From: an uncultured Anaerolinea sp.
GTDB lineage: Bacteria > Chloroflexota > Anaerolineae > Anaerolineales > Villigracilaceae
NCBI GenBank assembly: GCA_964422545.1
Contig: CAYRBO010000016.1
Location: 15,794-79,793, forward strand
Length of the DNA: 64,000 bases
Reading direction: 5' to 3'
In this document: positions 1 through 64,000 of the stretch, one piece after another
How positions within the stretch are numbered: the first letter of the stretch is position 1
How the letters are laid out: each line of letters begins with the position of its first letter
Made by a program: the position numbers and the translations under genes
Notes under the pieces: generated by a model
Seen by the model: the letters and a program-made list of their open reading frames with translations, nothing else
Told to the model about the DNA's origin: nothing
The model's database searches: none

Positions 1-165
1 CTTTGTCTGCGCTTGGCAGATTGACGAACGTAGCCAGTCTTGCCACATCTCGGCATCTCCTGGCCAAGATACCGGGACGTGGTCTTCTCGATAACGGGAA
101 ATGCAACGGATGGAAAGCGATAAACTTGCTTTGTATTTGATTTGGTCTCTGAATCGAATCATCAT

Positions 166-1338
166 CTATGGTACGTATTCATAAAGATTGTTGTTGTAAA
201 GTAGCCACAAGTTACCATTTCCGTCGCTTAATACATTTGTATCGACAGTGGAAAATTTGCACCATTTTCCCTTGGCGGGATCAAGCCATGTTAGACCCCC
301 TCCCCTTCTAAATAGAATCCTTCCGTCAGAGCTCTCAATCAAAGGAACGGGTCTGGCCCACACATAAGTGTAAAACGGGCTTATGTTTTTGGTGATAAAA
401 ATGGGCGAGCGCACAATTTGATGCCAAGTCGGATAATCTTTCGTGGTTAAATCGAGCCAGCCAAAATCATTTAGCCACAAGCGACCCAACCGGTCAAAAA
501 ATAAATCTACATACCCTTGTTCAACGAAATTACCTTCAGCGACCTCCTTCACACTAATCGTGCGCGATGTTTCAGTAGCAGGAAAATATTGCACGATTTC
601 CTTTTCTTTTGATCGTGACAGGAAAATGCTTCCATCTTGGGCGAGCGCAATTGACGCACCAAATTCATACCTTTTGCCAGAGATGTGTTTTTTCGCTTTT
701 GTGGTCTGTGGATCAAAACTATACAATGCTGTCTCATCCCGGCTGTTATGCTCTGCAACAAACCAGACAATCCCATACTCATCTATAGACTTTTTTAACT
801 CTCCCCACACACGCCAGTCCGTTGTGAGTTCTCCAGCGGCATCATCGACAAACTCAAACTTTCTATCCTCGCCCAAACGTAGGAAGAGCGGCACAGTTTT
901 ACGAGAGGTGAGTTGCAATGCCCAAACTTGACCGCTTTGAGATTGAAACAAGTTGACGGGGAGCGTTTCATCTCCATTCATCCCAAACGAAATGCTTTCC
1001 CATTGTCTGGTATCGGTTCGGTATAGGAAAAATTGATTATCAGACCTCAGCCAAAAAGTATCATAGCCTAAATGATGCTCGATCAGTTCAAGGCTTGTCT
1101 GGCTACTTTCGTTCAGAGTGGCTTGCATCTTCCATTCCGCAGGCAAAGGCACAAAGAGCGTCTCTGAAGAACTGCGGTCTTCCCTGACTGGGAATTCAAA
1201 TTCAGTAACGGGGGGAATACATCCATCATCTTTCGTCTGAGTTGGAATAGGGGTTAGTGCTAGCGATTGGGGTGCAATTGGCGCACACGCAGCTAACCCC
1301 AACACGATGGCATAAAATAGGACAAAACATTTTTTCAT
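166..1338 (-). CDS. Lipoprotein, putative immunity protein for the hydrolase-type Rhs tip upstream
   Basis: ORF 166..1356; likely start MKKCFVLFYAIVLGLAAC (signal peptide plus lipobox) at 1338. Lower GC than surroundings. It begins 6 nt after the stop of the orphan toxin cassette 1344..2777, the usual toxin-immunity arrangement. Confidence 0.45.
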   Translation of the reverse strand: MKKCFVLFYAIVLGLAACAPIAPQSLALTPIPTQTKDDGCIPPVTEFEFPVREDRSSSETLFVPLPAEWKMQATLNESSQTSLELIEHHLGYDTFWLRSDNQFFLYRTDTRQWESISFGMNGDETLPVNLFQSQSGQVWALQLTSRKTVPLFLRLGEDRKFEFVDDAAGELTTDWRVWGELKKSIDEYGIVWFVAEHNSRDETALYSFDPQTTKAKKHISGKRYEFGASIALAQDGSIFLSRSKEKEIVQYFPATETSRTISVKEVAEGNFVEQGYVDLFFDRLGRLWLNDFGWLDLTTKDYPTWHQIVRSPIFITKNISPFYTYVWARPVPLIESSDGRILFRRGGGLTWLDPAKGKWCKFSTVDTNVLSDGNGNLWLLYNNNLYEYVP

Positions 1339-1343
1339 GATTG

Positions 1344-2777
1344 TCACCTTGGCCAACCGAAGAAATCGTATATATCATTGCGGACGTATGGACTGTTGAT
1401 TACTGGATAGTGGTCCATCCTTGGATATGACTTATATCGATAAAAAGCCGTATCCGTTTGAGAAACTGAAAGCTTGGCAGTATCAATTCCACCGTAAGCA
1501 TCAGCAATGAAGACTGGAACCGCAGGAGCATTTGGCCCATTACTTGTAACCAAACCTTGCACAACTTTATCAAAATCTGAATTTTCTGGCATACCAAGAG
1601 TGCCAGCAGCAAAAGGTGGGTCGAGCAATATCACGGCATGAACCTGAGTTCCCGCATTGTGTAAATTATCAGCCACAACAACACCGGTATCTGCGCCAGC
1701 ACTAAATCCCACAATAACTACTGGCACGCCAGGGTGCTTTTCTATGATTTTTTCAGTATCGGATTGTTGCCCTGCTTTTGTACCGGGATAAGGAACATAG
1801 ATGGGTGTATAATCAGGATATTGCTTCTGCATTGTTGCTCCCCATCCAGTTAAATCTCCTTTAGACCCTGATATTCCACAATTTTCACCTTGGGCATTTA
1901 TGCTAGGACCCGTTGCTCCACACTCAAGAAGTATTATACCGGCTTGAGTTTTTGGTTTGACTGGTTTAGGCTTAGGTGGACATTTCCCCGCATCTTGGCC
2001 TGGGCAGCCGACATCATGCCCTGACGGGTCGTTATACCGGACGGGATTATTGTTCATCCCGGCATAGCGATCCCAGGCTTGCGTCCCCTGGCTCTCGAGC
2101 GGGATGATGGTATCCGCCTGGGTGAAGCGGCCTAGGCCGGGATCATACCATCTTGCGTTGTAGAACATCAGCCCAAACTCAGGGACGTTGCTGTATTGGC
2201 CGGTGTAGGTGTAGTTTGTGAAGGTGCTGCCCCAAGTATAACGGACTTCGCCCCAAGCGGTGTAGCGCATTTCGGAGGTCTTCGCGCCGGTCGAGTCGGT
2301 CGTCAGGCTGGTCGAGCCCAAATGGTCGCCGAGGATGAATTCGAGGGTCGCGGAGACGGGCACGGTGTACTTGCGCATGGCTATTCTTGTCGAACCAGCG
2401 AAATAATACTTGGTGATCGCGCTGCCAGTCTTTTCATAGTGCCCGCCAACAAAAACGGTTGTCTGTCCATCCGCTGTCGATTTTACCCGCTTTCCATCAC
2501 CGTCGTAGGTGAATTGGGCGATGGTGGCATTGTTTTTCTTGACTTCCACCACGCGATTTTCCCCTGCGGGGACGATGTCAGCGTTATACAAGAGTTGGTA
2601 CTGCCCATCGTTGGCGATGGCACGCTCTATCTGGCTGCCGTTGGCGTCATAAGTGTAGGTGTTGGGTGTGCCAGTGCCAGGTGCCAGGCGCGTTGCGGCG
2701 TGGGCGTGGGCCGAGTCGCCGTAGGTATACGCCAGGGACGCGGCGGTCCGCCTAGCGAAGCGGCCCCAAAATAACAC
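1344..2777 (-). CDS. Orphan Rhs C-terminal cassette (YD repeats + RHS core + alpha/beta-hydrolase-like toxin tip); no independent N-terminus
   Basis: Translation opens inside YD repeats (YTYDANG, FTYDGDGKRV) and continues through the core TKYYFAG...DHLGST...RYTAWGEVRYTWGST...GLMFYNARWYDPGLGRFTQAD...PVRYNDPSGH. The tip contains GFSAGADTG, a GxSxG nucleophile elbow typical of lipases and esterases. No start codon context; abuts the stop of the upstream ORF. Confidence 0.6.
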   Translation of the reverse strand: MLFWGRFARRTAASLAYTYGDSAHAHAATRLAPGTGTPNTYTYDANGSQIERAIANDGQYQLLYNADIVPAGENRVVEVKKNNATIAQFTYDGDGKRVKSTADGQTTVFVGGHYEKTGSAITKYYFAGSTRIAMRKYTVPVSATLEFILGDHLGSTSLTTDSTGAKTSEMRYTAWGEVRYTWGSTFTNYTYTGQYSNVPEFGLMFYNARWYDPGLGRFTQADTIIPLESQGTQAWDRYAGMNNNPVRYNDPSGHDVGCPGQDAGKCPPKPKPVKPKTQAGIILLECGATGPSINAQGENCGISGSKGDLTGWGATMQKQYPDYTPIYVPYPGTKAGQQSDTEKIIEKHPGVPVVIVGFSAGADTGVVVADNLHNAGTQVHAVILLDPPFAAGTLGMPENSDFDKVVQGLVTSNGPNAPAVPVFIADAYGGIDTAKLSVSQTDTAFYRYKSYPRMDHYPVINSPYVRNDIYDFFGWPR

Positions 2778-2779
2778 CG

Positions 2780-3742
2780 CTATTTGCCAAAGTCATACAA
2801 TAACTCAAAACACTTTGAACTGTTTTCGGGATGAACATACATCTCATAAAATGTCACTTCATCAATGCCGGATACATCGCTCAATTGAAGAAAAGGTCGT
2901 TCAGATGGCTCGTTCACAAATAAGAGCACCTTTCTTCCCGCTTCAGCAAATGGTATTTTGACAGAGGGATCCCACAAAAACCAAGACAATTGGTCTCCGC
3001 CAATCCTATCTGGGCAAATTTGTGGCTTTTCTTCTTTCGCGGCAGTTCCTTCGTAGACCGCTAATAATCCCTGACCTGAGTAAAATAATGCGATGGTGAA
3101 GGGTATTTCTGGGTTAATAGTTTGTCTATCCGCAAAAATCCATATTTCGTCTGGTTTACCATGCTTTTGTAGCATTTCTATCAAGGGATAATAGATGTCA
3201 GTAGAAATGGTTTGAACAACGCCATTTTCATCAATAGAAATTCCCGCGCCAATGGCGCCATCAGACACGTTAAGCGGTAGATTTTTATATGCGACCCAAT
3301 AAAAATCACTACTGAACGTGATAATTTCTGGCGACAGTGTCTCGAGAAAGTTTCGTGCTTCCTGCCAGGAGGTTTTGCCTGGCATAATACCCCACCAACA
3401 CGGCAGCTGGCAGCCGCCATTATTTGATAATAAATCCAGTACCAAGGCCTGTGCTGTTTCGGGTGAAAGCGTTGGACGCGGTATCCATGTTGGCGCAACT
3501 GATGTGGCGCGGGAAATGGGCGACTGGACTAAAAAGGGTGTTTGGGTAGATGGCTCTGTGATAATAACCCGGGGTGTTGCAGATGCAAATGCTGCTTTGC
3601 TCGGAATCTGACTGGCGGGTAACGGGAGAAAATCGATATCTGGGCGTAGGTTACAACTCGAAAATAGCAGCGCCCAAGACACAAGTGCATAAACAATCTG
3701 GATGGAATGGGATTTGGAAAGAAGTTTATTCATAATATACAC
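2780..3742 (-). CDS. Lipoprotein, putative immunity protein for the metallopeptidase-type Rhs tip
   Basis: Signal/lipobox LLFSSCN near the N-terminus (start 3742 or 3733). Begins 4 nt after the stop of cassette 3746..4726. No recognisable enzymatic motifs. Confidence 0.4.
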   Translation of the reverse strand: MYIMNKLLSKSHSIQIVYALVSWALLFSSCNLRPDIDFLPLPASQIPSKAAFASATPRVIITEPSTQTPFLVQSPISRATSVAPTWIPRPTLSPETAQALVLDLLSNNGGCQLPCWWGIMPGKTSWQEARNFLETLSPEIITFSSDFYWVAYKNLPLNVSDGAIGAGISIDENGVVQTISTDIYYPLIEMLQKHGKPDEIWIFADRQTINPEIPFTIALFYSGQGLLAVYEGTAAKEEKPQICPDRIGGDQLSWFLWDPSVKIPFAEAGRKVLLFVNEPSERPFLQLSDVSGIDEVTFYEMYVHPENSSKCFELLYDFGK

Positions 3743-3745
3743 CTT

Positions 3746-4726
3746 TCAACGGTTCAGCCAAAGCGGCATTTTTGAATTCATTAGTGTCATCCGCTGGGTT
3801 CCTAGACCACCATCGCGACCAGATAAATCCCAAGTGTTGTAAACCCAGCCAATGAACATGTCGGCGAACACCTCACTAGCTGTGTTGTCCCAGCCGAACT
3901 GCCAATTATCCCATCCGCCTGCAAAACCGTAATACCGACCATACTCATCTGTGTGATCCCCATCGGCATCTCTTAATAAATTTGCGTTCAAACTATTCTG
4001 AGCATCTTTGCCAACCACTTGGTTAAAGGCATGGCCGAGTTCATGTACGATAACGCGCATGTGGTTTTCCAGATAATTGGGAGAATCTTTAACCGAATAC
4101 AAAGTGATATGGTTATATGCGTTTGTGTATCCAGCGTTTCCGGGCTGCTCATTTGACCAGGTAAACGTAAAAATATTGCCATAAACTTTCTTGAACGCCT
4201 CAGCCGCCGATGAAACCTGCGGGCAATTATCATCCCAACCATCGCACATCTGATTGTAAGCTTGTTGAAAGGCTTTTGCCACATTTTCTACCGCAGTTCG
4301 GACTGCCTTTTTGGTTTTGGCAGTCCAGCCATTACCATCAAAGGTAATACCATACTGAGCATCGACAAATGGCAAACTCCAAGTGTCTGCACCATTGCAC
4401 TCCGGATCAGCGTTCGAGCCCGCGCAAACCGATGTATGCCCCGACGGATCGACGTACCTGAGCGGCGAATTATTGACATACGCATACCTGTCCAGCCCCT
4501 GCGCCCCTGGTGGGACAATCATATCCGCCTGGGCGAAGCGGCCCAAACCGGGGTCGTATCCCTTCCGCTGCGCTTTAGGGACGCTGCGCAGCCAGCGTGC
4601 CTGGTAAAACATTAGGCCGAAGCCTTCGGTTCCGCTGGTGGACGGGTCGTCCATGTACGAATACTGACCGGTGAAGGTGTAGTTTGTGAAGGTGCTGTTT
4701 TTACCACGAAGGAAACGACGGAACAC
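3746..4726 (-). CDS. Orphan Rhs C-terminal cassette with HExxH zinc-metallopeptidase-like toxin tip
   Basis: N-terminus LRGKNSTFTNYTFTGQYS is the truncated RHS core (diverged, ends ...RYVDPSGH). The tip carries VIVHELGHAFN, an HExxH zincin motif. The extreme N-terminus is encoded by the junction repeat 4690-4975 and is probably not genuinely coding. Confidence 0.6.
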   Translation of the reverse strand: MFRRFLRGKNSTFTNYTFTGQYSYMDDPSTSGTEGFGLMFYQARWLRSVPKAQRKGYDPGLGRFAQADMIVPPGAQGLDRYAYVNNSPLRYVDPSGHTSVCAGSNADPECNGADTWSLPFVDAQYGITFDGNGWTAKTKKAVRTAVENVAKAFQQAYNQMCDGWDDNCPQVSSAAEAFKKVYGNIFTFTWSNEQPGNAGYTNAYNHITLYSVKDSPNYLENHMRVIVHELGHAFNQVVGKDAQNSLNANLLRDADGDHTDEYGRYYGFAGGWDNWQFGWDNTASEVFADMFIGWVYNTWDLSGRDGGLGTQRMTLMNSKMPLWLNR

Positions 4727-4975
4727 GACGGAAGTGCACTCAAGGTTTTCCGTTGCGCTCCGTCGTCGCCGTTGTGGTGAAAATTTTTCGGCGCAGGCGC
4801 GTCCCTGGCCGCTGTTACGTCAGAGCTAGGCGCGCTCGTCGGCGGTCAGCAGACGTTTGTAGAGTGCCAGTTCGCAACGGGGTAATCTGGTTAGAGAGCC
4901 CCAGCCCCGGCTATGACCTGGCGTGCTGGGCAAGGCGTGTTAACTAGCGAAGCCATATCGAAACGCGGCCAATCT
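4690..4975. repeat. Cassette-junction repeat, copy A (~285 bp) with imperfect 17-bp inverted repeat
   Basis: About 200 bp are near-identical to 10370-10570 (gtgaaggtgctgtttttaccacgaagg[a/g]aacgacggaacacgacggaa...ttccgttgcgctccgtcgtcgccgttgtggtgaaaa...ggcgcgtccctggccg...gtttgtagag), then both copies rejoin at gcgaagccatat. Replaces the 5' part of the RHS core in this cassette. Confidence 0.6.
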
Positions 4976-5006
4976 CACACCGTCTGGAGATAGATATATT
5001 TTTCAT

Positions 5007-5549
5007 CTATTGCTCAACGAACAAATCCACATAAGCACCCACCGGAATCCCTGTTTTTTCATTACCGGATAATAATTCACCCACAACTAATATGCGCACA
5101 ATTTCTTCCTTACCTTCACTTCGAACATTTGGTTCAAGTATAGGGCGAACTGAGTTTGTAAAATAATTTGGTTGTGCGCCTATAATTGGGGAAAGAATAT
5201 ACCCATCTCCGCCAGTAATGCTATAGTATATAGTATCATTCCGTACTTCTACCCATCTCTTATTTTGGAGAACAAAAACTCTAACAAATAATGTGTCAGT
5301 ATTAGTTGAAAGATAGATTGACTCTCCAGAAATATTCTCAACCAAAATATGTACATCTGAACCGAACTTATATTGATCGCCTTTGATAGCTTTTACTCGT
5401 AAGTGAGTATTCATATTAGTAATTGGGATCATCTCTCCAAATAACTTTTCTAAATCGCTGGAAATAGTCGGTTGCTTTGTTGTGCAACCATGAAGACTAA
5501 AGATTAAGACAGCTATGCTAATAGCTATTTCAGCAAAGGTCGATTTCAT
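5007..5549 (-). CDS. Lipoprotein, putative immunity protein (AT-rich)
   Basis: MKSTFAEIAISIAVLIFSLHGC signal peptide plus lipobox. Markedly AT-rich. Begins 13 nt after the stop of orphan cassette 5562..6752. Confidence 0.45.
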   Translation of the reverse strand: MKSTFAEIAISIAVLIFSLHGCTTKQPTISSDLEKLFGEMIPITNMNTHLRVKAIKGDQYKFGSDVHILVENISGESIYLSTNTDTLFVRVFVLQNKRWVEVRNDTIYYSITGGDGYILSPIIGAQPNYFTNSVRPILEPNVRSEGKEEIVRILVVGELLSGNEKTGIPVGAYVDLFVEQ

Positions 5550-5561
5550 AGACGCAGACTC

Positions 5562-6752
5562 CTAAGGAAAAAGAGGCAAAGGTTGCCCGGTTTGCATAAA
5601 ATATCTCAAAGATGGCAAAGATGGTAGAGAAATTCTGATGTCAGGGTATATTCGAGACGGACCAGGAAAAGCAGAGCTCCCCAAATTTATAGATTGTTCA
5701 TACTCCAGTGTAATTGTCAGAGGGTCATTCCCGTTAAACTGCGGAGGGTTAGGAACAGAAAAATCACTACCAAACCCACTCGACAACCGAACAGAGCCAA
5801 CGGACCTCACAAGTGGCAGATTCCCACTTTCAAAAATTATCCCCGTAATATCCAAATAATCTCCTGAATAATTTACCAATGTCATATCAGATATTGCGAT
5901 ACCCGTAGCCTCATCATATGTGGCCGTGAAATGTACCCAAAAATTCGCGTCCGTATTTTGTGGGCCAACAAAACCGAACCTGAGAAAAAGTGCCAGAGCG
6001 CAAACTGGAGCACCCTGGCGGGTTCCACAAACAGACGCTTCATTAAGGGATAGAAAATCATCACTGCTTTGATCTGGAGCATTAGCAGGAGAACCACCTA
6101 TATGGTAGCCCAAATCTATTTGTCTGGAAAAGTGCCACGTTTGGGCGGGTTGCGGCGGTTGTGGAGGCGGAGGCGGGGATGTTCGCTTTTTATAACGAAT
6201 TTCGCCATCACAACCCTGTTCATCACAGGCCTTATGCCCGCTCGGGTCATTATACCTGACGGGATTATTGTTCATCCCGGCATATCTATCCCAAGCCTGG
6301 ACGCCCTGGCTCTCGAGCGGGATGATGCTGTCCGCCTGGGTGAAGCGGCCAATATAAGGGTCATACCACCTGGCGTTGTAGAACATCAGTCCAAAATCAG
6401 GGACGTTCGAGTATTGTCCGGTGTAGGTGTAGTCGGTTGGCGTGCTGCCCCAAGTATAACGGACTTCGCCCCAAGCGGTGTAGCGCATTTCGGCAATTTT
6501 CGCGCCGCTGGCGTTGGTGGTGATACTGGTCGAGCCGAGGTGGTCGGTCAGGTAATAGACCGGGTCAGTGCAAGTCGTGTCGGAGCAAGTCCGCGAGGCG
6601 ATGCGCTGGGTACCGGCGAAGTAGTATTTCGTCCAGACGGTTGCGCCGTAGGCGGAAGTTGTTAGGGCGGCGGGGCGGAGTTTGGCATACGAGGCCATCC
6701 GCCCGGTAGGTTGGGCAAGGGCGGCCAGTTTGGCGCCGCCGGAGGGGTGCAA
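5562..6752 (-). CDS. Orphan Rhs C-terminal cassette with uncharacterised toxin tip
   Basis: N-terminal ~170 aa (GGAKLAALAQP...TKYYFAGTQRIASRTCSDTTCTDPVYYLTDHLGSTSITTNASGAKIAEMRYTAWGEVRYTWGSTPTDYTYTGQYSNVP...PVRYNDPSGH) are near-identical to residues of the main Rhs protein. Then a Pro-rich linker and ~200 aa with no motif I recognise. Confidence 0.6.
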   Translation of the reverse strand: MHPSGGAKLAALAQPTGRMASYAKLRPAALTTSAYGATVWTKYYFAGTQRIASRTCSDTTCTDPVYYLTDHLGSTSITTNASGAKIAEMRYTAWGEVRYTWGSTPTDYTYTGQYSNVPDFGLMFYNARWYDPYIGRFTQADSIIPLESQGVQAWDRYAGMNNNPVRYNDPSGHKACDEQGCDGEIRYKKRTSPPPPPQPPQPAQTWHFSRQIDLGYHIGGSPANAPDQSSDDFLSLNEASVCGTRQGAPVCALALFLRFGFVGPQNTDANFWVHFTATYDEATGIAISDMTLVNYSGDYLDITGIIFESGNLPLVRSVGSVRLSSGFGSDFSVPNPPQFNGNDPLTITLEYEQSINLGSSAFPGPSRIYPDIRISLPSLPSLRYFMQTGQPLPLFP

Positions 6753-6818
6753 GGTTAGCGGGCCGATGTACCCGTCGCGCCGCGATTCGAAACCTGCCCT
6801 GAATATGAAAGGTGGTAA

Positions 6819-7211
6819 CTACCGTGGAATTCTCTTACTCTGTGAGGATTTTTTTCTGACAACATAACGCCGCGAAACATAGTAGGTGAAAAGTATGGGT
6901 AGAATGATGATTAGCGCAAAACCAATTAGAAACTCTTGTCTAGATGGCTTCCAGAACATGACTATGGTCAAGTATATTCCTAGTAGAAGGCCAAATATTT
7001 GTCCTCTAAATCCATCTACGCTCATCGTTCCTCTCGGATAATCAGCATTGATCGGAGTACCACAAAGATAATATAGCCATTTTGGGGGAACAATAATTTT
7101 ATCGACATTTTCTTTGGTTGTTCGTTTCGACATAACATGAGTAGTGATAAAAAAGCCAAGTATCCACGAACCTATTGCCAGTATCAAAAGGGGCTCCATA
7201 CGATGCTCCAA
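6819..7211 (-). CDS. Small polytopic membrane protein, putative immunity protein
   Basis: Three to four hydrophobic helices, AT-rich, begins ~20 nt after the stop of cassette 7233..8165. Confidence 0.4.
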   Translation of the reverse strand: MEHRMEPLLILAIGSWILGFFITTHVMSKRTTKENVDKIIVPPKWLYYLCGTPINADYPRGTMSVDGFRGQIFGLLLGIYLTIVMFWKPSRQEFLIGFALIIILPILFTYYVSRRYVVRKKSSQSKRIPR

Positions 7212-7232
7212 TATCCAATATTTGAAATAATT

Positions 7233-8503
7233 TCATCTTAGCTCTTGACGATTTTGTTTATTTTTATGTGGGATTTCTCCGAGGGAATCTACCCAATTAA
7301 GCCAATGGTTCTGCACGGTCGCAATACTTAAACTCCTCGCTAAATTATAAGTCACTGTTCCTGCCGTTTTAGAACCTGATACTGTCGTTACTACGGTATC
7401 CGCTAATTCGGCAGTAAAACCAAAACCATAGCCACCAACAGCCGCACTCCCAAAATCCATCCCTCCGGTAGGGGATAAATCGTCATCAAACTGGTCATTC
7501 AAAGCGATGGATGCTTGTGCTCCTAATGCATTTATTCCAGCCCTCGCCGCTTGGGCTGTAAAGCTACTTGCAACTTTTGCTTCTAAAACGGCAGGGCCGG
7601 TCAATGCGACAGCAGCACCCGTAGCCATACCAATTAAGGCATTGCCGGTCATTTCTTGTGAATTGTAACTTTCACCAGCTGTGACAGAATAAGCCGCAGC
7701 TGATGTAGCGGCACCTACACCTGCACCGAAGAGAGTAGCCCCAATAGCTGTCCCTGCTCCTGCGCCAACTCCTGAACCAATCAACAACCCTGCTGTTGCG
7801 CCAACAAAAGCAGCTTGCATGTAATCTCTCGGTGTCAAATTTGGATGGGTAAAATACACAATCGCAACACCAACTACAGCCCCTCCCACTAATCCTACAA
7901 GACATGTAGGACAATGCCCTGACGGGTCATTGTACCTGACGGGATTATTATTCATCCCGGCGTACCTGTCCCAAGCCTGGACGCCCTGGCTCTCGAGCGG
8001 GATGATGGTATCCGCCTGGGTGAAGCGGCCTAATTGGCCGTCGTACCACCTTGCGTTATAGTAATACAGCCCAAACTCAGGGACGTTGCTGTATTGACCG
8101 GTATAAGTGTAGTCGGTGGGCGTGCTGCCCCAAGTATAGCGCGCATCGCCCCAGGCGGTACCCACTCCGCTGCGCTACGGGGGGCTGCGCGCTAGCGCAT
8201 TTCGGCAATTTTCGCGCCGTTGGCGTTGGTGGTGATACTCGTCGAGCCAAGGTGGTTGGTCAGGTAATAGGCCGGGTCAGTGCAAGTCGTGTCGGAGCAA
8301 GTCCGCGAGGCGATGCGGAATGCCCCGGCAAAGTAGTATTTCGTCCAGGTGGTCGCGCCGTAGGCGTAGTTGGTCAGGGCTGCGGGGCGGGTTTTCCCGA
8401 CCTGACGGCGGGACGATGTCGGCCATCCGGCCATGCGCCCGGCGGGTTGTGCGAGCGCGGCCAGTTTCGCGCCGGTGGCTGGCGCAGGACGAATTTTAGT
8501 CAC
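7233..8503 (-). pseudogene. Disrupted orphan Rhs C-terminal cassette (glycine-zipper tip paralogous to the main Rhs tip)
   Basis: ORFs 8192..8503 (GAKLAALAQPAGRMA...TKYYFAG...GAKIAEMR) and 7233..8165 (ARYTWGSTPTDYTYTG...DPSGHC, then a Gly/Ala-rich tip ending KQNRQELR like the main protein's KHKQELR) are in different frames. A ~35-bp insertion (acccactccgctgcgctacggggggctgcgcgc) at 8165-8200 interrupts the conserved AEMRYTAWGEVRYTW segment. Confidence 0.5.
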
Positions 8504-8530
8504 TCACCCATATCCGCGATCTGTAGTGAA

Positions 8531-9385
8531 CTAAAATAGATAGCGATTTATTAAATTAACTAACAGTGTTGTGAAAACATTTATAAGGGTATGCATCATT
8601 ATTGACAAATATAACATTTTGTACTTTTTTATTATCAATGTAGTGAATAAAACACCCAGCGGAATAATTATAAAAAACATTGATAAGTTCTGAATATCGA
8701 AATAGTGTATTCCCCAAAATAAAATAGCCTGAATAAAAAGGGCTTTATTTTCATTGCACCCACTCATAATCAAAAAACTAAACAGCAACCCGCGAAAGCA
8801 AGCTTCTTCAATCACGGACACCACTGAAAATTGCGATACAAAGGTATATACGATGATAGATAACAAGTTTTGAGGAAAGGGTTGAGTGAATGTCTGATCA
8901 AGCAACGCATAAATCAAGGCGATTATGAAAACCGCGAAAATAGACCACAATATCCCAGAAAAAGTTACCCAGAAGCCAGGCATCTTTATATCTTTTCTGT
9001 ATACAATTATATAAGTCAAAAGAACGATACCCAAGAGAATTAAACAAATTTTGTAAATTGCAGTATTTTCTCCTCCTAATCCGATGCTAAAGAAGCAACC
9101 TAACACTATCATCCAGAGAGAGAAATGATCGTGTAACACACTTAGCCCGTTGCTTTGATAAATTAATATACTAATTACAATTATTGTGTAGGGGATAATT
9201 GTACTGAGATACCAATAGTTATAGTCTCGATCAAAATTAGAAAAAAAGAATGGGAAGATATAAAAGCGAACAAGTATTAAGATAATCAGCACAATGCCCA
9301 TTTTAGGGTTTGCAAGTTTTCTTATATTGAAAAAGGCCCTTAAAATATTTGATTGTTTAGCAATCATATTTTCCCAATTAAGCAA
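8531..9385 (-). CDS. CPBP-family intramembrane metalloprotease (CAAX protease / Abi-like), putative immunity protein
   Basis: Seven to eight TM helices with the CPBP motifs EEACFRGLL (EExxxR), WGIHYF (FxxxH) and HTLIN. Very AT-rich (~30% GC). Lies downstream of orphan cassette 9501..10598. Abi/CPBP proteins are established bacteriocin immunity proteins. Confidence 0.65.
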   Translation of the reverse strand: MLNWENMIAKQSNILRAFFNIRKLANPKMGIVLIILILVRFYIFPFFFSNFDRDYNYWYLSTIIPYTIIVISILIYQSNGLSVLHDHFSLWMIVLGCFFSIGLGGENTAIYKICLILLGIVLLTYIIVYRKDIKMPGFWVTFSGILWSIFAVFIIALIYALLDQTFTQPFPQNLLSIIVYTFVSQFSVVSVIEEACFRGLLFSFLIMSGCNENKALFIQAILFWGIHYFDIQNLSMFFIIIPLGVLFTTLIIKKYKMLYLSIMMHTLINVFTTLLVNLINRYLF

Positions 9386-9500
9386 ATCGATATCAGAAGT
9401 ACCATTTGAGGATGTAAATATCTTTCTCTCTCCATCTCTTGGAAGTTAGAAAAGAGATGGAAAGAGTTGACTTGACTAAAAGCATATCATGGTTCGTTAG

Positions 9501-10598
9501 TTACGGCAAAAACGTTGGAGTAAAGAAAAACGGCGTTGGCGTACTTGATGGGAACGATGTTGGCGTAGATATAACCATGTTAGTTGAAGTTGGCGATGCG
9601 GTGGGCGAAGGCGTTCCAGAACCGTAAGGGCCGAGTCGCGGCGTCGTCCACCAACTATAAATCGAAATACCTATATCACCGATTATTGGCTTACCAAGTA
9701 TGATGGCATCAAATACTTTACCAAAGCCAGAATATGGCACAGTAACAGGGTGACTTGCAAGTACAGGATCTATCAAGTCCGCTCCGCAACTAGGCCCAAG
9801 TGATGGATTGAAACAAGTATCGTAAACAACCTCGCCGACGGTACCTGCTGCATCGACTGCTGTATTTACAGCATCTTGACCAAATAATGTCGGTGTTGGC
9901 TGTGGTGTTGCCTGAGGAAGCGCCATTATACAAGAAGCCCCTGCTTGACATTGTTCGGCTGAAGCAGTTGCTTGATAGGCTGAAGCTGTCGCGTTTGCCG
10001 CTGTTGCAGTAGCGCAAGCATTTGAAGGCTCTCCCTGGCATGGAACAGGCGTAGATTGCATATCTGGAAGCGAAAGAGTGGGGCGTGGTGCAGGCGTTTT
10101 GGGTTTCACAGTCTGGGTTGGCTTGCAATTTTTCCCATCATACCGGCCACCACAGCCCACATCATGCCCTGACGGATCCGAGTACCTGACGGGATTATTG
10201 TTCATCCCGGCATAGCGATCCCACGCCTGGACGCCCTGGCTCTCGAGCGTGATGATGGTATCCGCCTGGGCGAAGCGGCTAAGATACGGGTCGTACCATC
10301 TCGCGTTGTAATACATCAGTCCAAAATCAGGGACGTTGCTGTATTGGCCGGTGTAGGTGTAGTTTGTGAAGGTGCTGTTTTTACCACGAAGGGAACGACG
10401 GAACACGACGGAATGCGCACTTAAGGTTTTCCGTTGCGCTCCGTCGTCGCCGTTGTGGTGAAAAATTTTCGGTGTAGGCGCGTCCCTGGCCGTTGTTGCG
10501 TGAGAGCCAGGCGCGTTCCTCGGCGGTGAGAAGGCGTTTGTAGAGCGCCAGTTGCGCCTACGGCAATGCTTGGGCCGATTGCTGCCTGGCGAAGCCAT
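9501..10598 (-). CDS. Orphan Rhs C-terminal cassette with uncharacterised Cys-containing toxin tip
   Basis: Contains LRGKNSTFTNYTYTGQYSNVPDFGLMYYNARWYDPYLSRFAQADTIITLESQGVQAWDRYAGMNNNPVRYSDPSGH, then a Pro/Thr linker and a ~170-aa domain of unknown type. The first ~70 codons of the ORF are encoded by junction repeat copy B and are probably not genuine. The C-terminal ~40 aa are low-complexity. Confidence 0.55.
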   Translation of the reverse strand: MASPGSNRPKHCRRRNWRSTNAFSPPRNAPGSHATTARDAPTPKIFHHNGDDGAQRKTLSAHSVVFRRSLRGKNSTFTNYTYTGQYSNVPDFGLMYYNARWYDPYLSRFAQADTIITLESQGVQAWDRYAGMNNNPVRYSDPSGHDVGCGGRYDGKNCKPTQTVKPKTPAPRPTLSLPDMQSTPVPCQGEPSNACATATAANATASAYQATASAEQCQAGASCIMALPQATPQPTPTLFGQDAVNTAVDAAGTVGEVVYDTCFNPSLGPSCGADLIDPVLASHPVTVPYSGFGKVFDAIILGKPIIGDIGISIYSWWTTPRLGPYGSGTPSPTASPTSTNMVISTPTSFPSSTPTPFFFTPTFLP

Positions 10599-10640
10599 AT
10601 TGGCCCCAGTCCAGGCATGTGTCTCGTTGGGACACTTTCG
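10370..10640. repeat. Cassette-junction repeat, copy B
   Basis: Near-identical to 4690-4890. Contains the hairpin ggaacgacggaacacgacggaa / ttccgttgcgctccgtcgtc. Sits immediately 5' (gene orientation) of the truncated core of cassette 9501..10598. Confidence 0.6.
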
Positions 10641-10653
10641 GGTTAGAAATCTT

Positions 10654-10995
10654 TTACTTTTGCGAATCCCAATATTTTTGTTTTAGGTATTGACCTAACA
10701 CAATGACTGAGAGAATAGGAGCGTATAGAATAGCATAGAAAATCACTTTGTCATATATAGGTGAAAATGTTAGATTCTCGATCGCAACGACATAAAACAA
10801 ACCGAAACTAATCCATTGTATACTTGCAATTTGTAATAAAGCTTCTAGTGTTTCTATGTTTTTCTGTCTCATGTCAGTAAAAAATAATACCTTTACTAAT
10901 TTCTTTCTTAATTTGGCAGGGAGTTTGATGTAGGTGAAAAACCGCATAGATATTGTTAGTAAGATCCCAAAACATCCTGCTACAATCGCTATCAT
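10654..10995 (-). CDS. Small membrane protein, cognate immunity candidate for the full-length Rhs tip
   Basis: Start ATG at 10995 preceded by AAGGAGG (5-nt spacer). MIAIVAGCFGILLTISMRFF... has three to four hydrophobic helices. AT-rich. Starts 19 nt after the Rhs stop at 11015. Confidence 0.55.
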   Translation of the reverse strand: MIAIVAGCFGILLTISMRFFTYIKLPAKLRKKLVKVLFFTDMRQKNIETLEALLQIASIQWISFGLFYVVAIENLTFSPIYDKVIFYAILYAPILSVIVLGQYLKQKYWDSQK

Positions 10996-11014
10996 AGAGA
11001 TTACCTCCTTGTAT

Positions 11015-14000
11015 TCATCGTAATTCCTGTTTATGCTTTTTAGCCTGACTTTGTCCCCATTGTGTCGCAAAAGAAGTGGTAACACCTGTAAAAGTTCCTT
11101 GCACGGCTGACCATCTTGTCCATTGAATTTGGTTGATTATGGTTTTATTTGGCGAAAGAAATTCGCCAGCAAGGGTACTGGCCCCACTGTCAAGCGCGCC
11201 GCCGAATGCACCACCAGCAAAAGCAATTCCAAGATCTGGAAGCGAAAACTCATCTGGTGACGTTGCCGCAAGATACGATGCCGCGCCACCAATTCCTTCA
11301 GCCAACATCTTTTTTCCTAATGGTTGACCTGAACTTGCTGCTGCCGTCAGCCCAGCAATTGCCGCATTGCCGACATAAGGAGCACTCTCAAATTCACCAG
11401 GATTCTGAAACATATAAGACTCTGCGGCAAGACCTGTCGCCACACCTACCCCAATGTATGTACTCGCTGTAGTTGCAGCTGCCGACATAGTTGCGTTTGT
11501 TGCCGCAAGAGTAGCGCCTGCCGCTGCGGCTGCTGTGCTTGTAGAGGCGGCTGCCGCAACAATACCAATCCCTGAACCAACCAAGGCTCCGGCGACAACA
11601 CCTACTCCTATGGCTACAGCAAGTTCTTTACCGTTAAAACTATTCCCTTGATTTGTGATTGCATAAGTAACGCCAGCAATCACTCCTCCTGCCAGAGCCC
11701 CGATAAGGGCTGTGCACAAAACCACACAATGCCCTGACGGATCGTTATACCTGACGGGATTATTGTTCATCCCGGCGTACCTGTCCCACGCCTGGACGCC
11801 CTGGCTGTCGACCGGGATGATGGTGTCCGCCTGGGCGAAGCGGCCTAGCGAGCCGTCGTACCACCTTGCGTTATAGTAATACAGCCCAAACTCAGGGACG
11901 TTGCTGTATTGGCCGGTGTAGGTGTAGTCGGTTGGCGTGCTGCCCCAAGTATAACGGACTTCGCCCCAAGCGGTGTAGCGCATTTCGGCAATTTTCGCGC
12001 CGCTGGCGTTGGTGGTGATACTGGTCGAGCCGAGGTGGTCGGTCAGGTAATAGACCGGGTCAGTGCAAGTCGTGTCGGAGCAAGTCCGCGAGGCGATGCG
12101 CTGGGTCCCGGCGAAATAATACTTTGTCCACGTAGTTCCGCCGTAGGTGTAGGCCTGAGCCTGGGCAGCGGGGCGTGACTTGGATAGTCCGGCCATGCGC
12201 CCGGCGGGTTTAGCGAGCGCGGCCAGTTTCGCGCCGCCGGAGGCAGGTTGGGATGGTTCAAACCCTGTCGAAGGCATGCGGTATGTAATGACCAGTTTGG
12301 GCCGCTGGGAGGTCGTGCCGTTATCGGAAGTCTTGAAATTGAAGCGGTCGTTCAGTTCGGCCTCGGTCTTGAGCAACAGGCCATGGTTGGGGACCGCCCC
12401 GCTCACCCATTCCTGCACCCTGGCCGGGTCAAGCGCCATCTGTTTCTCGACCCCCAGCGGTTCGTTATGCGCCACCTGCATCGAGCCGATAGCCGCGCTT
12501 TCGCGGTCATTAGCACCCGCCGCGCCGGGCGACTGCCAGGGAGCGCCGGAAGCGGCATTGTTCCAGGTCGCCTGGCTTTCGCTGAAGGGGACTTTCAGGC
12601 GGTAAGCGCTGATGGTGCTGTCATTGCTTGCCAGGTCGCCATCCGTCCACAGCGAGAGGGTCACCGAAAGAATCTCGGCGTTGGCAGGCAGGGCCGAAAG
12701 GTCGAACTTGAGCAGGCTGCGGGCGAAGTTGTTGGCATAGTCATTCCTTTCACCAATGCCCATGCCTCCCGCGCCGCCATAGTTGTTGTTGTCGGCGCTC
12801 AGGATGTACGCATCGAGGCCGTTCGCGCTATTGGGTTGCAGGGTGAGGGTGTAGACGCTGCCGCCGGGGGTCGGGCTGGGCGTGGGAGTGGGAGTGAATG
12901 TGGACGGAACGGTTGCCGTTGGCGTAACGGTTGGCGTGCGCGTGGGGGTCGCGCTGGGCGTGGGGGAAGGGGTCGGCGAGGCGGTGCTGGTCGCCGTCGG
13001 CGAGGCGGTAAAGGTGGCGGTGGGAGTGGGCGTGCCTTGTTTGACTTCCAGGTGCCCGCCAATGAACAGGGTCGTCTCGCCGTTAATGACCGACTTTACG
13101 CGCCGGCCGTCGCCATCATAGGTGAAGTGGGCATTCATGCCGCTGCCAGTGACCGAGACCAGGCGGCCTTCGGCATCGTAAGCGAGGGTCATAGTCTGTC
13201 CATTGATGGTTCGGCTGACCTGGTTGCCGTTGGGGTCATAGGTGTATGTATTTCCGTTGGAGAGCGAGGCAACGGCGTGGGGGTGATTCGGGTCGTAGGT
13301 GTAGGTCACGCCGGCTTTGGCGGCCAGGTTGCCGGTCAGGGGGTCGTATTGATAGGATTCGTTGTATAGGCCGCTTGTTCCGCCCGTTGCCTGAGCCGCG
13401 GTCAGGCGGTCGAGGGCGTCGTAGGTGAAGTCTTGTAATTGCGGCGCGCCTGCCGCCCAATCCCTAATCCAATCAATGTTGCCAACCGCATCATAGGCAT
13501 ATTCGAGCGATTGCAGCGAGGTGGGAGCGGCGCTGGTTCCCGATTTGATGAAGCGCAGCCGCCCGCCCTGCTGGTTCCAGGCAAAGTAATCGTAATCGGT
13601 CTGCGTGCCGCTGCCATAAGCGCGGATGTTCATGCGCCCGGCAGAATCGTAGGAGGTGGAAGTGACATACGGGCTGCTGCCGCTGACTGTTTCGAGCAGC
13701 ATTTGCGGCGCGTAGGTGTTCGTCACCACTTCGCCATCGGGATAGGTCATCGTCACAGGCAGGTCAGCGCTGTTGTAGGTCCAACCCGTTGTAAAGGATT
13801 GCCCGCTGATGATTTTGGTTTCGGTGAGCATTCGCCCGCGCCAGTCATAGGTCCAGGCGCTGCTGCCGCTGGCGTCGCTCATGCCCGTGCGGCGGCCTTT
13901 GCCGTTCGTCCCAAGGTCATACGTATATGAAGTGTTCACCTGCGTCCCGCACCCCGCGCCGGAGGAGGCTTTGGAGGTCAGCCGGTTGAGCAGGTCGTAG

Positions 14001-17000
14001 CTCAGGGTCAGGCTGCATCCGCGCGCGTCGGTTTGGCTCGTCAGGTTACCGAGCGCGTCGTAGGCGTAGGTCCATCTGCCCATATCGGGATCAGACATGG
14101 TGATTTTGCGCCCGCCAGCGTCGTAGGACAACGTTGTAATTACACCACCGCGCGCCGCCGTCAGCAGGCGGTCGAGCGGGTCGTAGGTATACGCAACGCC
14201 GGGGCCGGCCGGCGGGGTAATAGACGTGGTGCGCCCCCAAACATCGGCGATGCTGGTGGTGACGCGCCCGGCCGGGTCGGTGAGGCGGGTGACCAGGCCA
14301 TCAACGACGGTTGTAGTTTGCGCGCCGTCGGGGGTGGTAATGGTGCTGCTCTTCACGCCGCCCTGGTAAACAGTTTCGCTGGTGGTATAGGCCGGGCTCT
14401 CGCCGGGGCCGTATGGCGCGCTCTGGCGGATTTTGGTGAAGGTATCGTACAGCGTATCAACCGTGTTGAACACGTTGAACGCGCCATCTACGCCTGTGCT
14501 GCTGCCGGTTTCCTGTTTGAACTGGCGGCCCAGGCCGTCATACCGGCGGCGCACGCCGTAGTAGCGGTTGTCATCGATGCGCTGGCGGATGGTGGTGGTA
14601 AACGGCGCGCCGTTTGAGTAACTGATGGCAAGTGTCGGGTTGGCGGAATCATCCTCCGGTCGTATCAATTTGACCAGCCGCCCAAAGACATCATATTGCG
14701 CGCTGGTTATAGCCCCGTTTGGGTCGGTTTCGCTCAACGGCACGCCCAGGGCATAGTCGTAGGTCCAGGTGGCGGTTTGGTTGAGCGGGTTGGTGGTCGA
14801 GGTTGGGTAGGTACGGTAGATGGGGTCAAAAACAGTGGTGGTTGCGCGCGCGCCCACGGTGGGGTTGGCGTTCCAGGCCCCGTACCCGCTCCAGGTGGTT
14901 TCGCTGGTGCGGTTGCCCCAGGCATCATAGCCGTAAGAAACCTGGTGATAACGATTGGCGGGCTGAGCAAATTCGAGCAGCGTGCGCACCGCGGTCAATT
15001 TGCCTTGCGCGGGCTGCACGCCCACTTCCAGGTTGTCGTACAAATATTGCGTAGCTCCGAGCAATCCGCCGCCCGAATCGTAGAGATGCGTGTTTTTGGG
15101 CAGGCCAACCAGGTAAAGGCCGTTCAGGTTGGGCGGCGCATAGGCGGTCGTTTCGCGGATTTTGGTTTGCCAGGCCGAACCACTCTTCTCCTGTCGCAGG
15201 GTTTCCACCAGGTTACCGTAGGTCGATTCGTAAGAAGAAGTGGTTTTGGTGGCCTGGTAAGAATTGTCATTGGCATAGACGCGGTTTTCTTCGATAGAGA
15301 GGTAAATCCAGTTTCTCGACAGGCCTTTGTAGAAACAATCGCCAACATGGCATCCATCGACGCTTGGATACGACATATCCAGGGGGTTGACGCTGTACGT
15401 GTAAAGTGTTTGCGAGTATGTCTTGCCGCCGGAATCCTGGATGGTCACGCTGATTGGGCGGCCTTTCAGGCTGTCGCCCTGGTGATACTGGGTAATCGTC
15501 TTCAACCCGGCGGGGTTGGTTTCGGTGACTGTTGCATGGCCGCGAAATTCGCTATACTTTTCGACATAGGCCGGGCAGGGTGAGGCGGGAGGATTATATG
15601 GGTCATAATCTGGGCAGATGTTCAACAGGGTGTTGCCGTTTGGGAAAGTAACCATCTCGGCGGTGCTGTCGGTGTTGACGGTTGCTCCGGAGTAAGAATA
15701 AGTGTACGTATGAGCATTGCCCTGTCCATCGTCGATGGTTTTGCTCGTCACCCGGTAAATGGAAGTGAGCAGGCGGAATTCGAAGTAGTAGAAACGTCCA
15801 TACCCAGCGCCGGTCACATTGATTTTTGGGTCGGCTTTCGATGCATTGGCTGGTAAAACCTGGACGCTCTCATTGGCCGCGTAGTTGGTTTGCGTACCAT
15901 TGAATAATCCCAGGCTGAGGCTTGTTCCAGCATCCACGCTGCCATGTACCATGAGTTTATATGCGCCGCCGGGTCGAAACAATCCCAGGCCTGGCAGGTT
16001 GGCCTCTCTTGCCACCCCCGAAATAATCATCAGGTCAGCGCCAAGTGTATTTTCCTGGCAATATAATTGTCCGCTTTCGCGCGTCCACCCAAACAAATTA
16101 CATTCTCTCCTGGTTGGGCCAAAATATTGATAATGCGAGCGTGAGCCAGGAGAGTTGGCAGCATAATGCCACATACCGTAATTGAACTGCACCGCGCCGC
16201 CGTAGCCATTCTCTGCTCGGGTCAGGTGCATGTTGTCGCCATAGGTAAAGGTGTGCGCCGGCAGGGCCGTCGTTCCGCCCAGCCCATATTCGGTTATCTT
16301 CTTGAGGGTAGTGGTTTTGCCCCCCGCCGTCCACGAAACCCCGGGCCAGATGAGATTGGCGGGGTTCGTTTCGTATTCGAGTTGATATTTGCGGATAATC
16401 GTTTCGAATACGCCGTCGCCGTCCGCGTCTTGTTCTACGATAATCGAGATCAAGCGCGAGCGTTGGAACTCACGAAAAGGAGCGTCCGTTATCCACTCAA
16501 CCGGATAATCGGAACGCGCCTCGCGTACGAAACGTATCCGGTAACGATTGTGGGGATAGACAATAGTGTTTAGGTATGTGGCAGTTACCGAAGGAACGAA
16601 TGGTCCATGCGCGCTGCAAACATATACTCCCTTGCTGTTCTTCTTCCAGACCCAGGTTTGGAACTCTTTGGTTTCGTCAATGTAGGAATACACCAGGGAC
16701 TTCCCATGCGCGTTCTGTACCCTGGTCAACATCCATTTGTAAGGCAAATCATATTTGCCGCAAATCTCGTCGCTCCCGCCATCCAGGTTATATTGCATCG
16801 AGACCATTTTCTCGAAGTAGTATACGTTTCCTATCTTGTCCCATACTGTCCAGGATGTATCTCCATTGTTTTGAATTTTCCAAAAATTTTCATCCGTCAG
16901 GTGATATCGGGAATCAGCGTTGCTCCAGACAATCGTGCTGCTCACCCCACTCACATTCAGCATGAAAGTATCATCGCCGGTAAAATGGCTGGTGCCGTTG

Positions 17001-18610
17001 TTGTTGCGCTCGATGGAACCTGCATCCAGCGACCAGCCCATGCCTACCCACGAAGCCTGGGTTTTGGCAATTGATTGGTCAACCACCTGGCTGTTGTAAT
17101 TGAGCAATAAACTCGGCTGCAAGCCGCCCGGTCCAGGTGGTACTTCGATGGGGTAGGAGTAGGTGGCCGCACCGGTAAAATTAGACACCTGGAAGGCATC
17201 AATGGTCGGCAGGTGATTGGCCTGCCAGTTGTTGACGCCAATATCGAAGACGGTGAAGTGATTCGAGTACCCGCGCACGACCTTGTTTTCTTTATCCACC
17301 ACCGTTGTCAGCGCATGCCAGGTATCTAACGCAGGGTCATACCAGTGCAGATATAAATCTCCTTCCAGGAGCGGGGGTATCTCGTAATCGGCGTAAGAAA
17401 CTTCGATTTCCACATCATCCTGGAACGTATCCACGCCGCGCTTGCTTTGCGCCCCGCGCGCCGTGATTTCGAAGGGACGCCCGCTCATAGAATGAGATGG
17501 CATCGATTCACGCAGGGGTTTGTGGATGAAAACTTCGACGGATTCAGAGAGTGCGCCTTCAGGGAATTCGACCCGGACCTTGTTTTTCAGCCCGGCTGCC
17601 TGCCCGCCCGCTTGATTGACGCTTACTTTCTCGAACAGGGCCAGGGAACCTTGCCAAGCCCCGCTTTCCTGCTCGCTAGTGGATGGGCTTTTTCCTGCAT
17701 TGTTCACCAGGCGGGCGTCGATGTACAGCGGCAGTTCCGCCTCATCGGAAATTTCCATCTTGAAATCGCCCTTGAGGGCAAAGGGAACTTGCAGCGTATT
17801 GTTTTCTGGGTTGTACGTACCGTTTTTGTCCGCTTGTTTGATAAAAATGCCCCGAGACAGGGAAAACTCGATTGCGTCATAGCCAGTTACACCCTCTACA
17901 ACTTTCCATCGAATAGTCGCCTGCCCGCCCGGCGTGATGAACCCCGGGTTCGATTCCAGCCAAATTTGCTGCCCCACCGGGACGGGCGTTACATCATCTT
18001 CCTTCGGGGATAGAGTGGAAGTCGGCTCAGGCTGCGGCGTTTCGGTCGGCAGCGCTTCATCCGTTGGAAAGGGAGTCGCGCTTTCGGCTGGCTCTGTTCC
18101 CGTGACCGATGTGCCGTCACCCGGTTCGCTGGTAGGCGTCGGCGTCGAAGTTTTATCGTCTTCTTGTTGCAAAAAACCGGGAGCCGCGGCAACCATTCCT
18201 GGTAATACTGCTCCCGATTGGGCAGCCGATGTTTGTTTTGCAAAAACTGTCGCAGGGGGAACAATTTGCTGGAACAGCAAAATAAACAACATGCCGCAAT
18301 TGATGAGCAGTTTAATGATAGCCTCCTGGTAACAGCAATGGTTTAGGAGCGACAATATTGAGTTAATTATCGTCAAAAAATACACATTTGGCAACGAAAT
18401 ATGGGACAGGTTGGTTGGGAAATATTTCCCAAATGTTCGTTTCTGTAAATAGCCTCTCTGCCAGCCCAGGTCTTCTCCAAAATCCAGTTTGCGTTTCCAG
18501 TCGGTTGTCAGGTAAATCCTTACAGGTGGAGCGTTTCGAGCAAAACACAATGCCGCAACGCAAATATTCCTGGGGATGGATTTTGACGCCACTCTTGCGA
18601 ACACATCCAA
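11015..18610 (-). CDS. rhs: Full-length Rhs-repeat polymorphic toxin (signal peptide, Thr/Pro linker, SpvB/Tc-like region, YD-repeat shell, RHS core with inserted DNRLRE-like domain, glycine-zipper C-terminal tip)
   Basis: 2531-aa ORF. A more plausible start is ATG at 18292 (MLFILLFQQIVPPATVFA, signal-like). Dozens of YD repeats (YxYDxxGR/NL). Core TKYYFAG...DHLGSTS...RYTAWGEVRYTWGSTPTDYTYTGQYSNVPEFGLYYYNARWYDGSLGRFAQADTIIP...PVRYNDPSGHC. Then ~260 aa rich in G/A/S/T/I/V with GxxxG-type spacing. Confidence 0.85.
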   Translation of the reverse strand: MDVFARVASKSIPRNICVAALCFARNAPPVRIYLTTDWKRKLDFGEDLGWQRGYLQKRTFGKYFPTNLSHISLPNVYFLTIINSILSLLNHCCYQEAIIKLLINCGMLFILLFQQIVPPATVFAKQTSAAQSGAVLPGMVAAAPGFLQQEDDKTSTPTPTSEPGDGTSVTGTEPAESATPFPTDEALPTETPQPEPTSTLSPKEDDVTPVPVGQQIWLESNPGFITPGGQATIRWKVVEGVTGYDAIEFSLSRGIFIKQADKNGTYNPENNTLQVPFALKGDFKMEISDEAELPLYIDARLVNNAGKSPSTSEQESGAWQGSLALFEKVSVNQAGGQAAGLKNKVRVEFPEGALSESVEVFIHKPLRESMPSHSMSGRPFEITARGAQSKRGVDTFQDDVEIEVSYADYEIPPLLEGDLYLHWYDPALDTWHALTTVVDKENKVVRGYSNHFTVFDIGVNNWQANHLPTIDAFQVSNFTGAATYSYPIEVPPGPGGLQPSLLLNYNSQVVDQSIAKTQASWVGMGWSLDAGSIERNNNGTSHFTGDDTFMLNVSGVSSTIVWSNADSRYHLTDENFWKIQNNGDTSWTVWDKIGNVYYFEKMVSMQYNLDGGSDEICGKYDLPYKWMLTRVQNAHGKSLVYSYIDETKEFQTWVWKKNSKGVYVCSAHGPFVPSVTATYLNTIVYPHNRYRIRFVREARSDYPVEWITDAPFREFQRSRLISIIVEQDADGDGVFETIIRKYQLEYETNPANLIWPGVSWTAGGKTTTLKKITEYGLGGTTALPAHTFTYGDNMHLTRAENGYGGAVQFNYGMWHYAANSPGSRSHYQYFGPTRRECNLFGWTRESGQLYCQENTLGADLMIISGVAREANLPGLGLFRPGGAYKLMVHGSVDAGTSLSLGLFNGTQTNYAANESVQVLPANASKADPKINVTGAGYGRFYYFEFRLLTSIYRVTSKTIDDGQGNAHTYTYSYSGATVNTDSTAEMVTFPNGNTLLNICPDYDPYNPPASPCPAYVEKYSEFRGHATVTETNPAGLKTITQYHQGDSLKGRPISVTIQDSGGKTYSQTLYTYSVNPLDMSYPSVDGCHVGDCFYKGLSRNWIYLSIEENRVYANDNSYQATKTTSSYESTYGNLVETLRQEKSGSAWQTKIRETTAYAPPNLNGLYLVGLPKNTHLYDSGGGLLGATQYLYDNLEVGVQPAQGKLTAVRTLLEFAQPANRYHQVSYGYDAWGNRTSETTWSGYGAWNANPTVGARATTTVFDPIYRTYPTSTTNPLNQTATWTYDYALGVPLSETDPNGAITSAQYDVFGRLVKLIRPEDDSANPTLAISYSNGAPFTTTIRQRIDDNRYYGVRRRYDGLGRQFKQETGSSTGVDGAFNVFNTVDTLYDTFTKIRQSAPYGPGESPAYTTSETVYQGGVKSSTITTPDGAQTTTVVDGLVTRLTDPAGRVTTSIADVWGRTTSITPPAGPGVAYTYDPLDRLLTAARGGVITTLSYDAGGRKITMSDPDMGRWTYAYDALGNLTSQTDARGCSLTLSYDLLNRLTSKASSGAGCGTQVNTSYTYDLGTNGKGRRTGMSDASGSSAWTYDWRGRMLTETKIISGQSFTTGWTYNSADLPVTMTYPDGEVVTNTYAPQMLLETVSGSSPYVTSTSYDSAGRMNIRAYGSGTQTDYDYFAWNQQGGRLRFIKSGTSAAPTSLQSLEYAYDAVGNIDWIRDWAAGAPQLQDFTYDALDRLTAAQATGGTSGLYNESYQYDPLTGNLAAKAGVTYTYDPNHPHAVASLSNGNTYTYDPNGNQVSRTINGQTMTLAYDAEGRLVSVTGSGMNAHFTYDGDGRRVKSVINGETTLFIGGHLEVKQGTPTPTATFTASPTATSTASPTPSPTPSATPTRTPTVTPTATVPSTFTPTPTPSPTPGGSVYTLTLQPNSANGLDAYILSADNNNYGGAGGMGIGERNDYANNFARSLLKFDLSALPANAEILSVTLSLWTDGDLASNDSTISAYRLKVPFSESQATWNNAASGAPWQSPGAAGANDRESAAIGSMQVAHNEPLGVEKQMALDPARVQEWVSGAVPNHGLLLKTEAELNDRFNFKTSDNGTTSQRPKLVITYRMPSTGFEPSQPASGGAKLAALAKPAGRMAGLSKSRPAAQAQAYTYGGTTWTKYYFAGTQRIASRTCSDTTCTDPVYYLTDHLGSTSITTNASGAKIAEMRYTAWGEVRYTWGSTPTDYTYTGQYSNVPEFGLYYYNARWYDGSLGRFAQADTIIPVDSQGVQAWDRYAGMNNNPVRYNDPSGHCVVLCTALIGALAGGVIAGVTYAITNQGNSFNGKELAVAIGVGVVAGALVGSGIGIVAAAASTSTAAAAAGATLAATNATMSAAATTASTYIGVGVATGLAAESYMFQNPGEFESAPYVGNAAIAGLTAAASSGQPLGKKMLAEGIGGAASYLAATSPDEFSLPDLGIAFAGGAFGGALDSGASTLAGEFLSPNKTIINQIQWTRWSAVQGTFTGVTTSFATQWGQSQAKKHKQELR

Positions 18611-18947
18611 AACTGGCGTTGGTACAACCAGCGCTCTGGGCTGCTTCTCCCGAGGAGGCAGTCCCTATGGCGTGATGGAGTTAAATGGCAATGTTTGGGA
18701 ATGGCTGTTGAGCCAATTTGACAAATATCCATATCCTGAGTTACACAAAGAAATCCGCGAACGCGAAAATTATGAGAGCACCAAAACTCGTGCCCTTCGC
18801 TTGAAGCGCAGCGGAAAGGGCGCTGCTTCTCTCTCAACCATCAAGCGCCTAATCTCTCCTGAAGAGCATCGGGACGATGTACTTCTCTGGACTCTCCCCA
18901 AAAAGCATGGGTACGATGTGGTTTGCGCCAGGCGCGCTAATCTGTAA
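18576..18947 (+). pseudogene. Remnant of an FGE-sulfatase (formylglycine-generating enzyme / SUMF1-like) domain, C-terminal fragment only
   Basis: Contains GNVWEWLLSQF (the GNVWEW hallmark) and a degraded ...HGYDVVCARR C-terminal block. No N-terminal two-thirds of the domain upstream. Confidence 0.35.
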
Positions 18948-19252
18948 GAAAACAACCGCCGCGCCTGTCCTGACGGTTTTGGTCAGGGCGAAGCACGGCT
19001 GCTTTAAGATTTTACGCAAAAGGTGACAGCCACCTGGTAACCAAACTGGTCAACCAGAAAGAATATCCTCCATACGAATCGCTTGCGCCAATTTGCGCCG
19101 ATTTTGGCTCCAACCTGCTGCGCCACTCCATGTTACCCCCACGATGTATGAAAAATGGCGGCCTATCAGCCGCCTCATTTGGCGCCCCAGCCAGGACGAG
19201 CACCCCGCAAGGGGTGTTTGCAACCCGGACACGAGCGGGTTAATAAAAAGAG

Positions 19253-19325
19253 CGCCCCAGGCAGGATTCGAACCCACAACCTACTGATCCGAAGTCAGGC
19301 GCTCTGTCCGTTGAGCTACTGGGGC
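19253..19325 (-). tRNA. tRNA-Arg (anticodon read as UCG; anticodon call uncertain)
   Basis: Minus-strand sequence GCCCCAGUAGCUCAACGGACAGAGCGCCUGACUUCGGAUCAGUAGGUUGUGGGUUCGAAUCCUGCCUGGGGCG folds as a cloverleaf. 7-bp acceptor stem, D-stem GCUC/GAGC, GUUCGAAUC T-loop, loop CUUCGGA. Confidence 0.65.
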
Positions 19326-19440
19326 GTGCGGAGTATTATACCGCTAATCTGACACTTATCACCCTTTTTTTTGATACGTGCTATGACTTTCCTCTGACGG
19401 GTATCACTGGCATCTATCCCCGGTCAGATATATACTTATC

Positions 19441-21030
19441 GTGACCAATTTCACAAAAGAGACAAAAGGATTCCCCATGCCTGAAGAAGACCCCAGAATT
19501 TTGGAACTGCGCCAGATGCGCGCCAAGGCGCGCGAAGGCGGCGGCGCGGACCGGATTGCCAAACAACACGCCAAAGGCAAACTGACCGCCCGCGAGCGCG
19601 TTGAAGCCCTGCTCGACCCCGGCACATTCAACGAGTTGGAGCCGTTCATCACCGGCCATGCCGACGATATGAGCATGGCACACGAGAAATTCCTCGGCGA
19701 TGGCGTCATTACCGGCTACGGCCTGATTAATGGGCGCACGGTGTACGTTTACGCCCAGGATTTCACTATTTTCGGCGGCACGCTCTCTGAAATGCAGAGC
19801 CACAAAATCTGCCGCGTGATGGATTTGGCTCTGCGTAACGGCACGCCCTGCATCGGCCTGCTCGATTCGGGCGGGGCGCGCATCCAAGAAGGCGTCAAGG
19901 CCTTGGGCGGCTATGCCGAGATTTTCCGGCGCAATGCCCAGTTTTCGGGCGTCATCCCGCAGGTCTCGGTCATGCTGGGACCATGCGCGGGCGGGGCAGC
20001 CTACTCCCCGGCACTTACCGACCTGATTGTGATGGTCGAAAAGCAGTCGTTCATGTTTCTGACCGGGCCAGATGTCATCAAAGCCGTCACCGGCGAAATC
20101 ATCGACTCCGAATCGCTGGGCGGCAGCGACATCCACATGTCGGTCAGCGGCGTGGCGCATGTCGCCGTAAAGAGCGAGCAAGAAGCGCTGGAGACGGTGC
20201 GAAAATTCCTTTCGTACCTGCCCTCCAACAACATTGAAAACCCGCCTTACGTCCAACCGACGGACGACCCGGCCCGCATGGACGAACACCTCAACAGCAT
20301 CGTCCCGATTGACCCGACCGAACCTTACGTCATGCACCAGGTTATCGAATCGGTCGTGGACCGCGGCACATTCTTTGAAATCCAGCCCAACTGGGCGCGC
20401 AATGCCATCGTTGGGCTGGCGCGCATCGGCGGGCATAGCGTCGGCATTGTGGCCCAGGAGCCTGCCGTTATGGCGGGCGTCATCGACATAGACGCCAGCG
20501 ACAAGATGACCCGCTTCGTGATGATGTGTGACTGCTTTAACATCCCGCTCGTGACCTTCGTCGATTCGCCCGGTTTTCTGCCCGGCATTGCCCAGGAACA
20601 CGGCGGCATTATTCGGCATGGCGCCAAGCTGCTCTATGCCTACTCCAACGCCACCGTCCCCAAAGTGACCATCATCACCCGCAAGGCCTACGGCGGCGCG
20701 TATGTCGTCATGTCGAGCAAGTACCTCGGCACCGATGTCACTTACGCCTGGCCGAGCGCCGAAATTGCCGTGTTGGGCGCGGAGGGAGCGGTCAACATCC
20801 TGTTCAAGAAGCAAATCGAAACCGCTGCCGACCCGGCTGCCGAGCGCAAACGCCTTGCCGACGATTATCGCGCCCGCTTCAACAATCCCTATCACGCCGC
20901 CAGCACTGGCTATGTCGATGACATCATCGAGCCGAAGGAATCCCGCCCCAAGATTATCGCCGCCCTGGCCGCCCTGCGCGACAAATACGCCCCTGCCCCG
21001 CCCCGCAAGCATGGCAATATTCCGGTGTAG
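19441..21030 (+). CDS. mmdA: Methylmalonyl-CoA decarboxylase alpha subunit / acyl-CoA carboxyltransferase (PccB family)
   Basis: Carboxyltransferase family motifs throughout (..GGARIQEGV..., ...ITRKAYGGAYVVM...). An alternative start MPEEDP at 19477 has a better RBS. Confidence 0.85.
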   Translation: MTNFTKETKGFPMPEEDPRILELRQMRAKAREGGGADRIAKQHAKGKLTARERVEALLDPGTFNELEPFITGHADDMSMAHEKFLGDGVITGYGLINGRTVYVYAQDFTIFGGTLSEMQSHKICRVMDLALRNGTPCIGLLDSGGARIQEGVKALGGYAEIFRRNAQFSGVIPQVSVMLGPCAGGAAYSPALTDLIVMVEKQSFMFLTGPDVIKAVTGEIIDSESLGGSDIHMSVSGVAHVAVKSEQEALETVRKFLSYLPSNNIENPPYVQPTDDPARMDEHLNSIVPIDPTEPYVMHQVIESVVDRGTFFEIQPNWARNAIVGLARIGGHSVGIVAQEPAVMAGVIDIDASDKMTRFVMMCDCFNIPLVTFVDSPGFLPGIAQEHGGIIRHGAKLLYAYSNATVPKVTIITRKAYGGAYVVMSSKYLGTDVTYAWPSAEIAVLGAEGAVNILFKKQIETAADPAAERKRLADDYRARFNNPYHAASTGYVDDIIEPKESRPKIIAALAALRDKYAPAPPRKHGNIPV

Positions 21031-21032
21031 CT

Positions 21033-21356
21033 ATGGTTGAAAACCTGCTCAATTCTCTCATTATCACCGCCATTGGGATGGGAATCACCTTCTCGGCGAT
21101 TGTCCTGCTGTGGTGGATGATGGCCGGGCTGACAGCGATTCCCGACAACCAGGCAGACGCAGGCGAGCCGCAGCCTGCTCCCGCTATAGAGAGCGACCTC
21201 AAAGCCCGGGCCGCCGCCGCGGCTGTGGCGCTGGCCCTGACCGAACAAGAGATTTCCTCCGCCCGGCCGCTGCCCACCCCGCCCACCGCGCTGGTCAGCG
21301 CCTGGCAGTTAGGCACCCGCTCACGGCAAATGTACGAGAAAGGCAAACGCAGATGA
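21033..21356 (+). CDS. Decarboxylase small membrane subunit (OadG/MmdD-like)
   Basis: N-terminal TM helix NSLIITAIGMGITFSAIVLLWW followed by an Ala/Pro-rich tail. Position between the alpha and biotin-carrier subunits. Confidence 0.6.
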   Translation: MVENLLNSLIITAIGMGITFSAIVLLWWMMAGLTAIPDNQADAGEPQPAPAIESDLKARAAAAAVALALTEQEISSARPLPTPPTALVSAWQLGTRSRQMYEKGKRR

Positions 21357-21781
21357 AATATAACGTGACAGTAGGCGAGAAAACCTACGAAGTCGAAATT
21401 GAAGACCTCAACAAGCGCCCGGTCATCGCGCGGGTCGATGGCGAAGTGTTCCAGGTGCTGGTGGATCGCCGCGAGACGCCCCCGGCTGCCCAGGCTGCGG
21501 CGACTGTCGATTTAACGGCCAAAAAGGCTGTAGTGGCGTCCATTCCTTCCAGCGTGGCAAGCGCCTCGAATGCGCTGGTCTCGCCGCTGCCCGGAACCGT
21601 CGTCGAAATCTTCGTCAAACCCGGCGAAGAAGTCGAATCGGGACAGGTAGTGCTGATTGTCGAGGCCATGAAGATGAAAAACAGCATCCGCTCGGTGCGG
21701 GGTGGCGTGGTCAAGAGCGTTTTGGTCAACCCCGGGCAGACGGTGGCGCATAAACAAACACTCTTGGAGTTCGAATCATGA
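21353..21781 (+). CDS. mmdC: Biotin carboxyl carrier protein subunit
   Basis: Biotinyl-lysine motif EAMKMKN near the C-terminus, Ala/Pro linker. ATG at 21353 overlaps the upstream stop (ATGA). Confidence 0.8.
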   Translation: MKYNVTVGEKTYEVEIEDLNKRPVIARVDGEVFQVLVDRRETPPAAQAAATVDLTAKKAVVASIPSSVASASNALVSPLPGTVVEIFVKPGEEVESGQVVLIVEAMKMKNSIRSVRGGVVKSVLVNPGQTVAHKQTLLEFES

Positions 21782-22926
21782 ACATCGGCGAATTGCTGCT
21801 GAGCGTTTTTGGCGGGCTGCAATTTACCTGGGCCAACGCCATTATGCTGGCGATTGGCACGGGCCTGATTGCGCTGGCAGTGGTCAAAGAATATGAGCCG
21901 GTGTTGCTGCTGCCGATTGGCTTTGGCTGCATTTTGGCGAACCTGGGCATGTCGGTCTACAACGAGGAGAGTTTCCTGAAGGTGCTGTATGACGCGGGCA
22001 TCCAAACCGAGTTGTTCCCTCTGCTGATTTTTATCGGCGTGGGCGCGATGATTGACTTTCGCCCGTTGCTGGCCCAGCCCAAGATGGTGCTGCTTGGCGC
22101 GGCGGGACAGTTCGGCATCTTTGGCGCGCTCATCCTGGCGACCCTGCTCGGCTTCCCGCTCAACGAAGCCGCTTCCATTGGCGTCATCGGCGCCATCGAC
22201 GGCCCAACTGCGATTTTCGTCACATCGAAACTCGCCCCCGAATTGCTCGGCCCGATTGCGGTGGCGGCTTATTCTTACATGAGCCTGGTTCCTATCATCC
22301 AGCCGCCCATTATGAAACTGATGACCACCCGCAAGGAACGCCTGATTCGGATGGAGTACGCGCCCCGGCCCGTTTCCAACCGCACGGTGGTGGCCTTCCC
22401 AATTGTGGTGACGATTGCCATCAGCCTGCTGGCCCCGGCGGCAGCCCCGCTGATTGCGGCCCTGATGCTCGGCAACCTGCTCAAAGAATCGGGCGTGGTA
22501 GAGCGTCTGAACAAGGCCGCGCAGAACGAGATTATCAACATCACCACCCTGTTCCTCGGCCTGGCGATTGGCGCGACCATGACCGCTGAGAAGTTCTTGT
22601 ACGACCCTGCGACCGGTTTCCAATTCCGCACGCTCGGCATCATGGTGTTGGGCCTGCTGGCCTTTATCCTCGATACGGTGGCCGGGCTAACCTTCGGCAA
22701 AATCATGTCCTTCTTTAGCGGCGGCAAAATCAACCCGCTGATTGGGGCCTGCGGCATCAGCGCCTTCCCGATGGCCGGCCGCCTTTCGGCGCGCGCCGCG
22801 CTCGATGAAGACCCCGATAACTTTATCCTGATGCACGCCATGGGCTCAAACACCGCCGGTCAACTCGGCTCGGTGATTGCGGGCGGGGTGTTGCTGGCGA
22901 TTGTGAGCAAAATGCTGGGGATGTGA
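21778..22926 (+). CDS. mmdB: Na+-translocating decarboxylase beta subunit (OadB/MmdB family)
   Basis: Polytopic membrane protein with the typical OadB N-terminus MNIGELLLSVFGG...; start overlaps the upstream stop (ATGA). Confidence 0.85.
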   Translation: MNIGELLLSVFGGLQFTWANAIMLAIGTGLIALAVVKEYEPVLLLPIGFGCILANLGMSVYNEESFLKVLYDAGIQTELFPLLIFIGVGAMIDFRPLLAQPKMVLLGAAGQFGIFGALILATLLGFPLNEAASIGVIGAIDGPTAIFVTSKLAPELLGPIAVAAYSYMSLVPIIQPPIMKLMTTRKERLIRMEYAPRPVSNRTVVAFPIVVTIAISLLAPAAAPLIAALMLGNLLKESGVVERLNKAAQNEIINITTLFLGLAIGATMTAEKFLYDPATGFQFRTLGIMVLGLLAFILDTVAGLTFGKIMSFFSGGKINPLIGACGISAFPMAGRLSARAALDEDPDNFILMHAMGSNTAGQLGSVIAGGVLLAIVSKMLGM

Positions 22927-22969
22927 GGCGGAGTTCGGACTTTTTCCCGAACGGGTAGCACGAGAACGA

Positions 22970-23425
22970 CTACGATTGATTGGTGATTGGTGGCAGTTTT
23001 TTGACGAAATGCACCAGCCGCTCGGCTTCCTCGTATCCCAGCCGTTTGTGCGCGGCGATGCTAGTTTCATTCTCAACCCAGGTATCTGAGGCCATCTCCG
23101 TCAAGCCACGCTCACGCGCCCAGACTTCCATCGCCCGCACCAACGCGCCACCCACGCCTTGGCGGCGCAGGTCTTCGTCCACATACCAGCCTTCGATGTA
23201 GCCGACCGGCCCCGTTTCGCAGCCATCGGCATATTTACGAATGCCGCCCTCCAAGAAACCGCCGGGCCGTCCATCGGGACGAACGGCGATGAAAACCGGC
23301 GTATCGGGGGCGGCCAGCAAATCGCGCATTTCGGCTTCGTGTTCTGCAGGAGTGGCATCGGGCCATAGCGCGAGGCGCATACGCAGCCACTCACTCCAAT
23401 CCGATTGTTCCAGTCGTCGAATCAT
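22970..23425 (-). CDS. GNAT N-acetyltransferase, AAC(6')-I-like (aminoglycoside 6'-N-acetyltransferase family)
   Basis: Recalled similarity to AAC(6')-Iy/Iz: ...RLALWPD..., FLEG..V....RRQGVGGALV, EMASDT..EN..S...H..LG.EE.ER...F.K. Confidence 0.6.
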   Translation of the reverse strand: MIRRLEQSDWSEWLRMRLALWPDATPAEHEAEMRDLLAAPDTPVFIAVRPDGRPGGFLEGGIRKYADGCETGPVGYIEGWYVDEDLRRQGVGGALVRAMEVWARERGLTEMASDTWVENETSIAAHKRLGYEEAERLVHFVKKLPPITNQS

Positions 23426-23428
23426 CGG

Positions 23429-24274
23429 TTATTTCCTTCTCATCATGAATTTTCGCGCAAAATCCCGGGCAGATTCGACGGGATTTTCGCTTTCGCCAAT
23501 CTCGCGTACGCAGGCCGAGCCGACGATGACGCCATCGGCGAGTTGGCCTACGGCGGCGGCCTGCTCGGGATCACCAATGCCAAAGCCGACGCAGACGGGG
23601 ATATCGGTATGCTGGCGCACCCGCTCAATCAGTTTGCCGAGGCCACTGGTGATGTCTTTGCGCGCCCCGGTGACGCCGGTGACACTGACGAGGTAGATGA
23701 ACCCCTGGGCCTTGCGGGCGACGATTTCCATGCGTTCGTCGGGGGTGGTGGGGGCGAGCATGGTGATGAGGGGTAATGGCCCGTCTGGTAGGGGCGTTGC
23801 ATGCAATGCCCCTACAAATTCATCCGCTTCTTCGGGCGGCAGGTCGGGGATGATGAAACCATCGGCCCCGGCTTCGGCGGCATCGCGGATGAAACGCTCC
23901 AGCCCGTAGGCTAACATCGGGTTGTAGTAACCCATCAGAATCAGAGGAATCTCCACGCCGCGGCGGCGCAGTTCGGCGACGGCAGCGAGTACGTCTTTTG
24001 TTGTGACGCCTTTTTCGAGGGCGGTTTGGGTGGCTTTCTGAATGACGGGGCCATCGGCCAGCGGGTCGGAGAAAGACAGGCCAACTTCGATCAGGTCGGC
24101 GCCGTTTTTGGCCAGGGCTTCGAGAACATCAATCGAGGTGGGGATGTCTGGATAGCCGACGGGGTAGTAAGGCATGAAGATGGGTGTGCTGCGGAAGGCG
24201 GTTTGGATGCGGTTCATAGCTGCTCCAATTGGTGATTGTTGGATTGGGTGATTTGGTGATTGAAAATCGCTCAA
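23429..24274 (-). CDS. trpA: Tryptophan synthase alpha chain
   Basis: Full-length TrpA-like sequence (..YPDIPTS..., GFGI). Last gene of the trp operon. Confidence 0.9.
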   Translation of the reverse strand: MSDFQSPNHPIQQSPIGAAMNRIQTAFRSTPIFMPYYPVGYPDIPTSIDVLEALAKNGADLIEVGLSFSDPLADGPVIQKATQTALEKGVTTKDVLAAVAELRRRGVEIPLILMGYYNPMLAYGLERFIRDAAEAGADGFIIPDLPPEEADEFVGALHATPLPDGPLPLITMLAPTTPDERMEIVARKAQGFIYLVSVTGVTGARKDITSGLGKLIERVRQHTDIPVCVGFGIGDPEQAAAVGQLADGVIVGSACVREIGESENPVESARDFARKFMMRRK

Positions 24275-25477
24275 TCACTCAATCGCCAAATCACCAAATT
24301 CTTTCATCACAGTGTTCAAGTCTTTATCACCGCGACCAGAGAGATTGACGAGGATGATTTGGTCGGGGCGCATGTGGGGAGCGCGTTTGAGCACTTCGGC
24401 AATGGCATGGGACGATTCGAGGGCCGGGATGATGCCTTCGGTGCGGCACAAGGTCTGGAAGGCGCTCAGGGCTTCTTCGTCGGTGGCGGAGGTGTAGAAG
24501 GCGCGTTCCTGGTCGCGCAGGTGGGCGTGTTCGGGGCCGATGGCGGCGTAATCGAGACCCGCCGAAACAGAATGAGTTTCAGCGATTTGGCCGTCTTCGG
24601 TTTGCAGGACAAAGGTGCGGGTTCCATGAATCACGCCCAGGCGTCCACGCAAGGGGTCGCCAAAGCGGGCAGCATGTTTGCCGGTGGCGATTCCGCTGCC
24701 GCCCGCTTCTACCCCAATCAGTTCGACATCCGCATCCTCCACAAAGCCGCTGAAAACACCGATGGCATTCGACCCGCCGCCAACACAGGCGATGACCGTA
24801 TTGGGCAGGCGGCCTACTTCTTTAAGAACCTGTTCGCGGGCTTCGCGGCCAATTACGGACTGGAATTCGCGCACGATGGTGGGGTAGGGATGCGGGCCGA
24901 GGGCCGAGCCAAGCAGGTAGTGGGTGGCGCGGACGTTGGTGACCCAGTCGCGGATGGCTTCGTTGATGGCGTCTTTGAGGGTTTGCGTACCGCTGGTAAC
25001 AGGGCGGACTTCTGCGCCAAGCAGTTTCATGCGGAAGACGTTGGGTTCCTGGCGGGCGATGTCTACCGCACCCATGTAAACGACACATTCCAGGCCGAGC
25101 AGGGCGGCGGCGGTGGCAGATGCGACTCCGTGCTGGCCTGCGCCGGTTTCGGCAACGATGCGGCCTTTGCCCATCCGTTTGGCGAGCAGGGCCTGACCGA
25201 GGGCGTTGTTGATTTTGTGCGCGCCGGTGTGGGCCAGGTCTTCACGCTTGAGGTAGATTTGCGCGCCGCCGAGCTGTTCAGAGAGCCGCCGGGCGTAGGT
25301 GAGCGGGGTGGGGCGGCCAACGAAGTCGGCCAGCAGTTTGTTGAACTCGCGCTGGAATTCGGGGTCGCGCTGTGCGGCGACAAACTCGGCTTCGAGTTCG
25401 GTTAATGCGGGCATGAGGGTTTCGGGGACGTATTGTCCGCCGTAGGGGCCGAATTTTGGGGAGAGGAGGGTGGGCAT
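24275..25477 (-). CDS. trpB: Tryptophan synthase beta chain
   Basis: [16 protein letters not shown]-lysine region [17 protein letters not shown]. Stop abuts the trpA start. Confidence 0.9.
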
Positions 25478-25514
25478 GGGATTTTTTTATTTTCGATTTT
25501 TTGATTGGGCGATT

Positions 25515-26177
25515 TTATTGGCGAACGGCCTGAACGAAGGCTTGTATTTTGGCCGGGTCTTTGACGCCGGGGGCCGATTCGACGCCGGAGGCAACGTCCA
25601 CGCCCCAGGGTTGGACGCGGGCGATGGCTTCAGCCACGTTTTCGGGGGTCAGGCCGCCTGCCAGCAGGAGCGGAATCTGTTTGGCGAGTTGGGCGGCGGC
25701 GTCCCAATCGGCGGTGACGCCTGAGCCGCCGTACAGGCCGGGGACGGAGGCATCGGCCAACAAGGCAGGGTTGGCAACGGATAGGAACGGATAAACGGAT
25801 GGCGTCAACGGATAGGAACGGATAAACGGATGGTTGTCAACGGATGAATCGGATGACAAACGAATGGCTTTGAAGGCGCGGGGGCCGAGTTCGGCCAGCA
25901 TTTCGGGGGGTTCGTCGCCGTGCAGTTGGGCCAGGTGCAATTGAGCGGTTTCCAAGATGGAACGGATTTCTGAAACGGATGAGTTGACGAAAACGCCAAC
26001 CAGGACAATTTCAGGACGTTTTTGGCGTAAAACGGATGCAATCTTGCGGCAGGTCTCCGGGGCAATGCAGCGCGGGCTTTTGGGGTAGAAATTGAAGCCG
26101 AGCATGTCCGCGCCCGCTTCGATGGCGGCGAGGGCGTCGGGGAGGGTTTTCAGGCCACAAATCTTTATCTTAGTCAT
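25515..26177 (-). CDS. trpF: Phosphoribosylanthranilate isomerase, with an in-frame tandem-repeat insertion
   Basis: Real start MTKIKICGL at 26177. The upstream part of the ORF is encoded by the GCAGAAT repeat and is not genuine. A ~30-aa insert NHPFIRSYPLTPSVYPFLSVANP is encoded by tandem AACGGAT-type repeats at 25774-25865. Confidence 0.8.
   Translation of the reverse strand: MTKIKICGLKTLPDALAAIEAGADMLGFNFYPKSPRCIAPETCRKIASVLRQKRPEIVLVGVFVNSSVSEIRSILETAQLHLAQLHGDEPPEMLAELGPRAFKAIRLSSDSSVDNHPFIRSYPLTPSVYPFLSVANPALLADASVPGLYGGSGVTADWDAAAQLAKQIPLLLAGGLTPENVAEAIARVQPWGVDVASGVESAPGVKDPAKIQAFVQAVRQ
25774..25865. repeat. Tandem 32-bp direct repeat (caacggataggaacggataaacggatgg x2 plus a partial copy) inside the trpF coding sequence
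   Basis: Directly visible tandem duplication. Translated in frame as HPFIRSYPLTPSVYPFLSV. Confidence 0.7.
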
Positions 26178-26265
26178 AGGAAAATGCAGAATGCAGAATG
26201 TAGAATGTAGAATGCAGAATGTAGAATGATGAATGCGGAGCGCAGAATATTCTGCATTCATCATT
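26178..26265. repeat. Heptamer (GCAGAAT/GTAGAAT) tandem array with an inverted partner (attctgcattcatcattctacat) forming a long hairpin, trpC-trpF intercistronic
   Basis: aatgcagaatgcagaatgtagaatgtagaatgcagaatgtagaatgatgaatgcgg...cagaatattctgcattcatcattctac. Confidence 0.7.
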
Positions 26266-27114
26266 CTACATTTGGGCTAGTTCCCTTATCTTGGCCGGAA
26301 TATCCTCCGCTGTCACCAGGGCTTCGCCGACCAGGATGGCGTCTACGCCGATTTTTTGCAGGCGGGCGACATCGGCGGCGGTGAAGATGCCAGATTCGGC
26401 GACGAGGGTGATTTCGGCGGGAATGAGGGGGCGAATCCGTTCGGTGGTTTCGAGCGAGACTTCAAATGTGGACAGGTTGCGATTGTTGATGCCGATGAGC
26501 CGGATGCCAGGGATTTTGAGGGCGCGTTCGGTTTCGGCTTCGTTGTGGACTTCGACCAGGGCGGCGAGCCCCAGGCTGAGGGCGCAGGCGTGCAAGTCGG
26601 CGAAGCGGGCGTCGTCGGGCAGGGCGGCGGCGATGAGCAGGATGGCGTCGGCGCCGTTGGCGCGGGCTTCGTAGATTTGGGAGTCGTCAATGATGAAATC
26701 TTTTCGTAAGAGCGGTAATTGGTGATTGGTAATTCGTAATTGGCGCAGGGTTTCGAGTTTGCCCTGGAAGAATTTTTCGTCGGTGAGGACGCTGATGGCG
26801 GATGCGCCGTTTTGGGTGTAGAGGTCGGCTACCTGGAGCAGGTCGAGGTGTGGGGCCAAAACCCCCTTCGAGGGGCTGGCGCGCTTGAGTTCGGCAATCA
26901 GGGCGGGGGGCTTTTCCCTCACCCCTATCCCCTCTCCCGGTGGGAGATGGGGATTTTTCCCCCTTCCCCCGTTGAGGGAAGGGCCGGAGATGAGAGCAGC
27001 GAGAAAATCGCGAGGCGCAGGGGAAGATTCTGCGGCGCGGCGCAGGGCCGGGGCGTCGAGCGCCGCGATTTCCAGGCGTTTTTGTTCGAGGATGGTTTCG
27101 AGGATGTTGGTCAA
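26266..27114 (-). CDS. trpC: Indole-3-glycerol phosphate synthase, with an in-frame palindromic mini-insertion
   Basis: IGPS motifs (LIAELKRASPSKG...). TTG start at 27114 with GGAGG 7 nt upstream. A ~25-aa insert GPSLNGGRGKNPHLPPGEGIGVREKPP is encoded by the palindromic element at 26910-26990. Confidence 0.85.
   Translation of the reverse strand: MTNILETILEQKRLEIAALDAPALRRAAESSPAPRDFLAALISGPSLNGGRGKNPHLPPGEGIGVREKPPALIAELKRASPSKGVLAPHLDLLQVADLYTQNGASAISVLTDEKFFQGKLETLRQLRITNHQLPLLRKDFIIDDSQIYEARANGADAILLIAAALPDDARFADLHACALSLGLAALVEVHNEAETERALKIPGIRLIGINNRNLSTFEVSLETTERIRPLIPAEITLVAESGIFTAADVARLQKIGVDAILVGEALVTAEDIPAKIRELAQM
26910..26990. repeat. Palindromic mini-element (CCCTCACCCC-n3-CCCCTCTCCC-n4-GGGAGAKGGGA) inserted in frame in trpC
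   Basis: Shares a ~45-bp core with 36980-37035 in priA. Both are translated in the same frame as LPxGEGxGVR. Confidence 0.6.
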
Positions 27115-27179
27115 CGGATGGCCTCCGGCGAAGCGAATAAACGGATTTTGGGAACGGATATGGAACGGATAAACGGATT
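27115..27179. repeat. AACGGAT-type repeats (AUCCGUU in the mRNA sense) filling the trpD-trpC intercistronic gap
   Basis: aataaacggattttgggaacggatatggaacggataaacggattttaagcggatgg: six copies of the ..cggat.. motif. Confidence 0.6.
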
Positions 27180-28211
27180 TTAAGCGGATGGCGAGGTGAA
27201 GGATTGGCTGAATTCGACGAGTTGGGTCATTTTGGCAAGGGCCGCGCCGCTGGCAAGGGAGTCTTCGGCTTCGGCCAGGGCGGTTTTGATGTCGCCGGTT
27301 TGGGCGGCCAGGGTGCCGGCAGCGTTGAGCAGGACGGCATCGCGGCGAGGGCCGTTCAGTTTGCCAGTGAACAAGTCACGCATCATCTGGGCTGCTTCGT
27401 CGGGAGTGCCGCCGCGCAGGTCGGCGATGGTGGCGCGCGGCAGGCCGTAGTCGGCGGGGTCGAGGTCGTAGGTGCGGACGGCGCCATCTTGCAGGTGGCT
27501 GACGCGGTTGGGGCCGAGCAGGCTGAGTTCGTCTGTCCCGCCTGCGCCGTGAATGACCAGCGCGGCATGGCTGCCGAGTTCGTTGAGAACGTGGGCAAGC
27601 GGTTCGGTGAGCGTGGGAGCGTAAACGCCCGTCAGTTGGATTTCGGCCCCGGCGGGGTTGGTGAGAGGCCCGAGGACGTTGAAGATGGTGCGCTGGCCGA
27701 TTTCCTTGCGCGGGCCAACGGCATGTTTCATAGCCGGGTGGAATTTGGGCGCGAACATGAAGCCGATGCCGATTTCGTCAATGGCCTGGCCGACCTGTTC
27801 GGGGGTCAGGTCGAGGTTGAGACCCAGGGCAGCCAGCACGTCGGCGCTGCCGCATTGGGAGGATGCGGCGCGGTTGCCGTGTTTGGCCACCCGTCGCCCG
27901 GTTCCGGCCACGACAAAGGCTACGGCGGTGGAGATATTGAAGGTGTGCGCGCCATCGCCGCCGGTGCCGACGACATCGTAAATGGGTTGGGAGCGGTCGC
28001 TGACCGGCACTTTGAGCGAAACGGCCCGCATGGCGCGGACTGAGCCGGTAATTTCTTCGACCGTTTCGCCTTTCATGCGCAGGGCGACGAGGTAGGCGCC
28101 AATTTGGGCCGGGGTGGCCTGGCCGGTCATGATGATGGTCATGGCCTGCTCGGCTTCTTCGGCGGTCAGGTCGGTGCGATTAATGACTTGGGCGATAAAG
28201 GGTTTTAACAT
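27180..28211 (-). CDS. trpD: Anthranilate phosphoribosyltransferase
   Basis: GTGGDG motif. Real start MLKPFIAQVI at 28211 with a GGAGG RBS. The ORF extension to 28265 is repeat-encoded. Confidence 0.85.
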   Translation of the reverse strand: MLKPFIAQVINRTDLTAEEAEQAMTIIMTGQATPAQIGAYLVALRMKGETVEEITGSVRAMRAVSLKVPVSDRSQPIYDVVGTGGDGAHTFNISTAVAFVVAGTGRRVAKHGNRAASSQCGSADVLAALGLNLDLTPEQVGQAIDEIGIGFMFAPKFHPAMKHAVGPRKEIGQRTIFNVLGPLTNPAGAEIQLTGVYAPTLTEPLAHVLNELGSHAALVIHGAGGTDELSLLGPNRVSHLQDGAVRTYDLDPADYGLPRATIADLRGGTPDEAAQMMRDLFTGKLNGPRRDAVLLNAAGTLAAQTGDIKTALAEAEDSLASGAALAKMTQLVEFSQSFTSPSA

Positions 28212-28228
28212 AAGGGCCTCCGGAAAAT

Positions 28229-28281
28229 TCAAAATGAAGAATGCAGAGTGCAGAATATTCTTCATTCTGAATTCTGCATTT
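28229..28281. repeat. GCAGAAT heptamer hairpin element, trpG-trpD intercistronic
   Basis: aatgaagaatgcagagtgcagaatattcttcattctgaattctgcattt. Confidence 0.65.
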
Positions 28282-28282
28282 G

Positions 28283-28846
28283 TTAAAGGTTCAGGAAGTT
28301 TTGCAAGATTTGCTTGCCGTGCTGGGTAAGAATCGATTCGGGATGGAATTGAACGCCGTAAGTTTCGGCGGTTTTATGTTTCAAGCCCATAATTTCACCT
28401 TCGGCGGTGAAAGCGGTCACTTCCAATTCGGCGGGGACGGGCGATTCGACAATCAGCGAGTGGTAGCGGGTGGCTTCAAAGGGGCTGGGGATGCCGTTGA
28501 ACAATCCCTGGCCGTAGTGGTGGACGCGCGAGGTTTTGCCATGCATCAGGCGCGGGGCGCGCGAGACTTTGCCGCCATAGATTGCGCCCAGGCATTGATG
28601 ACCCAGGCAAACGCCCAAAACAGGAATTTTGCCAGTGAAATGGCGCATGGCCTCGGCGGAGATGCCTCCATCGGCGATGGGTTCGCCAGGGCCGGGAGAA
28701 ATGACCAGGTGCGAAGGCTGGAGCGCAATCAACTCGTCGAGCGTAATCTGGTCATTGCGAAAGACGCGAATATCGGCGCCGAGTTCGCCGAAGTATTGGA
28801 CGAGGTTGTAGGTGAAGGAGTCGTAGTTATCAATGAGGATGAGCAT
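28283..28846 (-). CDS. trpG: Anthranilate synthase component II (glutamine amidotransferase)
   Basis: [18 protein letters not shown]..., catalytic Cys in GVCLGHQ, triad His in the HPES segment. Confidence 0.85.
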
Positions 28847-28861
28847 AAGGAAAACCTTTCT

Positions 28862-28936
28862 AAATGCAGAATGATGAATGATGAACGCAGAATGAAGAGC
28901 GGTTTTTATTCTGCATTCTGCATTCTAACTTCTGCA
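28862..28936. repeat. GCAGAAT heptamer hairpin element, trpE-trpG intercistronic
   Basis: aaatgcagaatgatgaatgatgaacgcagaatgaagagcggtttttattctgcattctgcattctaacttctgcatt. Confidence 0.65.
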
Positions 28937-30397
28937 TTATTTTTCTTCCGCCATTTCGACCGCTTTCAGCACGGCGCGGGCTTTGTTGAGGGTTTCTTCG
29001 TATTCTTTGGCCGGGTCAGAATCGGCGACGACTCCGGCGCCAGCCTGCACGCTGACCGTCTGGCCGTGACCGACCAGGGTGCGGATGGCGATGCAGGTAT
29101 CCATGTTGCCGTCGAAGGAGAAGTAGCCGATTGCGCCAGCGTAAGGGCCGCGCGCGTCTGGCTCAAGGTCGGCGATGATTTCCATCGCGCGGACTTTGGG
29201 CGCGCCAGAGACCGTGCCAGCCGGGAAGGTAGCCCGCACCAGGTCGAAGGCGCTCAGTTCGGGGCGCAGCGTCCCTTCGACGTGCGAGACGATGTGCATG
29301 ACGTGCGAATAACGCTCGATGGTGAAAAACTCAGGCACTTTGACCGTGCCAAATTCGCAAACGCGTCCCAAGTCGTTGCGGCCCAGGTCAACCAGCATGA
29401 TGTGTTCGGCGCGTTCTTTGGGGTCGGCCAGCAGGTCGGCGGCCAGGGCCTGGTCGGCAGCGGTATCGGCTCCGCGTGGGCGCGTCCCGGCGATGGGGCG
29501 CAGGCTGGCTTTGCGGCCTTCGAGACGGACGAAAATCTCAGGCGAAGCGCCGACGATGTAGAACGGTTCGCCATCCAGGTCGCCAAAGTCGAAAAAGTAC
29601 ATGTAGGGCGAGGGGTTCAGCCGCCGCAGAGCGCGGTAGATGTCGAACGGGTCACTGTGGGCCGGGCGCGACAGGCGCTGTGAGAGCACGACCTGGAAAA
29701 TATCACCAGCGGCGATGTGTTCCTTGCCAATCCGCACGGCCTGTTCGTACTCGGCCTGGGTTAAGTTCGAGGTCACTTCAACGGCGGCAGGCTGCGGAGC
29801 ATCCGTTCCGCGCGGTAGCGGCAAACGGGCGCGTAAACGCGCTTCAATGTCGTCTAATTTGCGGTTGGCAGCGTCCACATCCCCATCAAAGGCATAAGTG
29901 ATGAGGTTGATGGTGTGGCGGGCGTGGTCGAAGGCGATGAGGGTATCGGCCAGCAGGAAAACTGATTCGGGCAGCGTGCCGCTTTGCAGGTGCTTTTGCA
30001 GGCGCGGCTCGAAGTAGCGGATGGTTTCGTAACCCAGGTAACCCACCAGCCCGCCGATAAAGCGCGGCAGGCCTTCGGGCAGTTCGGGGGTGAAGCCGGA
30101 TAACTGGGATTGCAGGTAGTGGAGCGGGTCTTGCCCCGGGGGGATTTGGATATGCTCGATGGCGTTTGCCGAGCGGCGTTCTACGCTCTGGCCTGTAATC
30201 CGATACTCGTAGCGTGGCTCAATGCCGATGAAGGAGTAGCGGGCGATGCGCTCGCCGCCTTGAACCGATTCGAGCAGGAAGGAGGGGCCGCCGCCGCGCA
30301 CCTTGAGATAGATGCTGGCCGGAGTATCGAGGTCGCCCGGCAGACGGCGGATGATGGGGGCGAGGCTGGTGGTAGTTTGGATGAGTTCGGTGACCAT
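28937..30397 (-). CDS. trpE: Anthranilate synthase component I
   Basis: Chorismate-binding family signature (..GAIGYFSFDGNMDTCIAIRT..). AAGGA RBS and ATG at 30397. Confidence 0.9.
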   Translation of the reverse strand: MVTELIQTTTSLAPIIRRLPGDLDTPASIYLKVRGGGPSFLLESVQGGERIARYSFIGIEPRYEYRITGQSVERRSANAIEHIQIPPGQDPLHYLQSQLSGFTPELPEGLPRFIGGLVGYLGYETIRYFEPRLQKHLQSGTLPESVFLLADTLIAFDHARHTINLITYAFDGDVDAANRKLDDIEARLRARLPLPRGTDAPQPAAVEVTSNLTQAEYEQAVRIGKEHIAAGDIFQVVLSQRLSRPAHSDPFDIYRALRRLNPSPYMYFFDFGDLDGEPFYIVGASPEIFVRLEGRKASLRPIAGTRPRGADTAADQALAADLLADPKERAEHIMLVDLGRNDLGRVCEFGTVKVPEFFTIERYSHVMHIVSHVEGTLRPELSAFDLVRATFPAGTVSGAPKVRAMEIIADLEPDARGPYAGAIGYFSFDGNMDTCIAIRTLVGHGQTVSVQAGAGVVADSDPAKEYEETLNKARAVLKAVEMAEEK

Positions 30398-30700
30398 AGA
30401 TGTCCTTTCTTAAGAGAATAGTCCCCTCCGTCCGTTGGGACGAGAGGGGACTCCCGTGGTACCACCCAATTTACGCTTGCTTAAGAAAAATCCCTGTTGT
30501 GATGCAACAGGGAAAGGAGAGCCAGCGTCACTTTTTCGGGTACGGCCAGGTTTGGCTTATACCCTCACCCTGTAACGGGAGTTCCCGGATTAGGTTACTT
30601 TTTGGGTTCCGCTGCCATCCGTTTTTCCGGTTGGTATCCGTTCCCATGTTCACCCGCTCAACTCGGTGGGCCATTCGGCTTCTGCGCTTTTACCGGATTC
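30398..30700 (-). promoter_or_regulatory. Tryptophan T-box riboswitch leader with intrinsic terminator
   Basis: In the minus-strand sense: T-box consensus AAAUUGGGUGGUACCACGGG (GGGUGGNACC core), directly followed by terminator GGGAGUCCCCUC-loop-GAGGGGACU plus UAUUCUCUU. Structured upstream hairpins (CCCUGUUGCAUCACAACAGGG). Lies immediately 5' of trpE. Confidence 0.6.
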
Positions 30701-30878
30701 ACACCAGGCACCGGCTCTCTGAAAATCGCTTTGAAGCGTACTCGTCCACGTCTTCGTTTTTGGTTGTTAAGTTGGGCGTGATTATATGCCGCAAAGCAGA
30801 TTTGTCAAGACAAAAACGGCAACAAAAAGAACTGCCCCACATGGGATTATGGAGCAGTTCCAGTTGAAATGGTGAGTA

Positions 30879-33125
30879 TCAGGCTTTTCTATCGTCCGCA
30901 GGCAGAGAAGCGGGTTCTCCTGCAACGATGGCAGACGGTTCATCCACATCCACGCCGGTTTTGGCTTTCTTCTTACCGTCACCCAGGTCGATTCCAAACA
31001 GTTTCAAGATGGGGACAATGGGCAAGTCGCCGACGACGCGGAAATTGGCGTCCTGGCGCAGTTGATTGAGGCTGGTGGTCAGGTCTTGCTTGCCAGCGAT
31101 GACCGGGGTCAGACGTTCCACCAGGTCGGCTACCTTCAGGCTGGAGAAGACGCGCGGGTTGACTTCGGACATGACTTGCTGAATGTAGGGCCGGAAACTG
31201 TCGATGTTCTCGCGCACCCAGTCAATGGTGGCGTTCTCGGCTTCGTCTACCTGGGCACTATTAACGCCATTGGCATTGATGATGCGCCCAATGAGGGGCA
31301 CTTCCTCGCCCAGCAGGTTGATGCTCTGCGAGAAACTCATCAGGTCGGTGATGATTTTGCCGGTCTGCCCGCCGGTTCCGTAGATGTGAACCTTGACTCC
31401 CGGCGCCATTGCCATGAAGGCTTCTTTGTAGGCCTCTACTTGCAAGGTGGCGAGCCGTTCGCGGTGAGCGTGTTCGAGCTTCATTTTTTCGAGTTCGACC
31501 AGCACCGGGGCTTTCTCGTACAGGTCGACCAGTTTTTGCTGGGCGGTGATTTCGACTTCTTTTAGCCGCTGGAGACGCTCGGCCTCCACCTCGGCCTGGG
31601 CGCGGGCGATTTCAGCCTGGGCCAGACCCTCGGCGCGGTTGACAACGACCTGCTTTTCGGCAACCTGCACGCGGGCCGCCTCGACTTCGGCTTCAGCCAG
31701 ACCCTGGGCCGCCGCTTCGGCGCGGGTGGCCTCAGCCCGGATTTTAGCGGCGCGGGCGCGCTTTTCGGTAGCGGTCGATTCGGCGTCGGCCTTGATGAGC
31801 TCGGCTTTGGTCTGGGCTTCGGTGCGCATCTGCAACGCGCGGGCCTCGGCCTCGGCTTCCACTTTCAATGATTCGGCCAGTTTGTTGGCTTCGACCAGCG
31901 CAATTTCTTTTGCGCGTTCGGCGGCGGCCAGTTGCTCGGCGCGTAATCGCGCGGCTTCAGCCTGAGTGCGCTCGGCGGCGCGCTCAATCTGGCGAATTTG
32001 TTCCATCGCCAGGCGTTCAGCCTCGGCTTTGGTCTCTGCCAGTTTGATGGCCGCATTTTTCTGCTGTTCGAGGGCGCGCAATTCAGCCTCGCGCTCCTTT
32101 TGGATGCGCGCCAGAGTAGCGGCTTTTTCTGCTTCGGCCTGACCGAGGGTTTGACCCAACTGCACCTTGGCAATATCGGTCTCGTGCGCGGCGGTCGCGG
32201 CTGCTTTTGCCAATTCCAACTGCTTGACTTCCAGTTCGTGACGGCGAATTGCCAGGGCTTCCTGCTGAGAGAGCGTTGCAGTTTCAACTTCGCGCTCGGC
32301 TTCCAGCCGTTCAGCAGCCAGTTTCTTCTCGGTTGCGGCACGGATTTCGGCCTCTGTGCGCTCGCGTCCCTGGTCGTCTTGCAGTTCCTGCACCTGTTCC
32401 TTGTTGGTGGCGATGCTGGTCTCTTTGGAGATGCGCGATTCAGCCTGCTCCACCAGTTTATGGTAGGCCATGCCTTCCAGTTTGGTGATGGTCAGCAGCG
32501 CCAGGTCATAGCCAAGTTCGGAAAGAATATTGTTGACCTTGGGAAAGGCAATTTCGGCTAATTTTTGACGATTGGCGATGATGTCCTGCAACCCCATTGT
32601 CGCAGCGGCGGCTATCAATTCTGCCGTGCCGACCTCGGTGATGGTGTTGATGAGACCGCCCGTATCGAGACCGACGCGCTGGGCGGCGATATCCGCTTTC
32701 TCTGGGTTAAGTTTGGCAACAGCGTGCGCCCACAACCGAAAACTGACTTTGCTGTTATCAAGCGCTTCCACGCCTTCATCGTTATTACCGCGAATTGGGA
32801 CGGTGAAACTGATGGTTTTGAGTTTGATGACCTGGGTCAGCGGGTTCAACCAGTAACGGGAAGGGCGCGCCGCGCTTTGCCCGAATACTCGGCGGTCATT
32901 GGACATGGCCGCAATGTGCAGGCCATCCCCGACCACCACATGGATTTCATCCGGCGGAACGATGATACGGCGGCCAAAGCCAAATACGTTGCGGGTGCGG
33001 TCAGCCTGGGTACGCAATGCTGACATGCTGGTATTGAATTCTTCCATTTGTTGTTCAGATTTGCGCCGGGAAGGCGTGGCCTGGTCAGACTGCGCGGCGT
33101 CGTTCTTTTGCTTGTTGTCCATCAT
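30879..33125 (-). CDS. Flotillin-like SPFH/band-7 protein with long Ala/Glu-rich coiled coil
   Basis: Start ATGATG at 33125 preceded by GGAG. N-terminal SPFH domain, ~350 aa of EA-rich heptads, flotillin C-terminal region. Confidence 0.75.
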   Translation of the reverse strand: MMDNKQKNDAAQSDQATPSRRKSEQQMEEFNTSMSALRTQADRTRNVFGFGRRIIVPPDEIHVVVGDGLHIAAMSNDRRVFGQSAARPSRYWLNPLTQVIKLKTISFTVPIRGNNDEGVEALDNSKVSFRLWAHAVAKLNPEKADIAAQRVGLDTGGLINTITEVGTAELIAAAATMGLQDIIANRQKLAEIAFPKVNNILSELGYDLALLTITKLEGMAYHKLVEQAESRISKETSIATNKEQVQELQDDQGRERTEAEIRAATEKKLAAERLEAEREVETATLSQQEALAIRRHELEVKQLELAKAAATAAHETDIAKVQLGQTLGQAEAEKAATLARIQKEREAELRALEQQKNAAIKLAETKAEAERLAMEQIRQIERAAERTQAEAARLRAEQLAAAERAKEIALVEANKLAESLKVEAEAEARALQMRTEAQTKAELIKADAESTATEKRARAAKIRAEATRAEAAAQGLAEAEVEAARVQVAEKQVVVNRAEGLAQAEIARAQAEVEAERLQRLKEVEITAQQKLVDLYEKAPVLVELEKMKLEHAHRERLATLQVEAYKEAFMAMAPGVKVHIYGTGGQTGKIITDLMSFSQSINLLGEEVPLIGRIINANGVNSAQVDEAENATIDWVRENIDSFRPYIQQVMSEVNPRVFSSLKVADLVERLTPVIAGKQDLTTSLNQLRQDANFRVVGDLPIVPILKLFGIDLGDGKKKAKTGVDVDEPSAIVAGEPASLPADDRKA

Positions 33126-33341
33126 TATTACTCCTTTTTGGGAAAATGCCACCGTCCCGCCAAGAACACGGGGCTTTTGGAACACACCCAAGGTTCACCG
33201 GTGATGAGCGGTTGTTTACACAGATATTCGCAAATTGCGCGAAAAAGTTTCAGGCCAAAACAGGCTTTTCGATTTCCACCGTATGGGCGGTTGAGGGCAT
33301 GCGCTACCAGTCTATGGTTGCAGCCTGTCGCCACCGTCAAC

Positions 33342-33863
33342 CTATAGCCGGTCACCCTCCCCCAGCATAACCCGGTCGGAGCCGCGTGCAATTTCCCAGG
33401 GATAGATGACGCGCGCGTCGGTCACATCGGCGAAGTAGTCGGGGCGGGCCGAGCCGAACAGGCTGCGGTAGGGGTTGAAGTGCAACACGCAGGTTTCAGG
33501 AAAGCCGCCCGCCGCCGAAACACGGTTCTTGACGGCGGTAATCGTCCGCCCGGAGCCCCACACGTCATCCACAATCAGAGTGGCGCGCCCGGTCAGTTTG
33601 TCCTCGGCCGGGAACTGGATGAATTGCGGCCAGGCCATCAGTTTTTGGTCGCGGCTGGCCTCGAAGGGGAAGTCGACGGCGGCGGTCAGGACGTGGGTGA
33701 TTCCCATCGCTTCGGCCAGCAGCCCGCCGGGGATGATGCCTCCGCGCGTAATGAGAACCATCGCTTCGAATTCGCGTTTGAATTGGGGGACGAGTTTGTC
33801 GATGAGACGGTCGACATCGTCCCAGGAGAGGAACAGGCGGCGGGGGGCGGGGGAAGGCTGCAT
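33342..33863 (-). CDS. Type I phosphoribosyltransferase (xanthine-guanine PRTase-like)
   Basis: PRPP-binding motif LIVDDVWGSGRT and a Gpt-like N-terminus (LSWDDVDRLIDKL). Confidence 0.6.
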   Translation of the reverse strand: MQPSPAPRRLFLSWDDVDRLIDKLVPQFKREFEAMVLITRGGIIPGGLLAEAMGITHVLTAAVDFPFEASRDQKLMAWPQFIQFPAEDKLTGRATLIVDDVWGSGRTITAVKNRVSAAGGFPETCVLHFNPYRSLFGSARPDYFADVTDARVIYPWEIARGSDRVMLGEGDRL

Positions 33864-33864
33864 G

Positions 33865-34752
33865 TCAGTTTCCTAAAACGGCGGCCAGCGGGGCCGGGGC
33901 GGGAATGTTGGCGGACTGCCCGGCGCGTTCGACATCGCGCGCCCACAGGTACAGGCAGGTGTGATACGCGGTAGCAGTATACGATGAAATCACGCTGGCG
34001 GCCATGAAAAAGAGCGAGGCGGCCAGCACGCCCAAGAAAACGGCAGCAACTATCAGCCAGGTCGCGTTGGCGGCGAGGTTGATGAGGGGCAGGGCAATCC
34101 CAAATCCGACGACCAGGCCAATCGCCACGAAAACGAATCCAATCAAACCGGTGACAAAGCGCACCCCGACCGTGCTGATGCCGACCAGCAGCAGGTTATT
34201 CTTGACGATGTAGGTGGCGCGCTTGAGGCCGTCTTTAAGATTGACATCTTCGATGACCATAATGGGCAGGACGAGGTAGGTGGCTTCGGTCCAGAGCGTG
34301 TCGATGAGATTGGCGATGGCGCGGCGGATGCCGCTGCTGTTGCGGCCCCGGCCCTGCACCATGTTTTTGACCACGTTGACCAGCGTGGAAGCCGCCGCCA
34401 GCGAGAGGATGTCGAGCCAGTCGCGCCGGACGACCGCCCAGGCTTTATCCATGCGCCCGTCTCCCTCAGAGAGGTAGCCGAAAATCAGGTAGATGGTCAT
34501 GGCCGAGAATATGTAGGTGACGGAGTATTGCGCAAAAGCCAGCAGCGCGCCAAATATCCCCAGCACCACCCGCCCGAACAGCGATTCGGTGCCGAGCAGC
34601 AACGCGGCGGCGATGATGGGAACCGCGCCAATGACGGAGACGATGAAGCCAACGAATAAGGCGTAGATGGATGGTTGGATTAAGTCTTTGTCGGCCAGGG
34701 CCATTTTCCAGGCCTGGGTGAGGAAGTTCCAACCGCGGGTGAAGGATTGCAT
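33865..34752 (-). CDS. Polytopic membrane protein, function unknown
   Basis: Six or more hydrophobic segments, no recognised motifs. Start overlaps the downstream gene. Confidence 0.45.
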   Translation of the reverse strand: MQSFTRGWNFLTQAWKMALADKDLIQPSIYALFVGFIVSVIGAVPIIAAALLLGTESLFGRVVLGIFGALLAFAQYSVTYIFSAMTIYLIFGYLSEGDGRMDKAWAVVRRDWLDILSLAAASTLVNVVKNMVQGRGRNSSGIRRAIANLIDTLWTEATYLVLPIMVIEDVNLKDGLKRATYIVKNNLLLVGISTVGVRFVTGLIGFVFVAIGLVVGFGIALPLINLAANATWLIVAAVFLGVLAASLFFMAASVISSYTATAYHTCLYLWARDVERAGQSANIPAPAPLAAVLGN

Positions 34753-34760
34753 GACAGCTC

Positions 34761-35849
34761 CTAGTTTCCAAAATTATACTGCGTCGCCTGGGTGGTGACA
34801 TCGACCGGCTCAATTGAGACCAGTTTTTTTGTGCGCGGCAGGTAGTAAATGCGATAGTCGATGCCTTCGAGCAGGGCGGCGTAGGCCTGGCGGCTGACCT
34901 GGAAACTCTTGCCGTCGATGACGTAGTAGTAACGGGTCGAGCGGTTTTTGCCGCCGCTGGTGCGTTTTTCCTTGCGGCCAGGCCCCTGCGCCTGCTCGAT
35001 GGAGGAAACCGACATATCCAGCAGGCCGTTCAGGAACATCCAGCCGCCGACCAGCGCAAAAATTCCCAAGACCAGGGCCGGGATGAGCAGGGCAGGCAGG
35101 GCCTCGCCAGAATCAACATTCGGATATATCTGAAAGAAGAATAAGCCGCCAAAAACCAGCGCCATCAGGCCAAAAATGGCTCCAAAAATCACCCCTCCCA
35201 GCGGTTTCATGCGTTGGGCCGGGGTCACCTCGCCGTTGCGGTTGCTCGTCAGGTCGTCAAGGGTGAATCCGTTGGCCTGCGCCAGGATTTCGGTCAGCGC
35301 CGCGCGCACCTGGGCCGGGCTGGCCGGGAAGATTTCCTCGGCAGAGAGCACGAATCCGCTCTCTTCGAGGTAAAAGACACGGTAGGTTGCGCCGGGCAAC
35401 AATCCGCCAGTATGTGCGGTGGAAGGCAGCGCTAAGCGGCGTTCCCCAGCCTGAAAGGAGTAGCCGTTTTTATCAAAAGCCACCTGTCCCTGCGCCTGGC
35501 GAATGGCGCGATTCTCGCGGTCGCGTTTGAGTTTGAGGGCGTTGGCGAACAACTGCCACAGGCGCGGGACGAAGGTCGCCACCAGAACCACCAAAATCAC
35601 CCCCAAAAACAGGAAGGGGATGAGGAAATCATCGCCAACCCCGGTCAGGGTAAAAACCGTACCGAACAAGACCAGGAAAGCCAGAATGGGAATGAATACC
35701 AACACAATTCCGCAGCCGCTGCCCAAGCCCAACGCCAAATTGAGGCGTTGGTTTTGGGCTTCGGTCATTTCTCCCATGCGGTTGGCGGCCAGGCCTTGCG
35801 GGTCGAGCAAGTTCATATCGCCGCCCAGGGTGGTGAAAAGGGTTTGCAT
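34761..35849 (-). CDS. Membrane protein, function unknown
   Basis: Start MQTLFTT at 35849 with an AGGAGAA RBS. Several TM helices flanking a soluble middle domain. Confidence 0.45.
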   Translation of the reverse strand: MQTLFTTLGGDMNLLDPQGLAANRMGEMTEAQNQRLNLALGLGSGCGIVLVFIPILAFLVLFGTVFTLTGVGDDFLIPFLFLGVILVVLVATFVPRLWQLFANALKLKRDRENRAIRQAQGQVAFDKNGYSFQAGERRLALPSTAHTGGLLPGATYRVFYLEESGFVLSAEEIFPASPAQVRAALTEILAQANGFTLDDLTSNRNGEVTPAQRMKPLGGVIFGAIFGLMALVFGGLFFFQIYPNVDSGEALPALLIPALVLGIFALVGGWMFLNGLLDMSVSSIEQAQGPGRKEKRTSGGKNRSTRYYYVIDGKSFQVSRQAYAALLEGIDYRIYYLPRTKKLVSIEPVDVTTQATQYNFGN

Positions 35850-35871
35850 GGCGTTCTCCTGAATGAAAAGA

Positions 35872-38481
35872 TTATAGCAAACTATGGGGTTCCACTTCAA
35901 CACGCCAGCCATTCAGGCCAGCCAGGTTCGGCAACAGTGAGACCGGCTCAGGCCCGCGCAGAATGACCTGCCAGCGGAAAATGTCATTGACGCGGGCAAA
36001 AAAACAGGGCGCGGGGCCAATCAGGTCGGTCTGGGTGCGTTTTTCGGTTTCGATGAGGGCTTTCAATCTCTGGGCCAGGGCACGTGCTTCGTCTTCGGCT
36101 TTGACCGGGTCGCGGTGGCGATATTCGAGCCGGAGCAAGCGCGAAAACGGCGGGTAGCGCAGCAAGCGGCGATTCTCGATTTCCATGCGGTAAAACCCGG
36201 CATAGTCGTGTCCTGCCGCCGCTCGGATGACCGGATGCTCGGGCATGAAAGTCTGCATGACGACCTTGCCGCCACGCGCCGAACGTCCCGCCCGCCCGGC
36301 GACCTGCGTCAGCAGTTGGAAGGCGCGCTCCCCGGCAAACGGGTCGGGCAGGTTCAGGCCCACATCGGCCAGCACAATCCCGACCAGCGTCACGAGCGGC
36401 AAATCGAGCCCTTTGGCGAGCATTTGCGTCCCGACCAGGATGTCAGCCTGGTGATTGGCGAAGTGCGTGAGGATGATTTCGTGGGCGTCTTTTTCGCGGG
36501 TGGTCTCCCAATCCCAGCGCAGGACGCGCGCCGATGGAAACATGGCCGCCACATCCGTTTCCACTTTTTCGCTGCCCAGCCCATAGGCGCGAATGTTCTT
36601 CCCGCCGCAGGCCGGGCAGGTCTGCGGCATTTTCCGGGAATAGCCACAGCGGTGACAAATCAGGCGGTTAACCGAAGAACCGGAAAACTGGTGAAGATGA
36701 TGCGTCAACGGCGTTTCGCAGTGCGGGCATTTGAGGACATGCCCACAATCGCGGCAGAAAACGTAGGTGGCCGTGCCGCGCCGGTTCAGGTATAAAATCG
36801 CCTGTTCACCGCGCTCAAGCACCTCGGCAATCGATTCAGAGAGTTCGCGGCTAAAAATGCCCCGGTTGCCCGACTTGAGTTCCTCGCGCATATCGACGAT
36901 GGATATGGGAGGCAGTCCACCCTCCAGGCTATCTGTTACCCCAAGATTGGCTGCGCGCTCCTTGAGTTCCAGCAGGCGCATTCCCCCACCCCTCACCCCC
37001 GGCCCCTCTCCCAGGGGGAGAGGGGAGATAGCACGGTATCTCGTTTCGACGGGCGGGGTGGCGCTGCCCAGCACCGTTACTGCGCCGCAGATTTTCCCAT
37101 AGATTTCCGCTGCCCGGACGGCAGAGTAAAACGGCGGCTCGGACTGGTAGTAGGAACTGTCGTGACACTCATCGACCACAATCAGCCCGACATCCGGCAG
37201 GGGCGTGAACAGAGCCGAGCGCGGCCCAATGACCAGTTTGAGTAACCCGGCCCGGGCGCGCCGCCAGGTATCGTAGCGCTCGCCATCCGACAGGCGTGAA
37301 TGCACCAGCCCGACCTGGCCGGGAAAACGGTCGAGGAAGCGGCGCACGGTTTGGGGCGTGAGGGCAATCTCTGGGACAAGGACAATCACCCCCCTCCCGC
37401 GCCGAATCGACTCGGCGGCAGCCCGCAGGTAGAGTTCGGTCTTGCCAGAACCGGTGATGCCGTGCAGGAGGAAGCCGGGATTCGTTACTCGATATTCGTT
37501 AGTCGATATTGGATGTTCGATATTCGAGGTTCGAGTATTCGAATATTCGAGGGTCGAGGGTCGAGAGTCAAAGGCGTTGAGAATTTCTTGCAAAGCCGAT
37601 TCCTGCTCGCCGGTGAGAATCACGTTTCGATTCCCAACTCCCAATTCCCGGTTGCCCAATTTGCCCAGCGGGTCGCGCCAGATTTCGCTCTCGAACAGGC
37701 GAATCAGGCCGCGTTCCTCCAACTCCTGCAAATCGGCCAGGGTGCAGCCCGATTGGGCATAGACCCAGGTAACGGCCACCGCGTCTGGCTCGTGGATGAG
37801 GAAGCGCAAGGCGGCGCCGCGCCGCGCGAGCGTATCGGCGGTTTTGCCCAGGTTGGGCAATTCCGCTTCGGCAATTTCGGGCGGAACGGCCAGCTGCGCC
37901 ATGCGGACGTATTTGGGGCGCACCGAGGGCGGCGGCAGGACGGCCTGTTTGCCCAACACCCCGCGCTTGACCAGGACCTCGGCGGTTTTACGCCACTCGA
38001 CGGGGCCAAAATGCCGGTCAATTTGCCGCCCGCGCAAGGGGTTGCGCTGCACGAACAGGTCGAGCAGGCGTTTTTCGACCTTGCCATCTGCCGTAGCCGG
38101 GGCGCGCAGGAGCGTGTAGAGCGTATCGGCCTGCTGGCTCAGACCGGTCGGCAAGAACAGGTTGATAACCGCCGAAAGCGGATTCAGGGTGGCTTGGGCC
38201 AGTTGGCGGGCAAAGGCCAGCTGCGGCCCGGTCAGCACCGGCTGGGGGTCGAGGATATTCAGAACCGGTTTCGGATTCGGCACCGAGGCCGAATCCATCA
38301 AGTCGAACACCACCCCCTGAACGGTCTGCGTCCCAAACGGCACGCTGACCAACTGCCCCGGGCCGACGGCCATCCCGGTTGGCAGGACGTAATCGAATTC
38401 GCCGGAAACAGCGGGCAGGTTGACGGCAACACGGGCAAAAGCCATGCGGCCATTATACGGCGATTTTCGCCAATCATCCAA
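35872..38481 (-). CDS. priA: Primosomal protein N' (replication restart helicase PriA), with two in-frame repeat insertions
   Basis: Walker A GITGSGKTE, DECHDSSY, helicase C motifs, Cys4 zinc finger (CRDCGHVLKCPHC...CHRCG). Inserts encoded by the palindromic element at 36980-37035 and the AT-rich palindromic repeat at 37480-37570. Confidence 0.8.
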   Translation of the reverse strand: MDDWRKSPYNGRMAFARVAVNLPAVSGEFDYVLPTGMAVGPGQLVSVPFGTQTVQGVVFDLMDSASVPNPKPVLNILDPQPVLTGPQLAFARQLAQATLNPLSAVINLFLPTGLSQQADTLYTLLRAPATADGKVEKRLLDLFVQRNPLRGRQIDRHFGPVEWRKTAEVLVKRGVLGKQAVLPPPSVRPKYVRMAQLAVPPEIAEAELPNLGKTADTLARRGAALRFLIHEPDAVAVTWVYAQSGCTLADLQELEERGLIRLFESEIWRDPLGKLGNRELGVGNRNVILTGEQESALQEILNAFDSRPSTLEYSNTRTSNIEHPISTNEYRVTNPGFLLHGITGSGKTELYLRAAAESIRRGRGVIVLVPEIALTPQTVRRFLDRFPGQVGLVHSRLSDGERYDTWRRARAGLLKLVIGPRSALFTPLPDVGLIVVDECHDSSYYQSEPPFYSAVRAAEIYGKICGAVTVLGSATPPVETRYRAISPLPLGEGPGVRGGGMRLLELKERAANLGVTDSLEGGLPPISIVDMREELKSGNRGIFSRELSESIAEVLERGEQAILYLNRRGTATYVFCRDCGHVLKCPHCETPLTHHLHQFSGSSVNRLICHRCGYSRKMPQTCPACGGKNIRAYGLGSEKVETDVAAMFPSARVLRWDWETTREKDAHEIILTHFANHQADILVGTQMLAKGLDLPLVTLVGIVLADVGLNLPDPFAGERAFQLLTQVAGRAGRSARGGKVVMQTFMPEHPVIRAAAGHDYAGFYRMEIENRRLLRYPPFSRLLRLEYRHRDPVKAEDEARALAQRLKALIETEKRTQTDLIGPAPCFFARVNDIFRWQVILRGPEPVSLLPNLAGLNGWRVEVEPHSLL
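36980..37035. repeat. Palindromic mini-element (same family as 26910-26990) inserted in frame in priA
   Basis: cccccacccctcacccccggcccctctcccagggggagaggggagata, translated as SPLPLGEGPGVRGGG. Confidence 0.6.
37480..37570. repeat. AT-rich degenerate tandem repeat built on the palindrome TCGAATATTCGA, in frame in priA
   Basis: cgatattcgttagtcgatattggatgttcgatattcgaggttcgagtattcgaatattcgagggtcgagggtcgag encodes ..TRTSNIEHPISTNEYRVTN.. just upstream of the Walker A motif. Confidence 0.5.
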
Positions 38482-38555
38482 AAGATGGATAAACAGGCCG
38501 TCAATACATGCTATACTAGGTAAAGATTGTCAATTTAAGTTACACTACAGGCGGT

Positions 38556-41237
38556 TTGAGAATGGAAAACCTGACAGGCAGGCAGTTCGGCCCATACCAA
38601 ATTGTGGCCCCGCTGGGCGAGGGGGGCATGGCAGCAGTTTACAAAGCCTACCAGCCCTCTATGGAGCGGCATGTGGCGCTCAAGGTGTTGCCGCGCCAGA
38701 TGGCGGAATCGGAGGAATTCATTGCCCGCTTCAAACGCGAGGCGCGGCTGCTGGCGCAGTTGCAGCACCCGCACATTTTGCCGGTTTTCGATTACGGCGA
38801 GGCAGAGGGATTCACGTACATTGTGATGCCCTATGTGCAGAGCGGCACCCTGGCCGACCTGCTCAAGGCGCGGCGCGTCAATTATTCTGAAATTCGGCGC
38901 ATTATTACACAAATTGCCGATGCGCTCGGTTACGCTCACGCACGCGGCATGATTCACCGCGATGTGAAACCCAGCAACGTGCTGATTGATGAGCGCGGCA
39001 ACTGCCTGCTGACCGATTTCGGCCTGGCGCGCATGTCTGAGGCGACCTCCATGCTGACTTCGTCCGGGGCGATTATGGGGACGCCAGCCTATATGTCGCC
39101 CGAACAAGGCACCGGCGGGGTAGTGGACGGGCGCAGTGACATCTACTCGCTGGGGGTCATTCTGTACGAGATGGTGACGGGGCGCGTGCCGTATTCTGCC
39201 GAAACGCCGATTGCGATTGTGTTCAAGCACATCCAGGACCCCTTGCCCCCGGCGCGGAATTTTGCGCCCGATTTGCCCGAAGCCCTGGAGATGGTGCTGC
39301 TGAAATCACTCGCCAAGCGCCCCGAAGACCGTTACCAGACAACCGACGAGTTCATCCACGCCATCCAAGAAGCGATTCCATTCACTTCCGCGGTCACCCC
39401 CGCGCTGGCTTCGTCCCCGGCCCCGGCCTTACCACCCTATTCCGCGCCGCCTTCGCCCAATTCCAACCTGCCGACCATGCTGGAGCCGGTCTCGAAGCCG
39501 CCCTCCCGTCCGCCTTCTACGCCGCCAGTTGCGGCCCCGGCCAGTTACACGCCGCCTGCCCAGCCCTCGTATAAGTCAATTTCTCAATCACAAGTCCAGC
39601 CTGCGCGAAAAGGACTTCCCGTTTGGGCAATGGCCGGGGCCGGGGTTATGGGTCTTGGCCTGGCCGGAATTGTGGTGATTGCGCTGGCAATTAACCTTAT
39701 CAGGAACAATTTGGCCGCGCCTGTTCCAACCGCCCTTTCAACGGCAACGCCGCCTGCGGCGGCCACAACCGCGCCTGAAGTTGTCGCGCCGACCGATTCC
39801 GCGCCGGCCGCAGCCCTGGAAATCTTGCCCGGCGAGTATTTCAATGATGATTTCGAGAATCAACTGGCCGAGGGCTGGTGGTGGGAAGCAGAAGACCCGT
39901 CGAGATGGAGCCTGAGCAGTGCGCCGGGCGCGCTCCAAATCATTGCATCGGGAACCAGTTTTAGCGTTGACGGCATTCCCACCAACCTGTTGCTGCGCAA
40001 GGCCCCCAGCGGGGATTTCGAAATCAGCACCTTGTTGCGCTTCTCGCCGCAAGTGAACTACCAATTCGCCGGGCTGGTCGTGCTCCAGGATAAAGGCAAC
40101 GCTCTACAATTTGGGCGCGGCTATTGCAATTCGCCCGATATTTGCGTTGGAGATGGGCTTTACTTCGATAATTGGGGAATTTCAGATATTGCCAATAACA
40201 CGCTCGCCACGAAAATCTGGGGAGAACAGATTTATCTGCGCCTAAAAAAAGCGGGTAACATTTATTCAGCCTTCTATAGTAGCGATGGGTATGCCTGGAC
40301 GTTTCTTGGAGAACACGAACGTGAACTTTTAAACATCCAGGTAGGAGTAACAGCCGCGCAATCCCCGACCAACATCCCGGCCAATTTCGATTTCTTCTCT
40401 CTGTCGGAACCGCCCCGCGCGGTCGTCCGCCAGGAAATCGAATGCTTTTCCGCGCCCGATATGGGCAGCGATATTCGGGGAGTCTTCCAGGTGGGCGAGA
40501 CTGTTTCACTTCAGGGCCGCAGCGCAGATTCCGAGTGGCTGGTCTCGCACGCTGTAAGCAGCCCCCAAGATTTATGCTGGATTCATTTTTCGGTAAACAA
40601 CCGGGCGGAGATTGCAGAATCCCTTCCGGTCATCGACCCAAATCAAAAAACGGACTCGCTGCCCGAACCGCCGCCGCTAGTCATCCCGCCGGGGCAAAAG
40701 TTCGCGCGCATCAACAACATCACCATCAACGCCCAAAACCAATACGTTGTGGAGTATGAGACATTTGAGTACACGGAAACCCTGCCCGGTACGCACGTCC
40801 ACTTTTTCTTCAACACCGTGCCATTCGACCAGGCCGGGTCGCCCGGCAAGGGACCCTGGAAGGTATATGGCGGCCCGCGACCGTTCACCGGCTACCTGAC
40901 ATCCAACCGCCCCCAAAACGCATCGCAATTGTGCGCGCTGGTGGCAAACCCCAACCATAGCGTGATTCCCAACAGCGGACATTGCTTCCCGCTGCCCGAT
41001 GTGCCGACCGCAACGGCGCGGGTCGAGACGGCCTGCCGAAATACCCCATCAGAAAGTGGAACGACCCTGGCCGTTTTCCAGGCCGGGGTAACCGTCCTGC
41101 TCAAGGGCGTCTCCAGCGACCAGGGCTGGCTCTCCATCCAAAACCCGGACAATCTAGACGCATCGGCTTGTTGGGTTCCTTTCTCATCCAGTGTGCTGAG
41201 CGGTGACCTGGGGAACGTGCCAACCATTACCCCATAA
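38556..41237 (+). CDS. Ser/Thr protein kinase with TM helix and large extracellular beta-sandwich (ConA-like/DUF1349-like) domain
   Basis: Hanks kinase motifs HRDVKPSNVLID, DFG, SPE. Pro-rich linker, TM at ~aa 350. The C-terminal ~500 aa are an extracellular globular region. Confidence 0.8.
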   Translation: MRMENLTGRQFGPYQIVAPLGEGGMAAVYKAYQPSMERHVALKVLPRQMAESEEFIARFKREARLLAQLQHPHILPVFDYGEAEGFTYIVMPYVQSGTLADLLKARRVNYSEIRRIITQIADALGYAHARGMIHRDVKPSNVLIDERGNCLLTDFGLARMSEATSMLTSSGAIMGTPAYMSPEQGTGGVVDGRSDIYSLGVILYEMVTGRVPYSAETPIAIVFKHIQDPLPPARNFAPDLPEALEMVLLKSLAKRPEDRYQTTDEFIHAIQEAIPFTSAVTPALASSPAPALPPYSAPPSPNSNLPTMLEPVSKPPSRPPSTPPVAAPASYTPPAQPSYKSISQSQVQPARKGLPVWAMAGAGVMGLGLAGIVVIALAINLIRNNLAAPVPTALSTATPPAAATTAPEVVAPTDSAPAAALEILPGEYFNDDFENQLAEGWWWEAEDPSRWSLSSAPGALQIIASGTSFSVDGIPTNLLLRKAPSGDFEISTLLRFSPQVNYQFAGLVVLQDKGNALQFGRGYCNSPDICVGDGLYFDNWGISDIANNTLATKIWGEQIYLRLKKAGNIYSAFYSSDGYAWTFLGEHERELLNIQVGVTAAQSPTNIPANFDFFSLSEPPRAVVRQEIECFSAPDMGSDIRGVFQVGETVSLQGRSADSEWLVSHAVSSPQDLCWIHFSVNNRAEIAESLPVIDPNQKTDSLPEPPPLVIPPGQKFARINNITINAQNQYVVEYETFEYTETLPGTHVHFFFNTVPFDQAGSPGKGPWKVYGGPRPFTGYLTSNRPQNASQLCALVANPNHSVIPNSGHCFPLPDVPTATARVETACRNTPSESGTTLAVFQAGVTVLLKGVSSDQGWLSIQNPDNLDASACWVPFSSSVLSGDLGNVPTITP

Positions 41238-41240
41238 ACA

Positions 41241-41290
41241 AAGACTGTCCCGAAGGTTTTCTCGATCGCCTTCGAGACAGTCTTTTTCTT
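41241..41290 (+). terminator. Intrinsic terminator after the kinase gene
   Basis: aagactgtcccgaagg...ccttcgagacagtctttttcttatttt: GC stem plus T-run. Confidence 0.6.
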
Positions 41291-41556
41291 ATTTTGCCCT
41301 GCACAACGCGCGCACGGGGTCGAACATGGAAGCCGGGCCGTTGCCCAGCCAATCGTGTTGAACCTTGCCACTCGAATCAACCAGGATATAGCGGGGAAAT
41401 AGAATTGACGTTGTATTTGCGCTCCAAATCGTCACTGGATGGCAAATCAACTGGGAAACAATGCAATTTGTCATCAATTCGGAGATACAATGTCACGCCA
41501 AACCCATGTGTATCGACATTGAAATGACATCCAAAGCGCGCTATGCTCAATTTACC

Positions 41557-42153
41557 ATGAAGCGCGCGATTGTTTCGATGATGGTTTTCTTCCTCCTGGC
41601 TGGCTGCGCGGCGGCGAGTCCCGCTCTCACCCTGCCCGGAACACCATGCGGACTGCCGCCGATCGTCATCCCCACCCCATTGGCAGTCACGCCCGGTCCG
41701 GCGGAACTCGACCGCAGCACCGGGCTGCACGTCACCGGAAAGGCACAGGTTATCGACCTGGATTCTTACCAGTTGGAAGTCACCGGGCTGGTAGAACGCC
41801 CGCTCTCGCTGAGATATGACGACTTGCGCTGCCTGCCTAAAATCGAAGTTCAAACCACCATTGTCTGCAAGGGCAATTTCGACGATACTGCCGTGTGGGC
41901 CGGGGTGACAATCAAAACCATCCTGGAACTGGCCGGGGTCAAACCCGAAGCAAAGGAAATCCTCTTATTCGGAGCGGATGAATATATCATCAGCGTAGAT
42001 ATAGAACATGCGCTGTCGGGAACGAGTTTCCTGGCCTATGAACTGCGCGGGAAGCCGGTTCCCATCCTGCACGGCTTCCCGGTGCGGGCAGCCTTCCCTG
42101 GGCAGCCAGGCTTCTATTGGGTCAAGTGGCTGGTCAAAATCGAGGTGAAATAA
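41557..42153 (+). CDS. Lipoprotein with molybdopterin-binding oxidoreductase (sulfite-oxidase-family) domain
   Basis: Start MKRAIVSMMVFFLLAGC (lipobox). TIVCKGNF (putative Moco Cys) and the C-terminal HGFPVRAAFPGQPGFYWVKWLVKIEV block typical of Oxidored_molyb domains. Terminator hairpin at 42159-42192. Confidence 0.6.
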   Translation: MKRAIVSMMVFFLLAGCAAASPALTLPGTPCGLPPIVIPTPLAVTPGPAELDRSTGLHVTGKAQVIDLDSYQLEVTGLVERPLSLRYDDLRCLPKIEVQTTIVCKGNFDDTAVWAGVTIKTILELAGVKPEAKEILLFGADEYIISVDIEHALSGTSFLAYELRGKPVPILHGFPVRAAFPGQPGFYWVKWLVKIEVK

Positions 42154-42206
42154 ATCAAAACATCCCGCTCCTTTTCGGGCGGGATGTTTGTTGGATGATC
42201 GAAATT

Positions 42207-43655
42207 TTAGGGCATCGGGTTGCTGGCCGCCCAGTCGGGGCCGAGGATGATTTCGATATCGGCAGCCGCGTCGGGGTTGTAATCGCTTTGGATTTGAATC
42301 GCTGCGTTGAGCCGAAAGAGCTCTTTGAAATAGGTCAGCGCATAGGGCCGTCCGCGGCGGTCGACGACGATAGTCGCGCCGGGGAAGGTAGATGCGCTGT
42401 CGACAATCACCACGTTGAAGCCAAGCGACTTTAGATAATCAGCGGTCTTTTGCGCGAGGCCAGCGGTATACGTCCCGTTATAGACGGCAACTGTCGCAGC
42501 CTCCTGCCGGGCCAGGTCTAGCGAATCGGCGCCTTGAGCCATCGGGCTGATTGCGCCCGATGCAGTGAAGATTTCATCGCGCAGTTCACGGATTTTATCG
42601 GGGATGGGTTTATAGACCGCCTGGTTTTGCCCATTCACGACAACGTTATAGGGCAGCATCATGGTGAAGTCAATGACACCTTTTTTGATATTTTCTTCAG
42701 GAACATCCTTCGCCAACATGCCTAGCCGCATAATTTGGTCAAATGTCAGATTGGTGTTCACGCCATCTTGAATATTGGCGTAAATTTCAGGAGCCTTGAT
42801 GAGAAGAGATGGAAAAATTTCAGGGTCCAATACGCGCTCCCGAATACCCATAATTACCTGCTGTTGGCGCATCGCACGGTCAACATCACCACCATCCGTA
42901 TAGCGGTTACGCGCGTAAGCCAGCGCTTCTACGCCACCGAGCATGTGCAAACCTCGCCGAAGAAAAATCTCATCGGCCCCTGGCCCTATCGGATCGATGT
43001 ATATGTTCTTCGGAACAAAGACTGGTATCTTGTCCAGTTGGTCAATCAGGTGAACAAAAGCCGCAAATTCGACTTGAGCGTAGTACTGAACCGGCACGCC
43101 GATAACCTGCTCAACCGTTTTCATGGCGAGAGCCGGGCCGCCGCCCGGAAGTTTGGCGGCATCACCGTTCATGTAAGCGGTGTTGATACGACCATACCCA
43201 AAGCCTGGAATGTTCACCCACAAATCTCGGGGAATGGAGAGAATCCCGGCGGTGCGTGATTGCGGGTCGAGCGTAAGCAGAATCATGGTATCGGAGCGCG
43301 CCGGGCCTGAACGGTCGGCGGAACCGTCGTAAGAATCGAGGCCCAATAACAGTACATTGACCCGGCTGGCGCCATCCCAGGCAGGCGGCAGGTCGACATC
43401 TGGAATAGCAGGGGCAGGCGTAGGCAAATTAGGAACTTCACCCCCTGTTTCAGGTGTTGCTTTTTCAGACTGGGCAAAAATTGGATTAGAGACGCCGCCG
43501 CTACACCCGGTAAGGGCTATCCCCGGCAGGGGAGAAAGACACCAGCTTATGACGATATTACGCGCAAGAAAAAACGTTCCGGCAAAGAGCGCAATGCTGA
43601 CGATGCCAAGGAGCAGCCATTTGATGATGGATAGTTTATTCAGATTTGTCTTCAT
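42207..43655 (-). CDS. LytR-CpsA-Psr (LCP) family cell-envelope phosphotransferase with C-terminal LytR_C-like domain
   Basis: N-terminal TM anchor, LCP core (..RSDTMILLTLDPQS..., ILSIPRDLWVNIPG...), C-terminal ~90-aa LytR_C-like region. Confidence 0.7.
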   Translation of the reverse strand: MKTNLNKLSIIKWLLLGIVSIALFAGTFFLARNIVISWCLSPLPGIALTGCSGGVSNPIFAQSEKATPETGGEVPNLPTPAPAIPDVDLPPAWDGASRVNVLLLGLDSYDGSADRSGPARSDTMILLTLDPQSRTAGILSIPRDLWVNIPGFGYGRINTAYMNGDAAKLPGGGPALAMKTVEQVIGVPVQYYAQVEFAAFVHLIDQLDKIPVFVPKNIYIDPIGPGADEIFLRRGLHMLGGVEALAYARNRYTDGGDVDRAMRQQQVIMGIRERVLDPEIFPSLLIKAPEIYANIQDGVNTNLTFDQIMRLGMLAKDVPEENIKKGVIDFTMMLPYNVVVNGQNQAVYKPIPDKIRELRDEIFTASGAISPMAQGADSLDLARQEAATVAVYNGTYTAGLAQKTADYLKSLGFNVVIVDSASTFPGATIVVDRRGRPYALTYFKELFRLNAAIQIQSDYNPDAAADIEIILGPDWAASNPMP

Positions 43656-43663
43656 ATATTTTT

Positions 43664-44236
43664 TTATTGGGGCTTGATATACACCATGCCAAGCCCAAGT
43701 TTGTCCAGGCCATGTTGGGCCCAATAGGTTGAGAGCGCAGAATCAGATTGGAGGACTTCCATCAGGGCCGGAATGGCGCGCGGATCGCCGATTTCAGCCA
43801 AGGCATGGGCAGCCTCCAGTTTCACGGAAGGTGTTGCACTCCGCAAAACTTCTATCAGATGCGGAACCGCTTCAGTGCCGATAGCAATGAGGGCATTGGC
43901 AGCAAGCCTGGCCGTCATCGAATCGGGGGAGGATAGGGCTCGTATCAACGGCAAGACGGCTTCAGGGTGAGGGTGGTGACACAATCCCAAGGCCGCGCAC
44001 TGCCTGATTTCGTCAGATTCGTCCTCCAGCGCAGAGACCAGTCTGCGAACGATATTCTCATCGCTTTGAAACGCGGCCAAAGAGCGCAACGCCCACCAGC
44101 GGGTATCTACATCGTCCGATTGGAGCAGCGGATCGAGGGCCGAGACAGGAAACGCGGGAAGGCGGTTGGCGGCGGCTTCAGCGCGAGCTTCGTCTCCGCT
44201 GGTCAGTTCAGCCAGCAAGGCGTGGAGTTCGTCCAT
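43664..44236 (-). CDS. HEAT-repeat (PBS-lyase-type) protein
   Basis: Repeated ~30-aa units with D..VR..A..AL; no catalytic motif. Confidence 0.55.
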   Translation of the reverse strand: MDELHALLAELTSGDEARAEAAANRLPAFPVSALDPLLQSDDVDTRWWALRSLAAFQSDENIVRRLVSALEDESDEIRQCAALGLCHHPHPEAVLPLIRALSSPDSMTARLAANALIAIGTEAVPHLIEVLRSATPSVKLEAAHALAEIGDPRAIPALMEVLQSDSALSTYWAQHGLDKLGLGMVYIKPQ

Positions 44237-44485
44237 CTAGCGGGAGGGGGGCGGGACTGGCAAGGCTTCGGGGGCGGTCGCTGCCCATTTGTCGCCTTCG
44301 TCAATCAACATGACAGGAATATCATCGACAATCGGGTATTTACGTCCACAGTCCTGGCAAACCAGCCAGGCGTCGCGGGTCAGTTGCAGCAGGCCGTCTT
44401 TTTCGCGCACGCAAGCCGGGCAGCGCAAGATTTCCAGCAATTCTTGAGAGACCATCATTTCTCCTTTTTCGATACGGGGCAACAT
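44237..44485 (-). CDS. Trm112/UPF0434-family small zinc-ribbon protein
   Basis: LLEILRCPACVR...LVCQDCGRKYPIVDDIPVML matches the Trm112p-like fold signature. Confidence 0.55.
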   Translation of the reverse strand: MLPRIEKGEMMVSQELLEILRCPACVREKDGLLQLTRDAWLVCQDCGRKYPIVDDIPVMLIDEGDKWAATAPEALPVPPPSR

Positions 44486-44570
44486 TGTACCACAGCAGGA
44501 TTAACGCTCCCAAAGATTATCATCATATGTTTATATGCGTGAAACTAACCTTCGGAAGGCTTCTTCGTTG

Positions 44571-46511
44571 CTACTGGCACAGGTTGCGCTTTTTGAGCAA
44601 TTTTTCAGGTTCTTCGGTACCAGGGCCATATTCGCAAACGGCGCGCCAGGGCTCGTAATGGGTTTGGAATTTGTCTGCAAAGTAGATTTTTCCATCGCGC
44701 ATGACGATGCGGTTGATGATGACATCGGCGCCATCGGCAGCCCAATCCACCTGTTTGGTTTCGCCTTCCTTCAACTCTTCATTGACTTGAATAACAGGCG
44801 GCGGGGCCGGAACAACATTGAGAGGCCCGGTTGTGTCATACGTCACGGTGCGTCCGTCGGATGTGGAATAAAACTTCCAGGTCAGAGTGCGCGCAGGGCC
44901 GTTGAAATACGTTTCCATCAGCAGCCAATAGGGAGTATCGTTGGTGAATTTGAAATCCACCAGCGGGAAATAGACGGTCGCGTCTAAACCGGCCAGGCGC
45001 GAGTCAATACTGCCATCGGCGCGCTGTTCGTAATAACTGACGCGATACGCATGGGCCGACCGTTCGTTGATGGGAAAGCCGCCAAAAAAGGCTGCGCGGA
45101 AAAGGGTGGTACTAACCTGGCAAACGCCGCCGCCAACGCCTTTGATGGTGCGCCCGCCATAGATGATGAGCGCTTCAGCGTAGCCGTTATCCAGGCTGAT
45201 GTCGCCCAGGTACTTGCCCATTGAGAACGTTTCGCCGGGGGCCACCAATACGCCATGAAAATTGGCCGCGGCGGCCTGGATATTTTGCAGACGGGGCGCG
45301 CTGGAACCGTAGAAATAAGTGGTTTGCGCGCTGACCAGCTGGGTGATGCCCAGCTGAGCAGCCGTGGCATCATCGGCCACTTGCGGCTCGGTAATATTCA
45401 GGCGCAGGTAGGCTGCGTTTTGCCCTGCGGCAACTGCGGCCTCGATTTCATCCAACGTGCCGAGAAAGTCGAGTTTATAGCCGATGGTGGCAGCGCGAAT
45501 CAATTCCAGCTGCAAGGTTTCTTCGTTGAAGATAAAACGAGCATTTTCTTCGGGACGGTCGGTTTGGCGAGCGATGGTTTCGAGGATAGGCTTCAGCATC
45601 GCCCGGTCAGGCTTGACGACGTATTGGGCGTTCCCGGCTGCGTCATAAACGCGACCAACCCGCAACATGGGCGCCAGCTCCAACGGTTGGATTTGCCAGG
45701 GGCCGGGGTCGCCGGCCCGCACATTGGGGATGGAAAGGGTAAACGGCCCAGAAAGCAGGCGGCGGGCCGCTTCGGCCTGGGGAGCGGCATCTAACACTGC
45801 GGGAAATTGTTCTTGAATCACCAGGGGAACTTCGCCATCACGGAAGGACTGCATCTGGACGGTGAGATAAACCAGGGTGGCATCCACATTCAAGCGGCGG
45901 CCAACCTGACCAGGCGTGGTGGATACATTCAAGCCATCAATCACAAGGCTGGCTTCCAGGACGGGTTTGTCAATCTGGGCGGCAAGGTTTTGCAGGTAAG
46001 AATGCGCCAGTCGCTGGTCGAGAACGACAACCGGCGGGACATCTAACCCCACCTGTGAGGCGTTCCATTGGGTATCTAGCATAGAGAAAAGATTGCCCTT
46101 GCGCCCCATCTCGAAGGCCGCCTGGGCGCTGGCGACCGGGTCGAAGACCATTCCCAGGCGAACAGGAGATTCAATCCACACGTTTTCCCCGTCCCGCAGG
46201 ACGATGCGCCCGCTAGTGGGATAGGTCAAGACCGTTTGCAGTTTAACCGCCGCTTCGACCGGTTTCATGCCCGAAACATCCACCCCGGCTACCGTCAGGC
46301 CGGGGAAAATTCGCCCGGCATAGGCAATGCGGTAGCCAATGGTGATGAGGAACATGATGATAAAGAACACAGAAAGGCCGCCCATCAGGGCCAGCAGAAA
46401 TTGTAAAACAACCGACTCGAATTGGCGGCGGTCGCGGCGCTGACGCACGAAGCGGATGGGGGCGGTGGCGGCTTTATCGGCAGGCGGGCGAGGAGAAAGG
46501 TACTGGCTCAT
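44571..46511 (-). CDS. VanW-family protein with N-terminal TM anchor
   Basis: C-terminal VanW domain (...GGRTIKGVGGGVCQVSTTLFRAAFFGGFPINERSAHAYRVSYYE...). Long N-terminal region with G5/PG-binding-like repeats. Confidence 0.65.
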   Translation of the reverse strand: MSQYLSPRPPADKAATAPIRFVRQRRDRRQFESVVLQFLLALMGGLSVFFIIMFLITIGYRIAYAGRIFPGLTVAGVDVSGMKPVEAAVKLQTVLTYPTSGRIVLRDGENVWIESPVRLGMVFDPVASAQAAFEMGRKGNLFSMLDTQWNASQVGLDVPPVVVLDQRLAHSYLQNLAAQIDKPVLEASLVIDGLNVSTTPGQVGRRLNVDATLVYLTVQMQSFRDGEVPLVIQEQFPAVLDAAPQAEAARRLLSGPFTLSIPNVRAGDPGPWQIQPLELAPMLRVGRVYDAAGNAQYVVKPDRAMLKPILETIARQTDRPEENARFIFNEETLQLELIRAATIGYKLDFLGTLDEIEAAVAAGQNAAYLRLNITEPQVADDATAAQLGITQLVSAQTTYFYGSSAPRLQNIQAAAANFHGVLVAPGETFSMGKYLGDISLDNGYAEALIIYGGRTIKGVGGGVCQVSTTLFRAAFFGGFPINERSAHAYRVSYYEQRADGSIDSRLAGLDATVYFPLVDFKFTNDTPYWLLMETYFNGPARTLTWKFYSTSDGRTVTYDTTGPLNVVPAPPPVIQVNEELKEGETKQVDWAADGADVIINRIVMRDGKIYFADKFQTHYEPWRAVCEYGPGTEEPEKLLKKRNLCQ

Positions 46512-47113
46512 TTTCTTTTACCGCTAAACTGTATTTTTGGAAGCAGCATAGGCGTCCTGGCTTTGTAGTCGGCATATTCTTGCCCAAACTCTTTGAGAAG
46601 CTTTCGCTCCTCGAACCAGGCCCCAACAAAAAAATACAGACTAAATACAATCCAGACTGCCAGGCGGTTGACGGTCATATCGGGCCAGGCCCACAAGAAG
46701 GCCAGCCCAGCCGTGTAGAGCGGGTGGCGGACATAAGCATACAGGCCATCGGTAACAAGCTTGTTTGGCGCGGTGGTTTCCAGCCCGGCCAGTTGGGTCA
46801 GCCCGGCGAACTCAAAAGGCCCGGTCTGCATCACCCCGGCCACCAGAGCAAAAAAGGCCGCGCCCTGAATGAGTACAGAGAGATACACCCAGGGTTCAGG
46901 AATCGTGTAGAGCGGGTGGTCAGGAAAGGTGAAAAGCATCAACAAGATCGGGAAAATACTGGCAACCGAGAATATGTTGTAAGAAAAGCGATATAACCGG
47001 TCGGAGGCCGGGCCCAAAAAACGACGCGCGCCATCTTTGACAGCGTGCGAGGCCAGGATGGAGTGGATAACACCCCATAGAATAGACGCAACGATAAGGT
47101 AGAGAGTTCCCAT
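46508..47113 (-). CDS. Membrane methyltransferase-fold protein (ICMT/NnrU/PEMT-like)
   Basis: GLYAYVRHPLYTAGLAFLWAWP matches the RHPxY motif of isoprenylcysteine carboxyl methyltransferase-family proteins. Five TM helices. Confidence 0.5.
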   Translation of the reverse strand: MGTLYLIVASILWGVIHSILASHAVKDGARRFLGPASDRLYRFSYNIFSVASIFPILLMLFTFPDHPLYTIPEPWVYLSVLIQGAAFFALVAGVMQTGPFEFAGLTQLAGLETTAPNKLVTDGLYAYVRHPLYTAGLAFLWAWPDMTVNRLAVWIVFSLYFFVGAWFEERKLLKEFGQEYADYKARTPMLLPKIQFSGKRK

Positions 47114-47225
47114 GTTCAGTGTTCAGTATTCAGTGTCCAGTATCCAGTGATCAGTAAGCAGTAAGCAGTGATCAGTAAGCAGTGGTCAGTGATTAGCGTA
47201 CTGATGACTTGAACCTGCTCACTAA
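47104..47225. repeat. CAGTNNN heptamer tandem array (11 units) with a downstream inverted partner
   Basis: ttcagtgttcagtattcagtgtccagtatccagtgatcagtaagcagtaagcagtgatcagtaagcagtggtcagtgattagcgtactgatgac. Confidence 0.7.
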
Positions 47226-49799
47226 TTATTGAAACGCCGCGATTTCGACCATTCGACCGGCGGCGTGCATAATATAGAATGGCACCCAGGCCACGCCAAA
47301 ATGGTCGAGGAAAATATCGGCTTTCTTAGGCGTCACCGAAATTTCGGTGACCTGATTGACGACCGCTGCCCAGCGGTCATTGGCGTCTTGCTCAATTTCT
47401 GCGCGCCGGCGTTCCAGCTCGGCAATTTGGGTTTTGAATTGCTGGATGGCCTCGACAGACTCGTCCACTTCGGCTTTAGACTGTTGGGTGAGCCGGTTTT
47501 TGGCAATTTGCGAGGTGATACTGCGTTTGCGCCCCAGGCCAAACACGCTGGCGCCCATTTCAAGCAGACTGCCAGTTTCTTCGCGCTTGCGCTGTTCATA
47601 TTCTACCTGATCGCGGGCTAGTTCGCGCTCCTCGCGCGCCAGGCGGTCTTGCAGGGTCGTCAGATTCCGGTCGAGAGCGGCGGTTAGGCGGGCAATTTCC
47701 TTATCGCGGGCTGCGCGGGCGGCCTCGGCGCAGGCGGTCCGAAACTCGGCGGCACTGACATCTGGCCCGGCATAGACTTTGAGAGCTTCGTTGGCGCGGG
47801 CTGTTACCGAGGTGGTGCGATAGACCCAATCAACGAAGTCTTTTTGCAGGTTGGCAAGCAGCCTGGCATCGGCCAACGAGGCGGGCAGCATCTCGAAGCG
47901 CGAACCAGGCTGGGGCTGAACCTCGAGTCGCTGGAGCGGCAGACCAGAACGGGTGAAATTCTCCCAACGCAACACGCCGCGCTTGTCCAGGTTATCTACC
48001 AGAGCGACGCGCTGAACGCTGGCATCAACGCCCAGTTTGCGGTCAATGATGCGCGCGTGCGCATCGGCCAACAGAGCGGGCCGGTAGAGCAGTCCCATCG
48101 GCTGAGCATCGGCGGGCAAGGGTTCGCTGGCGGCGCGCGCGGCTTCCGTCATGGAAAGGGTGATGGGCAGGAAATACTCGGAAACGGCAGCGAGAACGGC
48201 TGGACGGGTAAGGCTACCGGGTAAATCTGGCGCGGGGCGCATAGCGGGCAGCACGGATGGATGAACGGGACTCGATTCGAAAGACGATTGTGATGTTTTC
48301 GCAGGAATGGGTTGCAACCGGGAGAAATCTGGCGCGGCTGAAGCGTGGTTCCCGGCTGCGGGCGCGGAGTCCGCGCCTGTAACGCGATTCGACAAATCGC
48401 GCCACGCGCCTGCCAGCCGATTAAGGGACGGAATCTGCGACCTGGTGAGCGGCCCAGCCAGGAAGTTCATGGCCCAGCGGGTTTGAAACAAAACCGGCTG
48501 TTTCTGGTGGATGTTGTGCAGCAGGAAAACGCGCTTGCCGAGCGCCGAGATGATTTTGTTGTAGGCCGAACGGTCGAGGTCGGCGGTTGCGCCTTGCAGG
48601 CCATCGAGCAGGCGCTGTTTGTCCCATTCGGTTTGCAGTTTGCCCACCAGCCAGGTGCCGGCGTTGGAGAGTCCCTTGTAATCGACATCTGCCGGGTTTT
48701 GAGAGGCGAGGACGAGGCCAACCCCAAAGGCGCGGGCCTGCTTGAGCATGCGCAGGAGCGGAGTTTTGCTAGGCGGGTTGCGCTGGGGCGGCAGGTAGCC
48801 GAAAAGTTCATCGAAATAGAGCAACGCGCGCAGCGAGGTAGAGCCGGGCTGGGTGCGCATCCAGGCCTCGAAAGCCGAAAGCAAGAGGGTAACGAAAAAC
48901 ATGCGCTCGCCTTCGCTGAGGTGAGCGATGTAGAAAACGCTGTGACGGGGCTTGCCTTCGGGTGTGTAGAGCAGGTCGGGAATGTGCATGGGCTGGCCCT
49001 CGCGCCAACTTTGGAAGGCGGGCGAGGCCAGGATGTTGTTGAGAGTGAGAGCCAGTTCGGTGCGTTCTTTGGCAGGGAAGAAACTCTCGACTGGGAAGGC
49101 ACCCAGTTTGTCGAAAGGTGGATTCTGGACTTGCAGGATGAGTTCGGTCAAGTCGAGCGAGTGATTCTTGCTCCAGGCATTCTCGAAGATGTTGGAAAGC
49201 AGGATGTGTTCGCGGGAGCGCAGAGGGTCTATGTCAGCGTAGCCGACCAGCCCAAGCAGGGCAGTGACGGTGCTGGCTATTTTCTCGCGCAGAATTTCGC
49301 GGTTGCCCTCCCAGGGCAAGTCGGGCGATTGGAGGGTGGAGAGGACGCTGATTTGCAGCCCGGCATCGGAACCAGGCGTATAAACGCCAAATTGGGCGGC
49401 GTTTTGCAGGGCGCGAATGCGCTCAGGGCCAATGCCCCACTCTGCCAGGCCGTTTTTCCATTGATTGGCGGTCTCTTGAGCGGCCTGTTCGAGCGATTTT
49501 CCCTGGCGGCGCAGGGTATCGGCATCGAGCCAGGGGGCAAAGTCTTGCGGGGCCAGGTCGGGGAAGTGCAGCAGGAGGTTGGTCAGGTCGCCTTTGGGGT
49601 CAATCAGAATGGCGGGGATTCCCTGCAAGGCGGCTTCTTCCATCAGGCCAATGCACAGGCCTGTTTTGCCAGAGCCGGTCATGCCGGTGACAACGGCGTG
49701 GGTGGTCAGGTCGGCGGGGTCGTAGAGCAGGGTTTGTTCAGTCAGTTTTCCTGCGACCAGGTCGAAGTAGCGCCCAAGATAGAAGTGATTACCCGGCAT
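47226..49799 (-). CDS. HerA/FtsK-superfamily P-loop ATPase (DUF87/DUF853-like) with C-terminal coiled coil
   Basis: Walker A GMTGSGKTGLCIGLM..., ILIDPKGDL, Walker B LLYFDELFGY. The C-terminal ~250 aa are predicted coiled coil. Confidence 0.55.
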   Translation of the reverse strand: MPGNHFYLGRYFDLVAGKLTEQTLLYDPADLTTHAVVTGMTGSGKTGLCIGLMEEAALQGIPAILIDPKGDLTNLLLHFPDLAPQDFAPWLDADTLRRQGKSLEQAAQETANQWKNGLAEWGIGPERIRALQNAAQFGVYTPGSDAGLQISVLSTLQSPDLPWEGNREILREKIASTVTALLGLVGYADIDPLRSREHILLSNIFENAWSKNHSLDLTELILQVQNPPFDKLGAFPVESFFPAKERTELALTLNNILASPAFQSWREGQPMHIPDLLYTPEGKPRHSVFYIAHLSEGERMFFVTLLLSAFEAWMRTQPGSTSLRALLYFDELFGYLPPQRNPPSKTPLLRMLKQARAFGVGLVLASQNPADVDYKGLSNAGTWLVGKLQTEWDKQRLLDGLQGATADLDRSAYNKIISALGKRVFLLHNIHQKQPVLFQTRWAMNFLAGPLTRSQIPSLNRLAGAWRDLSNRVTGADSAPAAGNHASAAPDFSRLQPIPAKTSQSSFESSPVHPSVLPAMRPAPDLPGSLTRPAVLAAVSEYFLPITLSMTEAARAASEPLPADAQPMGLLYRPALLADAHARIIDRKLGVDASVQRVALVDNLDKRGVLRWENFTRSGLPLQRLEVQPQPGSRFEMLPASLADARLLANLQKDFVDWVYRTTSVTARANEALKVYAGPDVSAAEFRTACAEAARAARDKEIARLTAALDRNLTTLQDRLAREERELARDQVEYEQRKREETGSLLEMGASVFGLGRKRSITSQIAKNRLTQQSKAEVDESVEAIQQFKTQIAELERRRAEIEQDANDRWAAVVNQVTEISVTPKKADIFLDHFGVAWVPFYIMHAAGRMVEIAAFQ

Positions 49800-49936
49800 T
49801 GGTCCTCCTGGGGAGTGAATGCGTTAAAAACATAGAACAAATATATCACAAAGAGGGTTAAGGGCAAATTAAAAAATTAGGGCGGGTTGCCCCGCCCCAA
49901 TGACATCAGCTCTTGCTGCTGGCGTAGCCAGAGGCG

Positions 49937-51439
49937 CTATTCACCCTTGTCTTTGGGGCCTTTGATGCTGTTGTCGTTTCGATGATCCGCATCATTGCGC
50001 TTGCTGTTTTTCTCTTCTTTTTCCTTTTTATCTTTGTCTTTTTGACTGTTGCTGCTGGGGGCATTCGCACTGTTCTTGTTCGCATCACTGCTTGCTGCGC
50101 CATTGATATTCGGATTGCTATTTGCAGCACCAGCGTCGTTATTGTCACCATATGCCTGCGCATTCCACGTGTCGTACTTGTCCAAAAAGTCATCATTCCT
50201 CACGCTTAAGGTGGAAGATGCGCTGGTCGGAGGAAGCGCCAGGCCGGGATTGCCGCCCGAGACAAGGGGCTGGTCAGTTTGCGTGGATGTTGCAGCGGGT
50301 GGCAGCGGCTCTGAAATTCCCCCAGGCTCAAGAATTTCTACAGAATCGACAACCAGGCTGCCAAAATCTGTTGTCTGTCCAAAAAGACGGACAACGGCGC
50401 CAAGCCCGGCTTCTGTCATGATGCGCTCTGCGTCTGTTAAAGAGACCGGCAGGCCTGCGATGTAAACCTGCTCGCTTGCCCGGTCAAACGCAACTTTTCC
50501 TGTTAAGACAATCTTTTCAACCCGTTTCTCGCGCATTAGGCTTATCACTTCAAGCATGCGCCGCTGGTCAAATTTTTGCGCAAGTTTTTCTTTTTCATGC
50601 TGGGGCGCAATCAAGAGTTGTAGATTTTCGAGGCTTAGTTTAATAGGGTAAAACACATCGCCCGGCAAGGAAGCAGAAGCAGCCTTCGCCAGGCTGGTTC
50701 CGCCAAAGAGGATTATAAACACTAACAATAGCAATAAAAACACATTCGCGGCAGCAGCCGGAACGCGGAATGTATAAACAGCCGGTCGGCGCGGTTGATA
50801 AACGGCTTGCGCAGTCGGCTGCGGCGCCTGGAAATTAATCTGGTCTCGAATTTCCTGCACGCGATAAACCCAGGGACTCAATCGGTCATAGTAATACGGG
50901 AAAGACGCCAGGGCATTCTCTGGAGCGACACCCTGTGATATAGACTGGAGCGTCTGTTCGAGCGCTTCTTCAAACGTCAATTGGGGAGTCTCATGGTCGA
51001 AATCAGGATAAAGGTTTTGCACGCTGCCTTTTGCGCCATTCTTGCGCAAATCAATCACCGCGGTGAGCCAGGGAGCAAGTTTCTCTTGATATTCTGGGTA
51101 GCGCGCGCAGACCTGTTCGGGCGAATATCCACACACAGTCAGCCGGATGGCATCGCCCAAAGCGGCCTCAAAGGGAACATCAGGAAAAGCGCTGATGAAC
51201 AGGTCGCGCTCCCGGTGAGCAGAAGCCCGCAGTTGTGCTACTACATCAAGATGCGGACGCAGTCTTTCGGCATATTGCGGGTAACGAGCCAGGCACACAG
51301 AAATATCCTGACCTTCTCCCAATGCAAGCAGGCTCTCTTCCAACGCTTTAGAGAAATCCGAAGTTTCTGGCAACATCTTATTATTTATAATCCGGTGATG
51401 AGAAAATATCAAGACGTGTAACCGTCCATGCCTGCGCAA
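49937..51439 (-). CDS. Hypothetical membrane protein with three ~35-aa N-terminal repeats and a K/D/N/S-rich low-complexity tail
   Basis: Repeats CARYPQYAERLRPHLDVVAQLRA, CARYPEYQEKLAPWLTAVIDLRK, LASFPYYYDRLSPWVYRVQEIRD. Single TM helix near aa 230. Tail KDKDKKEKEEKNSKRNDADHRNDNSIKGPKDKGE. Confidence 0.4.
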   Translation of the reverse strand: MRRHGRLHVLIFSHHRIINNKMLPETSDFSKALEESLLALGEGQDISVCLARYPQYAERLRPHLDVVAQLRASAHRERDLFISAFPDVPFEAALGDAIRLTVCGYSPEQVCARYPEYQEKLAPWLTAVIDLRKNGAKGSVQNLYPDFDHETPQLTFEEALEQTLQSISQGVAPENALASFPYYYDRLSPWVYRVQEIRDQINFQAPQPTAQAVYQPRRPAVYTFRVPAAAANVFLLLLLVFIILFGGTSLAKAASASLPGDVFYPIKLSLENLQLLIAPQHEKEKLAQKFDQRRMLEVISLMREKRVEKIVLTGKVAFDRASEQVYIAGLPVSLTDAERIMTEAGLGAVVRLFGQTTDFGSLVVDSVEILEPGGISEPLPPAATSTQTDQPLVSGGNPGLALPPTSASSTLSVRNDDFLDKYDTWNAQAYGDNNDAGAANSNPNINGAASSDANKNSANAPSSNSQKDKDKKEKEEKNSKRNDADHRNDNSIKGPKDKGE

Positions 51440-51844
51440 AGGTTGTCATCATTCGCGGATACTCTTCTGGCCAAGCAGAGCATGGCAAGGTCTCGATACG
51501 AGAAAACGCCACTCAACCACCGTCACGCTCGTATCGAGACCATAATTCTGACAACTTTGACATTCCTGTATGCCATCGGATTCCTGTTCCTTATCTTTAA
51601 AAATGATGGGCACATTCGGATTGGCTTCCAAAATCATTTCCAGGTGCTGTGCCGAAACCTCGGCATTCATAGCGCAGCCGCTTCGCGGGCCGCAACCAAA
51701 GGTTGCTATGATCAGGTTTCAGGTTCAAAGTTCCATAAAAATGTGTCTTGGTTCGCCCTGGGTCAGCCCATACGATTGGTGTCTGACCGAACGGAGACCA
51801 AACACGACAAGTCGTGGCTTGCAGTACAGCCCGGCTTCATCGGG

Positions 51845-51946
51845 GGCCTGCGAGCAACTGTCTGATGATGGGGGAGTGGCCCCGGCAGGATTCGAATACC
51901 ATCCCCTCAATGGGGGCCTGCGAGCAACTGTCTGATGGTGGGGGAG
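51845..51946. repeat. Tandem duplication of the tRNA-Met 3' portion (T-arm, acceptor 3' strand) plus ~35 nt of trailer
   Basis: Plus-strand gggggcctgcgagcaactgtctgatgRtgggggagtggScccggcaggattcgaa occurs twice in tandem (51845-51905 and 51912-51970). The second copy is the genuine tRNA 3' end. Confidence 0.65.
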
Positions 51947-52019
51947 TGGGCCCGGCAGGATTCGAACCTGCGACCAAGAGATTATGAGTCCCCTGCGCTA
52001 ACCACTGCGCCACGGGCCC
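51947..52019 (-). tRNA. tRNA-Met (CAU)
   Basis: GGGCCCGUGGCGCAGUGGUUAGCGCAGGGGACUCAUAAUCUCUUGGUCGCAGGUUCGAAUCCUGCCGGGCCCA: 7-bp acceptor, D-stem GCGC/GCGC, anticodon loop CUCAUAA, T-loop UUCGAAU. CCA not encoded. Confidence 0.75.
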
Positions 52020-52023
52020 GTAC

Positions 52024-52104
52024 TACAGTAATCAGTGTTCAGTAATCAGTTTCCAGTGGGTTTTCGCACTGATGACTGTTTACTGAACACTGTTCACTGA
52101 TACT
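52024..52104. repeat. CAGTNNN heptamer array with inverted partner between tRNA-Met and tRNA-Gly
   Basis: cagtaatcagtgttcagtaatcagtttccagtggg...cactgatgactgtttactgaacactgttcactgatactga. Confidence 0.65.
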
Positions 52105-52105
52105 G

Positions 52106-52177
52106 AGCGGGAGACGGGATTCGAACCCGCGAATGTTAGCTTGGAAGGCTAATGCCTTACCGCTTGGCGACTCCCGC
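52106..52177 (-). tRNA. tRNA-Gly (UCC)
   Basis: GCGGGAGUCGCCAAGCGGUAAGGCAUUAGCCUUCCAAGCUAACAUUCGCGGGUUCGAAUCCCGUCUCCCGCU: anticodon stem UUAGC/GCUAA, loop CUUCCAA (U33, anticodon UCC, A37). Confidence 0.7.
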
Positions 52178-52339
52178 GCGGATTTGTATTCTACTCCACA
52201 GGGGCGGGCATCGTCAAGTCAAAAGAAGAATCCCATAATTCAGCGGTTGAAATTCAGTAACTGAATATTGACCTTCTGCCTTAACCGCGCTATACTTTTT
52301 GTGCGAGAAAGTCTACTACTTCAATAGGAATTATCGCTC

Positions 52340-52795
52340 ATGCGCTTATCTAAACGTGGTGAGTATGGCCTGCGGGCCATGATTTTTCTGGCGCCCCCCG
52401 GCCCGGATGGGCGCGCAACAATTGTGCAAATTAAGGAAATCTCGGAGCGGGAGCACATCCCAATCAAATTTCTTGAGCAAATTCTGCTGGCCCTCAAAAA
52501 CGCGGGGCTGCTGCACAGCAAAATGGGCGTGGGCGGTGGGTATTATCTCGCCAAACCAGCCCGCGACATTACGCTAGGGCAAATCATCCGCGTTCTAGAT
52601 GGCCCAATTGCCCCGGTCAAATGCGTCAGCCAGGTTGCCTATGAACCATGCGGCTGCCCAGATGAGGTGACTTGCGGCCTGCGCATGGTGATGTTCGATG
52701 TCCGCGCGGCGATGTCAGCCATCCTGGATAAGACTTCGCTGGAAGATGTGATTCAACGGGTGCAGGCGCAGCGCGCCCTGCTCGTCAACGAATAA
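52340..52795 (+). CDS. Rrf2-family transcriptional regulator (IscR/NsrR-like)
   Basis: MRLSKRGEYGLRAMIFLA... wHTH N-terminus. Cys ligands CVSQVAYEPCGCPDEVTC. Confidence 0.8.
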   Translation: MRLSKRGEYGLRAMIFLAPPGPDGRATIVQIKEISEREHIPIKFLEQILLALKNAGLLHSKMGVGGGYYLAKPARDITLGQIIRVLDGPIAPVKCVSQVAYEPCGCPDEVTCGLRMVMFDVRAAMSAILDKTSLEDVIQRVQAQRALLVNE

Positions 52796-52891
52796 CCCAA
52801 AAATACCGCCGAGCGAGCGGCCTTTTCTGCGGCTCAATAGTCTATATGTTCTGTAGACTATATATACATTTAGAGAATTTGGAGAAAATTT

Positions 52892-53743
52892 ATGAAATTC
52901 CCTTCCCGTTCTATCCTGTTCGTATTGTTTATGGGGGTTGCGCTTGTTATTAGTGCGTGCGGCGCGGCGTTTGGCCCAGACGGTTCGGAGGCCTATGGCG
53001 GATTGAATTTTTTTGTCTTTGTGCTGGTTGGGTTCATCGCCCAGATGATTGACGGCGCGCTCGGAATGGCCTATGGCGTCAGTTCCAACACCTTCCTGCT
53101 TAGCCTGGGACTGCCACCAGCCTCAGCCAGCGCCAGCGTCCACATGGCCGAGGTCTTCACGACCGGCGTTTCCGGCATCTCGCACTGGAAACTTAAAAAT
53201 ATCGACACCGCTCTTGCAAAAAAATTGCTCATCCCTGGTGTTTTGGGCGGTGTTGCCGGGGCCTACATCCTGACTTCGCTGGACGGTGACCTGCTGAAGC
53301 CCTGGATTTCAACCTACTTGCTGGTGATGGGTGTCATCATCCTGTTTAAAGCCTTCAACGGCGTCAAGAAGAACCAGGGCGAGGTCAAACACGTCAGCCT
53401 GTTGGGACTGGCAGGCGGTTTTTTTGACGCGATTGGCGGCGGCGGCTGGGGGCCGGTGGTAACGACCACCCTGGTGGCGCGCGGCAACAATGCGCGCGTC
53501 TCGATTGGAACGGTCAACTTCTCTGAGTTTTTCGTTACCCTGGCGCAGTCCGTCACCTTCGTGCTGACCCTGCATTTTGCCGATTACTGGCAGGTTATCC
53601 TCGGCTTGCTGATTGGCGGGGTGCTGGCCGCGCCGCTGGCGGCTTATATCACCAAGCGGCTTCCGCTCAAGGTCTTGATGGTGATGGTCGGAGTTGTCAT
53701 CATCGGCCTAAGCATTCGCACGATTTTGCTGGCGGTGATGTAG
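52892..53743 (+). CDS. TauE/SafE-family sulfite/anion exporter
   Basis: Eight TM helices with duplicated halves and conserved G(x)GGG blocks (FDAIGGGGWGPVV). Confidence 0.75.
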   Translation: MKFPSRSILFVLFMGVALVISACGAAFGPDGSEAYGGLNFFVFVLVGFIAQMIDGALGMAYGVSSNTFLLSLGLPPASASASVHMAEVFTTGVSGISHWKLKNIDTALAKKLLIPGVLGGVAGAYILTSLDGDLLKPWISTYLLVMGVIILFKAFNGVKKNQGEVKHVSLLGLAGGFFDAIGGGGWGPVVTTTLVARGNNARVSIGTVNFSEFFVTLAQSVTFVLTLHFADYWQVILGLLIGGVLAAPLAAYITKRLPLKVLMVMVGVVIIGLSIRTILLAVM

Positions 53744-53808
53744 CGGGATATGACGATAGTGAAACTGAACAGTTCACGCGGGGTGATTTTCAGGTTTTCC
53801 ATGGCTGC

Positions 53809-54930
53809 CTATCCATTCTCGGCCAGGCGTGAACGCACTTGCCGTAAAACGTACTGGCGCAAGTCATCCAGCAGGTCGCCGTACAGGACGCGCGCCAGTT
53901 CGGCGGCGGATTTGACCAACGGGCGCGTGACGTAGAGCGAAAGCGCGTATTCAAGCAGGACATCCAGCACGAGCAGTTGGATGTCGGTCGAAAACTGCGC
54001 CAGCTGCGACGTTCCGCGGATGCGCTGGAGCCACTGCGGCGGCGTGCCAACCTGCACTTTACTACTTGAATCAACCTGTATCTGCACACTGGGATGGGTG
54101 AAGACCAGTCCGCCGTGAATCAGCGCGCCGAAGTTGGCGTTGCGAGCCAGCCGCAGCGAGAGCGTTTTTTCAATCGCGGTTCGGCCCGCGAGCCACGACT
54201 CATCGAGCGGGGTGGTCAAACTCTCCAGCGGGGCATCGGGCGAGGGTTCACGCTGCCAAACGCCGCCCCGGCAGAGTACCCGTCCGCGCCAGTGCCGGGT
54301 CTCGAACAGCCAGATGCCGGTCGGGCCGATGACCAATACATCAACATTGAGACTACTTTGCAGGAAGGGACTGCGCGCGGCGAAATAGTCATCTGGCAGG
54401 TGTTCGGCCAGGTATTTGATGAAGGAAATCTGTCCGGCTTCGGCGGAGTCGCTGCTTTCGAGAAAATCCTGGCTGGAAATGGCCTGCCACCACTGTTCGG
54501 TCAGGTCGAGCGAGGCTTGCGGTTCTTCGGGTGGGGGCTGAATCTTTGCCAGGGCGGCAATTGCCAGCCATTTTTCAGCAATTGGGAGAATCAGGATGAG
54601 GGCCTGAATGAAATTGATAACCCCAATTGGCAAGAGAAACAGGCGCAGTTGCGGGTAACTTTCGACAAGCGCGCCAATAATCGCCATGAGCAAGACAACG
54701 CCCGCCAATAATGCCAAAACAATGCGCAGGGCGCGCTTCTCGACCCGAATTTGAGACTGGATGGCTGCGGCGGCGCGTTTCAGGCCTTGCTCGCGCGCAA
54801 AATTGACCGATTTGGCCCAGGCGGTCTCCCAATTCTTGCGCGCCTGCCGCTCCAGGTCTCGGGCCGCCTGGTAGCCTTTGGAGAGATTGGTCCATTCGGA
54901 GTTGATGATGCGCATGGCGGCTCCGCTCAA
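53809..54930 (-). CDS. NERD-domain membrane protein
   Basis: N-terminal TM helices, then FIKYLAEHLPDDYFA...DVLVIGPTGIWLFETRHWRGRV, matching the nuclease-related domain pattern (..D.VVIGP.GIFVIE.K.W.G). Confidence 0.5.
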   Translation of the reverse strand: MSGAAMRIINSEWTNLSKGYQAARDLERQARKNWETAWAKSVNFAREQGLKRAAAAIQSQIRVEKRALRIVLALLAGVVLLMAIIGALVESYPQLRLFLLPIGVINFIQALILILPIAEKWLAIAALAKIQPPPEEPQASLDLTEQWWQAISSQDFLESSDSAEAGQISFIKYLAEHLPDDYFAARSPFLQSSLNVDVLVIGPTGIWLFETRHWRGRVLCRGGVWQREPSPDAPLESLTTPLDESWLAGRTAIEKTLSLRLARNANFGALIHGGLVFTHPSVQIQVDSSSKVQVGTPPQWLQRIRGTSQLAQFSTDIQLLVLDVLLEYALSLYVTRPLVKSAAELARVLYGDLLDDLRQYVLRQVRSRLAENG

Positions 54931-55115
54931 TAGCAGGGAGTATAGTATTATGGCGCAGGATTTGCGCGATTAGCGCAAATCATAGCAACCTTTGGTTGCG
55001 GCCCGCGAAGCGGCTGCGCTATGAATGAGTTCGCCTTACATTTTACAACCAAAGACGCCCAGAATGTTAACTTCCGTATAATACAAGCAAGATATAATCA
55101 TAGCAGGAGCAAACC

Positions 55116-56429
55116 ATGAAACGGTTCGGATTCTTTCTGATACTATTTGCGTCCTTGTTAGCGTTTGCCCGCCCGGCCTTGGCGCAAACCGACGCGCCGC
55201 TGGTGCTGGTGATGGATGCCAAAGGGGTGGTGGCCCCGGCCATGAAAGAATACATCCTGCGCGGAATCAAGACTGCCGAGCAGCGCAATGCAGAATTACT
55301 GGTCATTAAACTCAACACCCCCGGCGGCCTGATTAGCGAAATGGAAGTGATTGTGCAGGCCATTCGCGCCAGCAGCGTTCCGGTGGTGGTTTATGTCAGC
55401 CCGCGCGGCGGCACGGCCGGCAGCGCTGGGGCGGTGATTACGATTGCCGGGCACGCTTCGGCCATGGCCCCAGAAACGATTATCGGCGCGGCCAGCCCCA
55501 TCAGCGGCGATGGGCAAGATATGGGTGAGACGCTGGAGCGCAAGCAAAAGGAAGCCTTGCGCGCCCAGGTGCGCGCCCTGGCAGCGGCCCGCAGCCCTGA
55601 GGCCATTGCCCTGGCCGAGGATATGATTGAAATTGCCAAGGCAGTCTCGGCAACGGAGGCCCTCGAGGTCGGGCTGGTGGATTTTATTGCCCGCGACGTG
55701 GGCGACCTGCTGGAAAAACTGGATGACTTCGAGGTGCAAATGCCCGACGGCCCGCGCACGCTTGATACTGCCAATGCCCGCACTCAGGATTTCGGCATGT
55801 CTTTTATCGAACAATTGCTCGATATCCTGGTCAACCCAAACATCACCTTCCTGCTCATCACAATCGGCGTGCAGGCCATCCTGATAGAGATTTCCAGCCC
55901 TGGCGGTTGGGTGGCCGGGTTTATTGGCGCGGTCTGCCTGGCGCTGGCGGCCTATGGATTCGGCGTGCTGCCGGTCAACTGGTTCGGGGTCATCTTCCTG
56001 GTGCTGGCGTTCATCTTGTTTATCCTGGAGATAAAAACACCCACCTTTGGGGCATTGACCGCGGCCGGGGTGGGCGCGCTCATCGTCGGCGCGCTGGTTC
56101 TGTTCAATTCGCCGGGCGTCCCACAATTCCAAAGAGTCAGTATTCCGCTGGTCATTGCGACGAGTATCATAGTCGGGGCGAGCTTCGCGGTTTTGGTGGG
56201 ACTTGGCCTGCGAGCGCAGCGCGCTCCGATTCACGTCGGGCAGGAATCTCTGGTAGGCGTGATTGGCACTGCGCGGGGAGAGATTAACCCCAACGGACAG
56301 GTGCAATTGCAGAGCGAATTATGGACTGCCGAGTTAGAAGATGGCGCCGACCCCATCCTGCCCGGCGAGAAGGTGAAGGTGGTTGCCGTGGAAGGGCTGC
56401 GTCTGAAAGTTCGGAAAAATAATTCTTGA
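55116..56429 (+). CDS. NfeD-family membrane-bound ClpP-class serine protease
   Basis: Signal peptide, ClpP-like domain (LVIKLNTPGG...), multi-TM region, C-terminal OB-fold (...GEKVKVVAVEGLRLKVRK). Confidence 0.75.
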   Translation: MKRFGFFLILFASLLAFARPALAQTDAPLVLVMDAKGVVAPAMKEYILRGIKTAEQRNAELLVIKLNTPGGLISEMEVIVQAIRASSVPVVVYVSPRGGTAGSAGAVITIAGHASAMAPETIIGAASPISGDGQDMGETLERKQKEALRAQVRALAAARSPEAIALAEDMIEIAKAVSATEALEVGLVDFIARDVGDLLEKLDDFEVQMPDGPRTLDTANARTQDFGMSFIEQLLDILVNPNITFLLITIGVQAILIEISSPGGWVAGFIGAVCLALAAYGFGVLPVNWFGVIFLVLAFILFILEIKTPTFGALTAAGVGALIVGALVLFNSPGVPQFQRVSIPLVIATSIIVGASFAVLVGLGLRAQRAPIHVGQESLVGVIGTARGEINPNGQVQLQSELWTAELEDGADPILPGEKVKVVAVEGLRLKVRKNNS

Positions 56430-56487
56430 CGCTGATTTGCGGCGTGAATAAAATCGTTCTATGCGTTCTTAATTGTGAGGAAGCGAG

Positions 56488-56820
56488 GTGGTTATGCAGC
56501 AAAAATTCGTACCTGGGGATGATTTCGGCTCGTTTTTATCTAGCGTGCAGCGCGCTGTTCACCAGCAAAAAGGACAGGGCGCCTCGATGCTGATTATGAG
56601 CAGGCTGGCGCGCCAAAAGGAGGCCCCTGTGACGCAGATGATGACCAAAATGAAGATCTCGTGGTCTGATTTTACGGAGGGCCTTAAGTATCTCGAAGAT
56701 GCCGGTCTGGTTGAAATGGAAGATGACGACAACGGCGGCACCTTGCGGCTGACAGATGAAGGCCAACACTGGGCGCAGACCATCAGCCTGGAGTTGGATG
56801 ATGATGAGGAACAAGACTGA
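56488..56820 (+). CDS. Small hypothetical protein with acidic C-terminus
   Basis: Coherent codon usage, follows nfeD. No motif recognised. Confidence 0.3.
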   Translation: MVMQQKFVPGDDFGSFLSSVQRAVHQQKGQGASMLIMSRLARQKEAPVTQMMTKMKISWSDFTEGLKYLEDAGLVEMEDDDNGGTLRLTDEGQHWAQTISLELDDDEEQD

Positions 56821-57482
56821 TGTGGCCGGAATGGGTCGTGGCTGGTCTCTTTGGGGTTCTGATTGGCGCGGGTGAAATCGTTTCCCAATTCCGCGATGAG
56901 CCGGATGACGCCCTGCGCACCTTGCCGGCGATGGGATACATGCTGTTCAACGCGCTGGCTTCGCTGTTTGCGCTGGCAATTATCCGCATTTTTGGATGGA
57001 CAATAGGCGTCCAAGACCCGGCCATGGTTGGCTGGGCGCAGGTGGTGGTGGCCGGGTTTGGCGCGATGGCGCTGCTGCGGGCCTCCATTTTCAATGTGCG
57101 CAACGGCGACCAGGTGATTACCATTGGTCCAAGTCGGTTTCTCGAAATTGTGCTGGCCGCAGTCAAAGACGCCGTTGACCGCAAACGCGCCGAACAGCGC
57201 GGCGTGGCGGTTAGCGAAATCATGAAGAATGTGGATTTCGAGAAGGCCTGGATGGCCCTGCCAGCCTACTGTTTCGGTTTGCTGCAAAACCTGCCGCAAG
57301 AAGAGCAGGATAAATTTGGCAAAAAACTGGCCCTGTTGGCGAATTCACCCATGAGCGCGCACGTCAAAACCCTGCTGCTCGGCCTGACCCTGATGAACCT
57401 GGTCGGCGAGAAGGTGCTGGCGACGGCGGTCAGAAACCTGGGCGAGGAAATCCGACCTTCGCCTCCGCCACCGGCGAGTTGA
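56820..57482 (+). CDS. Hypothetical membrane protein
   Basis: Start overlaps the upstream stop (ATGA). Four hydrophobic helices. Terminator hairpin at 57502-57545. Confidence 0.35.
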   Translation: MWPEWVVAGLFGVLIGAGEIVSQFRDEPDDALRTLPAMGYMLFNALASLFALAIIRIFGWTIGVQDPAMVGWAQVVVAGFGAMALLRASIFNVRNGDQVITIGPSRFLEIVLAAVKDAVDRKRAEQRGVAVSEIMKNVDFEKAWMALPAYCFGLLQNLPQEEQDKFGKKLALLANSPMSAHVKTLLLGLTLMNLVGEKVLATAVRNLGEEIRPSPPPPAS

Positions 57483-57619
57483 AATTGATAAAATCTTTCA
57501 AAGGGCTGTCCTGTGACGCTTTGAGGGACAGCCTTTTTGTTTTTATTAAGATTTTTCCAACTTTTATGCGGTACAATCGCTGCGTTTAACGGTAAAACCA
57601 GAAAAGGACAAATTTCCCT

Positions 57620-58591
57620 ATGCCAGCCACCCCTACCAGAGACCGGGTCAATCCCGAAGCCATACCCACAACTCCGCTCCGCCGCCCTGAATGGATTAAG
57701 GTACGCGCGCCTGCGGGCGAAAATTACGAACGCCTGCATGGAATCATGCGCTCGAAGTCCCTGCATACCGTTTGCGAAGAGGCCATGTGCCCAAACCTGG
57801 GCGAATGCTGGGGCAGCGGCACCGCTACCTTCCTGATGTTGGGAGATGTTTGCACCCGCTCATGCGTGTTCTGCGATATCAAGCATGGCAAACCCAACGC
57901 GATGGACTGGCTGGAGCCGGAGCGCGTAGCGCAGGCCGTGAAATCGATGAATCTGAAACACGCTGTCATCACCTCGGTCAACCGCGATGAGCGCAAGGAC
58001 GGCGGCGCGCCGATTTTTGCGATGGTCATCCGGCGCATCCGCGAACTCCAGCCGGGATGTTCTATCGAAGTGTTGATTCCTGACTTCAAAGGCTCGCTTG
58101 AGGCCCTCAAAATTGTAATGGATGCCCGCCCGGAAATCCTGAACCACAACGTGGAAACCGTTCCGCGCCTGTTCAAGCAAATCCAGCCGCAAGATAATTA
58201 CGACTGGGCAGCAGCCACTCTGACCAATGCCAAAAAACTCGACCCCGATGTGCTGACTAAGAGTGGCATTATGGTTGGGTTGGGCGAGGAGATAGAGGAA
58301 GTCAAAGCCGTGATGCGCGACCAGCGCAGTTGGGGCGTGGATATCCTTACGATTGGGCAGTATCTCCAACCAAGCAAGAAACATTACCCAATTTCGCGCT
58401 ATTACACCATGGAAGAATTTACCGAGCTACGAGAATACGGCTACAGCCTGGGATTCAAGTGGGTCGAGAGCAATCCACTCGTGCGTTCGTCGTACCACGC
58501 TTACGAGCAGGTGCGCGCTTTAAGCATCGTCCACCGCAAGTTATATGGCGAAACCGCCATGACTGCCTATCAAGCGCCAGGAAAGGCTTAA
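57620..58591 (+). CDS. lipA: Lipoyl synthase
   Basis: Both Fe-S cysteine clusters present ([12 protein letters not shown] and CTRSCVFC) with radical-SAM fold. Terminator at 58601-58633. Confidence 0.9.
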
Positions 58592-58631
58592 ACATCGAAT
58601 GTCCCGAAGGTTTGGACCCTTCGGGACATTT

Positions 58632-59837
58632 TTATCTGAACGATGCCCGCCCGGGCAAGTCTTTGGCCGATTGTTTGTACGAACCATCATCAGTTTCCCC
58701 GCCTGCGCGGCGCAGTTCCGCCTGGAGCATTTGCTCAATTTGGTGCTTCTCCTCAAAGGAGACAACCGCGCATTCGTGGGCGCGATGCAGCAGGTAGGGG
58801 TAGGGTTTGGCGCCCATTATGCGGCACTGTTCGACCAGGATGGCATGCAGCCAACCAAGTTTTTCCGCATCCTGCGCCACCCATTGGGGGATTTCCACTC
58901 GCACCGGCCAGGGATGGCCCTCACTGCCCACATTCAGGTAAAAAAAGTGCAGGCCGAGCGCCCCGCTATAGTGTTTCTCATTTTTCGTCTGGATTTTGAA
59001 GACCGCCGAGCGTTCGCCGGGTTTGAGCAGCGGGTCTTGGCGCTCACCAAACAGCCAGCGGTCGGTCACGCCGCGCAGGGGATGATAAGAGCGCAAGTTG
59101 TTGGACAAGATAATATCTTGTCCAACTTGAGAGAGTTCGAGCAGGCGGATGACCAAATCTGCGCCGGGTTTATCTACATATCCGGCAGTGACGACTCCCC
59201 GCGCTTGCAAACGTGAAAGTACGCCCAGGTATTTTTGCAGGGCTTCGTGATATTCCTGCCCATCCTCGCCGCCGCTGCTACCCCATAACTCGATGGGCCC
59301 GTCGGTGACGGTGATGACTGGCTGGTCTTCGCCGTATTGAGCAGCCAGGTCGTAGAGCGTGGAACGCTCGCGCAGGTCGCGGCGCAGGGCCACCATGCCC
59401 TCGGTCAGGGGATTGCCCGAAGCGGTAAAAAGTTCGTCGTCGAACAACAACTGGCTATCGGTGAAGACCTGGGTTGTCTCGCCGCTTGCCAGTTTCAGGG
59501 TAATGGCCCCGACATTGATGAGCCCAAATTGCACGGCGGCGTGCCGGTCGGGGTTGATTTGTGACCCGTCAGCGGCGATTAAAACCGCGTTTAACGGCGA
59601 GGCCGGCGGCGGGAGGTGGGTGTCTAACCGCTCATTCAACGGAACCGCGCAACGAATGGCCGGGTCGGCCTCTTTGGCGGATTCCACTTTCCAGCGTAAT
59701 CCCTCCAGATTATCTGCGTTCAGATTGAGCAGGAAACGCGCATGTTTGCGTCGCTCCTCCAGGGTCTTCTTGCGCTGCTGGGCGGTGGCGCCAATTTCGC
59801 GGATTTTCTGGTAGACCTGTTGAAAATCAATAGACAT
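58632..59837 (-). CDS. NurA-like nuclease domain protein (tentative)
   Basis: Start MSIDFQQ at 59837. IAADGSQI... resembles the NurA catalytic Asp motif. Otherwise uncharacterised. Confidence 0.4.
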   Translation of the reverse strand: MSIDFQQVYQKIREIGATAQQRKKTLEERRKHARFLLNLNADNLEGLRWKVESAKEADPAIRCAVPLNERLDTHLPPPASPLNAVLIAADGSQINPDRHAAVQFGLINVGAITLKLASGETTQVFTDSQLLFDDELFTASGNPLTEGMVALRRDLRERSTLYDLAAQYGEDQPVITVTDGPIELWGSSGGEDGQEYHEALQKYLGVLSRLQARGVVTAGYVDKPGADLVIRLLELSQVGQDIILSNNLRSYHPLRGVTDRWLFGERQDPLLKPGERSAVFKIQTKNEKHYSGALGLHFFYLNVGSEGHPWPVRVEIPQWVAQDAEKLGWLHAILVEQCRIMGAKPYPYLLHRAHECAVVSFEEKHQIEQMLQAELRRAGGETDDGSYKQSAKDLPGRASFR

Positions 59838-59939
59838 GACAAGATTGTAGCGCGATTTACCAAATTGCGCCACGTTGGGAACTTTTTGGGCGCGAGCGGC
59901 GTTATAGGGGGGAAGTTCAACATTCAAAAGGAGCAAAAA

Positions 59940-60668
59940 ATGCGTAACAAATTTCTTTTCGTTTCCCTGTTCATGGTTTTAGCGGTGCTGTTGAGCGCGT
60001 GTGGCTCAGCAGTTATGCCAGGCGCGGCGCAGCCAGCCCAGCGCGTTATCTCGGTTAGCGGTTCGGGACAGGTTTCCCTCAAGCCAGATATTGCCTATAT
60101 TTACATGGGCGTTAGCACGGAAGATGAAAGCGCGGCGGATGCGGTTGCAAAGAACAATGCCGACACCCAGCGCCTGATTGACGCGCTGAAGGCCGCTGGC
60201 GTGGCCGATGAAGACCTGCGTACCAGCAACTTCTCTATCTGGCAGAACACGCCCTATGGCATGGATGGAATGCCCGGCAAGCCGGTTTACCGCGTGGATA
60301 ATACCGTCTATGTGACCGTGCGCGACCTGACGAAGTTGGGCGACCTGCTCGATGCCGCCGTGCGCGCCGGCGCGAACAACATCAACAGTATTCAGTTCGA
60401 TGTGGCTGATAAAACCGAGGCCCTCGCCAAAGCCCGCAAAGCCGCCGTCGAGGCCGCCCGCAAGCAGGCCGCCGAACTGGCTGATGCTGCCGGGGTGAAA
60501 CTGGGTGACATTCAGGGTATTCAATACTACGACAGCGCGCCCGTCTTGTATGCCGAAGCCAAAGGACTGGGCGGCGGTGGGGCCGACGCAGCCGCGCTGG
60601 CTGTGCCTATCAACCCCGGCCAAATGCAAATTACGGCGACCGTGACCATCAATTTTGAAATCAAGTAG
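59940..60668 (+). CDS. SIMPL/BP26-family (DUF541) periplasmic lipoprotein
   Basis: Start at 59940 with AAAGGAG RBS. MRNKFLFVSLFMVLAVLLSACG lipobox. SIMPL-type ...VSGSGQVSLKPD... pattern. Confidence 0.7.
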   Translation: MRNKFLFVSLFMVLAVLLSACGSAVMPGAAQPAQRVISVSGSGQVSLKPDIAYIYMGVSTEDESAADAVAKNNADTQRLIDALKAAGVADEDLRTSNFSIWQNTPYGMDGMPGKPVYRVDNTVYVTVRDLTKLGDLLDAAVRAGANNINSIQFDVADKTEALAKARKAAVEAARKQAAELADAAGVKLGDIQGIQYYDSAPVLYAEAKGLGGGGADAAALAVPINPGQMQITATVTINFEIK

Positions 60669-60670
60669 CC

Positions 60671-60727
60671 GGTAATCCAGTAATCAGTAACCAGTGACCA
60701 GTCTCTCGACTGGTCACTGGTTGTATC
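60671..60727 (+). repeat. CAGTNNN heptamer element forming a terminator-like hairpin after the SIMPL gene
   Basis: ccagtaatcagtaaccagtgaccagtctctcgactggtcactggttgtatcttg. Confidence 0.6.
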
Positions 60728-60980
60728 TTGCGGCTCTCCAAGAATTTTTGTGACAAGCATTTTTAGGACACGAACCCTCCGCAAAGAAGTAAGCCACAAT
60801 CATACAAGAAAAAGTGAAGATTGTGTAAGTTTCCAATCGCTCATTACCACCCTGTCACAACTTTCGCGCAACCTTGCCCGAAAGTTTAATTTTTCTTTAC
60901 ATTCCCGCTTTATCATGGGGGTCAAGTTGGATGACAGACATCCACATTCATCTTAAAACACATTCTCAAGGAGAAATCTC

Positions 60981-61820
60981 ATGGTACGCAACATTTTGAT
61001 TGGTACTTTCGCCGCCATTTTGGTGGTGGCACTCGGAACCGCCGCTTACAACGTCATCGGCGCGCAGGCGCAGGGAGCGGTTACCGCTCCGGCGGCTGGG
61101 AACGGCTATGGAAACGGTAACGGAAATGGCAATCAGGGGAACGGCCAGCAAGCCAACCCACAAACTGGCCCGGGGATGCAAGACCACGCCGCCCAGTTGG
61201 CTGCCATTCCGGCCTCCGATTTGAGCGCGGAAGAAGCCGCTGGTCTGCTCTACATGTACGAAGAAGAAAAACTGGCGCGAGATGTGTACAACACCCTGTA
61301 CGCCGCCTGGAGTATCCCCACCTTCCAGAATATCGCCGCCAGCGAACAGATGCACATGGATTCGGTCAAAAGCCTGCTCGACCGCTACGGCCTGACCGCG
61401 CCGTCGCTGGCTCCCGGCTCATTTGCCGATGCCACCCTGCAAAATCTCTACACCGCGCTGGTAGCGCAAGGCAGCCTATCAGCAGGGGACGCGCTGAAAG
61501 TGGGCGGCGCTATCGAGGAATTGGATATCCTCGACCTTCAGATTCGCCTGGCCCAGACCAACAACGCGGATATTCTGTTGGTTTATAACAACCTGGTTAA
61601 GGGTTCGAACAACCACTTAAAAGCCTTTGTCACCGCTTTGCAAAACCAGACCGGCGAAGTGTACCAGCCCCAGTACATGACCCCCGAAATGTACGCCGCC
61701 GCGCTGGCTGCCATGCACGGAAACGGATTTGCCGGGACCAATGGTAACGGTACGCAAGGCGCTGGTCAGGGAACTGGTCAAGGCACAGGCCGCCCCGAGT
61801 GGGCTGGCGTTGGACGATAG
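60981..61820 (+). CDS. DUF2202 ferritin-like domain protein with N-terminal anchor and Gly/Asn-rich linker
   Basis: TM/signal MVRNILIGTFAAILVVALG, (GNGN)n linker, DUF2202-like block EEAAGLLYMYEEEKLARDVY...EQMHMD. Confidence 0.6.
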   Translation: MVRNILIGTFAAILVVALGTAAYNVIGAQAQGAVTAPAAGNGYGNGNGNGNQGNGQQANPQTGPGMQDHAAQLAAIPASDLSAEEAAGLLYMYEEEKLARDVYNTLYAAWSIPTFQNIAASEQMHMDSVKSLLDRYGLTAPSLAPGSFADATLQNLYTALVAQGSLSAGDALKVGGAIEELDILDLQIRLAQTNNADILLVYNNLVKGSNNHLKAFVTALQNQTGEVYQPQYMTPEMYAAALAAMHGNGFAGTNGNGTQGAGQGTGQGTGRPEWAGVGR

Positions 61821-61973
61821 CCCTGGTTACCTCAATTTCTTCTTTCTTCCTTACACTGACAACTTTTGCGCGCGCAGGTGATTTTTGTCAATTGCAGCTT
61901 TCGCAAATCCGTCCTATACTGAATGTGGGACAAGATAGTATCTTGTCCTACCCATTTTCAAGAGGAGGCTTGA

Positions 61974-62831
61974 ATGACGGAAGCACGCAAGAAAATCACA
62001 TTGCCCTACCTGTTCAACAAAGTCGAAAAAGGCGAACCCATCACCTGGCTGACCTGCTACGACTACCCAACTGCCTATTTGCAAGAAAAGGCCGGGATTG
62101 AGATGATTCTGGTCGGAGACAGCCTGGGCATGACCATGCTGGGCTACGATTCGACCTTGCCGGTGACGATGGACGATATGATTCGCCACGCCCAGGCCGT
62201 GCGGCGGGGGGCGCCGACTGCCTTTGTGGTGGGCGATATGCCCTATATGACCTACCAGCCCTCGGTCGAGAGCGCGATTCGGAATGCGGGCCGCTTCATG
62301 GCCGAGGCAGGCTGCGACGCCATCAAACTGGAGGGCGGCGCGGCCATGGCCGACCGCATTAAGGGCATCGTAGACGCCGGTATCCCGGCGATTGGGCACC
62401 TGGGCCTCACGCCGCAATCGGTTGCCGCGCTGGGCGGGTTCAAGGTGCAGGGCAAGAGCGCAGCCCTGGCAAAGAAAATTGTGGACGACGCCAAAGCGCT
62501 CGAAAAAGCCGGGGCGTTCATGATTCTGCTGGAGATGGTTCCCGACCGGGTGTGCAAACTCATCACCGAGCGCGCCGAAGGCTGCATCATCATGAGTCTT
62601 GGCTCCGGGCCAGATGCGCACGGCCAGCTGCTCATTTATCATGATATGTTTGGCCTGTATCCAAAATTCACCCCCAAAATGGCGAAGGTCTTTGGCAACG
62701 CGGGCGAGGTCATCTTGAACGGGTTGAAGGCCTATCACGACGAGGTGATTGGCAAACAGTTCCCGCAGCCCGAAAACTGGTTCGGGATGAAGGATGAAGA
62801 GTTCGACGAACTCAAGAAGATGTTGGATTAA
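61974..62831 (+). CDS. panB: 3-methyl-2-oxobutanoate hydroxymethyltransferase (ketopantoate hydroxymethyltransferase)
   Basis: TCYDYPTAYLQEKAGIEMILVGDSLGMT and downstream PanB blocks. Full length. Confidence 0.9.
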   Translation: MTEARKKITLPYLFNKVEKGEPITWLTCYDYPTAYLQEKAGIEMILVGDSLGMTMLGYDSTLPVTMDDMIRHAQAVRRGAPTAFVVGDMPYMTYQPSVESAIRNAGRFMAEAGCDAIKLEGGAAMADRIKGIVDAGIPAIGHLGLTPQSVAALGGFKVQGKSAALAKKIVDDAKALEKAGAFMILLEMVPDRVCKLITERAEGCIIMSLGSGPDAHGQLLIYHDMFGLYPKFTPKMAKVFGNAGEVILNGLKAYHDEVIGKQFPQPENWFGMKDEEFDELKKMLD

Positions 62832-62881
62832 ATTTATCGGGCAGGGGCGCGGTCACCGCGCCCACCCGCCTTGGAGGAAAA

Positions 62882-64000
62882 ATGACCGATTTACGGAAAT
62901 TGCTCGCCATCCCATCCAGCCGCCTCGATGCCATCAACGCCGTCCTGCTCGACCCCGATTTAAAAGTCGTCAACAATTTTCTCGAAGTGGTTGCCAAATA
63001 CGGCACGCCCGAGGAAATCAATCGCAAGCACCGCGAGGCGCGTAAACTGGAAAATCTGATGAAACAGGTCGAGGAGCGCGCGCCAGGCCACATCGCCGAC
63101 CTGAAGTGGCTGATGGAGCAGCGCGACAAAGGCGCTTTTGTCTCTGTGGCCGATTATCGGCGCAACCTGCTCGGCCCAAAGGCCGATTCTATGCAATTCA
63201 AGGATGAATTTGCCGTCACGCTCGAAGTCTCGGCTTTGCAATACTTCCCCTGGGTGCGCGAAATGTGCGAGCGAGCCATCCAGAACAAAACGTTGGTTCC
63301 AGGGCGTTTCATCGCCGTCCGCAAGATGAAAGAATCCGAATTAGATGGCGACCTGCCTGCCATCGTGGCCGCGCTCGACATCATCGGCGCCTCGTTCGTC
63401 GAAACGCTCGACACCAAAGGCACCGACGGCTCGAACCCGCACCTGGGCGGCCCGGCCACCATCACCGGCTACTTTGGCGGCATTGGCCAGCCCAACGAAC
63501 ACGCCTTGATGTGGCTGGATGAGTTCCTGTACTATTACACCAACTTCGGCGTCCAGCATGTGTTGAACTTTAACGCAGGAACGATTCTGCTGGGCTTCCT
63601 GCTCTACAAACTGGGCGTAGATATCAACTTCAAGATTTCGGTCTTTTTCGGTTCCGACAATCCCTATCACGCCCTGTGGATTATGATGGCCGCCAAACTG
63701 TTCAGCCGTGACGATGGCACTTCTCCGCTGATTGGCTTCAACTGGTCGAACTCGGTCAATAACCAGACGATGGAACTGACCGCCCAGTACCGAAAAGCGC
63801 TCGGCTTCGAGGAGGTGGTGCGCTTCGAGCATCACATTACCGAAACCTGGAAGAGCATTGTCGTCCAGCCTTATGACCGGCGCGCCGAGCTGGTGCAACT
63901 GGCCGACCACGTCGCCAACATCAGCGCCAAGCACGAGGGCGGCCTGCCGGAGACGGAACAGACCCGCGCGCACCCCTCCGATATTCTCGATTACTTCCGC
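62882..64000 (+). CDS. Conserved hypothetical protein, 3'-truncated by the window edge (not in the supplied ORF track)
   Basis: ATG at 62882 preceded by GGAGG (4-nt spacer). Open frame to the end of the window (MTDLRKLLAIPSSRLDAINAVLLDP...HPSDILDYFR) with GC3-rich codon usage matching neighbours. The track's 63341..63973 minus ORF is its antisense shadow. Confidence 0.5.
   Translation, partial: MTDLRKLLAIPSSRLDAINAVLLDPDLKVVNNFLEVVAKYGTPEEINRKHREARKLENLMKQVEERAPGHIADLKWLMEQRDKGAFVSVADYRRNLLGPKADSMQFKDEFAVTLEVSALQYFPWVREMCERAIQNKTLVPGRFIAVRKMKESELDGDLPAIVAALDIIGASFVETLDTKGTDGSNPHLGGPATITGYFGGIGQPNEHALMWLDEFLYYYTNFGVQHVLNFNAGTILLGFLLYKLGVDINFKISVFFGSDNPYHALWIMMAAKLFSRDDGTSPLIGFNWSNSVNNQTMELTAQYRKALGFEEVVRFEHHITETWKSIVVQPYDRRAELVQLADHVANISAKHEGGLPETEQTRAHPSDILDYFR

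Follow-up and report, generated by a model that had tools for sequence, protein, structure and literature searches.

The window, as we call the whole 64,000-nt stretch of DNA analysed here, carries what we read, with a probability of about 0.85, as a chromosomal rhs polymorphic-toxin locus with an expressed main gene and a reservoir of spare tip/immunity cassettes. The host is Anaerolineales-like (uncultured; Chloroflexota), and the locus is an ordinary polymorphic toxin locus, though large and well-preserved. All of its genes lie on the minus strand, where a full-length Rhs gene is followed by five fragments, termed orphans A to E (Table 1). The GC content decreased from the cores (0.56–0.62) through the tips (0.45–0.50) to the downstream ORFs (0.32–0.45), compared to 0.577 in the remaining window. 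The original prediction of one full-length Rhs with five orphan cassettes and low-GC ORFs was thus borne out, but not its array end at position 166: two independent contigs (L015, L016), 100% identical to window positions 1–2069 and 1–1672, reach 393 nt further and run into a seventh core. At the opposite border, a related Rhs in the MAG SKYG2 likewise lies directly behind a tRNA gene, in that case tRNA-Thr. A motif search of the truncated FGE-sulfatase-like ORF revealed a small hairpin (18805–18826) with a motif similar to the mini-insertions in the cores.

Table 1. Features of the rhs locus, in window coordinates and in order of transcription of the Rhs genes.
Feature	Position	Strand	Evidence or remark
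tRNA-Arg(TCG)	19252..19325	-	ARAGORN and Rfam; upstream border of the locus
FGE-sulfatase-like ORF, truncated	18576..18947	+	Between tRNA-Arg and Rhs gene; PF03781 profile positions 155-210 only
Promoter-like site of Rhs gene, TTGCCA-17-GATAAT	18366..18394	-	Sequence match
Full-length Rhs gene	11015..18292	-	Counted from ATG 18292; ORF open back to 18610
SpvB-like segment of Rhs gene	16940-17179	-	PF03534, 27 bits
YD-repeat shell of Rhs gene	~12971-16933	-	PF05593 1e-31; TIGR01643
CBM96/DNRLRE/disaggregatase-type domain in Rhs gene	12284..12814	-	NF033679 1e-28; PF06848; PF24517 3e-13
Main core	11729..12243	-	TIGR03696 at 11729-11977
Main tip	11018..11728	-	~237 aa; Gly/Ala-rich, two N-terminal hydrophobic segments, many small-xxx-small motifs
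3-TM ORF, presumed immunity gene, main tip	10654..11085	-	Hydropathy; GC 0.34; likely start ATG 10995
Orphan A leader, non-Rhs	10378..10653	-	~89-nt imperfect hairpin 10378-10466
Orphan A	9501..10377	-	Truncated core 10164-10377 (TIGR03696 from profile position 13); low-complexity tip 9501-10163
CPBP/Rce1-like intramembrane protease, presumed immunity gene, tip A	8531..9385	-	PF02517 8e-10, 39 bits
Orphan B	7233..8474	-	Core 7914-8474; Gly/Ala-rich tip 7233-7913
3-TM ORF, presumed immunity gene, tip B	6819..7211	-	Hydropathy
Orphan C	5562..6745	-	Core 6234-6745; tip 5562-6233
Lipoprotein-like ORF, presumed immunity gene, tip C	5007..5549	-	N-terminal features
Orphan D leader	4698..5006	-	Homologous to A leader, ~90% identity
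Orphan D	3746..4697	-	Truncated, diverged core 4436-4697; HELGH zincin tip 3746-4435
Lipoprotein-like ORF, presumed immunity gene, tip D	2780..3742	-	Motif CxLPCxWGIxPGxT
Orphan E	1344..2777	-	~170 aa YD shell; core 2016-2264; alpha/beta-hydrolase tip 1344-2015
Lipoprotein, presumed immunity gene, tip E	166..1356	-	Lipobox LAAC
Spacer toward seventh Rhs core	1..165	-	Seventh core begins just outside window edge

Profile searches confirmed the proposed RHS identity, with matches to RHS/YD repeats and to the Rhs core, and the PDB sequence relatives of the main protein (8qja, 8h8a, 7q97, Tse5, Tse15, and Tre23) were all Rhs cocoons. Its start had been placed at TTG 18610; the start instead lies near 18292–18316, with the promoter-like site and an AGGAGG in its vicinity, and homology to the SKYG2 locus begins at 18429. 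The N-terminus carries a hydrophobic segment judged by eye to be signal-like (MLFILLFQQIVPPATVFA), while the exact start codon is uncertain and ATG 18292 would leave the signal without a basic n-region. The CBM96/DNRLRE domain, a carbohydrate-binding module, has Pro/Thr linkers and interrupts a hairpin (FIGGHLEVK...TKYYFAG) in the last shell turns; in orphan E, as well as in P0036, P0037, and P0041, this hairpin forms a tight turn. The shell of orphan E, without this insert, means that the main gene is not the only copy with YD repeats, as had been claimed together with the signal peptide. Of the canonical DPxGx18DPxG protease motif (PMC10684867), the first half reads QAD[TS]II here and the Asp-Asp spacing is 28 residues.

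The six core copies share one orientation, and their translations scored 42–60 bits against TIGR03696 (Rhs_assc_core), all above the NCBIfam cut-off of 32.5 bits. A repeat search returned a 300-nt family of five members with 69–89% identity and a 63-nt sub-family including all six. By blastn, the main core matched C over 516 nt (86%), B over 567 nt (80%), E over 316 nt (84%), A over 207 nt (85.5%), and D over 120 nt (71%), with E-values of 1e-58 to 1e-172 except for D (3e-7); the longest exact matches of D and A to the main gene were 20 and 37 nt. Nucleotide identity among the copies stopped right after the His codon of PxRYxDPSGH, a motif present six times (P.RY.DPSGH; last bases of the His codon at 11729, 10164, 7914, 6234, 4436, and 2016). 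Similarity among the cores greatly exceeded that of the flanking DNA, as anticipated, and recombination breakpoints could be located. The predicted number and orientation of the core copies held, but the length of ~300 bp did not apply to the truncated cores of D (262 nt) and A (214 nt). These two cassettes have lost most of the core at a non-homologous 5′ junction; in orphan A, the end of the leader hairpin (z −4.25) coincides precisely with the leader|core junction. A 32-nt insertion in the core of orphan B (8161–8192) introduces a TAG and a frameshift, and that of orphan D contains a 33-nt in-frame insertion (4559–4591). Such stop-bearing insertions of 32–33 nt in orphan cores are a side feature of the locus, like the hairpin leader and the CBM96/DNRLRE domain in the shell. 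The dN/dS of the cores was 0.09–0.27, in keeping with selection on them. Their synonymous divergence (dS 0.34–0.73), together with the A and D junctions and the lack of the CBM in E, indicates that several cassettes derive from other rhs lineages, so that the description of the orphans as displaced C-termini is only partly apt.

Beyond the His codon, the six tips (220–237 aa) were mutually unrelated, except that the main tip weakly resembled that of B (Smith-Waterman z 7.6; BLASTP E 0.55). These two had been called glycine-zipper paralogs: both are Gly/Ala-rich, but their likeness is only distant and their downstream ORFs are unrelated. The main tip, with 33 zipper-like motifs and a G+A fraction of 0.35, had no match in Pfam or PDB and is probably a membrane-active, membrane-permeabilising toxin. 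The hydrolase and peptidase calls for the GxSxG and HExxH tips were upheld by modelling. Tip E is predicted to belong to the alpha/beta hydrolase fold class, with 141 PDB alpha/beta-hydrolase matches at E<=1e-3 and conserved GxSxGxD (S105), D132 or D172, and H202; 7 of 10 relatives tested carried an Rhs core. Tip D is modelled as a zincin-fold peptidase, in whose family HELGH+E is invariant and many members have NPxxYxDPSGH upstream. Tip C showed conserved motifs (PDQSSDDFL and PLTITLEY) and no PDB sequence match. Tips C, D, and E recur on Rhs cores elsewhere, and tip A, of low complexity, had no detectable relatives in this analysis.

Of the downstream ORFs, three encode lipoprotein-like proteins, two encode small proteins with 3 TM segments and one encodes a CPBP protease, in agreement with the three types originally assigned, and all six products are predicted from their sequences to be envelope-located (membrane or lipoprotein-like). 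The lipoprotein-like ORFs start with a signal-peptide-like N-terminus followed by Cys, with a classic lipobox in that of E only, which is possibly beta-propeller-like. The CPBP translation contains the motifs EExxxR, FxxxH, and HxxxN. Pairing of tip and partner extended beyond the window: L014 has a tip-C homologue followed by a homologue of its lipoprotein-like ORF, and L012, L013, and L009 have homologues of the tip-D lipoprotein behind tip-D homologues. The tip-D partner recurs at 25–28% identity beside tip homologues at 33–39%.

Several observations supported the proposed tip-switching by recombination at the core. Within the otherwise B-like main core, 194 nt (12106–11913) were 100% identical to orphan C, and the informative sites formed a B-C-B mosaic (permutation p 0.003). 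This pattern points to gene conversion from a C-type core and hence to past recombination between copies. Moreover, one leader|core truncation junction was common to three different tips, cassette D, at 96.7% identity, was part of a different array in other samples, where the cassettes upstream of it and the point of truncation also differed, and tip E (96% identical) was found on another core variant in P0026. Among population variants, none with a different tip on the main gene could be retrieved, as contigs are interrupted at the repeats. Orphan-to-main recombination has been demonstrated experimentally in Salmonella (PMC3967940).

The following account of how the toxin is secreted, cleaves itself, kills on contact and is neutralised is inferred. 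The main protein would consist of an N-terminal secretion signal, an SpvB-type plug, a YD-repeat cocoon with the CBM96/DNRLRE domain, an Rhs core acting as C-terminal plug and autoprotease, and the tip. By analogy with solved Rhs proteins, the tip would be cleaved after ...DPSGH, remain enclosed by the cocoon and be set free at a competing cell, while the small membrane protein from the adjacent gene would shield the producer. Downstream, six or more cassettes without a promoter or start (five in the window), each with core fragment, tip and immunity gene, would store alternative tips that could be grafted onto the expressed gene through 120–570 nt of core homology, by crossover with deletion or by gene conversion. 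Their immunity genes would, as a set, also guard against neighbours using the same tips. The TAG and frameshift in B, the 5′-core insertion in D and the core loss in A and D imply that some cassettes could be grafted only via short tracts.

These same defects could mean that the cassettes are in decay and persist solely for the sake of their immunity genes, as an immunity island against the Rhs toxins of neighbours whose own tips can no longer be deployed, which we consider possible but doubtful. Most of the core is missing from cassettes A and D, as are a start and an export signal, and they match the main gene exactly over short stretches only; L009 copies contain in-frame TAGs, and protection by orphan immunity genes is known (PMC10539506). 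However, all five orphan tip frames are intact over 220–229 codons, the disruptions are confined to positions 5′ of the core homology that can still be used, and the main/C patch suggests ongoing exchange; moreover, the roles of immunity island and tip reservoir are compatible. It is unlikely that the modules are instead expressed from internal starts as intracellular toxin-antitoxin-like pairs, although Salmonella RHS orphans do behave as TA modules (PMC7043789). Candidate starts exist (e.g., the Met of GMNNNP or GTG 4726) and gene callers use internal Met, but exported or membrane partners fit poorly with a cytoplasmic antitoxin and the leaders lack convincing promoter-like sites.

A Tc-type (TcB-TcC-like) toxin directed against eukaryotes such as insects or protists rather than bacteria is quite improbable. 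The signal peptide, SpvB-type segment and RHS repeats do resemble the TcdB/TcaC class, already listed for Chloroflexi (PMC3482391), and no T6SS or T7SS genes were present within the 64 kb. Nevertheless, Pfam searches did not detect the class-defining integrin-like beta-propeller, the window contains no TcA-like gene, and a cognate-looking envelope self-protection gene behind each tip is sensible only if the producer's own kind is targeted. Least credible of all is a metagenome assembly artefact joining strain variants of one rhs 3′ end: although the contig is metagenome-derived and short-read contigs from other samples break inside cores, the mutually unrelated tips are not strain variants, and independent assemblies from several runs, at 96.5–100% identity, show the same junctions, namely C tip–immunity C–D leader (L005–L008), D–E (L009, L011), E–seventh core (L015, L016), and A tip–CPBP (L018).

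CPBP/Abi proteins are bacteriocin immunity factors in lactic acid bacteria. As there, a CPBP protease gene lies right behind a secreted toxin gene in the reservoir proposed here, but it is paired with an Rhs tip rather than a small peptide bacteriocin, and its immunity role is presumed. The main and B tips resemble the membrane-depolarising tips of Tse5 (an Rhs pore-former; PMC10684867) and EsxX (glycine zipper; PMC12744356), which have membrane immunity proteins, in being Gly/Ala-rich with hydrophobic segments and small polytopic membrane partners; sequence similarity is undetectable and the suggested function follows from composition only. WapA-type Rhs proteins (Bacillus subtilis; Streptococcus suis WapA-CT1 with orphan WapA-CT2, PMC12704120) share a signal peptide without T6SS, a DNRLRE-type surface domain and, next to the gene, a shortened Rhs copy that ends in another tip. 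In S. suis WapA, however, DNRLRE is N-terminal beside LysM, whereas here the module sits between the last shell strands; LysM and cell-wall-binding repeats were not found here, a scan of 20 large ORFs in other parts of the window showed no sortase or SecF-like partner genes, and the S. suis tips are nucleases. Compared to enterobacterial rhs loci, the main gene has an N-terminal signal and no PAAR, VgrG, or T6SS, the boundary motif ends in H instead of L, the host belongs to Chloroflexota, and the partners are all envelope proteins rather than mostly cytoplasmic immunity proteins. Nevertheless, a main rhs gene with an orphan array is an already known, textbook type of locus (PMC3150448, PMC3967940, PMC3482391), and calling such tip/immunity diversity unusual was an overstatement. 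The enterobacterial arrays of Dickeya, Salmonella, and E. coli (PMC3150448, PMC3967940) likewise consist of a main gene followed by same-orientation, 5′-truncated, core-bearing fragments, with a sharp core/tip boundary at a PxxxxDPxG motif, AT-rich tips and immunity genes, and orphans that are grafted onto the main gene by recombination.

The repeat search of the window, a self-BLASTN comparison and profile searches bore out the six same-orientation copies of the Rhs-associated core described in the original prediction, a number far beyond chance, with all parts of the rhs array on the minus strand (see the table below). The core model TIGR03696 (NCBIfam) scored above its curated cut-off in all six translated copies, and the motif P.RY.DPSGH occurred six times in the window. 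The core directly preceded the variable C-terminal toxin domain (tip), and core nucleotide identity dropped to background directly 3' of the DPSGH His codon. Compared with the full-length Rhs gene (main gene), the five downstream cassettes (orphans A to E) matched over 516 nt at 86% (C), 567 nt at 80% (B), 316 nt at 84% (E), 207 nt at 85.5% (A) and 120 nt at 71% (D). A 300-nt direct-repeat family had five members (69–89% identity), and a 63-nt sub-family was present in 6/6 copies; the predicted core length of ~300 bp was too long for A and D, which retained only 214 and 262 nt of core. The orphans were 5'-truncated fragments with core homology, in the orientation of the main gene and without initiation and export signals. 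As predicted, each cassette combined a different tip with a small low-GC partner gene: GC content was 0.56–0.62 in the cores, 0.45–0.50 in the tips and 0.32–0.45 in the partner genes, compared to 0.577 in the remaining window. Such a gradient is typical of rhs loci. A search for internal promoters and terminators between the cassettes gave no convincing candidates, terminator counts being at shuffle level.

The full-length gene and the five cassettes were all present, but the array was found to continue past the window edge. Two Logan contigs (L015 and L016), 100% identical to window positions 1–2069 and 1–1672, extended 393 nt beyond it and reached a seventh Rhs core (...HWLVSDHLGSTS...YTAFGEIR...ARFYDPYLNRFAQADTIIPLE), which started ~65–230 nt beyond the left edge. 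The locus is therefore longer than first noted: the window truncates it, and the number of orphans is six or more. A chimeric assembly was ruled out, since independent contigs reproduced the junctions from the C tip through its putative immunity gene to the D leader (L005–L008), from D to E (L009, L011) and from the A tip to its partner (L018).

Coordinates of the rhs locus and of other features (window positions unless a related contig is named)
Feature	Coordinates	Strand	Remark
Main ORF, open 5' limit	18610	-	TTG
Start of SKYG2 homology	18429	-
Promoter-like site	18394-18366	-
Probable main-gene start zone	18316-18292	-
Main Rhs gene	~18292..11015	-	core His codon ends at 11729
SpvB-like segment	16940-17179	-
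Inserted domain	12284-12814	-	DNRLRE/CBM96
B-like core stretch	12230-12107	-
C-like core stretch	12106-11918	-
B-like core stretch	11905-11735	-
Exact tract, main	12106-11913	-	194 nt
Exact tract, orphan C	6611-6418	-	194 nt
A leader	10378-10653	-
Orphan A	9501..10377	-	His codon ends at 10164
Orphan B	7233..8474	-	His codon ends at 7914
Orphan C	5562..6745	-	His codon ends at 6234
D leader	4698-5006	-
Orphan D	3746..4697	-	His codon ends at 4436
Orphan E	1344..2777	-	His codon ends at 2016
Leader, L009	~1850-2050
Insertion I1	4559-4591	-
Insertion I2	8161-8192	-
Insertion copies, L009	~213-245, ~2124-2156, ~3983-4015
Similar hairpin	18805-18826	+	in truncated FGE-sulfatase-like ORF
Truncated FGE-sulfatase-like ORF	18576-18947	+
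tRNA-Arg	19252-19325	-
Seventh core, L015	1905-2462
Seventh core, L016	1508-2065
Transposase genes, L014	817-2043, 3561-3818
T-box leader	30433-30763	-
Anthranilate synthase/trp operon	28937-23429
Ser/Thr kinase fusion	38556-41237	+
HerA/DUF87-like ATPase	47226-49799	-
NurA-domain nuclease	58632-59936	-

The 5' end of the Rhs gene had been placed at the TTG from which the ORF is open, and this had to be corrected because the ORF is over-extended. It contains a promoter-like site as well as a strong AGGAGG as Shine-Dalgarno sequence, and homology to the related Rhs of the MAG 'Anaerolineales bacterium SKYG2' begins between the TTG and these signals; the real start therefore probably lies in the zone listed in the table, possibly at a non-ATG codon after AGGAGG. 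The product from ATG 18292 begins MLFILLFQQIVPPATVFA|KQ, a hydrophobic N-terminus ending VFA|KQ that is signal-peptide-like by eye, followed by a Pro/Thr-rich linker, ~350 residues without a family match, an SpvB-like segment (27–28 bits, cut-off 22; profile positions 3–75 only) and a shell of RHS/YD repeats (PF05593, 1.3e-31 in four stretches; TIGR01643, 3e-18). The signal peptide and YD shell had been assigned to this copy only; the RHS/YD repeat and SpvB matches were indeed confined to the long ORF, but orphan E keeps ~170 aa of shell. In a PDB search, the solved-structure relatives of the main protein were all Rhs cocoons (8qja, 8h8a, RhsA 7q97, Tse5, Tse15 and Tre23).

In the main protein, an insertion of ~290 residues separates shell strand FIGGHLEVK from TKYYFAG. 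It consists of Pro/Thr linkers and a carbohydrate-binding-type domain that matched DNRLRE (NF033679, 1e-28), Disaggr_repeat and CBM96 (PF24517, 3e-13) and sits in a beta-hairpin of the last shell turns. The insertion site is a tight turn in orphan E and in three unrelated Rhs proteins (P0036, P0037 and P0041). Orphans B and C retain the 3' end of the insert and therefore descend from an insert-bearing Rhs, whereas E is without it. The CBM96-type module may serve in binding to a surface or a receptor. Of the aspartyl autoprotease motif of Rhs, DPxGx18DPxG (PMC10684867), the second half was invariant (NDPSGH), while the first Asp lay in QAD[TS]II at an Asp-Asp spacing of 28; the same variant of the first half occurred in P0036, P0037 and P0041.

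Recombination at the core, as originally proposed, was supported for past exchange by three observations. Main gene and orphan C have an exact tract of 194 nt in common, the longest exact tracts to the main gene elsewhere being 60 nt (B), 52 nt (E), 37 nt (A) and 20 nt (D). Nucleotide comparison of the cores located a breakpoint-type mosaic: at sites differing between B and C, the main core was B-like, then C-like over 19 consecutive sites, then B-like again (maximum chi-square permutation p 0.003), which marks a patch of gene conversion in the expressed gene. Finally, a ~200-nt non-Rhs leader is joined to the core at an identical point (GGTAAAAAC|AGCACC, translated KN|STFTNYT) in three cassettes, namely A and D of the window and one on L009, a contig from another metagenome. 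These three carry different tips, and the tips were thus exchanged downstream of a single ancestral junction. No actual tip replacement was observed in the main gene.

Modularity was also seen in other populations. In three other metagenomes (L009, L010 and L011), an array of three novel tip/partner pairs was followed by cassette D at 96.5–96.7% identity, with other upstream neighbours and another core truncation point, the D-to-E junction being conserved. In the protein P0026, tip E (96% identity) was found on another variant of the core, and the post-His linker also differed. Over the last 69 core codons, dS was 0.34–0.73 and dN/dS 0.09–0.27 among copies, indicating that the copies are old and diverged under protein-level constraint. 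The core copies stem from several rhs lineages and not from recent local duplication.

The tips were 220–237 aa long and mutually unrelated, except for a weak likeness between those of the main gene and B (Smith-Waterman z 7.6 vs. shuffles; BLASTP E 0.55). Both have a high Gly/Ala content (32–35%), hydrophobic segments and numerous small-xxx-small motifs; the glycine-zipper paralogs first proposed are only distantly alike, and the ORFs that follow them are unrelated. Tip E conserved GxSxGxD (G103/S105/G107), D132, D172 and H202, and at E≤1e-3 its AF2 model (pLDDT 79) matched 141 PDB structures, every one an alpha/beta hydrolase (TesA, monoacylglycerol lipases, thioesterases), with Pfam matches to hydrolase families at sub-threshold level only. 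By modelled fold, nucleophile elbow, acid and His, tip E is thus assigned to the alpha/beta hydrolases, as the GxSxG motif had suggested. A library of 1.8 billion proteins contained 13 relatives of this tip, and an Rhs core was present in 7 of the 10 tested. Tip D, originally called a peptidase on its HExxH motif, combined an HExxH helix and a third ligand in a zincin fold, which upheld that call. Tip C belongs to a small family with the motifs PDQSSDDFL and PLTITLEY on Rhs cores, and tip A is low-complexity and uncharacterised. Pfam and NCBIfam searches of whole orphans and isolated tips gave no match for any tip other than E; PDB sequence searches with tips D, E and main returned nothing meaningful, and the tip-C profile found no structural relative there. 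The PPEP-like zincin with its CxLPCxWGIxPG lipoprotein, the small alpha/beta hydrolase and the PDQSSDDFL family with its lipoprotein thus represent three Rhs-associated putative toxin families that have conserved partner genes but lack a Pfam or NCBIfam model.

An ORF followed every tip (6/6), and all six encode envelope proteins of the lipoprotein, membrane protein and CPBP classes named at the outset. Three are lipoprotein-like (partners C, D and E, with a signal-peptide-like N-terminus then Cys, the classic lipobox being present only in E), two are 3-TM proteins unrelated to each other (main and B), and partner A is an intact CPBP/Rce1 protease (PF02517, 39.3 bits against a cut-off of 22.4) with the motifs IEEACFR (EExxxR), FWGIH (FxxxH) and HTLIN (HxxxN). 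Conserved tip–partner pairing was seen for C and D only. Tip-D homologues of 33–39% identity on the unrelated contigs L012 and L013 were each followed by a 305–310-aa protein 25–28% identical to partner D, with the motif CxLPCxWGIxPGxT in common, and a tip-C homologue (67%) on a truncated core in L014 preceded a gene for a partner-C homologue and then another core. This recurrence is evidence of co-inheritance but not proof of a cognate immunity role, which is predicted. The L014 array, from another population, also contained IS110-family and DDE_Tnp_4 transposase genes among its orphan cassettes.

From the extracytoplasmic or membrane nature of all six partners, we infer a site of toxin action at the membrane or cell surface; likely types of toxin are a lipase/esterase, a peptidase acting on surface or wall, and pore formers. 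Since one partner of the L009 array looked cytoplasmic, envelope location is a tendency rather than a rule. Such a location suggests toxins that work on the target membrane or external to it, as would fit a secreted Rhs without an injection machine. The lipoprotein-like partners have a parallel in the periplasmic immunity proteins of T6SS lipase and amidase effectors. Three such partners in one locus are somewhat uncommon, since the survey of Zhang et al. noted only one lipoprotein immunity family, Imm65 (PMC3482391).

Small structured elements accompanied the orphans. The A/D leader is non-coding and forms an ~89-nt imperfect hairpin (z -4.25) ending exactly at the leader|core junction, the L009 copy lacking 11 nt of one arm. 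It had no Rfam match (whole window at gathering threshold; A leader at E≤5), and a 25-mer of it had no match in the metagenome scan. Related 32–33-nt hairpin insertions (loop AGCGYAGCGGA) occupied two different orphan-core positions and were absent from the main gene: I1, between ARW|YDP, is read through in frame in the window and carries TAG in L009, and I2, between MRY|TAWG, introduces TAG and a frameshift. In the metagenome scan the 33-nt pattern was found in two contigs only, both with the same array as L009, and neither leader hairpin nor insertion was demonstrated to be a genome-wide repeat. The pattern AGCGCARCGGA had 5 occurrences in the window (0.14 expected), each of them within or adjoining the locus. 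It was dropped as a link between leader and insertions because its definition was post hoc, because the two leader copies are homologues and because it is not conserved in the leader of L009. The elements may represent mini-repeats that untranslated DNA tolerates, scars of repair or functional sites. That these elements, which are confined to the locus and include the similar hairpin just upstream of the main gene, are sites or footprints of a dedicated mechanism capturing, moving or silencing tip cassettes, beyond homologous recombination alone, we regard as highly improbable; if true, it would place an integron-like or miniature-transposon layer atop a polymorphic toxin locus.

The nearest genomic relative of the Rhs protein, in SKYG2, had 78% amino acid identity over residues 60–1727 and ran off the contig end. 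The Rhs gene follows tRNA-Arg here and tRNA-Thr in SKYG2, whose upstream 10 kb had no nucleotide similarity to the window and gave no island boundary from synteny. A different tRNA upstream in each genome, without upstream synteny, suggests a tRNA-linked island; the truncated FGE-sulfatase-like ORF and tRNA-Arg separate the Rhs gene from housekeeping genes. The 20 large flanking ORFs scanned in the window were all housekeeping, with no T6SS, T7SS, TcA, sortase or PAAR among them, and Pfam and NCBIfam scans found no PAAR in the main protein. The window further contained a T-box leader (97 bits) upstream of the anthranilate synthase/trp operon, an LCP-family gene, a Ser/Thr protein kinase fused to a concanavalin-like GH43_C2/DUF1349 domain, and a HerA/DUF87-like ATPase, adjoined by a DUF5667 protein, ~9 kb from a NurA-domain nuclease. 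A 6-kb contig binned as 'uncultured Desulfuromonadales' (L004, CAZYXS010000179.1) carried an Rhs 69–78% nucleotide-identical to the window gene, probably by mis-binning or horizontal transfer.

By analogy with described systems and following established Rhs biology (PMC8636562, PMC10684867, PMC3967940, PMC3150448), the Rhs protein would be exported via its predicted signal peptide. On the same grounds, the tip would be autoproteolytically released after DPSGH, kept in the cocoon and act on neighbouring cells, while the adjacent envelope protein would protect kin; homologous recombination in the core could swap the expressed tip for an orphan tip, and orphan immunity genes may guard against neighbours. 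To our knowledge, interbacterial weapons are essentially unstudied in this uncultured Chloroflexota lineage, for which the locus offers a complete T6SS-independent Rhs system that has seven tips or more and in which recombination tracts can be seen.

T6SS-delivered Rhs effectors have PAAR or vgrG/hcp/T6SS linkage, neither of which was found in the main protein or among the 20 large ORFs scanned. In secretion type the locus resembles WapA, and S. suis WapA-CT1 likewise has DNRLRE and an adjacent truncated WapA-CT2 (PMC12704120); however, WapA-type proteins have a cell-wall-binding N-terminal domain, whereas the Rhs described here had no LysM or CWB match and carries CBM96/DNRLRE near the C-terminus. 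It also resembles the TcdB/TcaC class (signal peptide, SpvB and integrin-like beta-propeller), already recorded for Chloroflexi by Zhang et al. (PMC3482391), although no propeller family was matched. The architecture is the same as that of enterobacterial main-plus-orphan rhs loci, and the locus, large and clean, exemplifies a known kind of system; it adds some new toxin/partner families, has a few small elements that are curious, and leaves the current picture of Rhs biology unchanged.

What the first reader, a model, noticed from the sequence alone, without database searches (positions are those of the whole stretch)
4690..4975. Conserved ~230-280-bp structured repeat at the 5' junction of two orphan toxin cassettes (second copy 10370-10640)
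Two cassettes (3746..4726 and 9501..10598) start their core at the same point (LRGKNSTFTNYT[FY]TGQYS). In other copies the 5' core sequence (GAKIAEMRYTAWGEVRYTWGSTPTDY) occupies that position; here a shared non-coding element replaces it. The element holds a 17-bp imperfect inverted repeat (ggaacgacggaacacgacggaa / ttccgttgcgctccgtcgtc) and a ~150-bp GC-rich conserved stretch. It is conserved between copies but has no conserved ORF. Candidate roles are a cassette-capture or recombination site, a MITE-like element, or an internal promoter or RNA element that lets the orphan tips be expressed independently.
Basis: seen in the sequence. Interest (0 to 1): 0.6.

Follow-up and report, generated by a model that had tools for sequence, protein, structure and literature searches.

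The report
Gene relic plus palindromic repeat scar
The repeat shared by two silent toxin cassettes is an evolutionary scar, made of the decayed tail of an older toxin gene joined to a small palindromic "junk" repeat that also occurs between unrelated genes in related bacteria, so it is ordinary and not a new cassette-capture device.

Summary
Window 4662-4872 and 10342-10553 share 212 bp at 90.6% identity, and patchy similarity continues upstream.

The block is a composite, read here on the minus (gene) strand:
- About 83 nt is a pseudogenised tail of a LamG (Laminin_G_3) domain, 'ELALYKRLLTA[DE]ERAWLSRN[SN]GQGRA', from an ancestral YD/Rhs gene. In an intact relative (P0003) this tail is followed by 'SLAYTYGD...', which is where orphan cassette C begins.
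- About 95 nt is an imperfect palindrome with arms of roughly 35-40 nt (4696-4789 and 10376-10470).
- The last 34 nt are Rhs core, starting at 'STFTNY'.

The palindrome belongs to a dispersed family. Related copies lie between unrelated genes in metagenome contigs (fpg/methylase, DHDPS/proline racemase, YitT, a cox-like gene), in both orientations. At the DHDPS locus, Anaerolineales-type relatives show presence, absence and a divergent member.

The LamG-tail/palindrome junction recurs in L033 (same 3' junction) and in L054 (different 3' junction). It is therefore old and inherited.

I found no promoter-like site, no Rfam match, no sense-strand terminator, no attC features and no reading frame conserved through the hairpin.

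Verdict: an Rhs pseudogene remnant plus a MITE/REP-like palindromic insertion, propagated by recombination within the array. Low interest.

The parts
4790..4872 (-). Copy A: pseudogenised tail of a LamG (Laminin_G_3) domain plus post-domain linker, 'ELALYKRLLTADERA*L*RNSGQGRAC'. It carries two in-frame stops.
   Evidence: Translation. Matches P0001 at 79% aa identity. Matches intact P0003, where the Laminin_G_3 hit ends at '...LLTADE'. DNA alignment to the parents L001 and L056. A/B differences are biased to one codon phase.
4696..4789 (-). Copy A: ~94-nt imperfect palindrome, 5'-GAAAAATTTTCACCAC...GTGGTAAAAACA-3'. It is a member of a dispersed palindromic repeat family.
   Evidence: Covariance model R1 gives 106 bits. 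Folds. Homologous copies occur in L015, L028/L012, L036, L020, L061 and L059 in non-Rhs contexts.
4662..4695 (-). Copy A: the last part of the Rhs core shared with copy B, encoding 'STFTNYTFTGQY'. The recombination boundary with the A-specific tip lies at about 4662.
   Evidence: The same STFTNY variant is in cassette C at 2194-2229.
4873..4975 (-). Copy A: more strongly decayed and rearranged upstream remnant. It includes TGGCTTCGCTAG (4944-4955) and GGGGCTGGGGCTCTCTAACC.
   Evidence: Patchy alignment to L033, L054, L055 and L001, which hold longer versions of the same remnant. The assignment of individual patches is inferred.
10471..10553 (-). Copy B: LamG-tail remnant 'QLALYKRLLTAEERAWLSRNNGQGRAYT'. 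This frame is open but is preceded by a stop and is out of frame with the toxin.
10376..10470 (-). Copy B: 95-nt palindromic repeat-family member.
   Evidence: R1 gives 110.9 bits. Folds.
10342..10375 (-). Copy B: shared core segment 'STFTNYTYTGQY'. Downstream of it, B resembles the cores of cassettes C and D and of the main gene.
   Evidence: B 10280-10377 matches 2140-2229, 6351-6433 and 11855-11928.
10554..10600 (-). Copy B: upstream decayed remnant 'ATGGCTTCGCCAGGCAGCAATCGGCCCAAGCATTGCCGTAGGCG'. Compared with L033 and L001 it has lost 45 nt of LamG coding sequence.
   Evidence: Alignment.
3746..4661 (-). Orphan toxin tip A, which contains an HELGH metallopeptidase-like motif. It has no independent start codon outside the hairpin.
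   Evidence: Pfam finds no family.
9501..10341 (-). Orphan toxin tip B.
1344..2777 (-). Orphan cassette C. This is the undeleted version of the same parent type. It starts at 'SLAYTYGDSAHAHAAT', the segment that follows the LamG tail in P0001 and P0003, and it carries 'WGSTFTNYTYTGQYS'.
11015..18610 (-). Main YD/Rhs gene of the array (2531 aa). It has RHS repeats, an SpvB domain and a Disaggr_repeat insert.

Best explanation
The block is a composite fossil and not a dedicated device. The steps below are marked shown or inferred.

1. **Parent gene (shown by homology).** An ancestral displaced YD/Rhs 3' module had the order: LamG domain, linker 'GQGRAYTD(I/L)PAPQLPPDV', 'SLAYTYGD...' (about 190 aa), 'WGSTFTNYTYTGQYS', toxin tip.
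2. **Insertion (shown by alignment to the uninterrupted parent).** A ~95-nt palindromic repeat sits in the linker, right after '...GCGCCTAYACCGA'. It belongs to a family scattered in intergenic regions of related Anaerolineales-type genomes.
3. **Deletion (inferred).** DNA 3' of the palindrome was then lost. About 0.55-0.6 kb is missing in the lineage of window copies A and B and of L033, which joins the palindrome to 'STFTNY'. A different amount is missing in L054, which joins it to 'TTDS.G.KTSEMR'.
4. **Spread (inferred).** The junction spread by homologous recombination inside the array. Tip B is a recombinant whose sequence after 'YTGQY' matches the cores of other cassettes. The junction is also present in another organism (L033).

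In the window the palindrome probably has no cassette-specific job. On the sense strand it is a very stable stem-loop of about -40 kcal/mol without a U-tract. It overlaps the only candidate start codon of tip A. Together with the stop codons of the relic, it uncouples the orphan tips from upstream translation, so the tips stay silent reserves. They could be re-used only by recombination with the main gene through the short core. This last statement follows the established Rhs orphan model and is inferred here.
For: - **Shared block.** 212 bp at 90.6% identity.
- **LamG-tail homology.** P0001 matches at 79% identity with E 2e-7 against 5.8e9 proteins. In a scan of 1.84e9 representatives, 366 proteins scored E<=1e-3. 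These include intact P0003 with RHS_repeat and Laminin_G_3, whose Laminin_G_3 hit ends at 'LLTADE' and which continues 'DVSLAYTYGDPAHAHAVT'.
- **Junction position.** DNA alignment of winA, winB, L033, L054, L055, L001 and L056 places the LamG/palindrome junction at one point, 'CCTAYRCCGA|AAA'.
- **Parent type in the window.** Cassette C carries both the post-LamG segment and the rare STFTNY core variant.
- **The palindrome is an independent unit.** blastn and model R1 find it in L015 (after fpg, before a DNA methylase), L028/L012 and L061 (DHDPS to proline racemase spacer), L036 (YitT) and L020. Scores are 87-100 bits and both orientations occur.
- **Polymorphism at one orthologous site.** L058 has a 25-nt spacer with no hairpin. 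L059 and L060 hold a divergent member scoring 42 bits.
- **Different 3' junction in L054**.
- **No sign of a dedicated function.** No promoter-like sites and no Rfam family. Frames through the hairpin differ between A and B because of a 1-nt loop indel. Cassettes C, D and E lack the block.
Against: - Among A, B and L033 the hairpin is somewhat better conserved than the adjacent LamG relic: 91-96% against 86-88%. This could reflect selection on the stem. L054 does not show the pattern (86-88% against 88-92%).
- The changes in the 5' arm of A, B and L054 mostly keep G-U pairing on the sense-strand RNA (and by inspection). L028, L036 and L020 show A-C mismatches on that strand instead.
- Copy number in the source genome is unknown. 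The 64-kb window holds only these two copies.
- The order of insertion and deletion cannot be proven.
- No unambiguous target-site duplication was found. TTAA flanks the DHDPS-locus copies and TATACC flanks L054, but each could be part of the palindrome or a chance match.
Confidence: 0.78

Rival explanations
1. The palindrome is a functional cis-acting RNA or DNA structure that has been co-opted at orphan junctions. On the minus strand it would act as a barrier or stabiliser: a U-less ('I-shaped') terminator or a 3' stabiliser for the upstream toxin-immunity transcript, insulating and silencing the orphan tip. On the plus strand it would act as an intrinsic terminator of antisense transcription.
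For: - The stems are very stable: about -40 kcal/mol on the minus strand and -46 to -47 kcal/mol on the plus strand.
- On the plus strand the stem is followed by TTTTT, and the consensus scan flags part of it in copy A.
- In L028, L061, L059, L036 and L020 the same orientation puts the hairpin just downstream of a gene and in front of a T-run.
- Both window copies lie 3' of an immunity-type ORF.
- The stems are slightly better conserved than the flanking relic among A, B and L033.
Against: - There is no U-tract on the sense strand.
- There are no plus-strand genes in window 1-19000 for it to terminate.
- At the empty site L058 the T-run is present without the hairpin, so the T-run there belongs to the flank and not to the element.
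- L015 and the Rhs copies have the opposite orientation relative to their neighbouring genes.
- L036 and L015 have separate canonical terminators next to the element.
- Orphan cassettes C, D and E do without it.
Confidence: 0.12
2. The block is a recombination or capture site. In one form the hairpin is a site-specific (attC-like) or structure-specific target. In the other the conserved block serves as the distal homology arm, so that incoming toxin-immunity modules integrate by double crossover, one crossover in the core and one in the block.
For: - The same block flanks two different tips with different upstream immunity genes, so recombination has happened on both sides of it.
- The block also occurs in other organisms (L033, L054), so it could supply homology between strains.
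- Several decayed relatives break at or near the same point after 'GQGRAY': P0010, P0012, P0017 and P0086.
Against: - There are no attC-type R''/R' core sites. The 5' end is CACCAC(A/G)ACGG and the 3' end is CGTGGTAAAA, neither of which fits RYYYAAC or GTTRRRY (by inspection).
- No integrase gene or other recombinase was noticed in the array; only part of the window's ORFs were scanned.
- Most family members lie in housekeeping intergenic spacers with no cassettes nearby.
- Three of the five orphan cassettes lack it.
- The breakpoints after GQGRAY are close together but not identical: L055 breaks 4-5 nt earlier, and P0012 and P0086 break later.
- Passive use as a homology arm would apply to any conserved sequence and is not a specialised function.
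Confidence: 0.07
3. The block provides independent expression of the orphan tips through an internal promoter, a leader, or an N-terminal extension translated through the hairpin.
For: ORF B is open from an ATG at 10598 through the hairpin into the toxin. L033 has a similar GTG-started ORF.
Against: - No sigma-70-like promoter on the sense strand in either copy.
- The frame through the hairpin is not conserved: A differs by a 1-nt loop indel and has TAG and TGA upstream.
- The only start candidate in A is a GTG buried in the 3' arm of the stem.
- A protein search with the read-through peptide found no relatives.
- A tip without the YD shell could not be delivered (established knowledge of Rhs toxins, not tested here).
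Confidence: 0.03

Closest known systems
Orphan rhs-CT / immunity modules downstream of a main rhs gene, as described in Salmonella, E. coli, Dickeya and Serratia. The comparison rests on my own knowledge of that literature; no paper was read for it here.
   Same: There is an array of displaced C-terminal tips, each retaining a piece of the conserved core and followed by a small immunity-type ORF. The pieces are mosaic and shaped by recombination in the core. The orphans lack their own start and promoter.
   Different: Here two orphans retain not only the core but also a fragment of a much more upstream part of the parent gene (the LamG tail). That fragment is joined to the core through an internal deletion occupied by a palindromic repeat.
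Bacterial MITE-type palindromic elements such as Neisseria Correia elements, Rickettsia palindromic elements (RPE), ERIC/IRU and RUP. RPE and intragenic REPs are mentioned in PMC3733652; the others are from my own knowledge.
   Same: - The element is about 100 nt long, is almost entirely a long imperfect inverted repeat, and is non-coding.
- Copies are scattered in intergenic spacers in both orientations.
- One orthologous site shows presence and absence.
- The element can land inside a coding sequence, as RPEs do.
   Different: - There is no sequence similarity to any of these elements.
- No clear target-site duplication was found, and no cognate transposase is known.
- Copy number per genome is unknown.
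- Here the insertion is tied to a deletion and sits in a pseudogene, not in a functional ORF.
REP/REPIN elements, including the GTAG- and CGTC-tagged REP superfamilies (Di Nocera et al. 2013, PMC3733652).
   Same: It is a palindromic intergenic repeat that is often located downstream of genes. It contains CGTC motifs: TTCCGTCGT occurs twice in one arm.
   Different: REP units are 20-40 bp with stems of 5-13 bp and short loops (8-9 bp stems and 4-5 nt loops in the CGTC families), and REPINs are inverted pairs of such units. Here a single arm has no self-complementarity. The whole element is one long hairpin, so it does not meet the REP definition.
Intrinsic (Rho-independent) terminators.
   Same: On the plus strand the element is a stable stem followed by a T-run. 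Several family members sit right after a stop codon.
   Different: The stem is far longer than usual, at 35-40 bp. The sequence is conserved between unrelated loci. At the empty site the T-run belongs to the flank. In the window no U-tract lies on the strand that carries the genes.

Membership tests
Rhs/YD gene remnant (pseudogene fragment) | Significant sequence homology to part of an intact YD/Rhs gene | tested here: met
   The element translation matches P0001 (E 2e-7, 79% identity). P0001 in turn matches P0003, an RHS_repeat + Laminin_G_3 protein, at 87% identity over residues 548-630.
Rhs/YD gene remnant (pseudogene fragment) | Disrupted reading frame or truncation relative to the intact gene | tested here: met
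   Copy A has TAG and TGA in frame. Copy B has a stop just upstream and a 45-nt deletion. L033 has a 10-nt deletion inside 'LYKRLL'. Everything 5' of the LamG tail is missing or scrambled.
Rhs/YD gene remnant (pseudogene fragment) | Location in an array of displaced tips downstream of a main rhs gene | tested here: met
   The main gene is at 11015-18610 (RHS_repeat, SpvB). It is followed on the same strand by cassettes B, E, D, A and C.
MITE (miniature inverted-repeat transposable element) | Small, non-coding, with terminal inverted repeats | tested here: met
   The element is 94-105 nt and the arms pair over about 35-40 nt. The three frames differ between copies, so there is no ORF of its own.
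MITE (miniature inverted-repeat transposable element) | Several dispersed copies in unrelated genomic contexts | tested here: inconclusive
   Five independent contexts were found across metagenome contigs: the Rhs junction, L015, the DHDPS locus, L036 and L020. L015 and L033 come from the same metagenome. Copy number within any one genome could not be measured. The window holds only the two Rhs copies. The GTDB representative scan gave only two chance hits.
MITE (miniature inverted-repeat transposable element) | Presence/absence polymorphism at an orthologous site | tested here: met
   The DHDPS to proline racemase spacer is filled in L028/L012 and L061, holds a divergent member in L059/L060, and is empty (25 nt) in L058. 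The linker of the uninterrupted LamG-YD genes L056 and L001 is likewise an empty site relative to winA, winB, L033 and L054.
MITE (miniature inverted-repeat transposable element) | Target-site duplication flanking the element | tested here: inconclusive
   TTAA lies on both sides at the DHDPS locus, but it is itself palindromic and may be part of the arms. TATACC lies on both sides in L054. No repeat is seen at L015, L036, L020 or the window copies.
MITE (miniature inverted-repeat transposable element) | Cognate autonomous IS or transposase with matching inverted repeats | not testable with these tools
   This needs the complete genomes of the carriers. None was available.
REP / REPIN (GTAG- or CGTC-tagged) | A unit of 20-40 bp with a stem of 5-13 bp and a terminal tag, or a REPIN formed as an inverted pair of such units | tested here: not met
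   The definition comes from PMC3733652. A single arm here (TTCCGTCGTGTTCCGTCGTT...) has no internal complementarity, and the structure is one long hairpin.
Integron attC site | R'' (RYYYAAC) and R' (GTTRRRY) core sites at the ends of the palindrome, and an intI gene | tested here: not met
   By inspection of ten aligned copies, the ends are (C/A)ACCAC(A/G)ACGG and C(G/T)T(C/T)GTGG(T/C)(A/T)AA. Neither fits the consensus, which I recall from my own knowledge. Only part of the window's ORFs were scanned with Pfam, and none of those was an integrase.
Intrinsic terminator | A GC-rich stem directly followed by a U-tract on the transcribed strand | tested here: not met
   On the sense (minus) strand the stem is followed by UAAAAACAGC. 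Only the antisense strand has TTTTT.
Any curated RNA family (Rfam 15) | A score at or above the family's gathering threshold | tested here: not met
   There is no hit in the region at gathering thresholds. With E up to 10 only chance-level matches of 15 bits or less appear.

The most novel reading that the evidence does not exclude
The ~95-nt palindrome would be an undescribed Anaerolineales repeat family with a real activity in toxin arrays. It could be a U-less transcription or translation barrier that keeps orphan tips silent. It could instead be a fragile, hairpin-forming site that provokes breaks and adjacent deletions and so drives cassette turnover. The second idea would fit the different 3' deletions in L054 compared with the window, and the cluster of breakpoints after 'GQGRAY'.
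Probability: 0.12. Interest if true: 0.5.

Novelty: new member of a known kind. Interest (0 to 1): 0.22.

Why it matters
The main value is as a clean explanation. A conserved 'structured element' at toxin-cassette junctions turns out to be a fragment of an older gene plus a small palindromic repeat. It should not be annotated as a regulatory or capture site.

Three smaller points follow:
- The work documents a palindromic repeat family in Anaerolineales-type Chloroflexota that no library or search used here recognised, including a filled site, an empty site and a divergent member at one orthologous locus.
- It shows that such repeats, and at least two other short recurrent insertions, invade and fragment decaying Rhs cassettes.
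- It shows that three of the five orphan modules in this array (A, B and C) descend from one LamG-containing parent type that differs from the resident main gene. This is useful for reconstructing how these arrays grow.

Tried and rejected
- **Rfam.** The whole window at gathering thresholds, and both copies at E up to 10, gave nothing relevant.
- **Promoter and terminator scans.** No sense-strand promoter or terminator. Only a partial antisense terminator-like hit in copy A.
- **Protein search with the peptide read through the hairpin in the frame of ORF B.** No candidates.
- **Genome-contig scan with a 20-mer of the 5' arm.** Two chance hits without a hairpin. The source organism is therefore not among the species representatives, or its representative lacks the element.
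- **Viral contigs, plasmids and phages.** No match.
- **Literature search for the arm sequence.** No paper. The searches 'Rhs orphan MITE' and 'Chloroflexi REP' gave only the general REP paper.
- **Strand-specific RNA structure (G-U bias).** Suggestive in A, B and L054 but contradicted by L028, L036 and L020. Covariation is weak, with 3 pairs changed on both sides, all from the poorly aligned L059. It also cannot separate RNA pairing from inverted-repeat symmetry. Note that the 3' arm of the metagenome hits is invariant because the search pattern required it.
- **A 12-nt match (CGCGTTTCGATA) between the region upstream of copy A and the 5' flank of L015.** I judged it coincidental, because the copy A sequence aligns to the LamG-remnant lineage.
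- **TGGCTTCGCYAG as a junction signal.** Not enriched in the window: 18 matches against 12.6 expected. In A and B it is explained as part of the decayed remnant. The near-match at the start of cassette C is only suggestive.
- **Extending the window towards the rest of the array.** Only short contigs were returned, with no further copies.
Full report
**Setting.** All genes in window 1-19000 lie on the minus strand. A 2531-aa YD/Rhs protein (11015-18610; RHS_repeat, SpvB, Disaggr_repeat) is followed by five displaced C-terminal modules, each with a small downstream ORF. I call them:
- B: 9501-10598
- E: 7233 to about 8500
- D: 5562-6752
- A: 3746-4726
- C: 1344-2777

. The finding concerns the DNA just 5', in the gene's sense, of A and B.

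**Observation.** blastn of each region against the window gives one strong pair: 4662-4872 = 10342-10553, 212 bp, 90.6% identity, E 1e-80 (alignments).
- The last 34-36 nt of the block encode 'STFTNYT[FY]TGQY'. They also match cassette C at 2194-2229.
- Upstream of 4872/10553 only patches align, for example TGGCTTCGCYAG at 4944-4955 and 10586-10597, with 39 nt difference in spacing.
- The block contains a self-reverse-complement match of 86-90 nt. It folds into a long hairpin of about -40 kcal/mol on the minus strand and -46 to -47 kcal/mol on the plus strand.
The palindrome is larger than stated and the tightly conserved part is shorter.

**The GC-rich half is a gene relic.**
- The first six A/B differences (4865, 4853, 4850, 4847, 4838, 4835) all fall in one codon phase.
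- In that frame the sequence reads '[EQ]LALYKRLLTA[DE]ERAWLSRN[SN]GQGRA[CY]'. Copy A has TAG and TGA where copy B has TGG and TCA.
- A search of 5.8e9 proteins with this translation returned one hit, P0001, 'VDELALYKRLLTAEERAWLSRNSGQGRAYDDIPAPQLPPDVSLAYTYGDPAHAHAAT...'.
- A HMMER scan of 1.84e9 representatives with P0001 returned 366 proteins at E<=1e-3.
- One of these, P0003 (674 aa), is an uninterrupted YD-repeat protein with a Laminin_G_3 domain at residues 441-577. By the offsets, that Pfam hit ends at '...LYKRLLTADE'. The protein continues 'RAWLHNNGQGRAYTDLPAPQLPPDVSLAYTYGDPAHAHAVT...'.
- Cassette C of the window starts at exactly that 'SLAYTYGDSAHAHAAT' and carries the rare 'WGSTFTNY' core variant that A and B also have.
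- A, B and C therefore descend from one parent type: LamG, linker, SLAYTYGD..., STFTNY, tip. This differs from the resident main gene, which has a Disaggr_repeat insert and 'STPTDY'.

**The palindrome is a separate, dispersed element.**
- A scan of JGI metagenome contigs used a degenerate 20-mer that matches both arms. It was followed by blastn and by a covariance model built from seven copies (R1).
- Beyond chance 20-mer hits, these steps gave true copies in the following places:

| Locus | Context | Source |
|---|---|---|
| L033 | Same composite as the window: LamG tail, palindrome, 'STFTNYIYTGQYSYMDDP...' stub resembling tip A. It stands alone between a hydrolase gene and a membrane-protein gene. 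| |
| L015 | After an fpg-like gene and its own terminator, 280 nt before a DNA methylase gene. From the same metagenome as L033. | |
| L028 = L012 | Fills the 91-nt spacer between a DHDPS-family gene and a proline-racemase-family gene. | |
| L036 | Upstream of a YitT-family gene. | |
| L020 | Between two co-directional ORFs. | |

- Flanks outside 5'-(A)AAAATTTTCACCAC...GTGGTAAAAACA-3' are unrelated between these loci.
- Three loci (the DHDPS locus, L036, L020) carry the element in one orientation relative to their neighbouring genes. L015 and the Rhs copies carry it in the other.
- No further copy is present in the 64-kb window.

**Filled and empty sites.**
- Close homologues of the L028 proline racemase are named Anaerolineales or Chloroflexi by their sources.
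- Three of them keep the DHDPS to racemase synteny.
- L061 has the orthologous palindrome at 89.6 bits. L059/L060 have a divergent member of the family at 42 bits, with the same ends and partly complementary changes in both arms. L058 has only a 25-nt spacer and no hairpin.
- The uninterrupted linkers of L056 (P0003) and L001 (P0001) are the empty-site equivalent of the Rhs insertion. Homology runs through '...GCGCCTAYACCGA' and then switches to the palindrome in winA, winB, L033 and L054.

**History of the junction.**
- L054 (P0010) has the same LamG-tail/palindrome junction, but its 3' side joins the core about 20 codons earlier, at 'TTDSNGVKTSEMR'. The 5' junction is therefore older than the 3' junction. 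I infer an insertion in the linker followed by different deletions 3' of the palindrome.
- Other decayed relatives break close to, but not exactly at, the same place after 'GQGRAY': P0017/L055, P0012/13 and P0086.
- In the window, homology between A and B ends at about 4662/10342. Beyond that point B resembles the cores of C, D and the main gene. B is therefore a recombinant that acquired the A-type 5' end.
- The upstream patches belong to a longer decayed remnant that is better preserved in L033, L054, L055 and L001. This covers the TGGCTTCGCYAG motif, which is not enriched in the window.

**Function tests.**
- No sigma-70-like promoter lies on the sense strand in either copy.
- On the sense strand the stem is followed by UAAAAAC, so it is not an intrinsic terminator there. 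On the antisense strand it is followed by TTTTT, but no plus-strand genes read into it. At the empty site L058 the T-run belongs to the flank.
- The frame through the hairpin differs between A and B, and a protein search with the read-through peptide found nothing.
- Rfam gives nothing.
- The ends do not fit attC core sites (by inspection).
- A single arm is not self-complementary, so the element is not a REP or REPIN as defined in PMC3733652.
- Segment identities are as follows:

| Comparison | Hairpin | LamG relic |
|---|---|---|
| Among A, B and L033 | 91-96% | 86-88% |
| Those three against L054 | 86-88% | 88-92% |

  There is no consistent sign of selection on the stem.
- Covariation is weak and cannot separate RNA pairing from inverted-repeat symmetry. 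The 3' arm of the metagenome hits was fixed by the search pattern.

**Conclusion.** The block is an inherited scar. It consists of a pseudogene fragment of a LamG-containing YD/Rhs gene, a MITE-like palindromic repeat of a family dispersed in Anaerolineales-type genomes, and the truncated core. It is present twice in the window because of recombination within the array. Its most likely effect is passive: a strong stem-loop and stop codons that leave tips A and B without their own expression signals.

I put 0.78 on this explanation. The rivals are a co-opted barrier or terminator (0.12), a recombination or capture role (0.07) and independent expression (0.03). Assigning the source organism to Anaerolineales is an inference from the carriers of the repeat family and was not tested directly.

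Noticed in passing
window 8159-8192 (-); also L055 ~4068-4105 and L054 ~838-870: A 34-nt insertion, 'GCGCGCAGCCCCCCGTAGCGCAGCGGAGTGGGTA', follows 'EMR' in the core of orphan cassette E and has TA on both sides. It creates a stop codon. Near-identical insertions sit at the same core position in two other organisms and are read through in P0012. This is a second recurrent short element in these arrays.
   Followed up: partly
L055 ~4020-4050; P0012 and P0013: A further insertion of about 27 nt, 'CCTGCCCTGAGCCAGGTCGAAGGGTCG', splits 'GAKT|(S/A)EMR' of the core in decayed relatives. Its translation is 'CPEPGRRV' or 'PALSQVEG', depending on the frame. From memory it resembles a GC-rich repeat whose translations are common in Chloroflexi ORFs. 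That resemblance was not tested.
   Followed up: no
L057 1150-1195: A 17-bp hairpin (one G-T pair), GGCCACGTCCCGGTATC...GATGCCGGGACGTGGCC, lies directly 5' of another LamG-tail remnant and is followed by 'CTGCAAAAACAGCA'. It is another palindrome at a fragment boundary in an Rhs array.
   Followed up: no
L028 4410-4504, L061 1389-1483, L059 1406-1492, L058 1476-1500: The DHDPS to proline racemase spacer in four related Anaerolineales-type contigs holds the palindrome, its orthologue, a divergent family member, or nothing. TTAA lies on both sides of the filled sites.
   Followed up: yes
window 11015-18610 (-): The main YD/Rhs gene carries a Disaggr_repeat (DNRLRE-like) domain, flanked by Pro/Thr-rich linkers, between the YD shell and the C-terminal core. 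Relatives such as P0003 carry a LamG domain at a comparable place. This looks like a swappable insert domain.
   Followed up: partly
window 8531-9385 (-): The ORF downstream of orphan tip B is an Rce1-like CAAX protease family protein (PF02517), a family often associated with bacteriocin or toxin immunity (own knowledge).
   Followed up: no
window 30433-30763 (-); 19253-19325, 51947-52019, 52106-52177 (-): There is a T-box leader upstream of the 486-aa ORF at 28937-30397, and there are three tRNA genes. One tRNA lies about 640 nt upstream of the listed start of the main Rhs ORF.
   Followed up: no
L001/L002 and L055: In other metagenomes, LamG-tail remnants sit next to HicA/PIN toxin-antitoxin genes and at the edge of an array beside a SelA operon. 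They end at almost the same point (after 'GQGRAY') without the palindrome.
   Followed up: partly

Follow-up and report, generated by a model that had tools for sequence, protein, structure and literature searches.

The tryptophan operon in the 64-kb window (the whole stretch of DNA analysed here), which comes from an uncultured bacterium of the Anaerolineae, contains arrays of one heptanucleotide, ATCCGTT, inside the trpF gene, across the trpD-trpC junction and, inverted, in the T-box leader. We consider it likely, with a probability of roughly 0.7, that these arrays are STRR-like heptanucleotide repeat DNA that turns over by slippage, is kept where it is tolerated and does no job specific to the trp genes. 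This reading is built on the observed anatomy of the arrays, their behaviour with respect to the reading frame, their variation from relative to relative and their wide distribution.

Results

AACGGAT, the mRNA form of which is ATCCGTT, occurs 26 times on the two strands of the 64-kb window, compared with 8.66 ± 3.09 copies (maximum 16) in 100 dinucleotide shuffles, confirming the enrichment over random expectation that the earlier note had made a condition of its proposal. The plus strand carries 17 copies, 15 of them within 25776-27178, and 20 of the 26 fall within the minus-strand, T-box-controlled trpEGDCFBA operon. Outside this operon the count is at chance level, and within the window the ATCCGTT family is restricted to the trp operon, an observation that speaks against repeat DNA unconnected with these genes. 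Units lie near head-to-tail, separated by 0-7 nt, with periods of 8, 10, 13 and 14 nt and a composite period of 31 nt. To our knowledge neither the DnaA box, nor the -35 hexamer (TTGACA within ATCCGTTGACA), nor the tRNA T-arm fits the spacing and context of the arrays.

The trpF gene (phosphoribosylanthranilate isomerase, PRAI; 220 aa; 25515..26177, minus strand) was assigned by Pfam PF00697 on homologs and by matches to PRAI structures in the PDB (E = 1.6e-38). Within it, an ATCCGTT-family array (25770..25859, minus strand) makes up, by codon read-out, the entire 30-aa connector between β5 and β6 of TrpF (residues 107-136, LSSDSSVDNHPFIRSYPLTPSVYPFLSVAN). It contains 7 exact heptamers and 2 copies with one mismatch, and all three codon phases are used. 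Tandem Repeats Finder places the repeat at 25769-25845, with a period of 31, 2.4 copies, 89% matches and a score of 133. Two exact 28-nt units (CCATCCGTTTATCCGTTCCTATCCGTTG on the mRNA strand) occupy 25833..25806 and 25802..25775 (overall 25775..25833, minus strand), 31 nt apart; they stand in codon phases 2 and 0 and are translated as HPFIRSYPL and PSVYPFLSV, respectively. Because an identical unit is read in different frames, the array is a repeat at the DNA level. We also considered a repeat at the protein level and rejected it, as the unit is translated in differing frames both within trpF and between orthologs. The earlier note had described a tandem 32-bp unit inserted in frame; the tandem arrangement and the in-frame insertion of repeat DNA both hold, but the measured length is 31 nt, with an exact unit of 28 nt. 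Although 31 is not a multiple of 3, the frame of the 220-aa protein is preserved, but only because no frame of ATCCGTT contains a stop and the overall length is divisible by 3. An identical 220-aa TrpF, with its frame intact, was assembled in 5 independent samples, so the array is not an assembly artefact. The array is composed of direct repeats only, with no inverted arms, and as RNA it has a fold z-score of +0.97.

Three more exact ATCCGTT copies (25961, 25974 and 26031; 25961..26037, minus strand) lie singly in conserved trpF coding sequence, where they encode parts of IASVL, NSSVS and EIRSI. Relatives keep the stretch that carries them, some of the copies being altered by a single base. 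These isolated copies are left unexplained by slippage and count against it.

Chloroflexota, Cyanobacteria and Bacteroidota together yielded at least 120 genome stretches with triple AACGGAT arrays, where our own arithmetic gives an expectation of about 4. At least 6 contigs of a single Anaerolineae metagenome-assembled genome, R24_97, carry such arrays; they are also present in Calothrix, Microcoleus and Tychonema and on 69 IMG/VR contigs. An association with trp genes was examined by tblastn of the seven Trp proteins against the 120 listed loci and was rejected, the search returning one TrpE-like match and one weak glutamine-amidotransferase match. Since the arrays are spread genome-wide, across phyla and away from trp genes, a trp-specific role is unlikely, and this applies to a trp-specific protein-binding role as well. 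We also noticed an apparent surplus of ORF ends before arrays in the AACGGAT orientation. Repeats in this orientation read AAC GGA TAA, ending in a stop codon, and the surplus is an artefact caused by this internal TAA.

At the trpD-trpC junction, the array (27113..27189, minus strand) runs over the trpD stop codon (27182..27180), the 65-nt spacer, a GGAGG Shine-Dalgarno sequence and the trpC TTG start codon (27114..27112). The gap holds four exact copies (27140, 27153, 27164 and 27172), a fifth (27113) includes the TTG start codon, and a copy with one mismatch (27183) overlaps the stop codon of trpD; the six copies previously counted in this gap are thus a fair tally, and their recurrence here and, inverted, in the leader was seen as described. 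The final unit provides the trpC TTG start and the first codons, a trivial co-option of the array. The trpC gene itself (indole-3-glycerol-phosphate synthase, 282 aa; 26266..27114, minus strand) contains two other in-frame repeat patches, at 26714-26743 and approximately 26905-26990.

The position of the junction array, immediately upstream of GGAGG and the start codon, together with its pyrimidine-rich and unstructured RNA (z = +0.27), would suit a cis-acting platform on which AUCCGUU arrays bind a single-strand RNA-binding protein (ribosomal protein S1, a cold-shock protein or another) and tune translation or mRNA stability. The same layout, array, GGAGG and ATCCG-TTG, is kept in the related loci L009 and L134, and L132 has two copies before an ATG; several Chloroflexota arrays elsewhere also lie directly upstream of a Shine-Dalgarno sequence and start codon, and an equal proposal has been made for the TAACTGA heptamer repeats (PMC4679880). 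However, in L006 and L007, both close relatives, and in L133 the array is replaced by a short palindrome and an ATG start, and among the arrays listed those with a Shine-Dalgarno sequence and start within 50 nt downstream showed no significant sense bias (7 sense versus 4 antisense, p = 0.55). The repeat is, moreover, tolerated within coding sequence and, in inverted form, in the loop of a riboswitch, and no candidate binding protein was identified. We regard such a platform as unlikely.

Interpretation of the arrays as slippage-prone repeat DNA draws on their turnover, which extends to other heptamers. An array of the AATGCAG family, a sister family that forms a hairpin (26178..26265, minus strand; Tandem Repeats Finder period 7, 9.4 copies; RNA fold z = -3.4), fills the trpC-trpF spacer and differs by indels of 7 and 14 nt from L007. 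Sister arrays of this sort keep strictly to a period of 7. Of the 73 entries that Tandem Repeats Finder gives for the window, 32 have a period of 7, 14 or 21, and other heptamer families occupy the remaining trp spacers, occur in trpC and priA and overlap gene ends. The ATCCGTT arrays were also considered as hairpins or terminators, a role rejected since they are unstructured, unlike the AATGCAG and CAGTAAT arrays. By hand check, the sense-strand repeats ATCCGTT in trpF and AATTACC in trpC are open in all frames, whereas TAA appears in the complement of each; no stop interrupts the 869-aa ORF that contains the priA array. Relatives carry different heptamers at identical sites: the other trp spacers switch heptamer family over the distance at which TrpF is about 65% identical, and in L006 the trpF array is 54 nt longer. 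When the operon was compared with that of L007 (about 92% identical), most indels, including the largest (38, 27, 15 and 14 nt), fell in repeat patches, and the remaining ones, of 1-9 nt, were in variable T-box regions or beside spacers.

Two further observations from these comparisons sit less easily with slippage. The trpF array differs from L007 at 1-2 of 90 nt, compared with 37 of 570 nt in the rest of the gene, and is thus better conserved than the sequence around it. Relatives whose TrpF is only about 65% identical still carry the ATCCGTT core at both trp sites, in the trpF connector and where trpD meets trpC; a function of the DNA or RNA fits this retention as well as concerted evolution does. 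An active, sequence-specific process, either a heptamer-binding protein or templated copying or gene conversion, might hold arrays at fixed sites in conserved genes and junctions across Anaerolineae. Conservation of the ATCCGTT core and of an ATCCGTTGAS terminus across genomes, and even phyla, would fit such a process, as would the conservation of the trpF array above its flanks and the exact copies "written into" conserved coding sequence. If it operated, it would have made natural hypervariable cassettes of the sites in TrpF, TrpC and PriA; we consider this quite improbable.

The patches could alternatively be copies of a defined mobile element, MITE- or REP-like and moved by a transposase. 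Arrays in Chloroflexota share the consensus AATCCGTTnAAATCCGTTCAATCCGTTGAS, of about 28 nt, across genomes, many of them occur as palindromic pairs, and arrays are present on IMG/VR contigs, as given above. In this respect the shared consensus resembles a dispersed element or a binding site more than it does the product of independent slippage. The Rickettsia palindromic elements (RPEs) are known to insert in frame into protein-coding genes (PMC10969869), and the arrays resemble them in being repeat DNA carried in frame, at fold-compatible positions, by unrelated housekeeping genes. RPEs are, however, palindromic, about 150 bp long, fixed in length and code for a conserved peptide, whereas the trp arrays are non-palindromic and consist of 7-nt units that vary in number and are read in several frames. 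In place of the defined length and terminal inverted repeats or palindrome of a MITE or RPE, we found direct repeats only, without inverted arms (z at or above 0), in arrays whose length varies among relatives. Copy number shifts by repeat units, no transposase was linked to the arrays, and no flanking duplications were evident in an unsystematic look at the alignments of relatives. An element of this kind appears very unlikely for the trp arrays.

Residues 1-217 of TrpF align with the PRAI structures 1LBM and 1NSJ (E = 1.6e-38), with an extra 15 aa placed between β5 and β6. The net excess of the connector is therefore 15 aa over T. maritima PRAI, and 16 aa when the reference is the plain connector of 14 aa that three orthologs have; the approximately 30 residues that the earlier note took to be added are correct as the full length of the repeat-derived connector (residues 107-136) but not as the net gain (15-16 aa). 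An AlphaFold model predicts coil with low pLDDT at the connector and pLDDT above 90 for the barrel outside residues 107-160, and in the model of an ortholog with the plain connector the same site is also coil with low pLDDT. Model and structure alignment together support the predicted placement of the insertion in a surface loop. Cys7 lies within the aligned KICG motif and Asp142 (in LLAD) is paired with the Asp of the T. maritima PRAI motif ILLDT; we take the Cys of KICG and the Asp of LLxD to be the catalytic residues of PRAI, and both columns are invariant in TrpF alignments A1 and A2.

Of 120 TrpF homologs, 111, close Anaerolineae orthologs, have a connector of 14-97 aa, and three orthologs have the plain 14-aa version. 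The connectors are mostly peptides of the type encoded by the ATCCGTT core, which was found in all seven of the repeat-bearing loci read as DNA. In the distant orthologs L131, L132 and L133 (65-70% identity) there are again 2-10 exact copies of ATCCGTT in the connector, translated as S-V, P-F/P-L or I-R. The earlier note had set a repeat insertion against an ancient segment shared by orthologs, and the comparison gives a mixed answer: the segment is common to the orthologs, yet its length and arrangement vary. The repeat-derived segment is therefore old and clade-wide and, at the same time, a live repeat locus. Together with the models, this suggests that the array forms a hypervariable, probably disordered surface linker tolerated by the barrel.

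Dozens of orthologs carry SVYPFL or SVHPF at the same position, which might indicate that the encoded peptide is itself selected in TrpF, for example as an interaction or oligomerisation motif. Against this, the conserved entity is the nucleotide heptamer, which is used in three frames within and between orthologs; synonymous drift with the peptide kept was not observed, and the opposite was seen. The segment is, moreover, predicted to be disordered, its length is far from constant and three orthologs lack the peptide altogether, making a selected peptide highly unlikely.

The T-box leader of the operon (30433..30763, minus strand) matches Rfam RF00230 over its full length (1-219), scoring 97.2 bits where the gathering threshold is 93. 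GAAUGGC is found at the aligned specifier loop, and we read its UGG as the putative Trp specifier codon. An inverted patch (30605..30647, minus strand) with two exact AACGGAU copies, in the orientation opposite to the arrays (30636-30642 and 30617-30623), and additional degenerate ones corresponds to a 43-nt insertion reported by cmscan in the apical loop of Stem II. The patch is kept in L006 and L007, is decaying in L009 and is absent from the T-box of L134, and no leader copies were found upstream of trpE in L131 and L132.

The best duplexes of a 56-nt leader segment with the trpF and gap arrays had energies of -56.5 and -52.3 kcal/mol, respectively, compared with a mean of -43.4 ± 3.1 and a minimum of -50.7 kcal/mol for 30 shuffled leaders; pairing better than that of the shuffles is to be expected of inverted copies of one repeat, which are automatically complementary. 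Pairing of the leader AACGGAU copies with the AUCCGUU repeats had been suggested in the earlier note. The proposal that Stem II AACGGAU pairs with AUCCGUU arrays 3.4-4.9 kb downstream and so couples leader conformation to distal-gene expression was accordingly favoured in silico but rejected as a conserved function and is extremely improbable: L134, L131 and L132 have gap or trpF arrays without leader copies, L006 and L007 have the leader patch without a gap array, and the trpF target lies within a translated region. TRAP sites consist of about 11 (G/U)AG triplets spaced by 2-3 nt in a 5' leader, overlapping the antiterminator. The arrays differ from such Bacillus-type trp attenuation sites, being 7-mers without (G/U)AG periodicity, located in a spacer and a coding region of an operon with a T-box leader.

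Discussion

From the anatomy and turnover of the arrays we infer that slippage would be their engine of change, that they would spread locally and that they would have no regulatory role. Units would be gained and lost by slipped-strand mispairing or by unequal exchange between units, and arrays would seed new patches nearby, at times inverted. Patches would survive only where they are harmless: in intercistronic spacers, the variable loop of T-box Stem II, gene termini and connectors on protein surfaces. Within genes, only the stop-free orientation would survive, and the trpF array is in this open orientation (ATCCGTT). An array would have been present in the β5-β6 connector of TrpF since before the clade diversified. 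It may expand and contract but rarely be lost because the connector needs a minimum length to bridge the two strands.

Heptameric repeats of this kind are best known from cyanobacteria as STRRs or long simple-sequence repeats (Mazel 1990 and Mrazek 2007, as cited in PMC4692102). The arrays reported here are like STRRs in their 7-nt units, in being short, mostly intergenic and often in inverted pairs, in the number of families per genome and in the differences in length between close relatives, with slippage as the proposed mechanism. We found a 7-nt unit, dispersed arrays (in R24_97), copy change by whole units and the stop-free orientation in genes. They differ in that the host belongs to Anaerolineae, that ATCCGTT units are not strictly tandem, with 0-7 nt between them, and that they occur inside conserved enzyme genes and a riboswitch loop. 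Our literature search found no description of heptamer repeats in Chloroflexi or Anaerolineae.

TAACTGA heptamers form direct repeats in marine Beggiatoaceae, Cyanobacteria and Bacteroidetes (MacGregor 2015, PMC4679880). As with ATCCGTT, a single heptamer forms short direct arrays in distant phyla including Cyanobacteria and Bacteroidota, one orientation contains stops and the other is translatable, and some copies lie before starts or over stop codons. The stop-codon orientation rule was described for TAACTGA repeats (PMC4679880), and the trpF ATCCGTT and trpC AATTACC repeats that we checked by hand obey it. Apart from the heptamer itself, the systems differ in that AACGGAT arrays show no clear preference for positions upstream of starts, and in that TAACTGA repeats, when they fall within ORFs, mostly encode the ends of proteins or parts of hypothetical ones, whereas ATCCGTT lies in the middle of a (βα)8 barrel, clade-wide. 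The GGGAATC and GGGGA(C/T)T heptamer repeats of Xanthomonas and Nostoc (PMC4692102) are likewise intergenic arrays in operons that vary extensively in length and sequence at one site between close relatives. They are, however, G-rich and quadruplex-forming, whereas ATCCGTT lacks this richness in G and no structure is predicted for it.

Our results reveal no new regulatory mechanism of tryptophan synthesis. They extend the heptamer-repeat phenomenon of Cyanobacteria, Beggiatoaceae and Xanthomonas to Anaerolineae, with AACGGAT common to Cyanobacteria and Bacteroidota as well. For the annotation of metagenome-assembled genomes of Chloroflexota, such patches matter because they inflate gene lengths, create odd start codons and yield spurious "hypothetical" peptides. 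The trp operon offers a clean natural case of repeat DNA inside essential enzyme genes, in which one unit is translated in three frames and a connector of a (βα)8 barrel has been given over to a repeat array over the long term, at lengths of 14-97 residues, and the gene has not been lost. This makes it useful for understanding how proteins tolerate insertions and how selfish or slippage-prone DNA shapes them.

The trp operon holds most of the heptamer copies

The tryptophan operon lies on the minus strand and, judging by the names of its homologs, belongs to a member of the Anaerolineae (Chloroflexota) known from metagenomes alone. It opens with a T-box leader (30763..30433), matched by Rfam RF00230 at 97.2 bits and carrying GAAUGGC at the aligned position of the specifier loop; then come trpE (30397..28937), trpG (28846..28283), trpD (28211..27180), trpC (27114..26266, TTG start), trpF (26177..25515), trpB (25477..24275) and trpA (24217..23429). 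The window contains 26 copies of AACGGAT, which is ATCCGTT on the mRNA strand; shuffled sequences average 8.66 +/- 3.09 and none reaches that number, in agreement with the enrichment expected in the earlier note. The operon holds 20 of these 26 copies, and the rest of the window is at chance level.

The trpF array is a repeat at the nucleotide level

Tandem Repeats Finder places an array in trpF at 25769-25845 (period 31, 2.4 copies, 89% matches, score 133), in which an exact 28-nt unit, CCATCCGTTTATCCGTTCCTATCCGTTG on the mRNA strand, is present twice with a spacing of 31 nt. The two units lie in codon phases 2 and 0 and are translated as HPFIRSYPL in one copy and PSVYPFLSV in the other, so the repeat exists at the nucleotide level; all three phases are represented among the array's seven exact heptamers. 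ATCCGTT is stop-free in every frame, its complement reading AAC GGA TAA, and the frame of trpF is kept because of this and because the inserted total happens to be divisible by three. The in-frame DNA repeat described earlier is thus real, and an assembly artefact is ruled out by the identical 220-aa TrpF encoded by contigs of five independent assemblies. Exact ATCCGTT is also found at 25961-25967, 25974-25980 and 26031-26037, in conserved, non-inserted parts of trpF (NSSVS, EIRSI, IASVL). By an arithmetic estimate, chance would account for ~0.05 such isolated copies; the array may have been seeded from them, or they may stem from it by conversion.

The array encodes a variable surface connector

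Aligned with the PRAI of T. maritima (PDB 1LBM/1NSJ, E = 1.6e-38), TrpF is 15 residues longer between beta5 (AFKAIRL) and beta6 (LLAD); its Cys7 falls in the aligned KICG motif, and its LLAD Asp lines up with the Asp of ILLDT. In the AlphaFold model the barrel is confident (pLDDT >90 over most of the chain) and residues 107-136, encoded by the array, are mainly coil of low confidence. A control ortholog with a plain 14-aa connector (P0074) is likewise modelled as low-confidence coil there. The site is therefore an irregular connector on the surface whether the array is present or not, which upholds the surface-loop location proposed for the insertion.

Of the 120 nearest TrpF homologs (63-100% identity), 111 allowed the limits of the connector to be set; its length in these runs from 14 to 97 aa, with peaks at 23 and 30-31 aa. 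A plain 14-mer of the GVPGxITGY type is seen in three proteins, and most others have peptides of the kind encoded by the ATCCGTT core (SVYPFL, SVHPF, SIRESVTESV, SVPPSVPP). Connector DNA was read at eight loci. L007 (TrpF 93% identical) has 7 exact ATCCGTT, as the window does, L006 has 10 with 54 extra nt, and L009 has 2, upstream of which lie inverted AACCGGAT-like units. L131, L132 and L133 (TrpF 65-70% identical) have 2, 4 and 10, and L134 has 0. Depending on phase, the heptamer is read as S-V, P-F/P-L or I-R; the heptamer, rather than the peptide, is conserved. The connector is a clade-wide hypervariable repeat locus. The claim of a repeat insertion therefore stands in part: copy numbers vary, as in an actively changing repeat, but the segment itself is ancient and common to orthologs.

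The trpD-trpC junction

A second array (27189..27113) runs from the last trpD codons through the 65-nt spacer into trpC. The spacer holds four exact ATCCGTT, and one degenerate copy overlaps the trpD stop codon. The final copy reads ...GGAGGCC-ATCCG-TTG-ACC-AAC, so that the repeat provides the TTG start and first codons of trpC, a gene also called with a 282-aa product on independent contigs. The array form is present in the window, L009 and L134, with two copies in L132, and a short palindrome with an ATG start is found in L006, L007 and L133, a distribution not in line with relatedness. As RNA, the junction array is unstructured (z = +0.27). Heptamer arrays also overlap gene 3' ends at 22970-22995, 24275-24299 and 27183-27195, encoding the last residues of a GNAT protein (...TNHQSIV*), TrpB (...FGDLAIE*) and TrpD (...TSPSA*).

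Other heptamers occupy comparable sites

By our own count, 32 of 73 Tandem Repeats Finder rows in the window have period 7, 14 or 21. AATGCAG arrays, each with its own inverted copy, fill the trpE-G (28847-28936), trpG-D (28212-28282) and trpC-F (26178-26265) spacers as strong hairpins (z = -6.1, -3.1 and -3.4), which might stabilise the mRNA or mark where it is processed; relative to L007 the arrays show indels of 7 and 14 nt. GGTGATT arrays cover the end of trpB and the spacer between trpB and trpA, and occur within trpC, where 4.3 copies of GGTAATT/GGTGATT (26714-26743, minus strand) encode LRITNHQLP. This adds just one residue relative to solved IGPS, and the repeat seems to have replaced native sequence instead of lengthening TrpC; in L133 this site carries another heptamer, CCTGACA, and 7 extra residues. 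A G-rich quasi-palindromic element, SGPSLNGGRGKNPHLPPGEGIGVREKPP (26905-26990, minus strand), lies in frame before TrpC beta1 and accounts for ~20 aa extra relative to PDB IGPS structures; L007, L009 and L134 have a shorter version and L133 has none. In trpA, the palindromic element GTAGGGGCATTGCATGCAACGCCCCTAC (23775-23815, minus strand) encodes VGALHATPLP in frame, and L007 and L009 differ there in sequence and length.

Outside the operon, a priA-like ORF (38481..35872, minus strand; Pfam PriA_3primeBD, DEAD, PriA_C) carries two elements (37480-37565 and 36983-37012), an ATTCGAT-family array in frame directly before the helicase Walker A motif and a G-rich one encoding PLPLGEGPGVRGGG. A CAGTAAT/CACTGAT hairpin (52020-52105; -39.4 kcal/mol, z = -7.6) fills the spacer of two tRNA genes, and a related CAGTAAG/TGTTCAG array lies between two ORFs (47113-47190). 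Relatives have different heptamers at the same sites. Between the window and L007 operons (~92% identical), repeat patches hold most indels, the largest included; the remaining ones are of 1-9 nt, in variable T-box regions or beside spacers.

The family is widespread beyond trp genes

A search through 185,579 species genomes shows at least 120 stretches in which three AACGGAT copies stand 0-3 nt apart, against ~4 expected by chance (arithmetic estimate). Among the matches listed, Cyanobacteria (Microcoleus, Calothrix, Tychonema, Stigonema) account for ~42 stretches, Chloroflexota for 27, to which a single Anaerolineae MAG contributes at least 6 contigs, Bacteroidota for ~18 and other groups for the remainder; just one of these loci has a trp-like gene. 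The family is thus no trp-specific element. Period and terminus differ by phylum (ATCCGTTGCC in Cyanobacteria, ATCCGTTGAS in Chloroflexota), and the Chloroflexota consensus is AATCCGTTnAAATCCGTTCAATCCGTTGAS, with many arrays in palindromic pairs. Triple arrays are also present on 69 IMG/VR viral contigs.

Function or tolerated repeat

The arrays might be functional or actively maintained. Two trp sites retain the ATCCGTT core in lineages whose TrpF is ~65% identical, over which other spacers change family; compared with L007, the trpF array has diverged no more than its flanks (1-2 differences in 90 nt vs 37 in 570); conserved trpF sequence contains three exact copies; and arrays across genomes have a consensus terminus in common. 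One such function, pairing of the leader with the operon body, had been suggested earlier. Two inverted copies do lie within a 43-nt insertion in the Stem II apical loop of the T-box (30647..30605), and the leader segment pairs more strongly with the trpF array (-56.5 kcal/mol) and the junction array (-52.3) than its shuffled versions do with any part of the operon (-43.4 +/- 3.1), as is bound to happen with inverted copies of one repeat. The energetic advantage holds, but the leader patch and the arrays are not co-conserved, which argues against a pairing function. The patch is kept in L006 and L007, decaying in L009, and replaced by other sequence in the L134 T-box; upstream of trpE in L131 and L132 there is no Rfam T-box call and no AACGGAT patch, the position holding a short loop sequence in L131 and another repeat family in L132. 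T-box-like sequence below the Rfam gathering score is visible in both. These distant relatives differ in operon layout: a gene resembling tryptophanyl-tRNA synthetase (PF00579) separates trpE from a fused trpG-trpD. The scanned arrays showed no significant preference for positions upstream of start codons. We regard a functional or actively maintained array as improbable. When tested, the arrays conform neither to a palindromic mobile element of fixed length nor to TRAP-type sites.

The arrays fit the heptamer-array kind. Among the long simple-sequence repeats of bacteria, heptamers are described as the most over-represented, and polymerase slippage has been put forward as the cause (Mrazek 2007 as cited in PMC4692102 and PMC4679880); STRR arrays are described from cyanobacteria. 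TAACTGA arrays, common to Beggiatoaceae, Cyanobacteria and Bacteroidetes, form mostly peripheral insertions in ORFs and obey the same stop-codon orientation rule as ATCCGTT arrays (PMC4679880); the phylum spread of AACGGAT, including Cyanobacteria and Bacteroidota, echoes theirs. Rickettsia RPEs are repeat elements that colonise housekeeping genes in frame (PMC10969869). In conclusion, we consider it probable (about 0.7) that the ATCCGTT arrays are tolerated repeat DNA, turning over by slippage and trivially co-opted at the trpC start.
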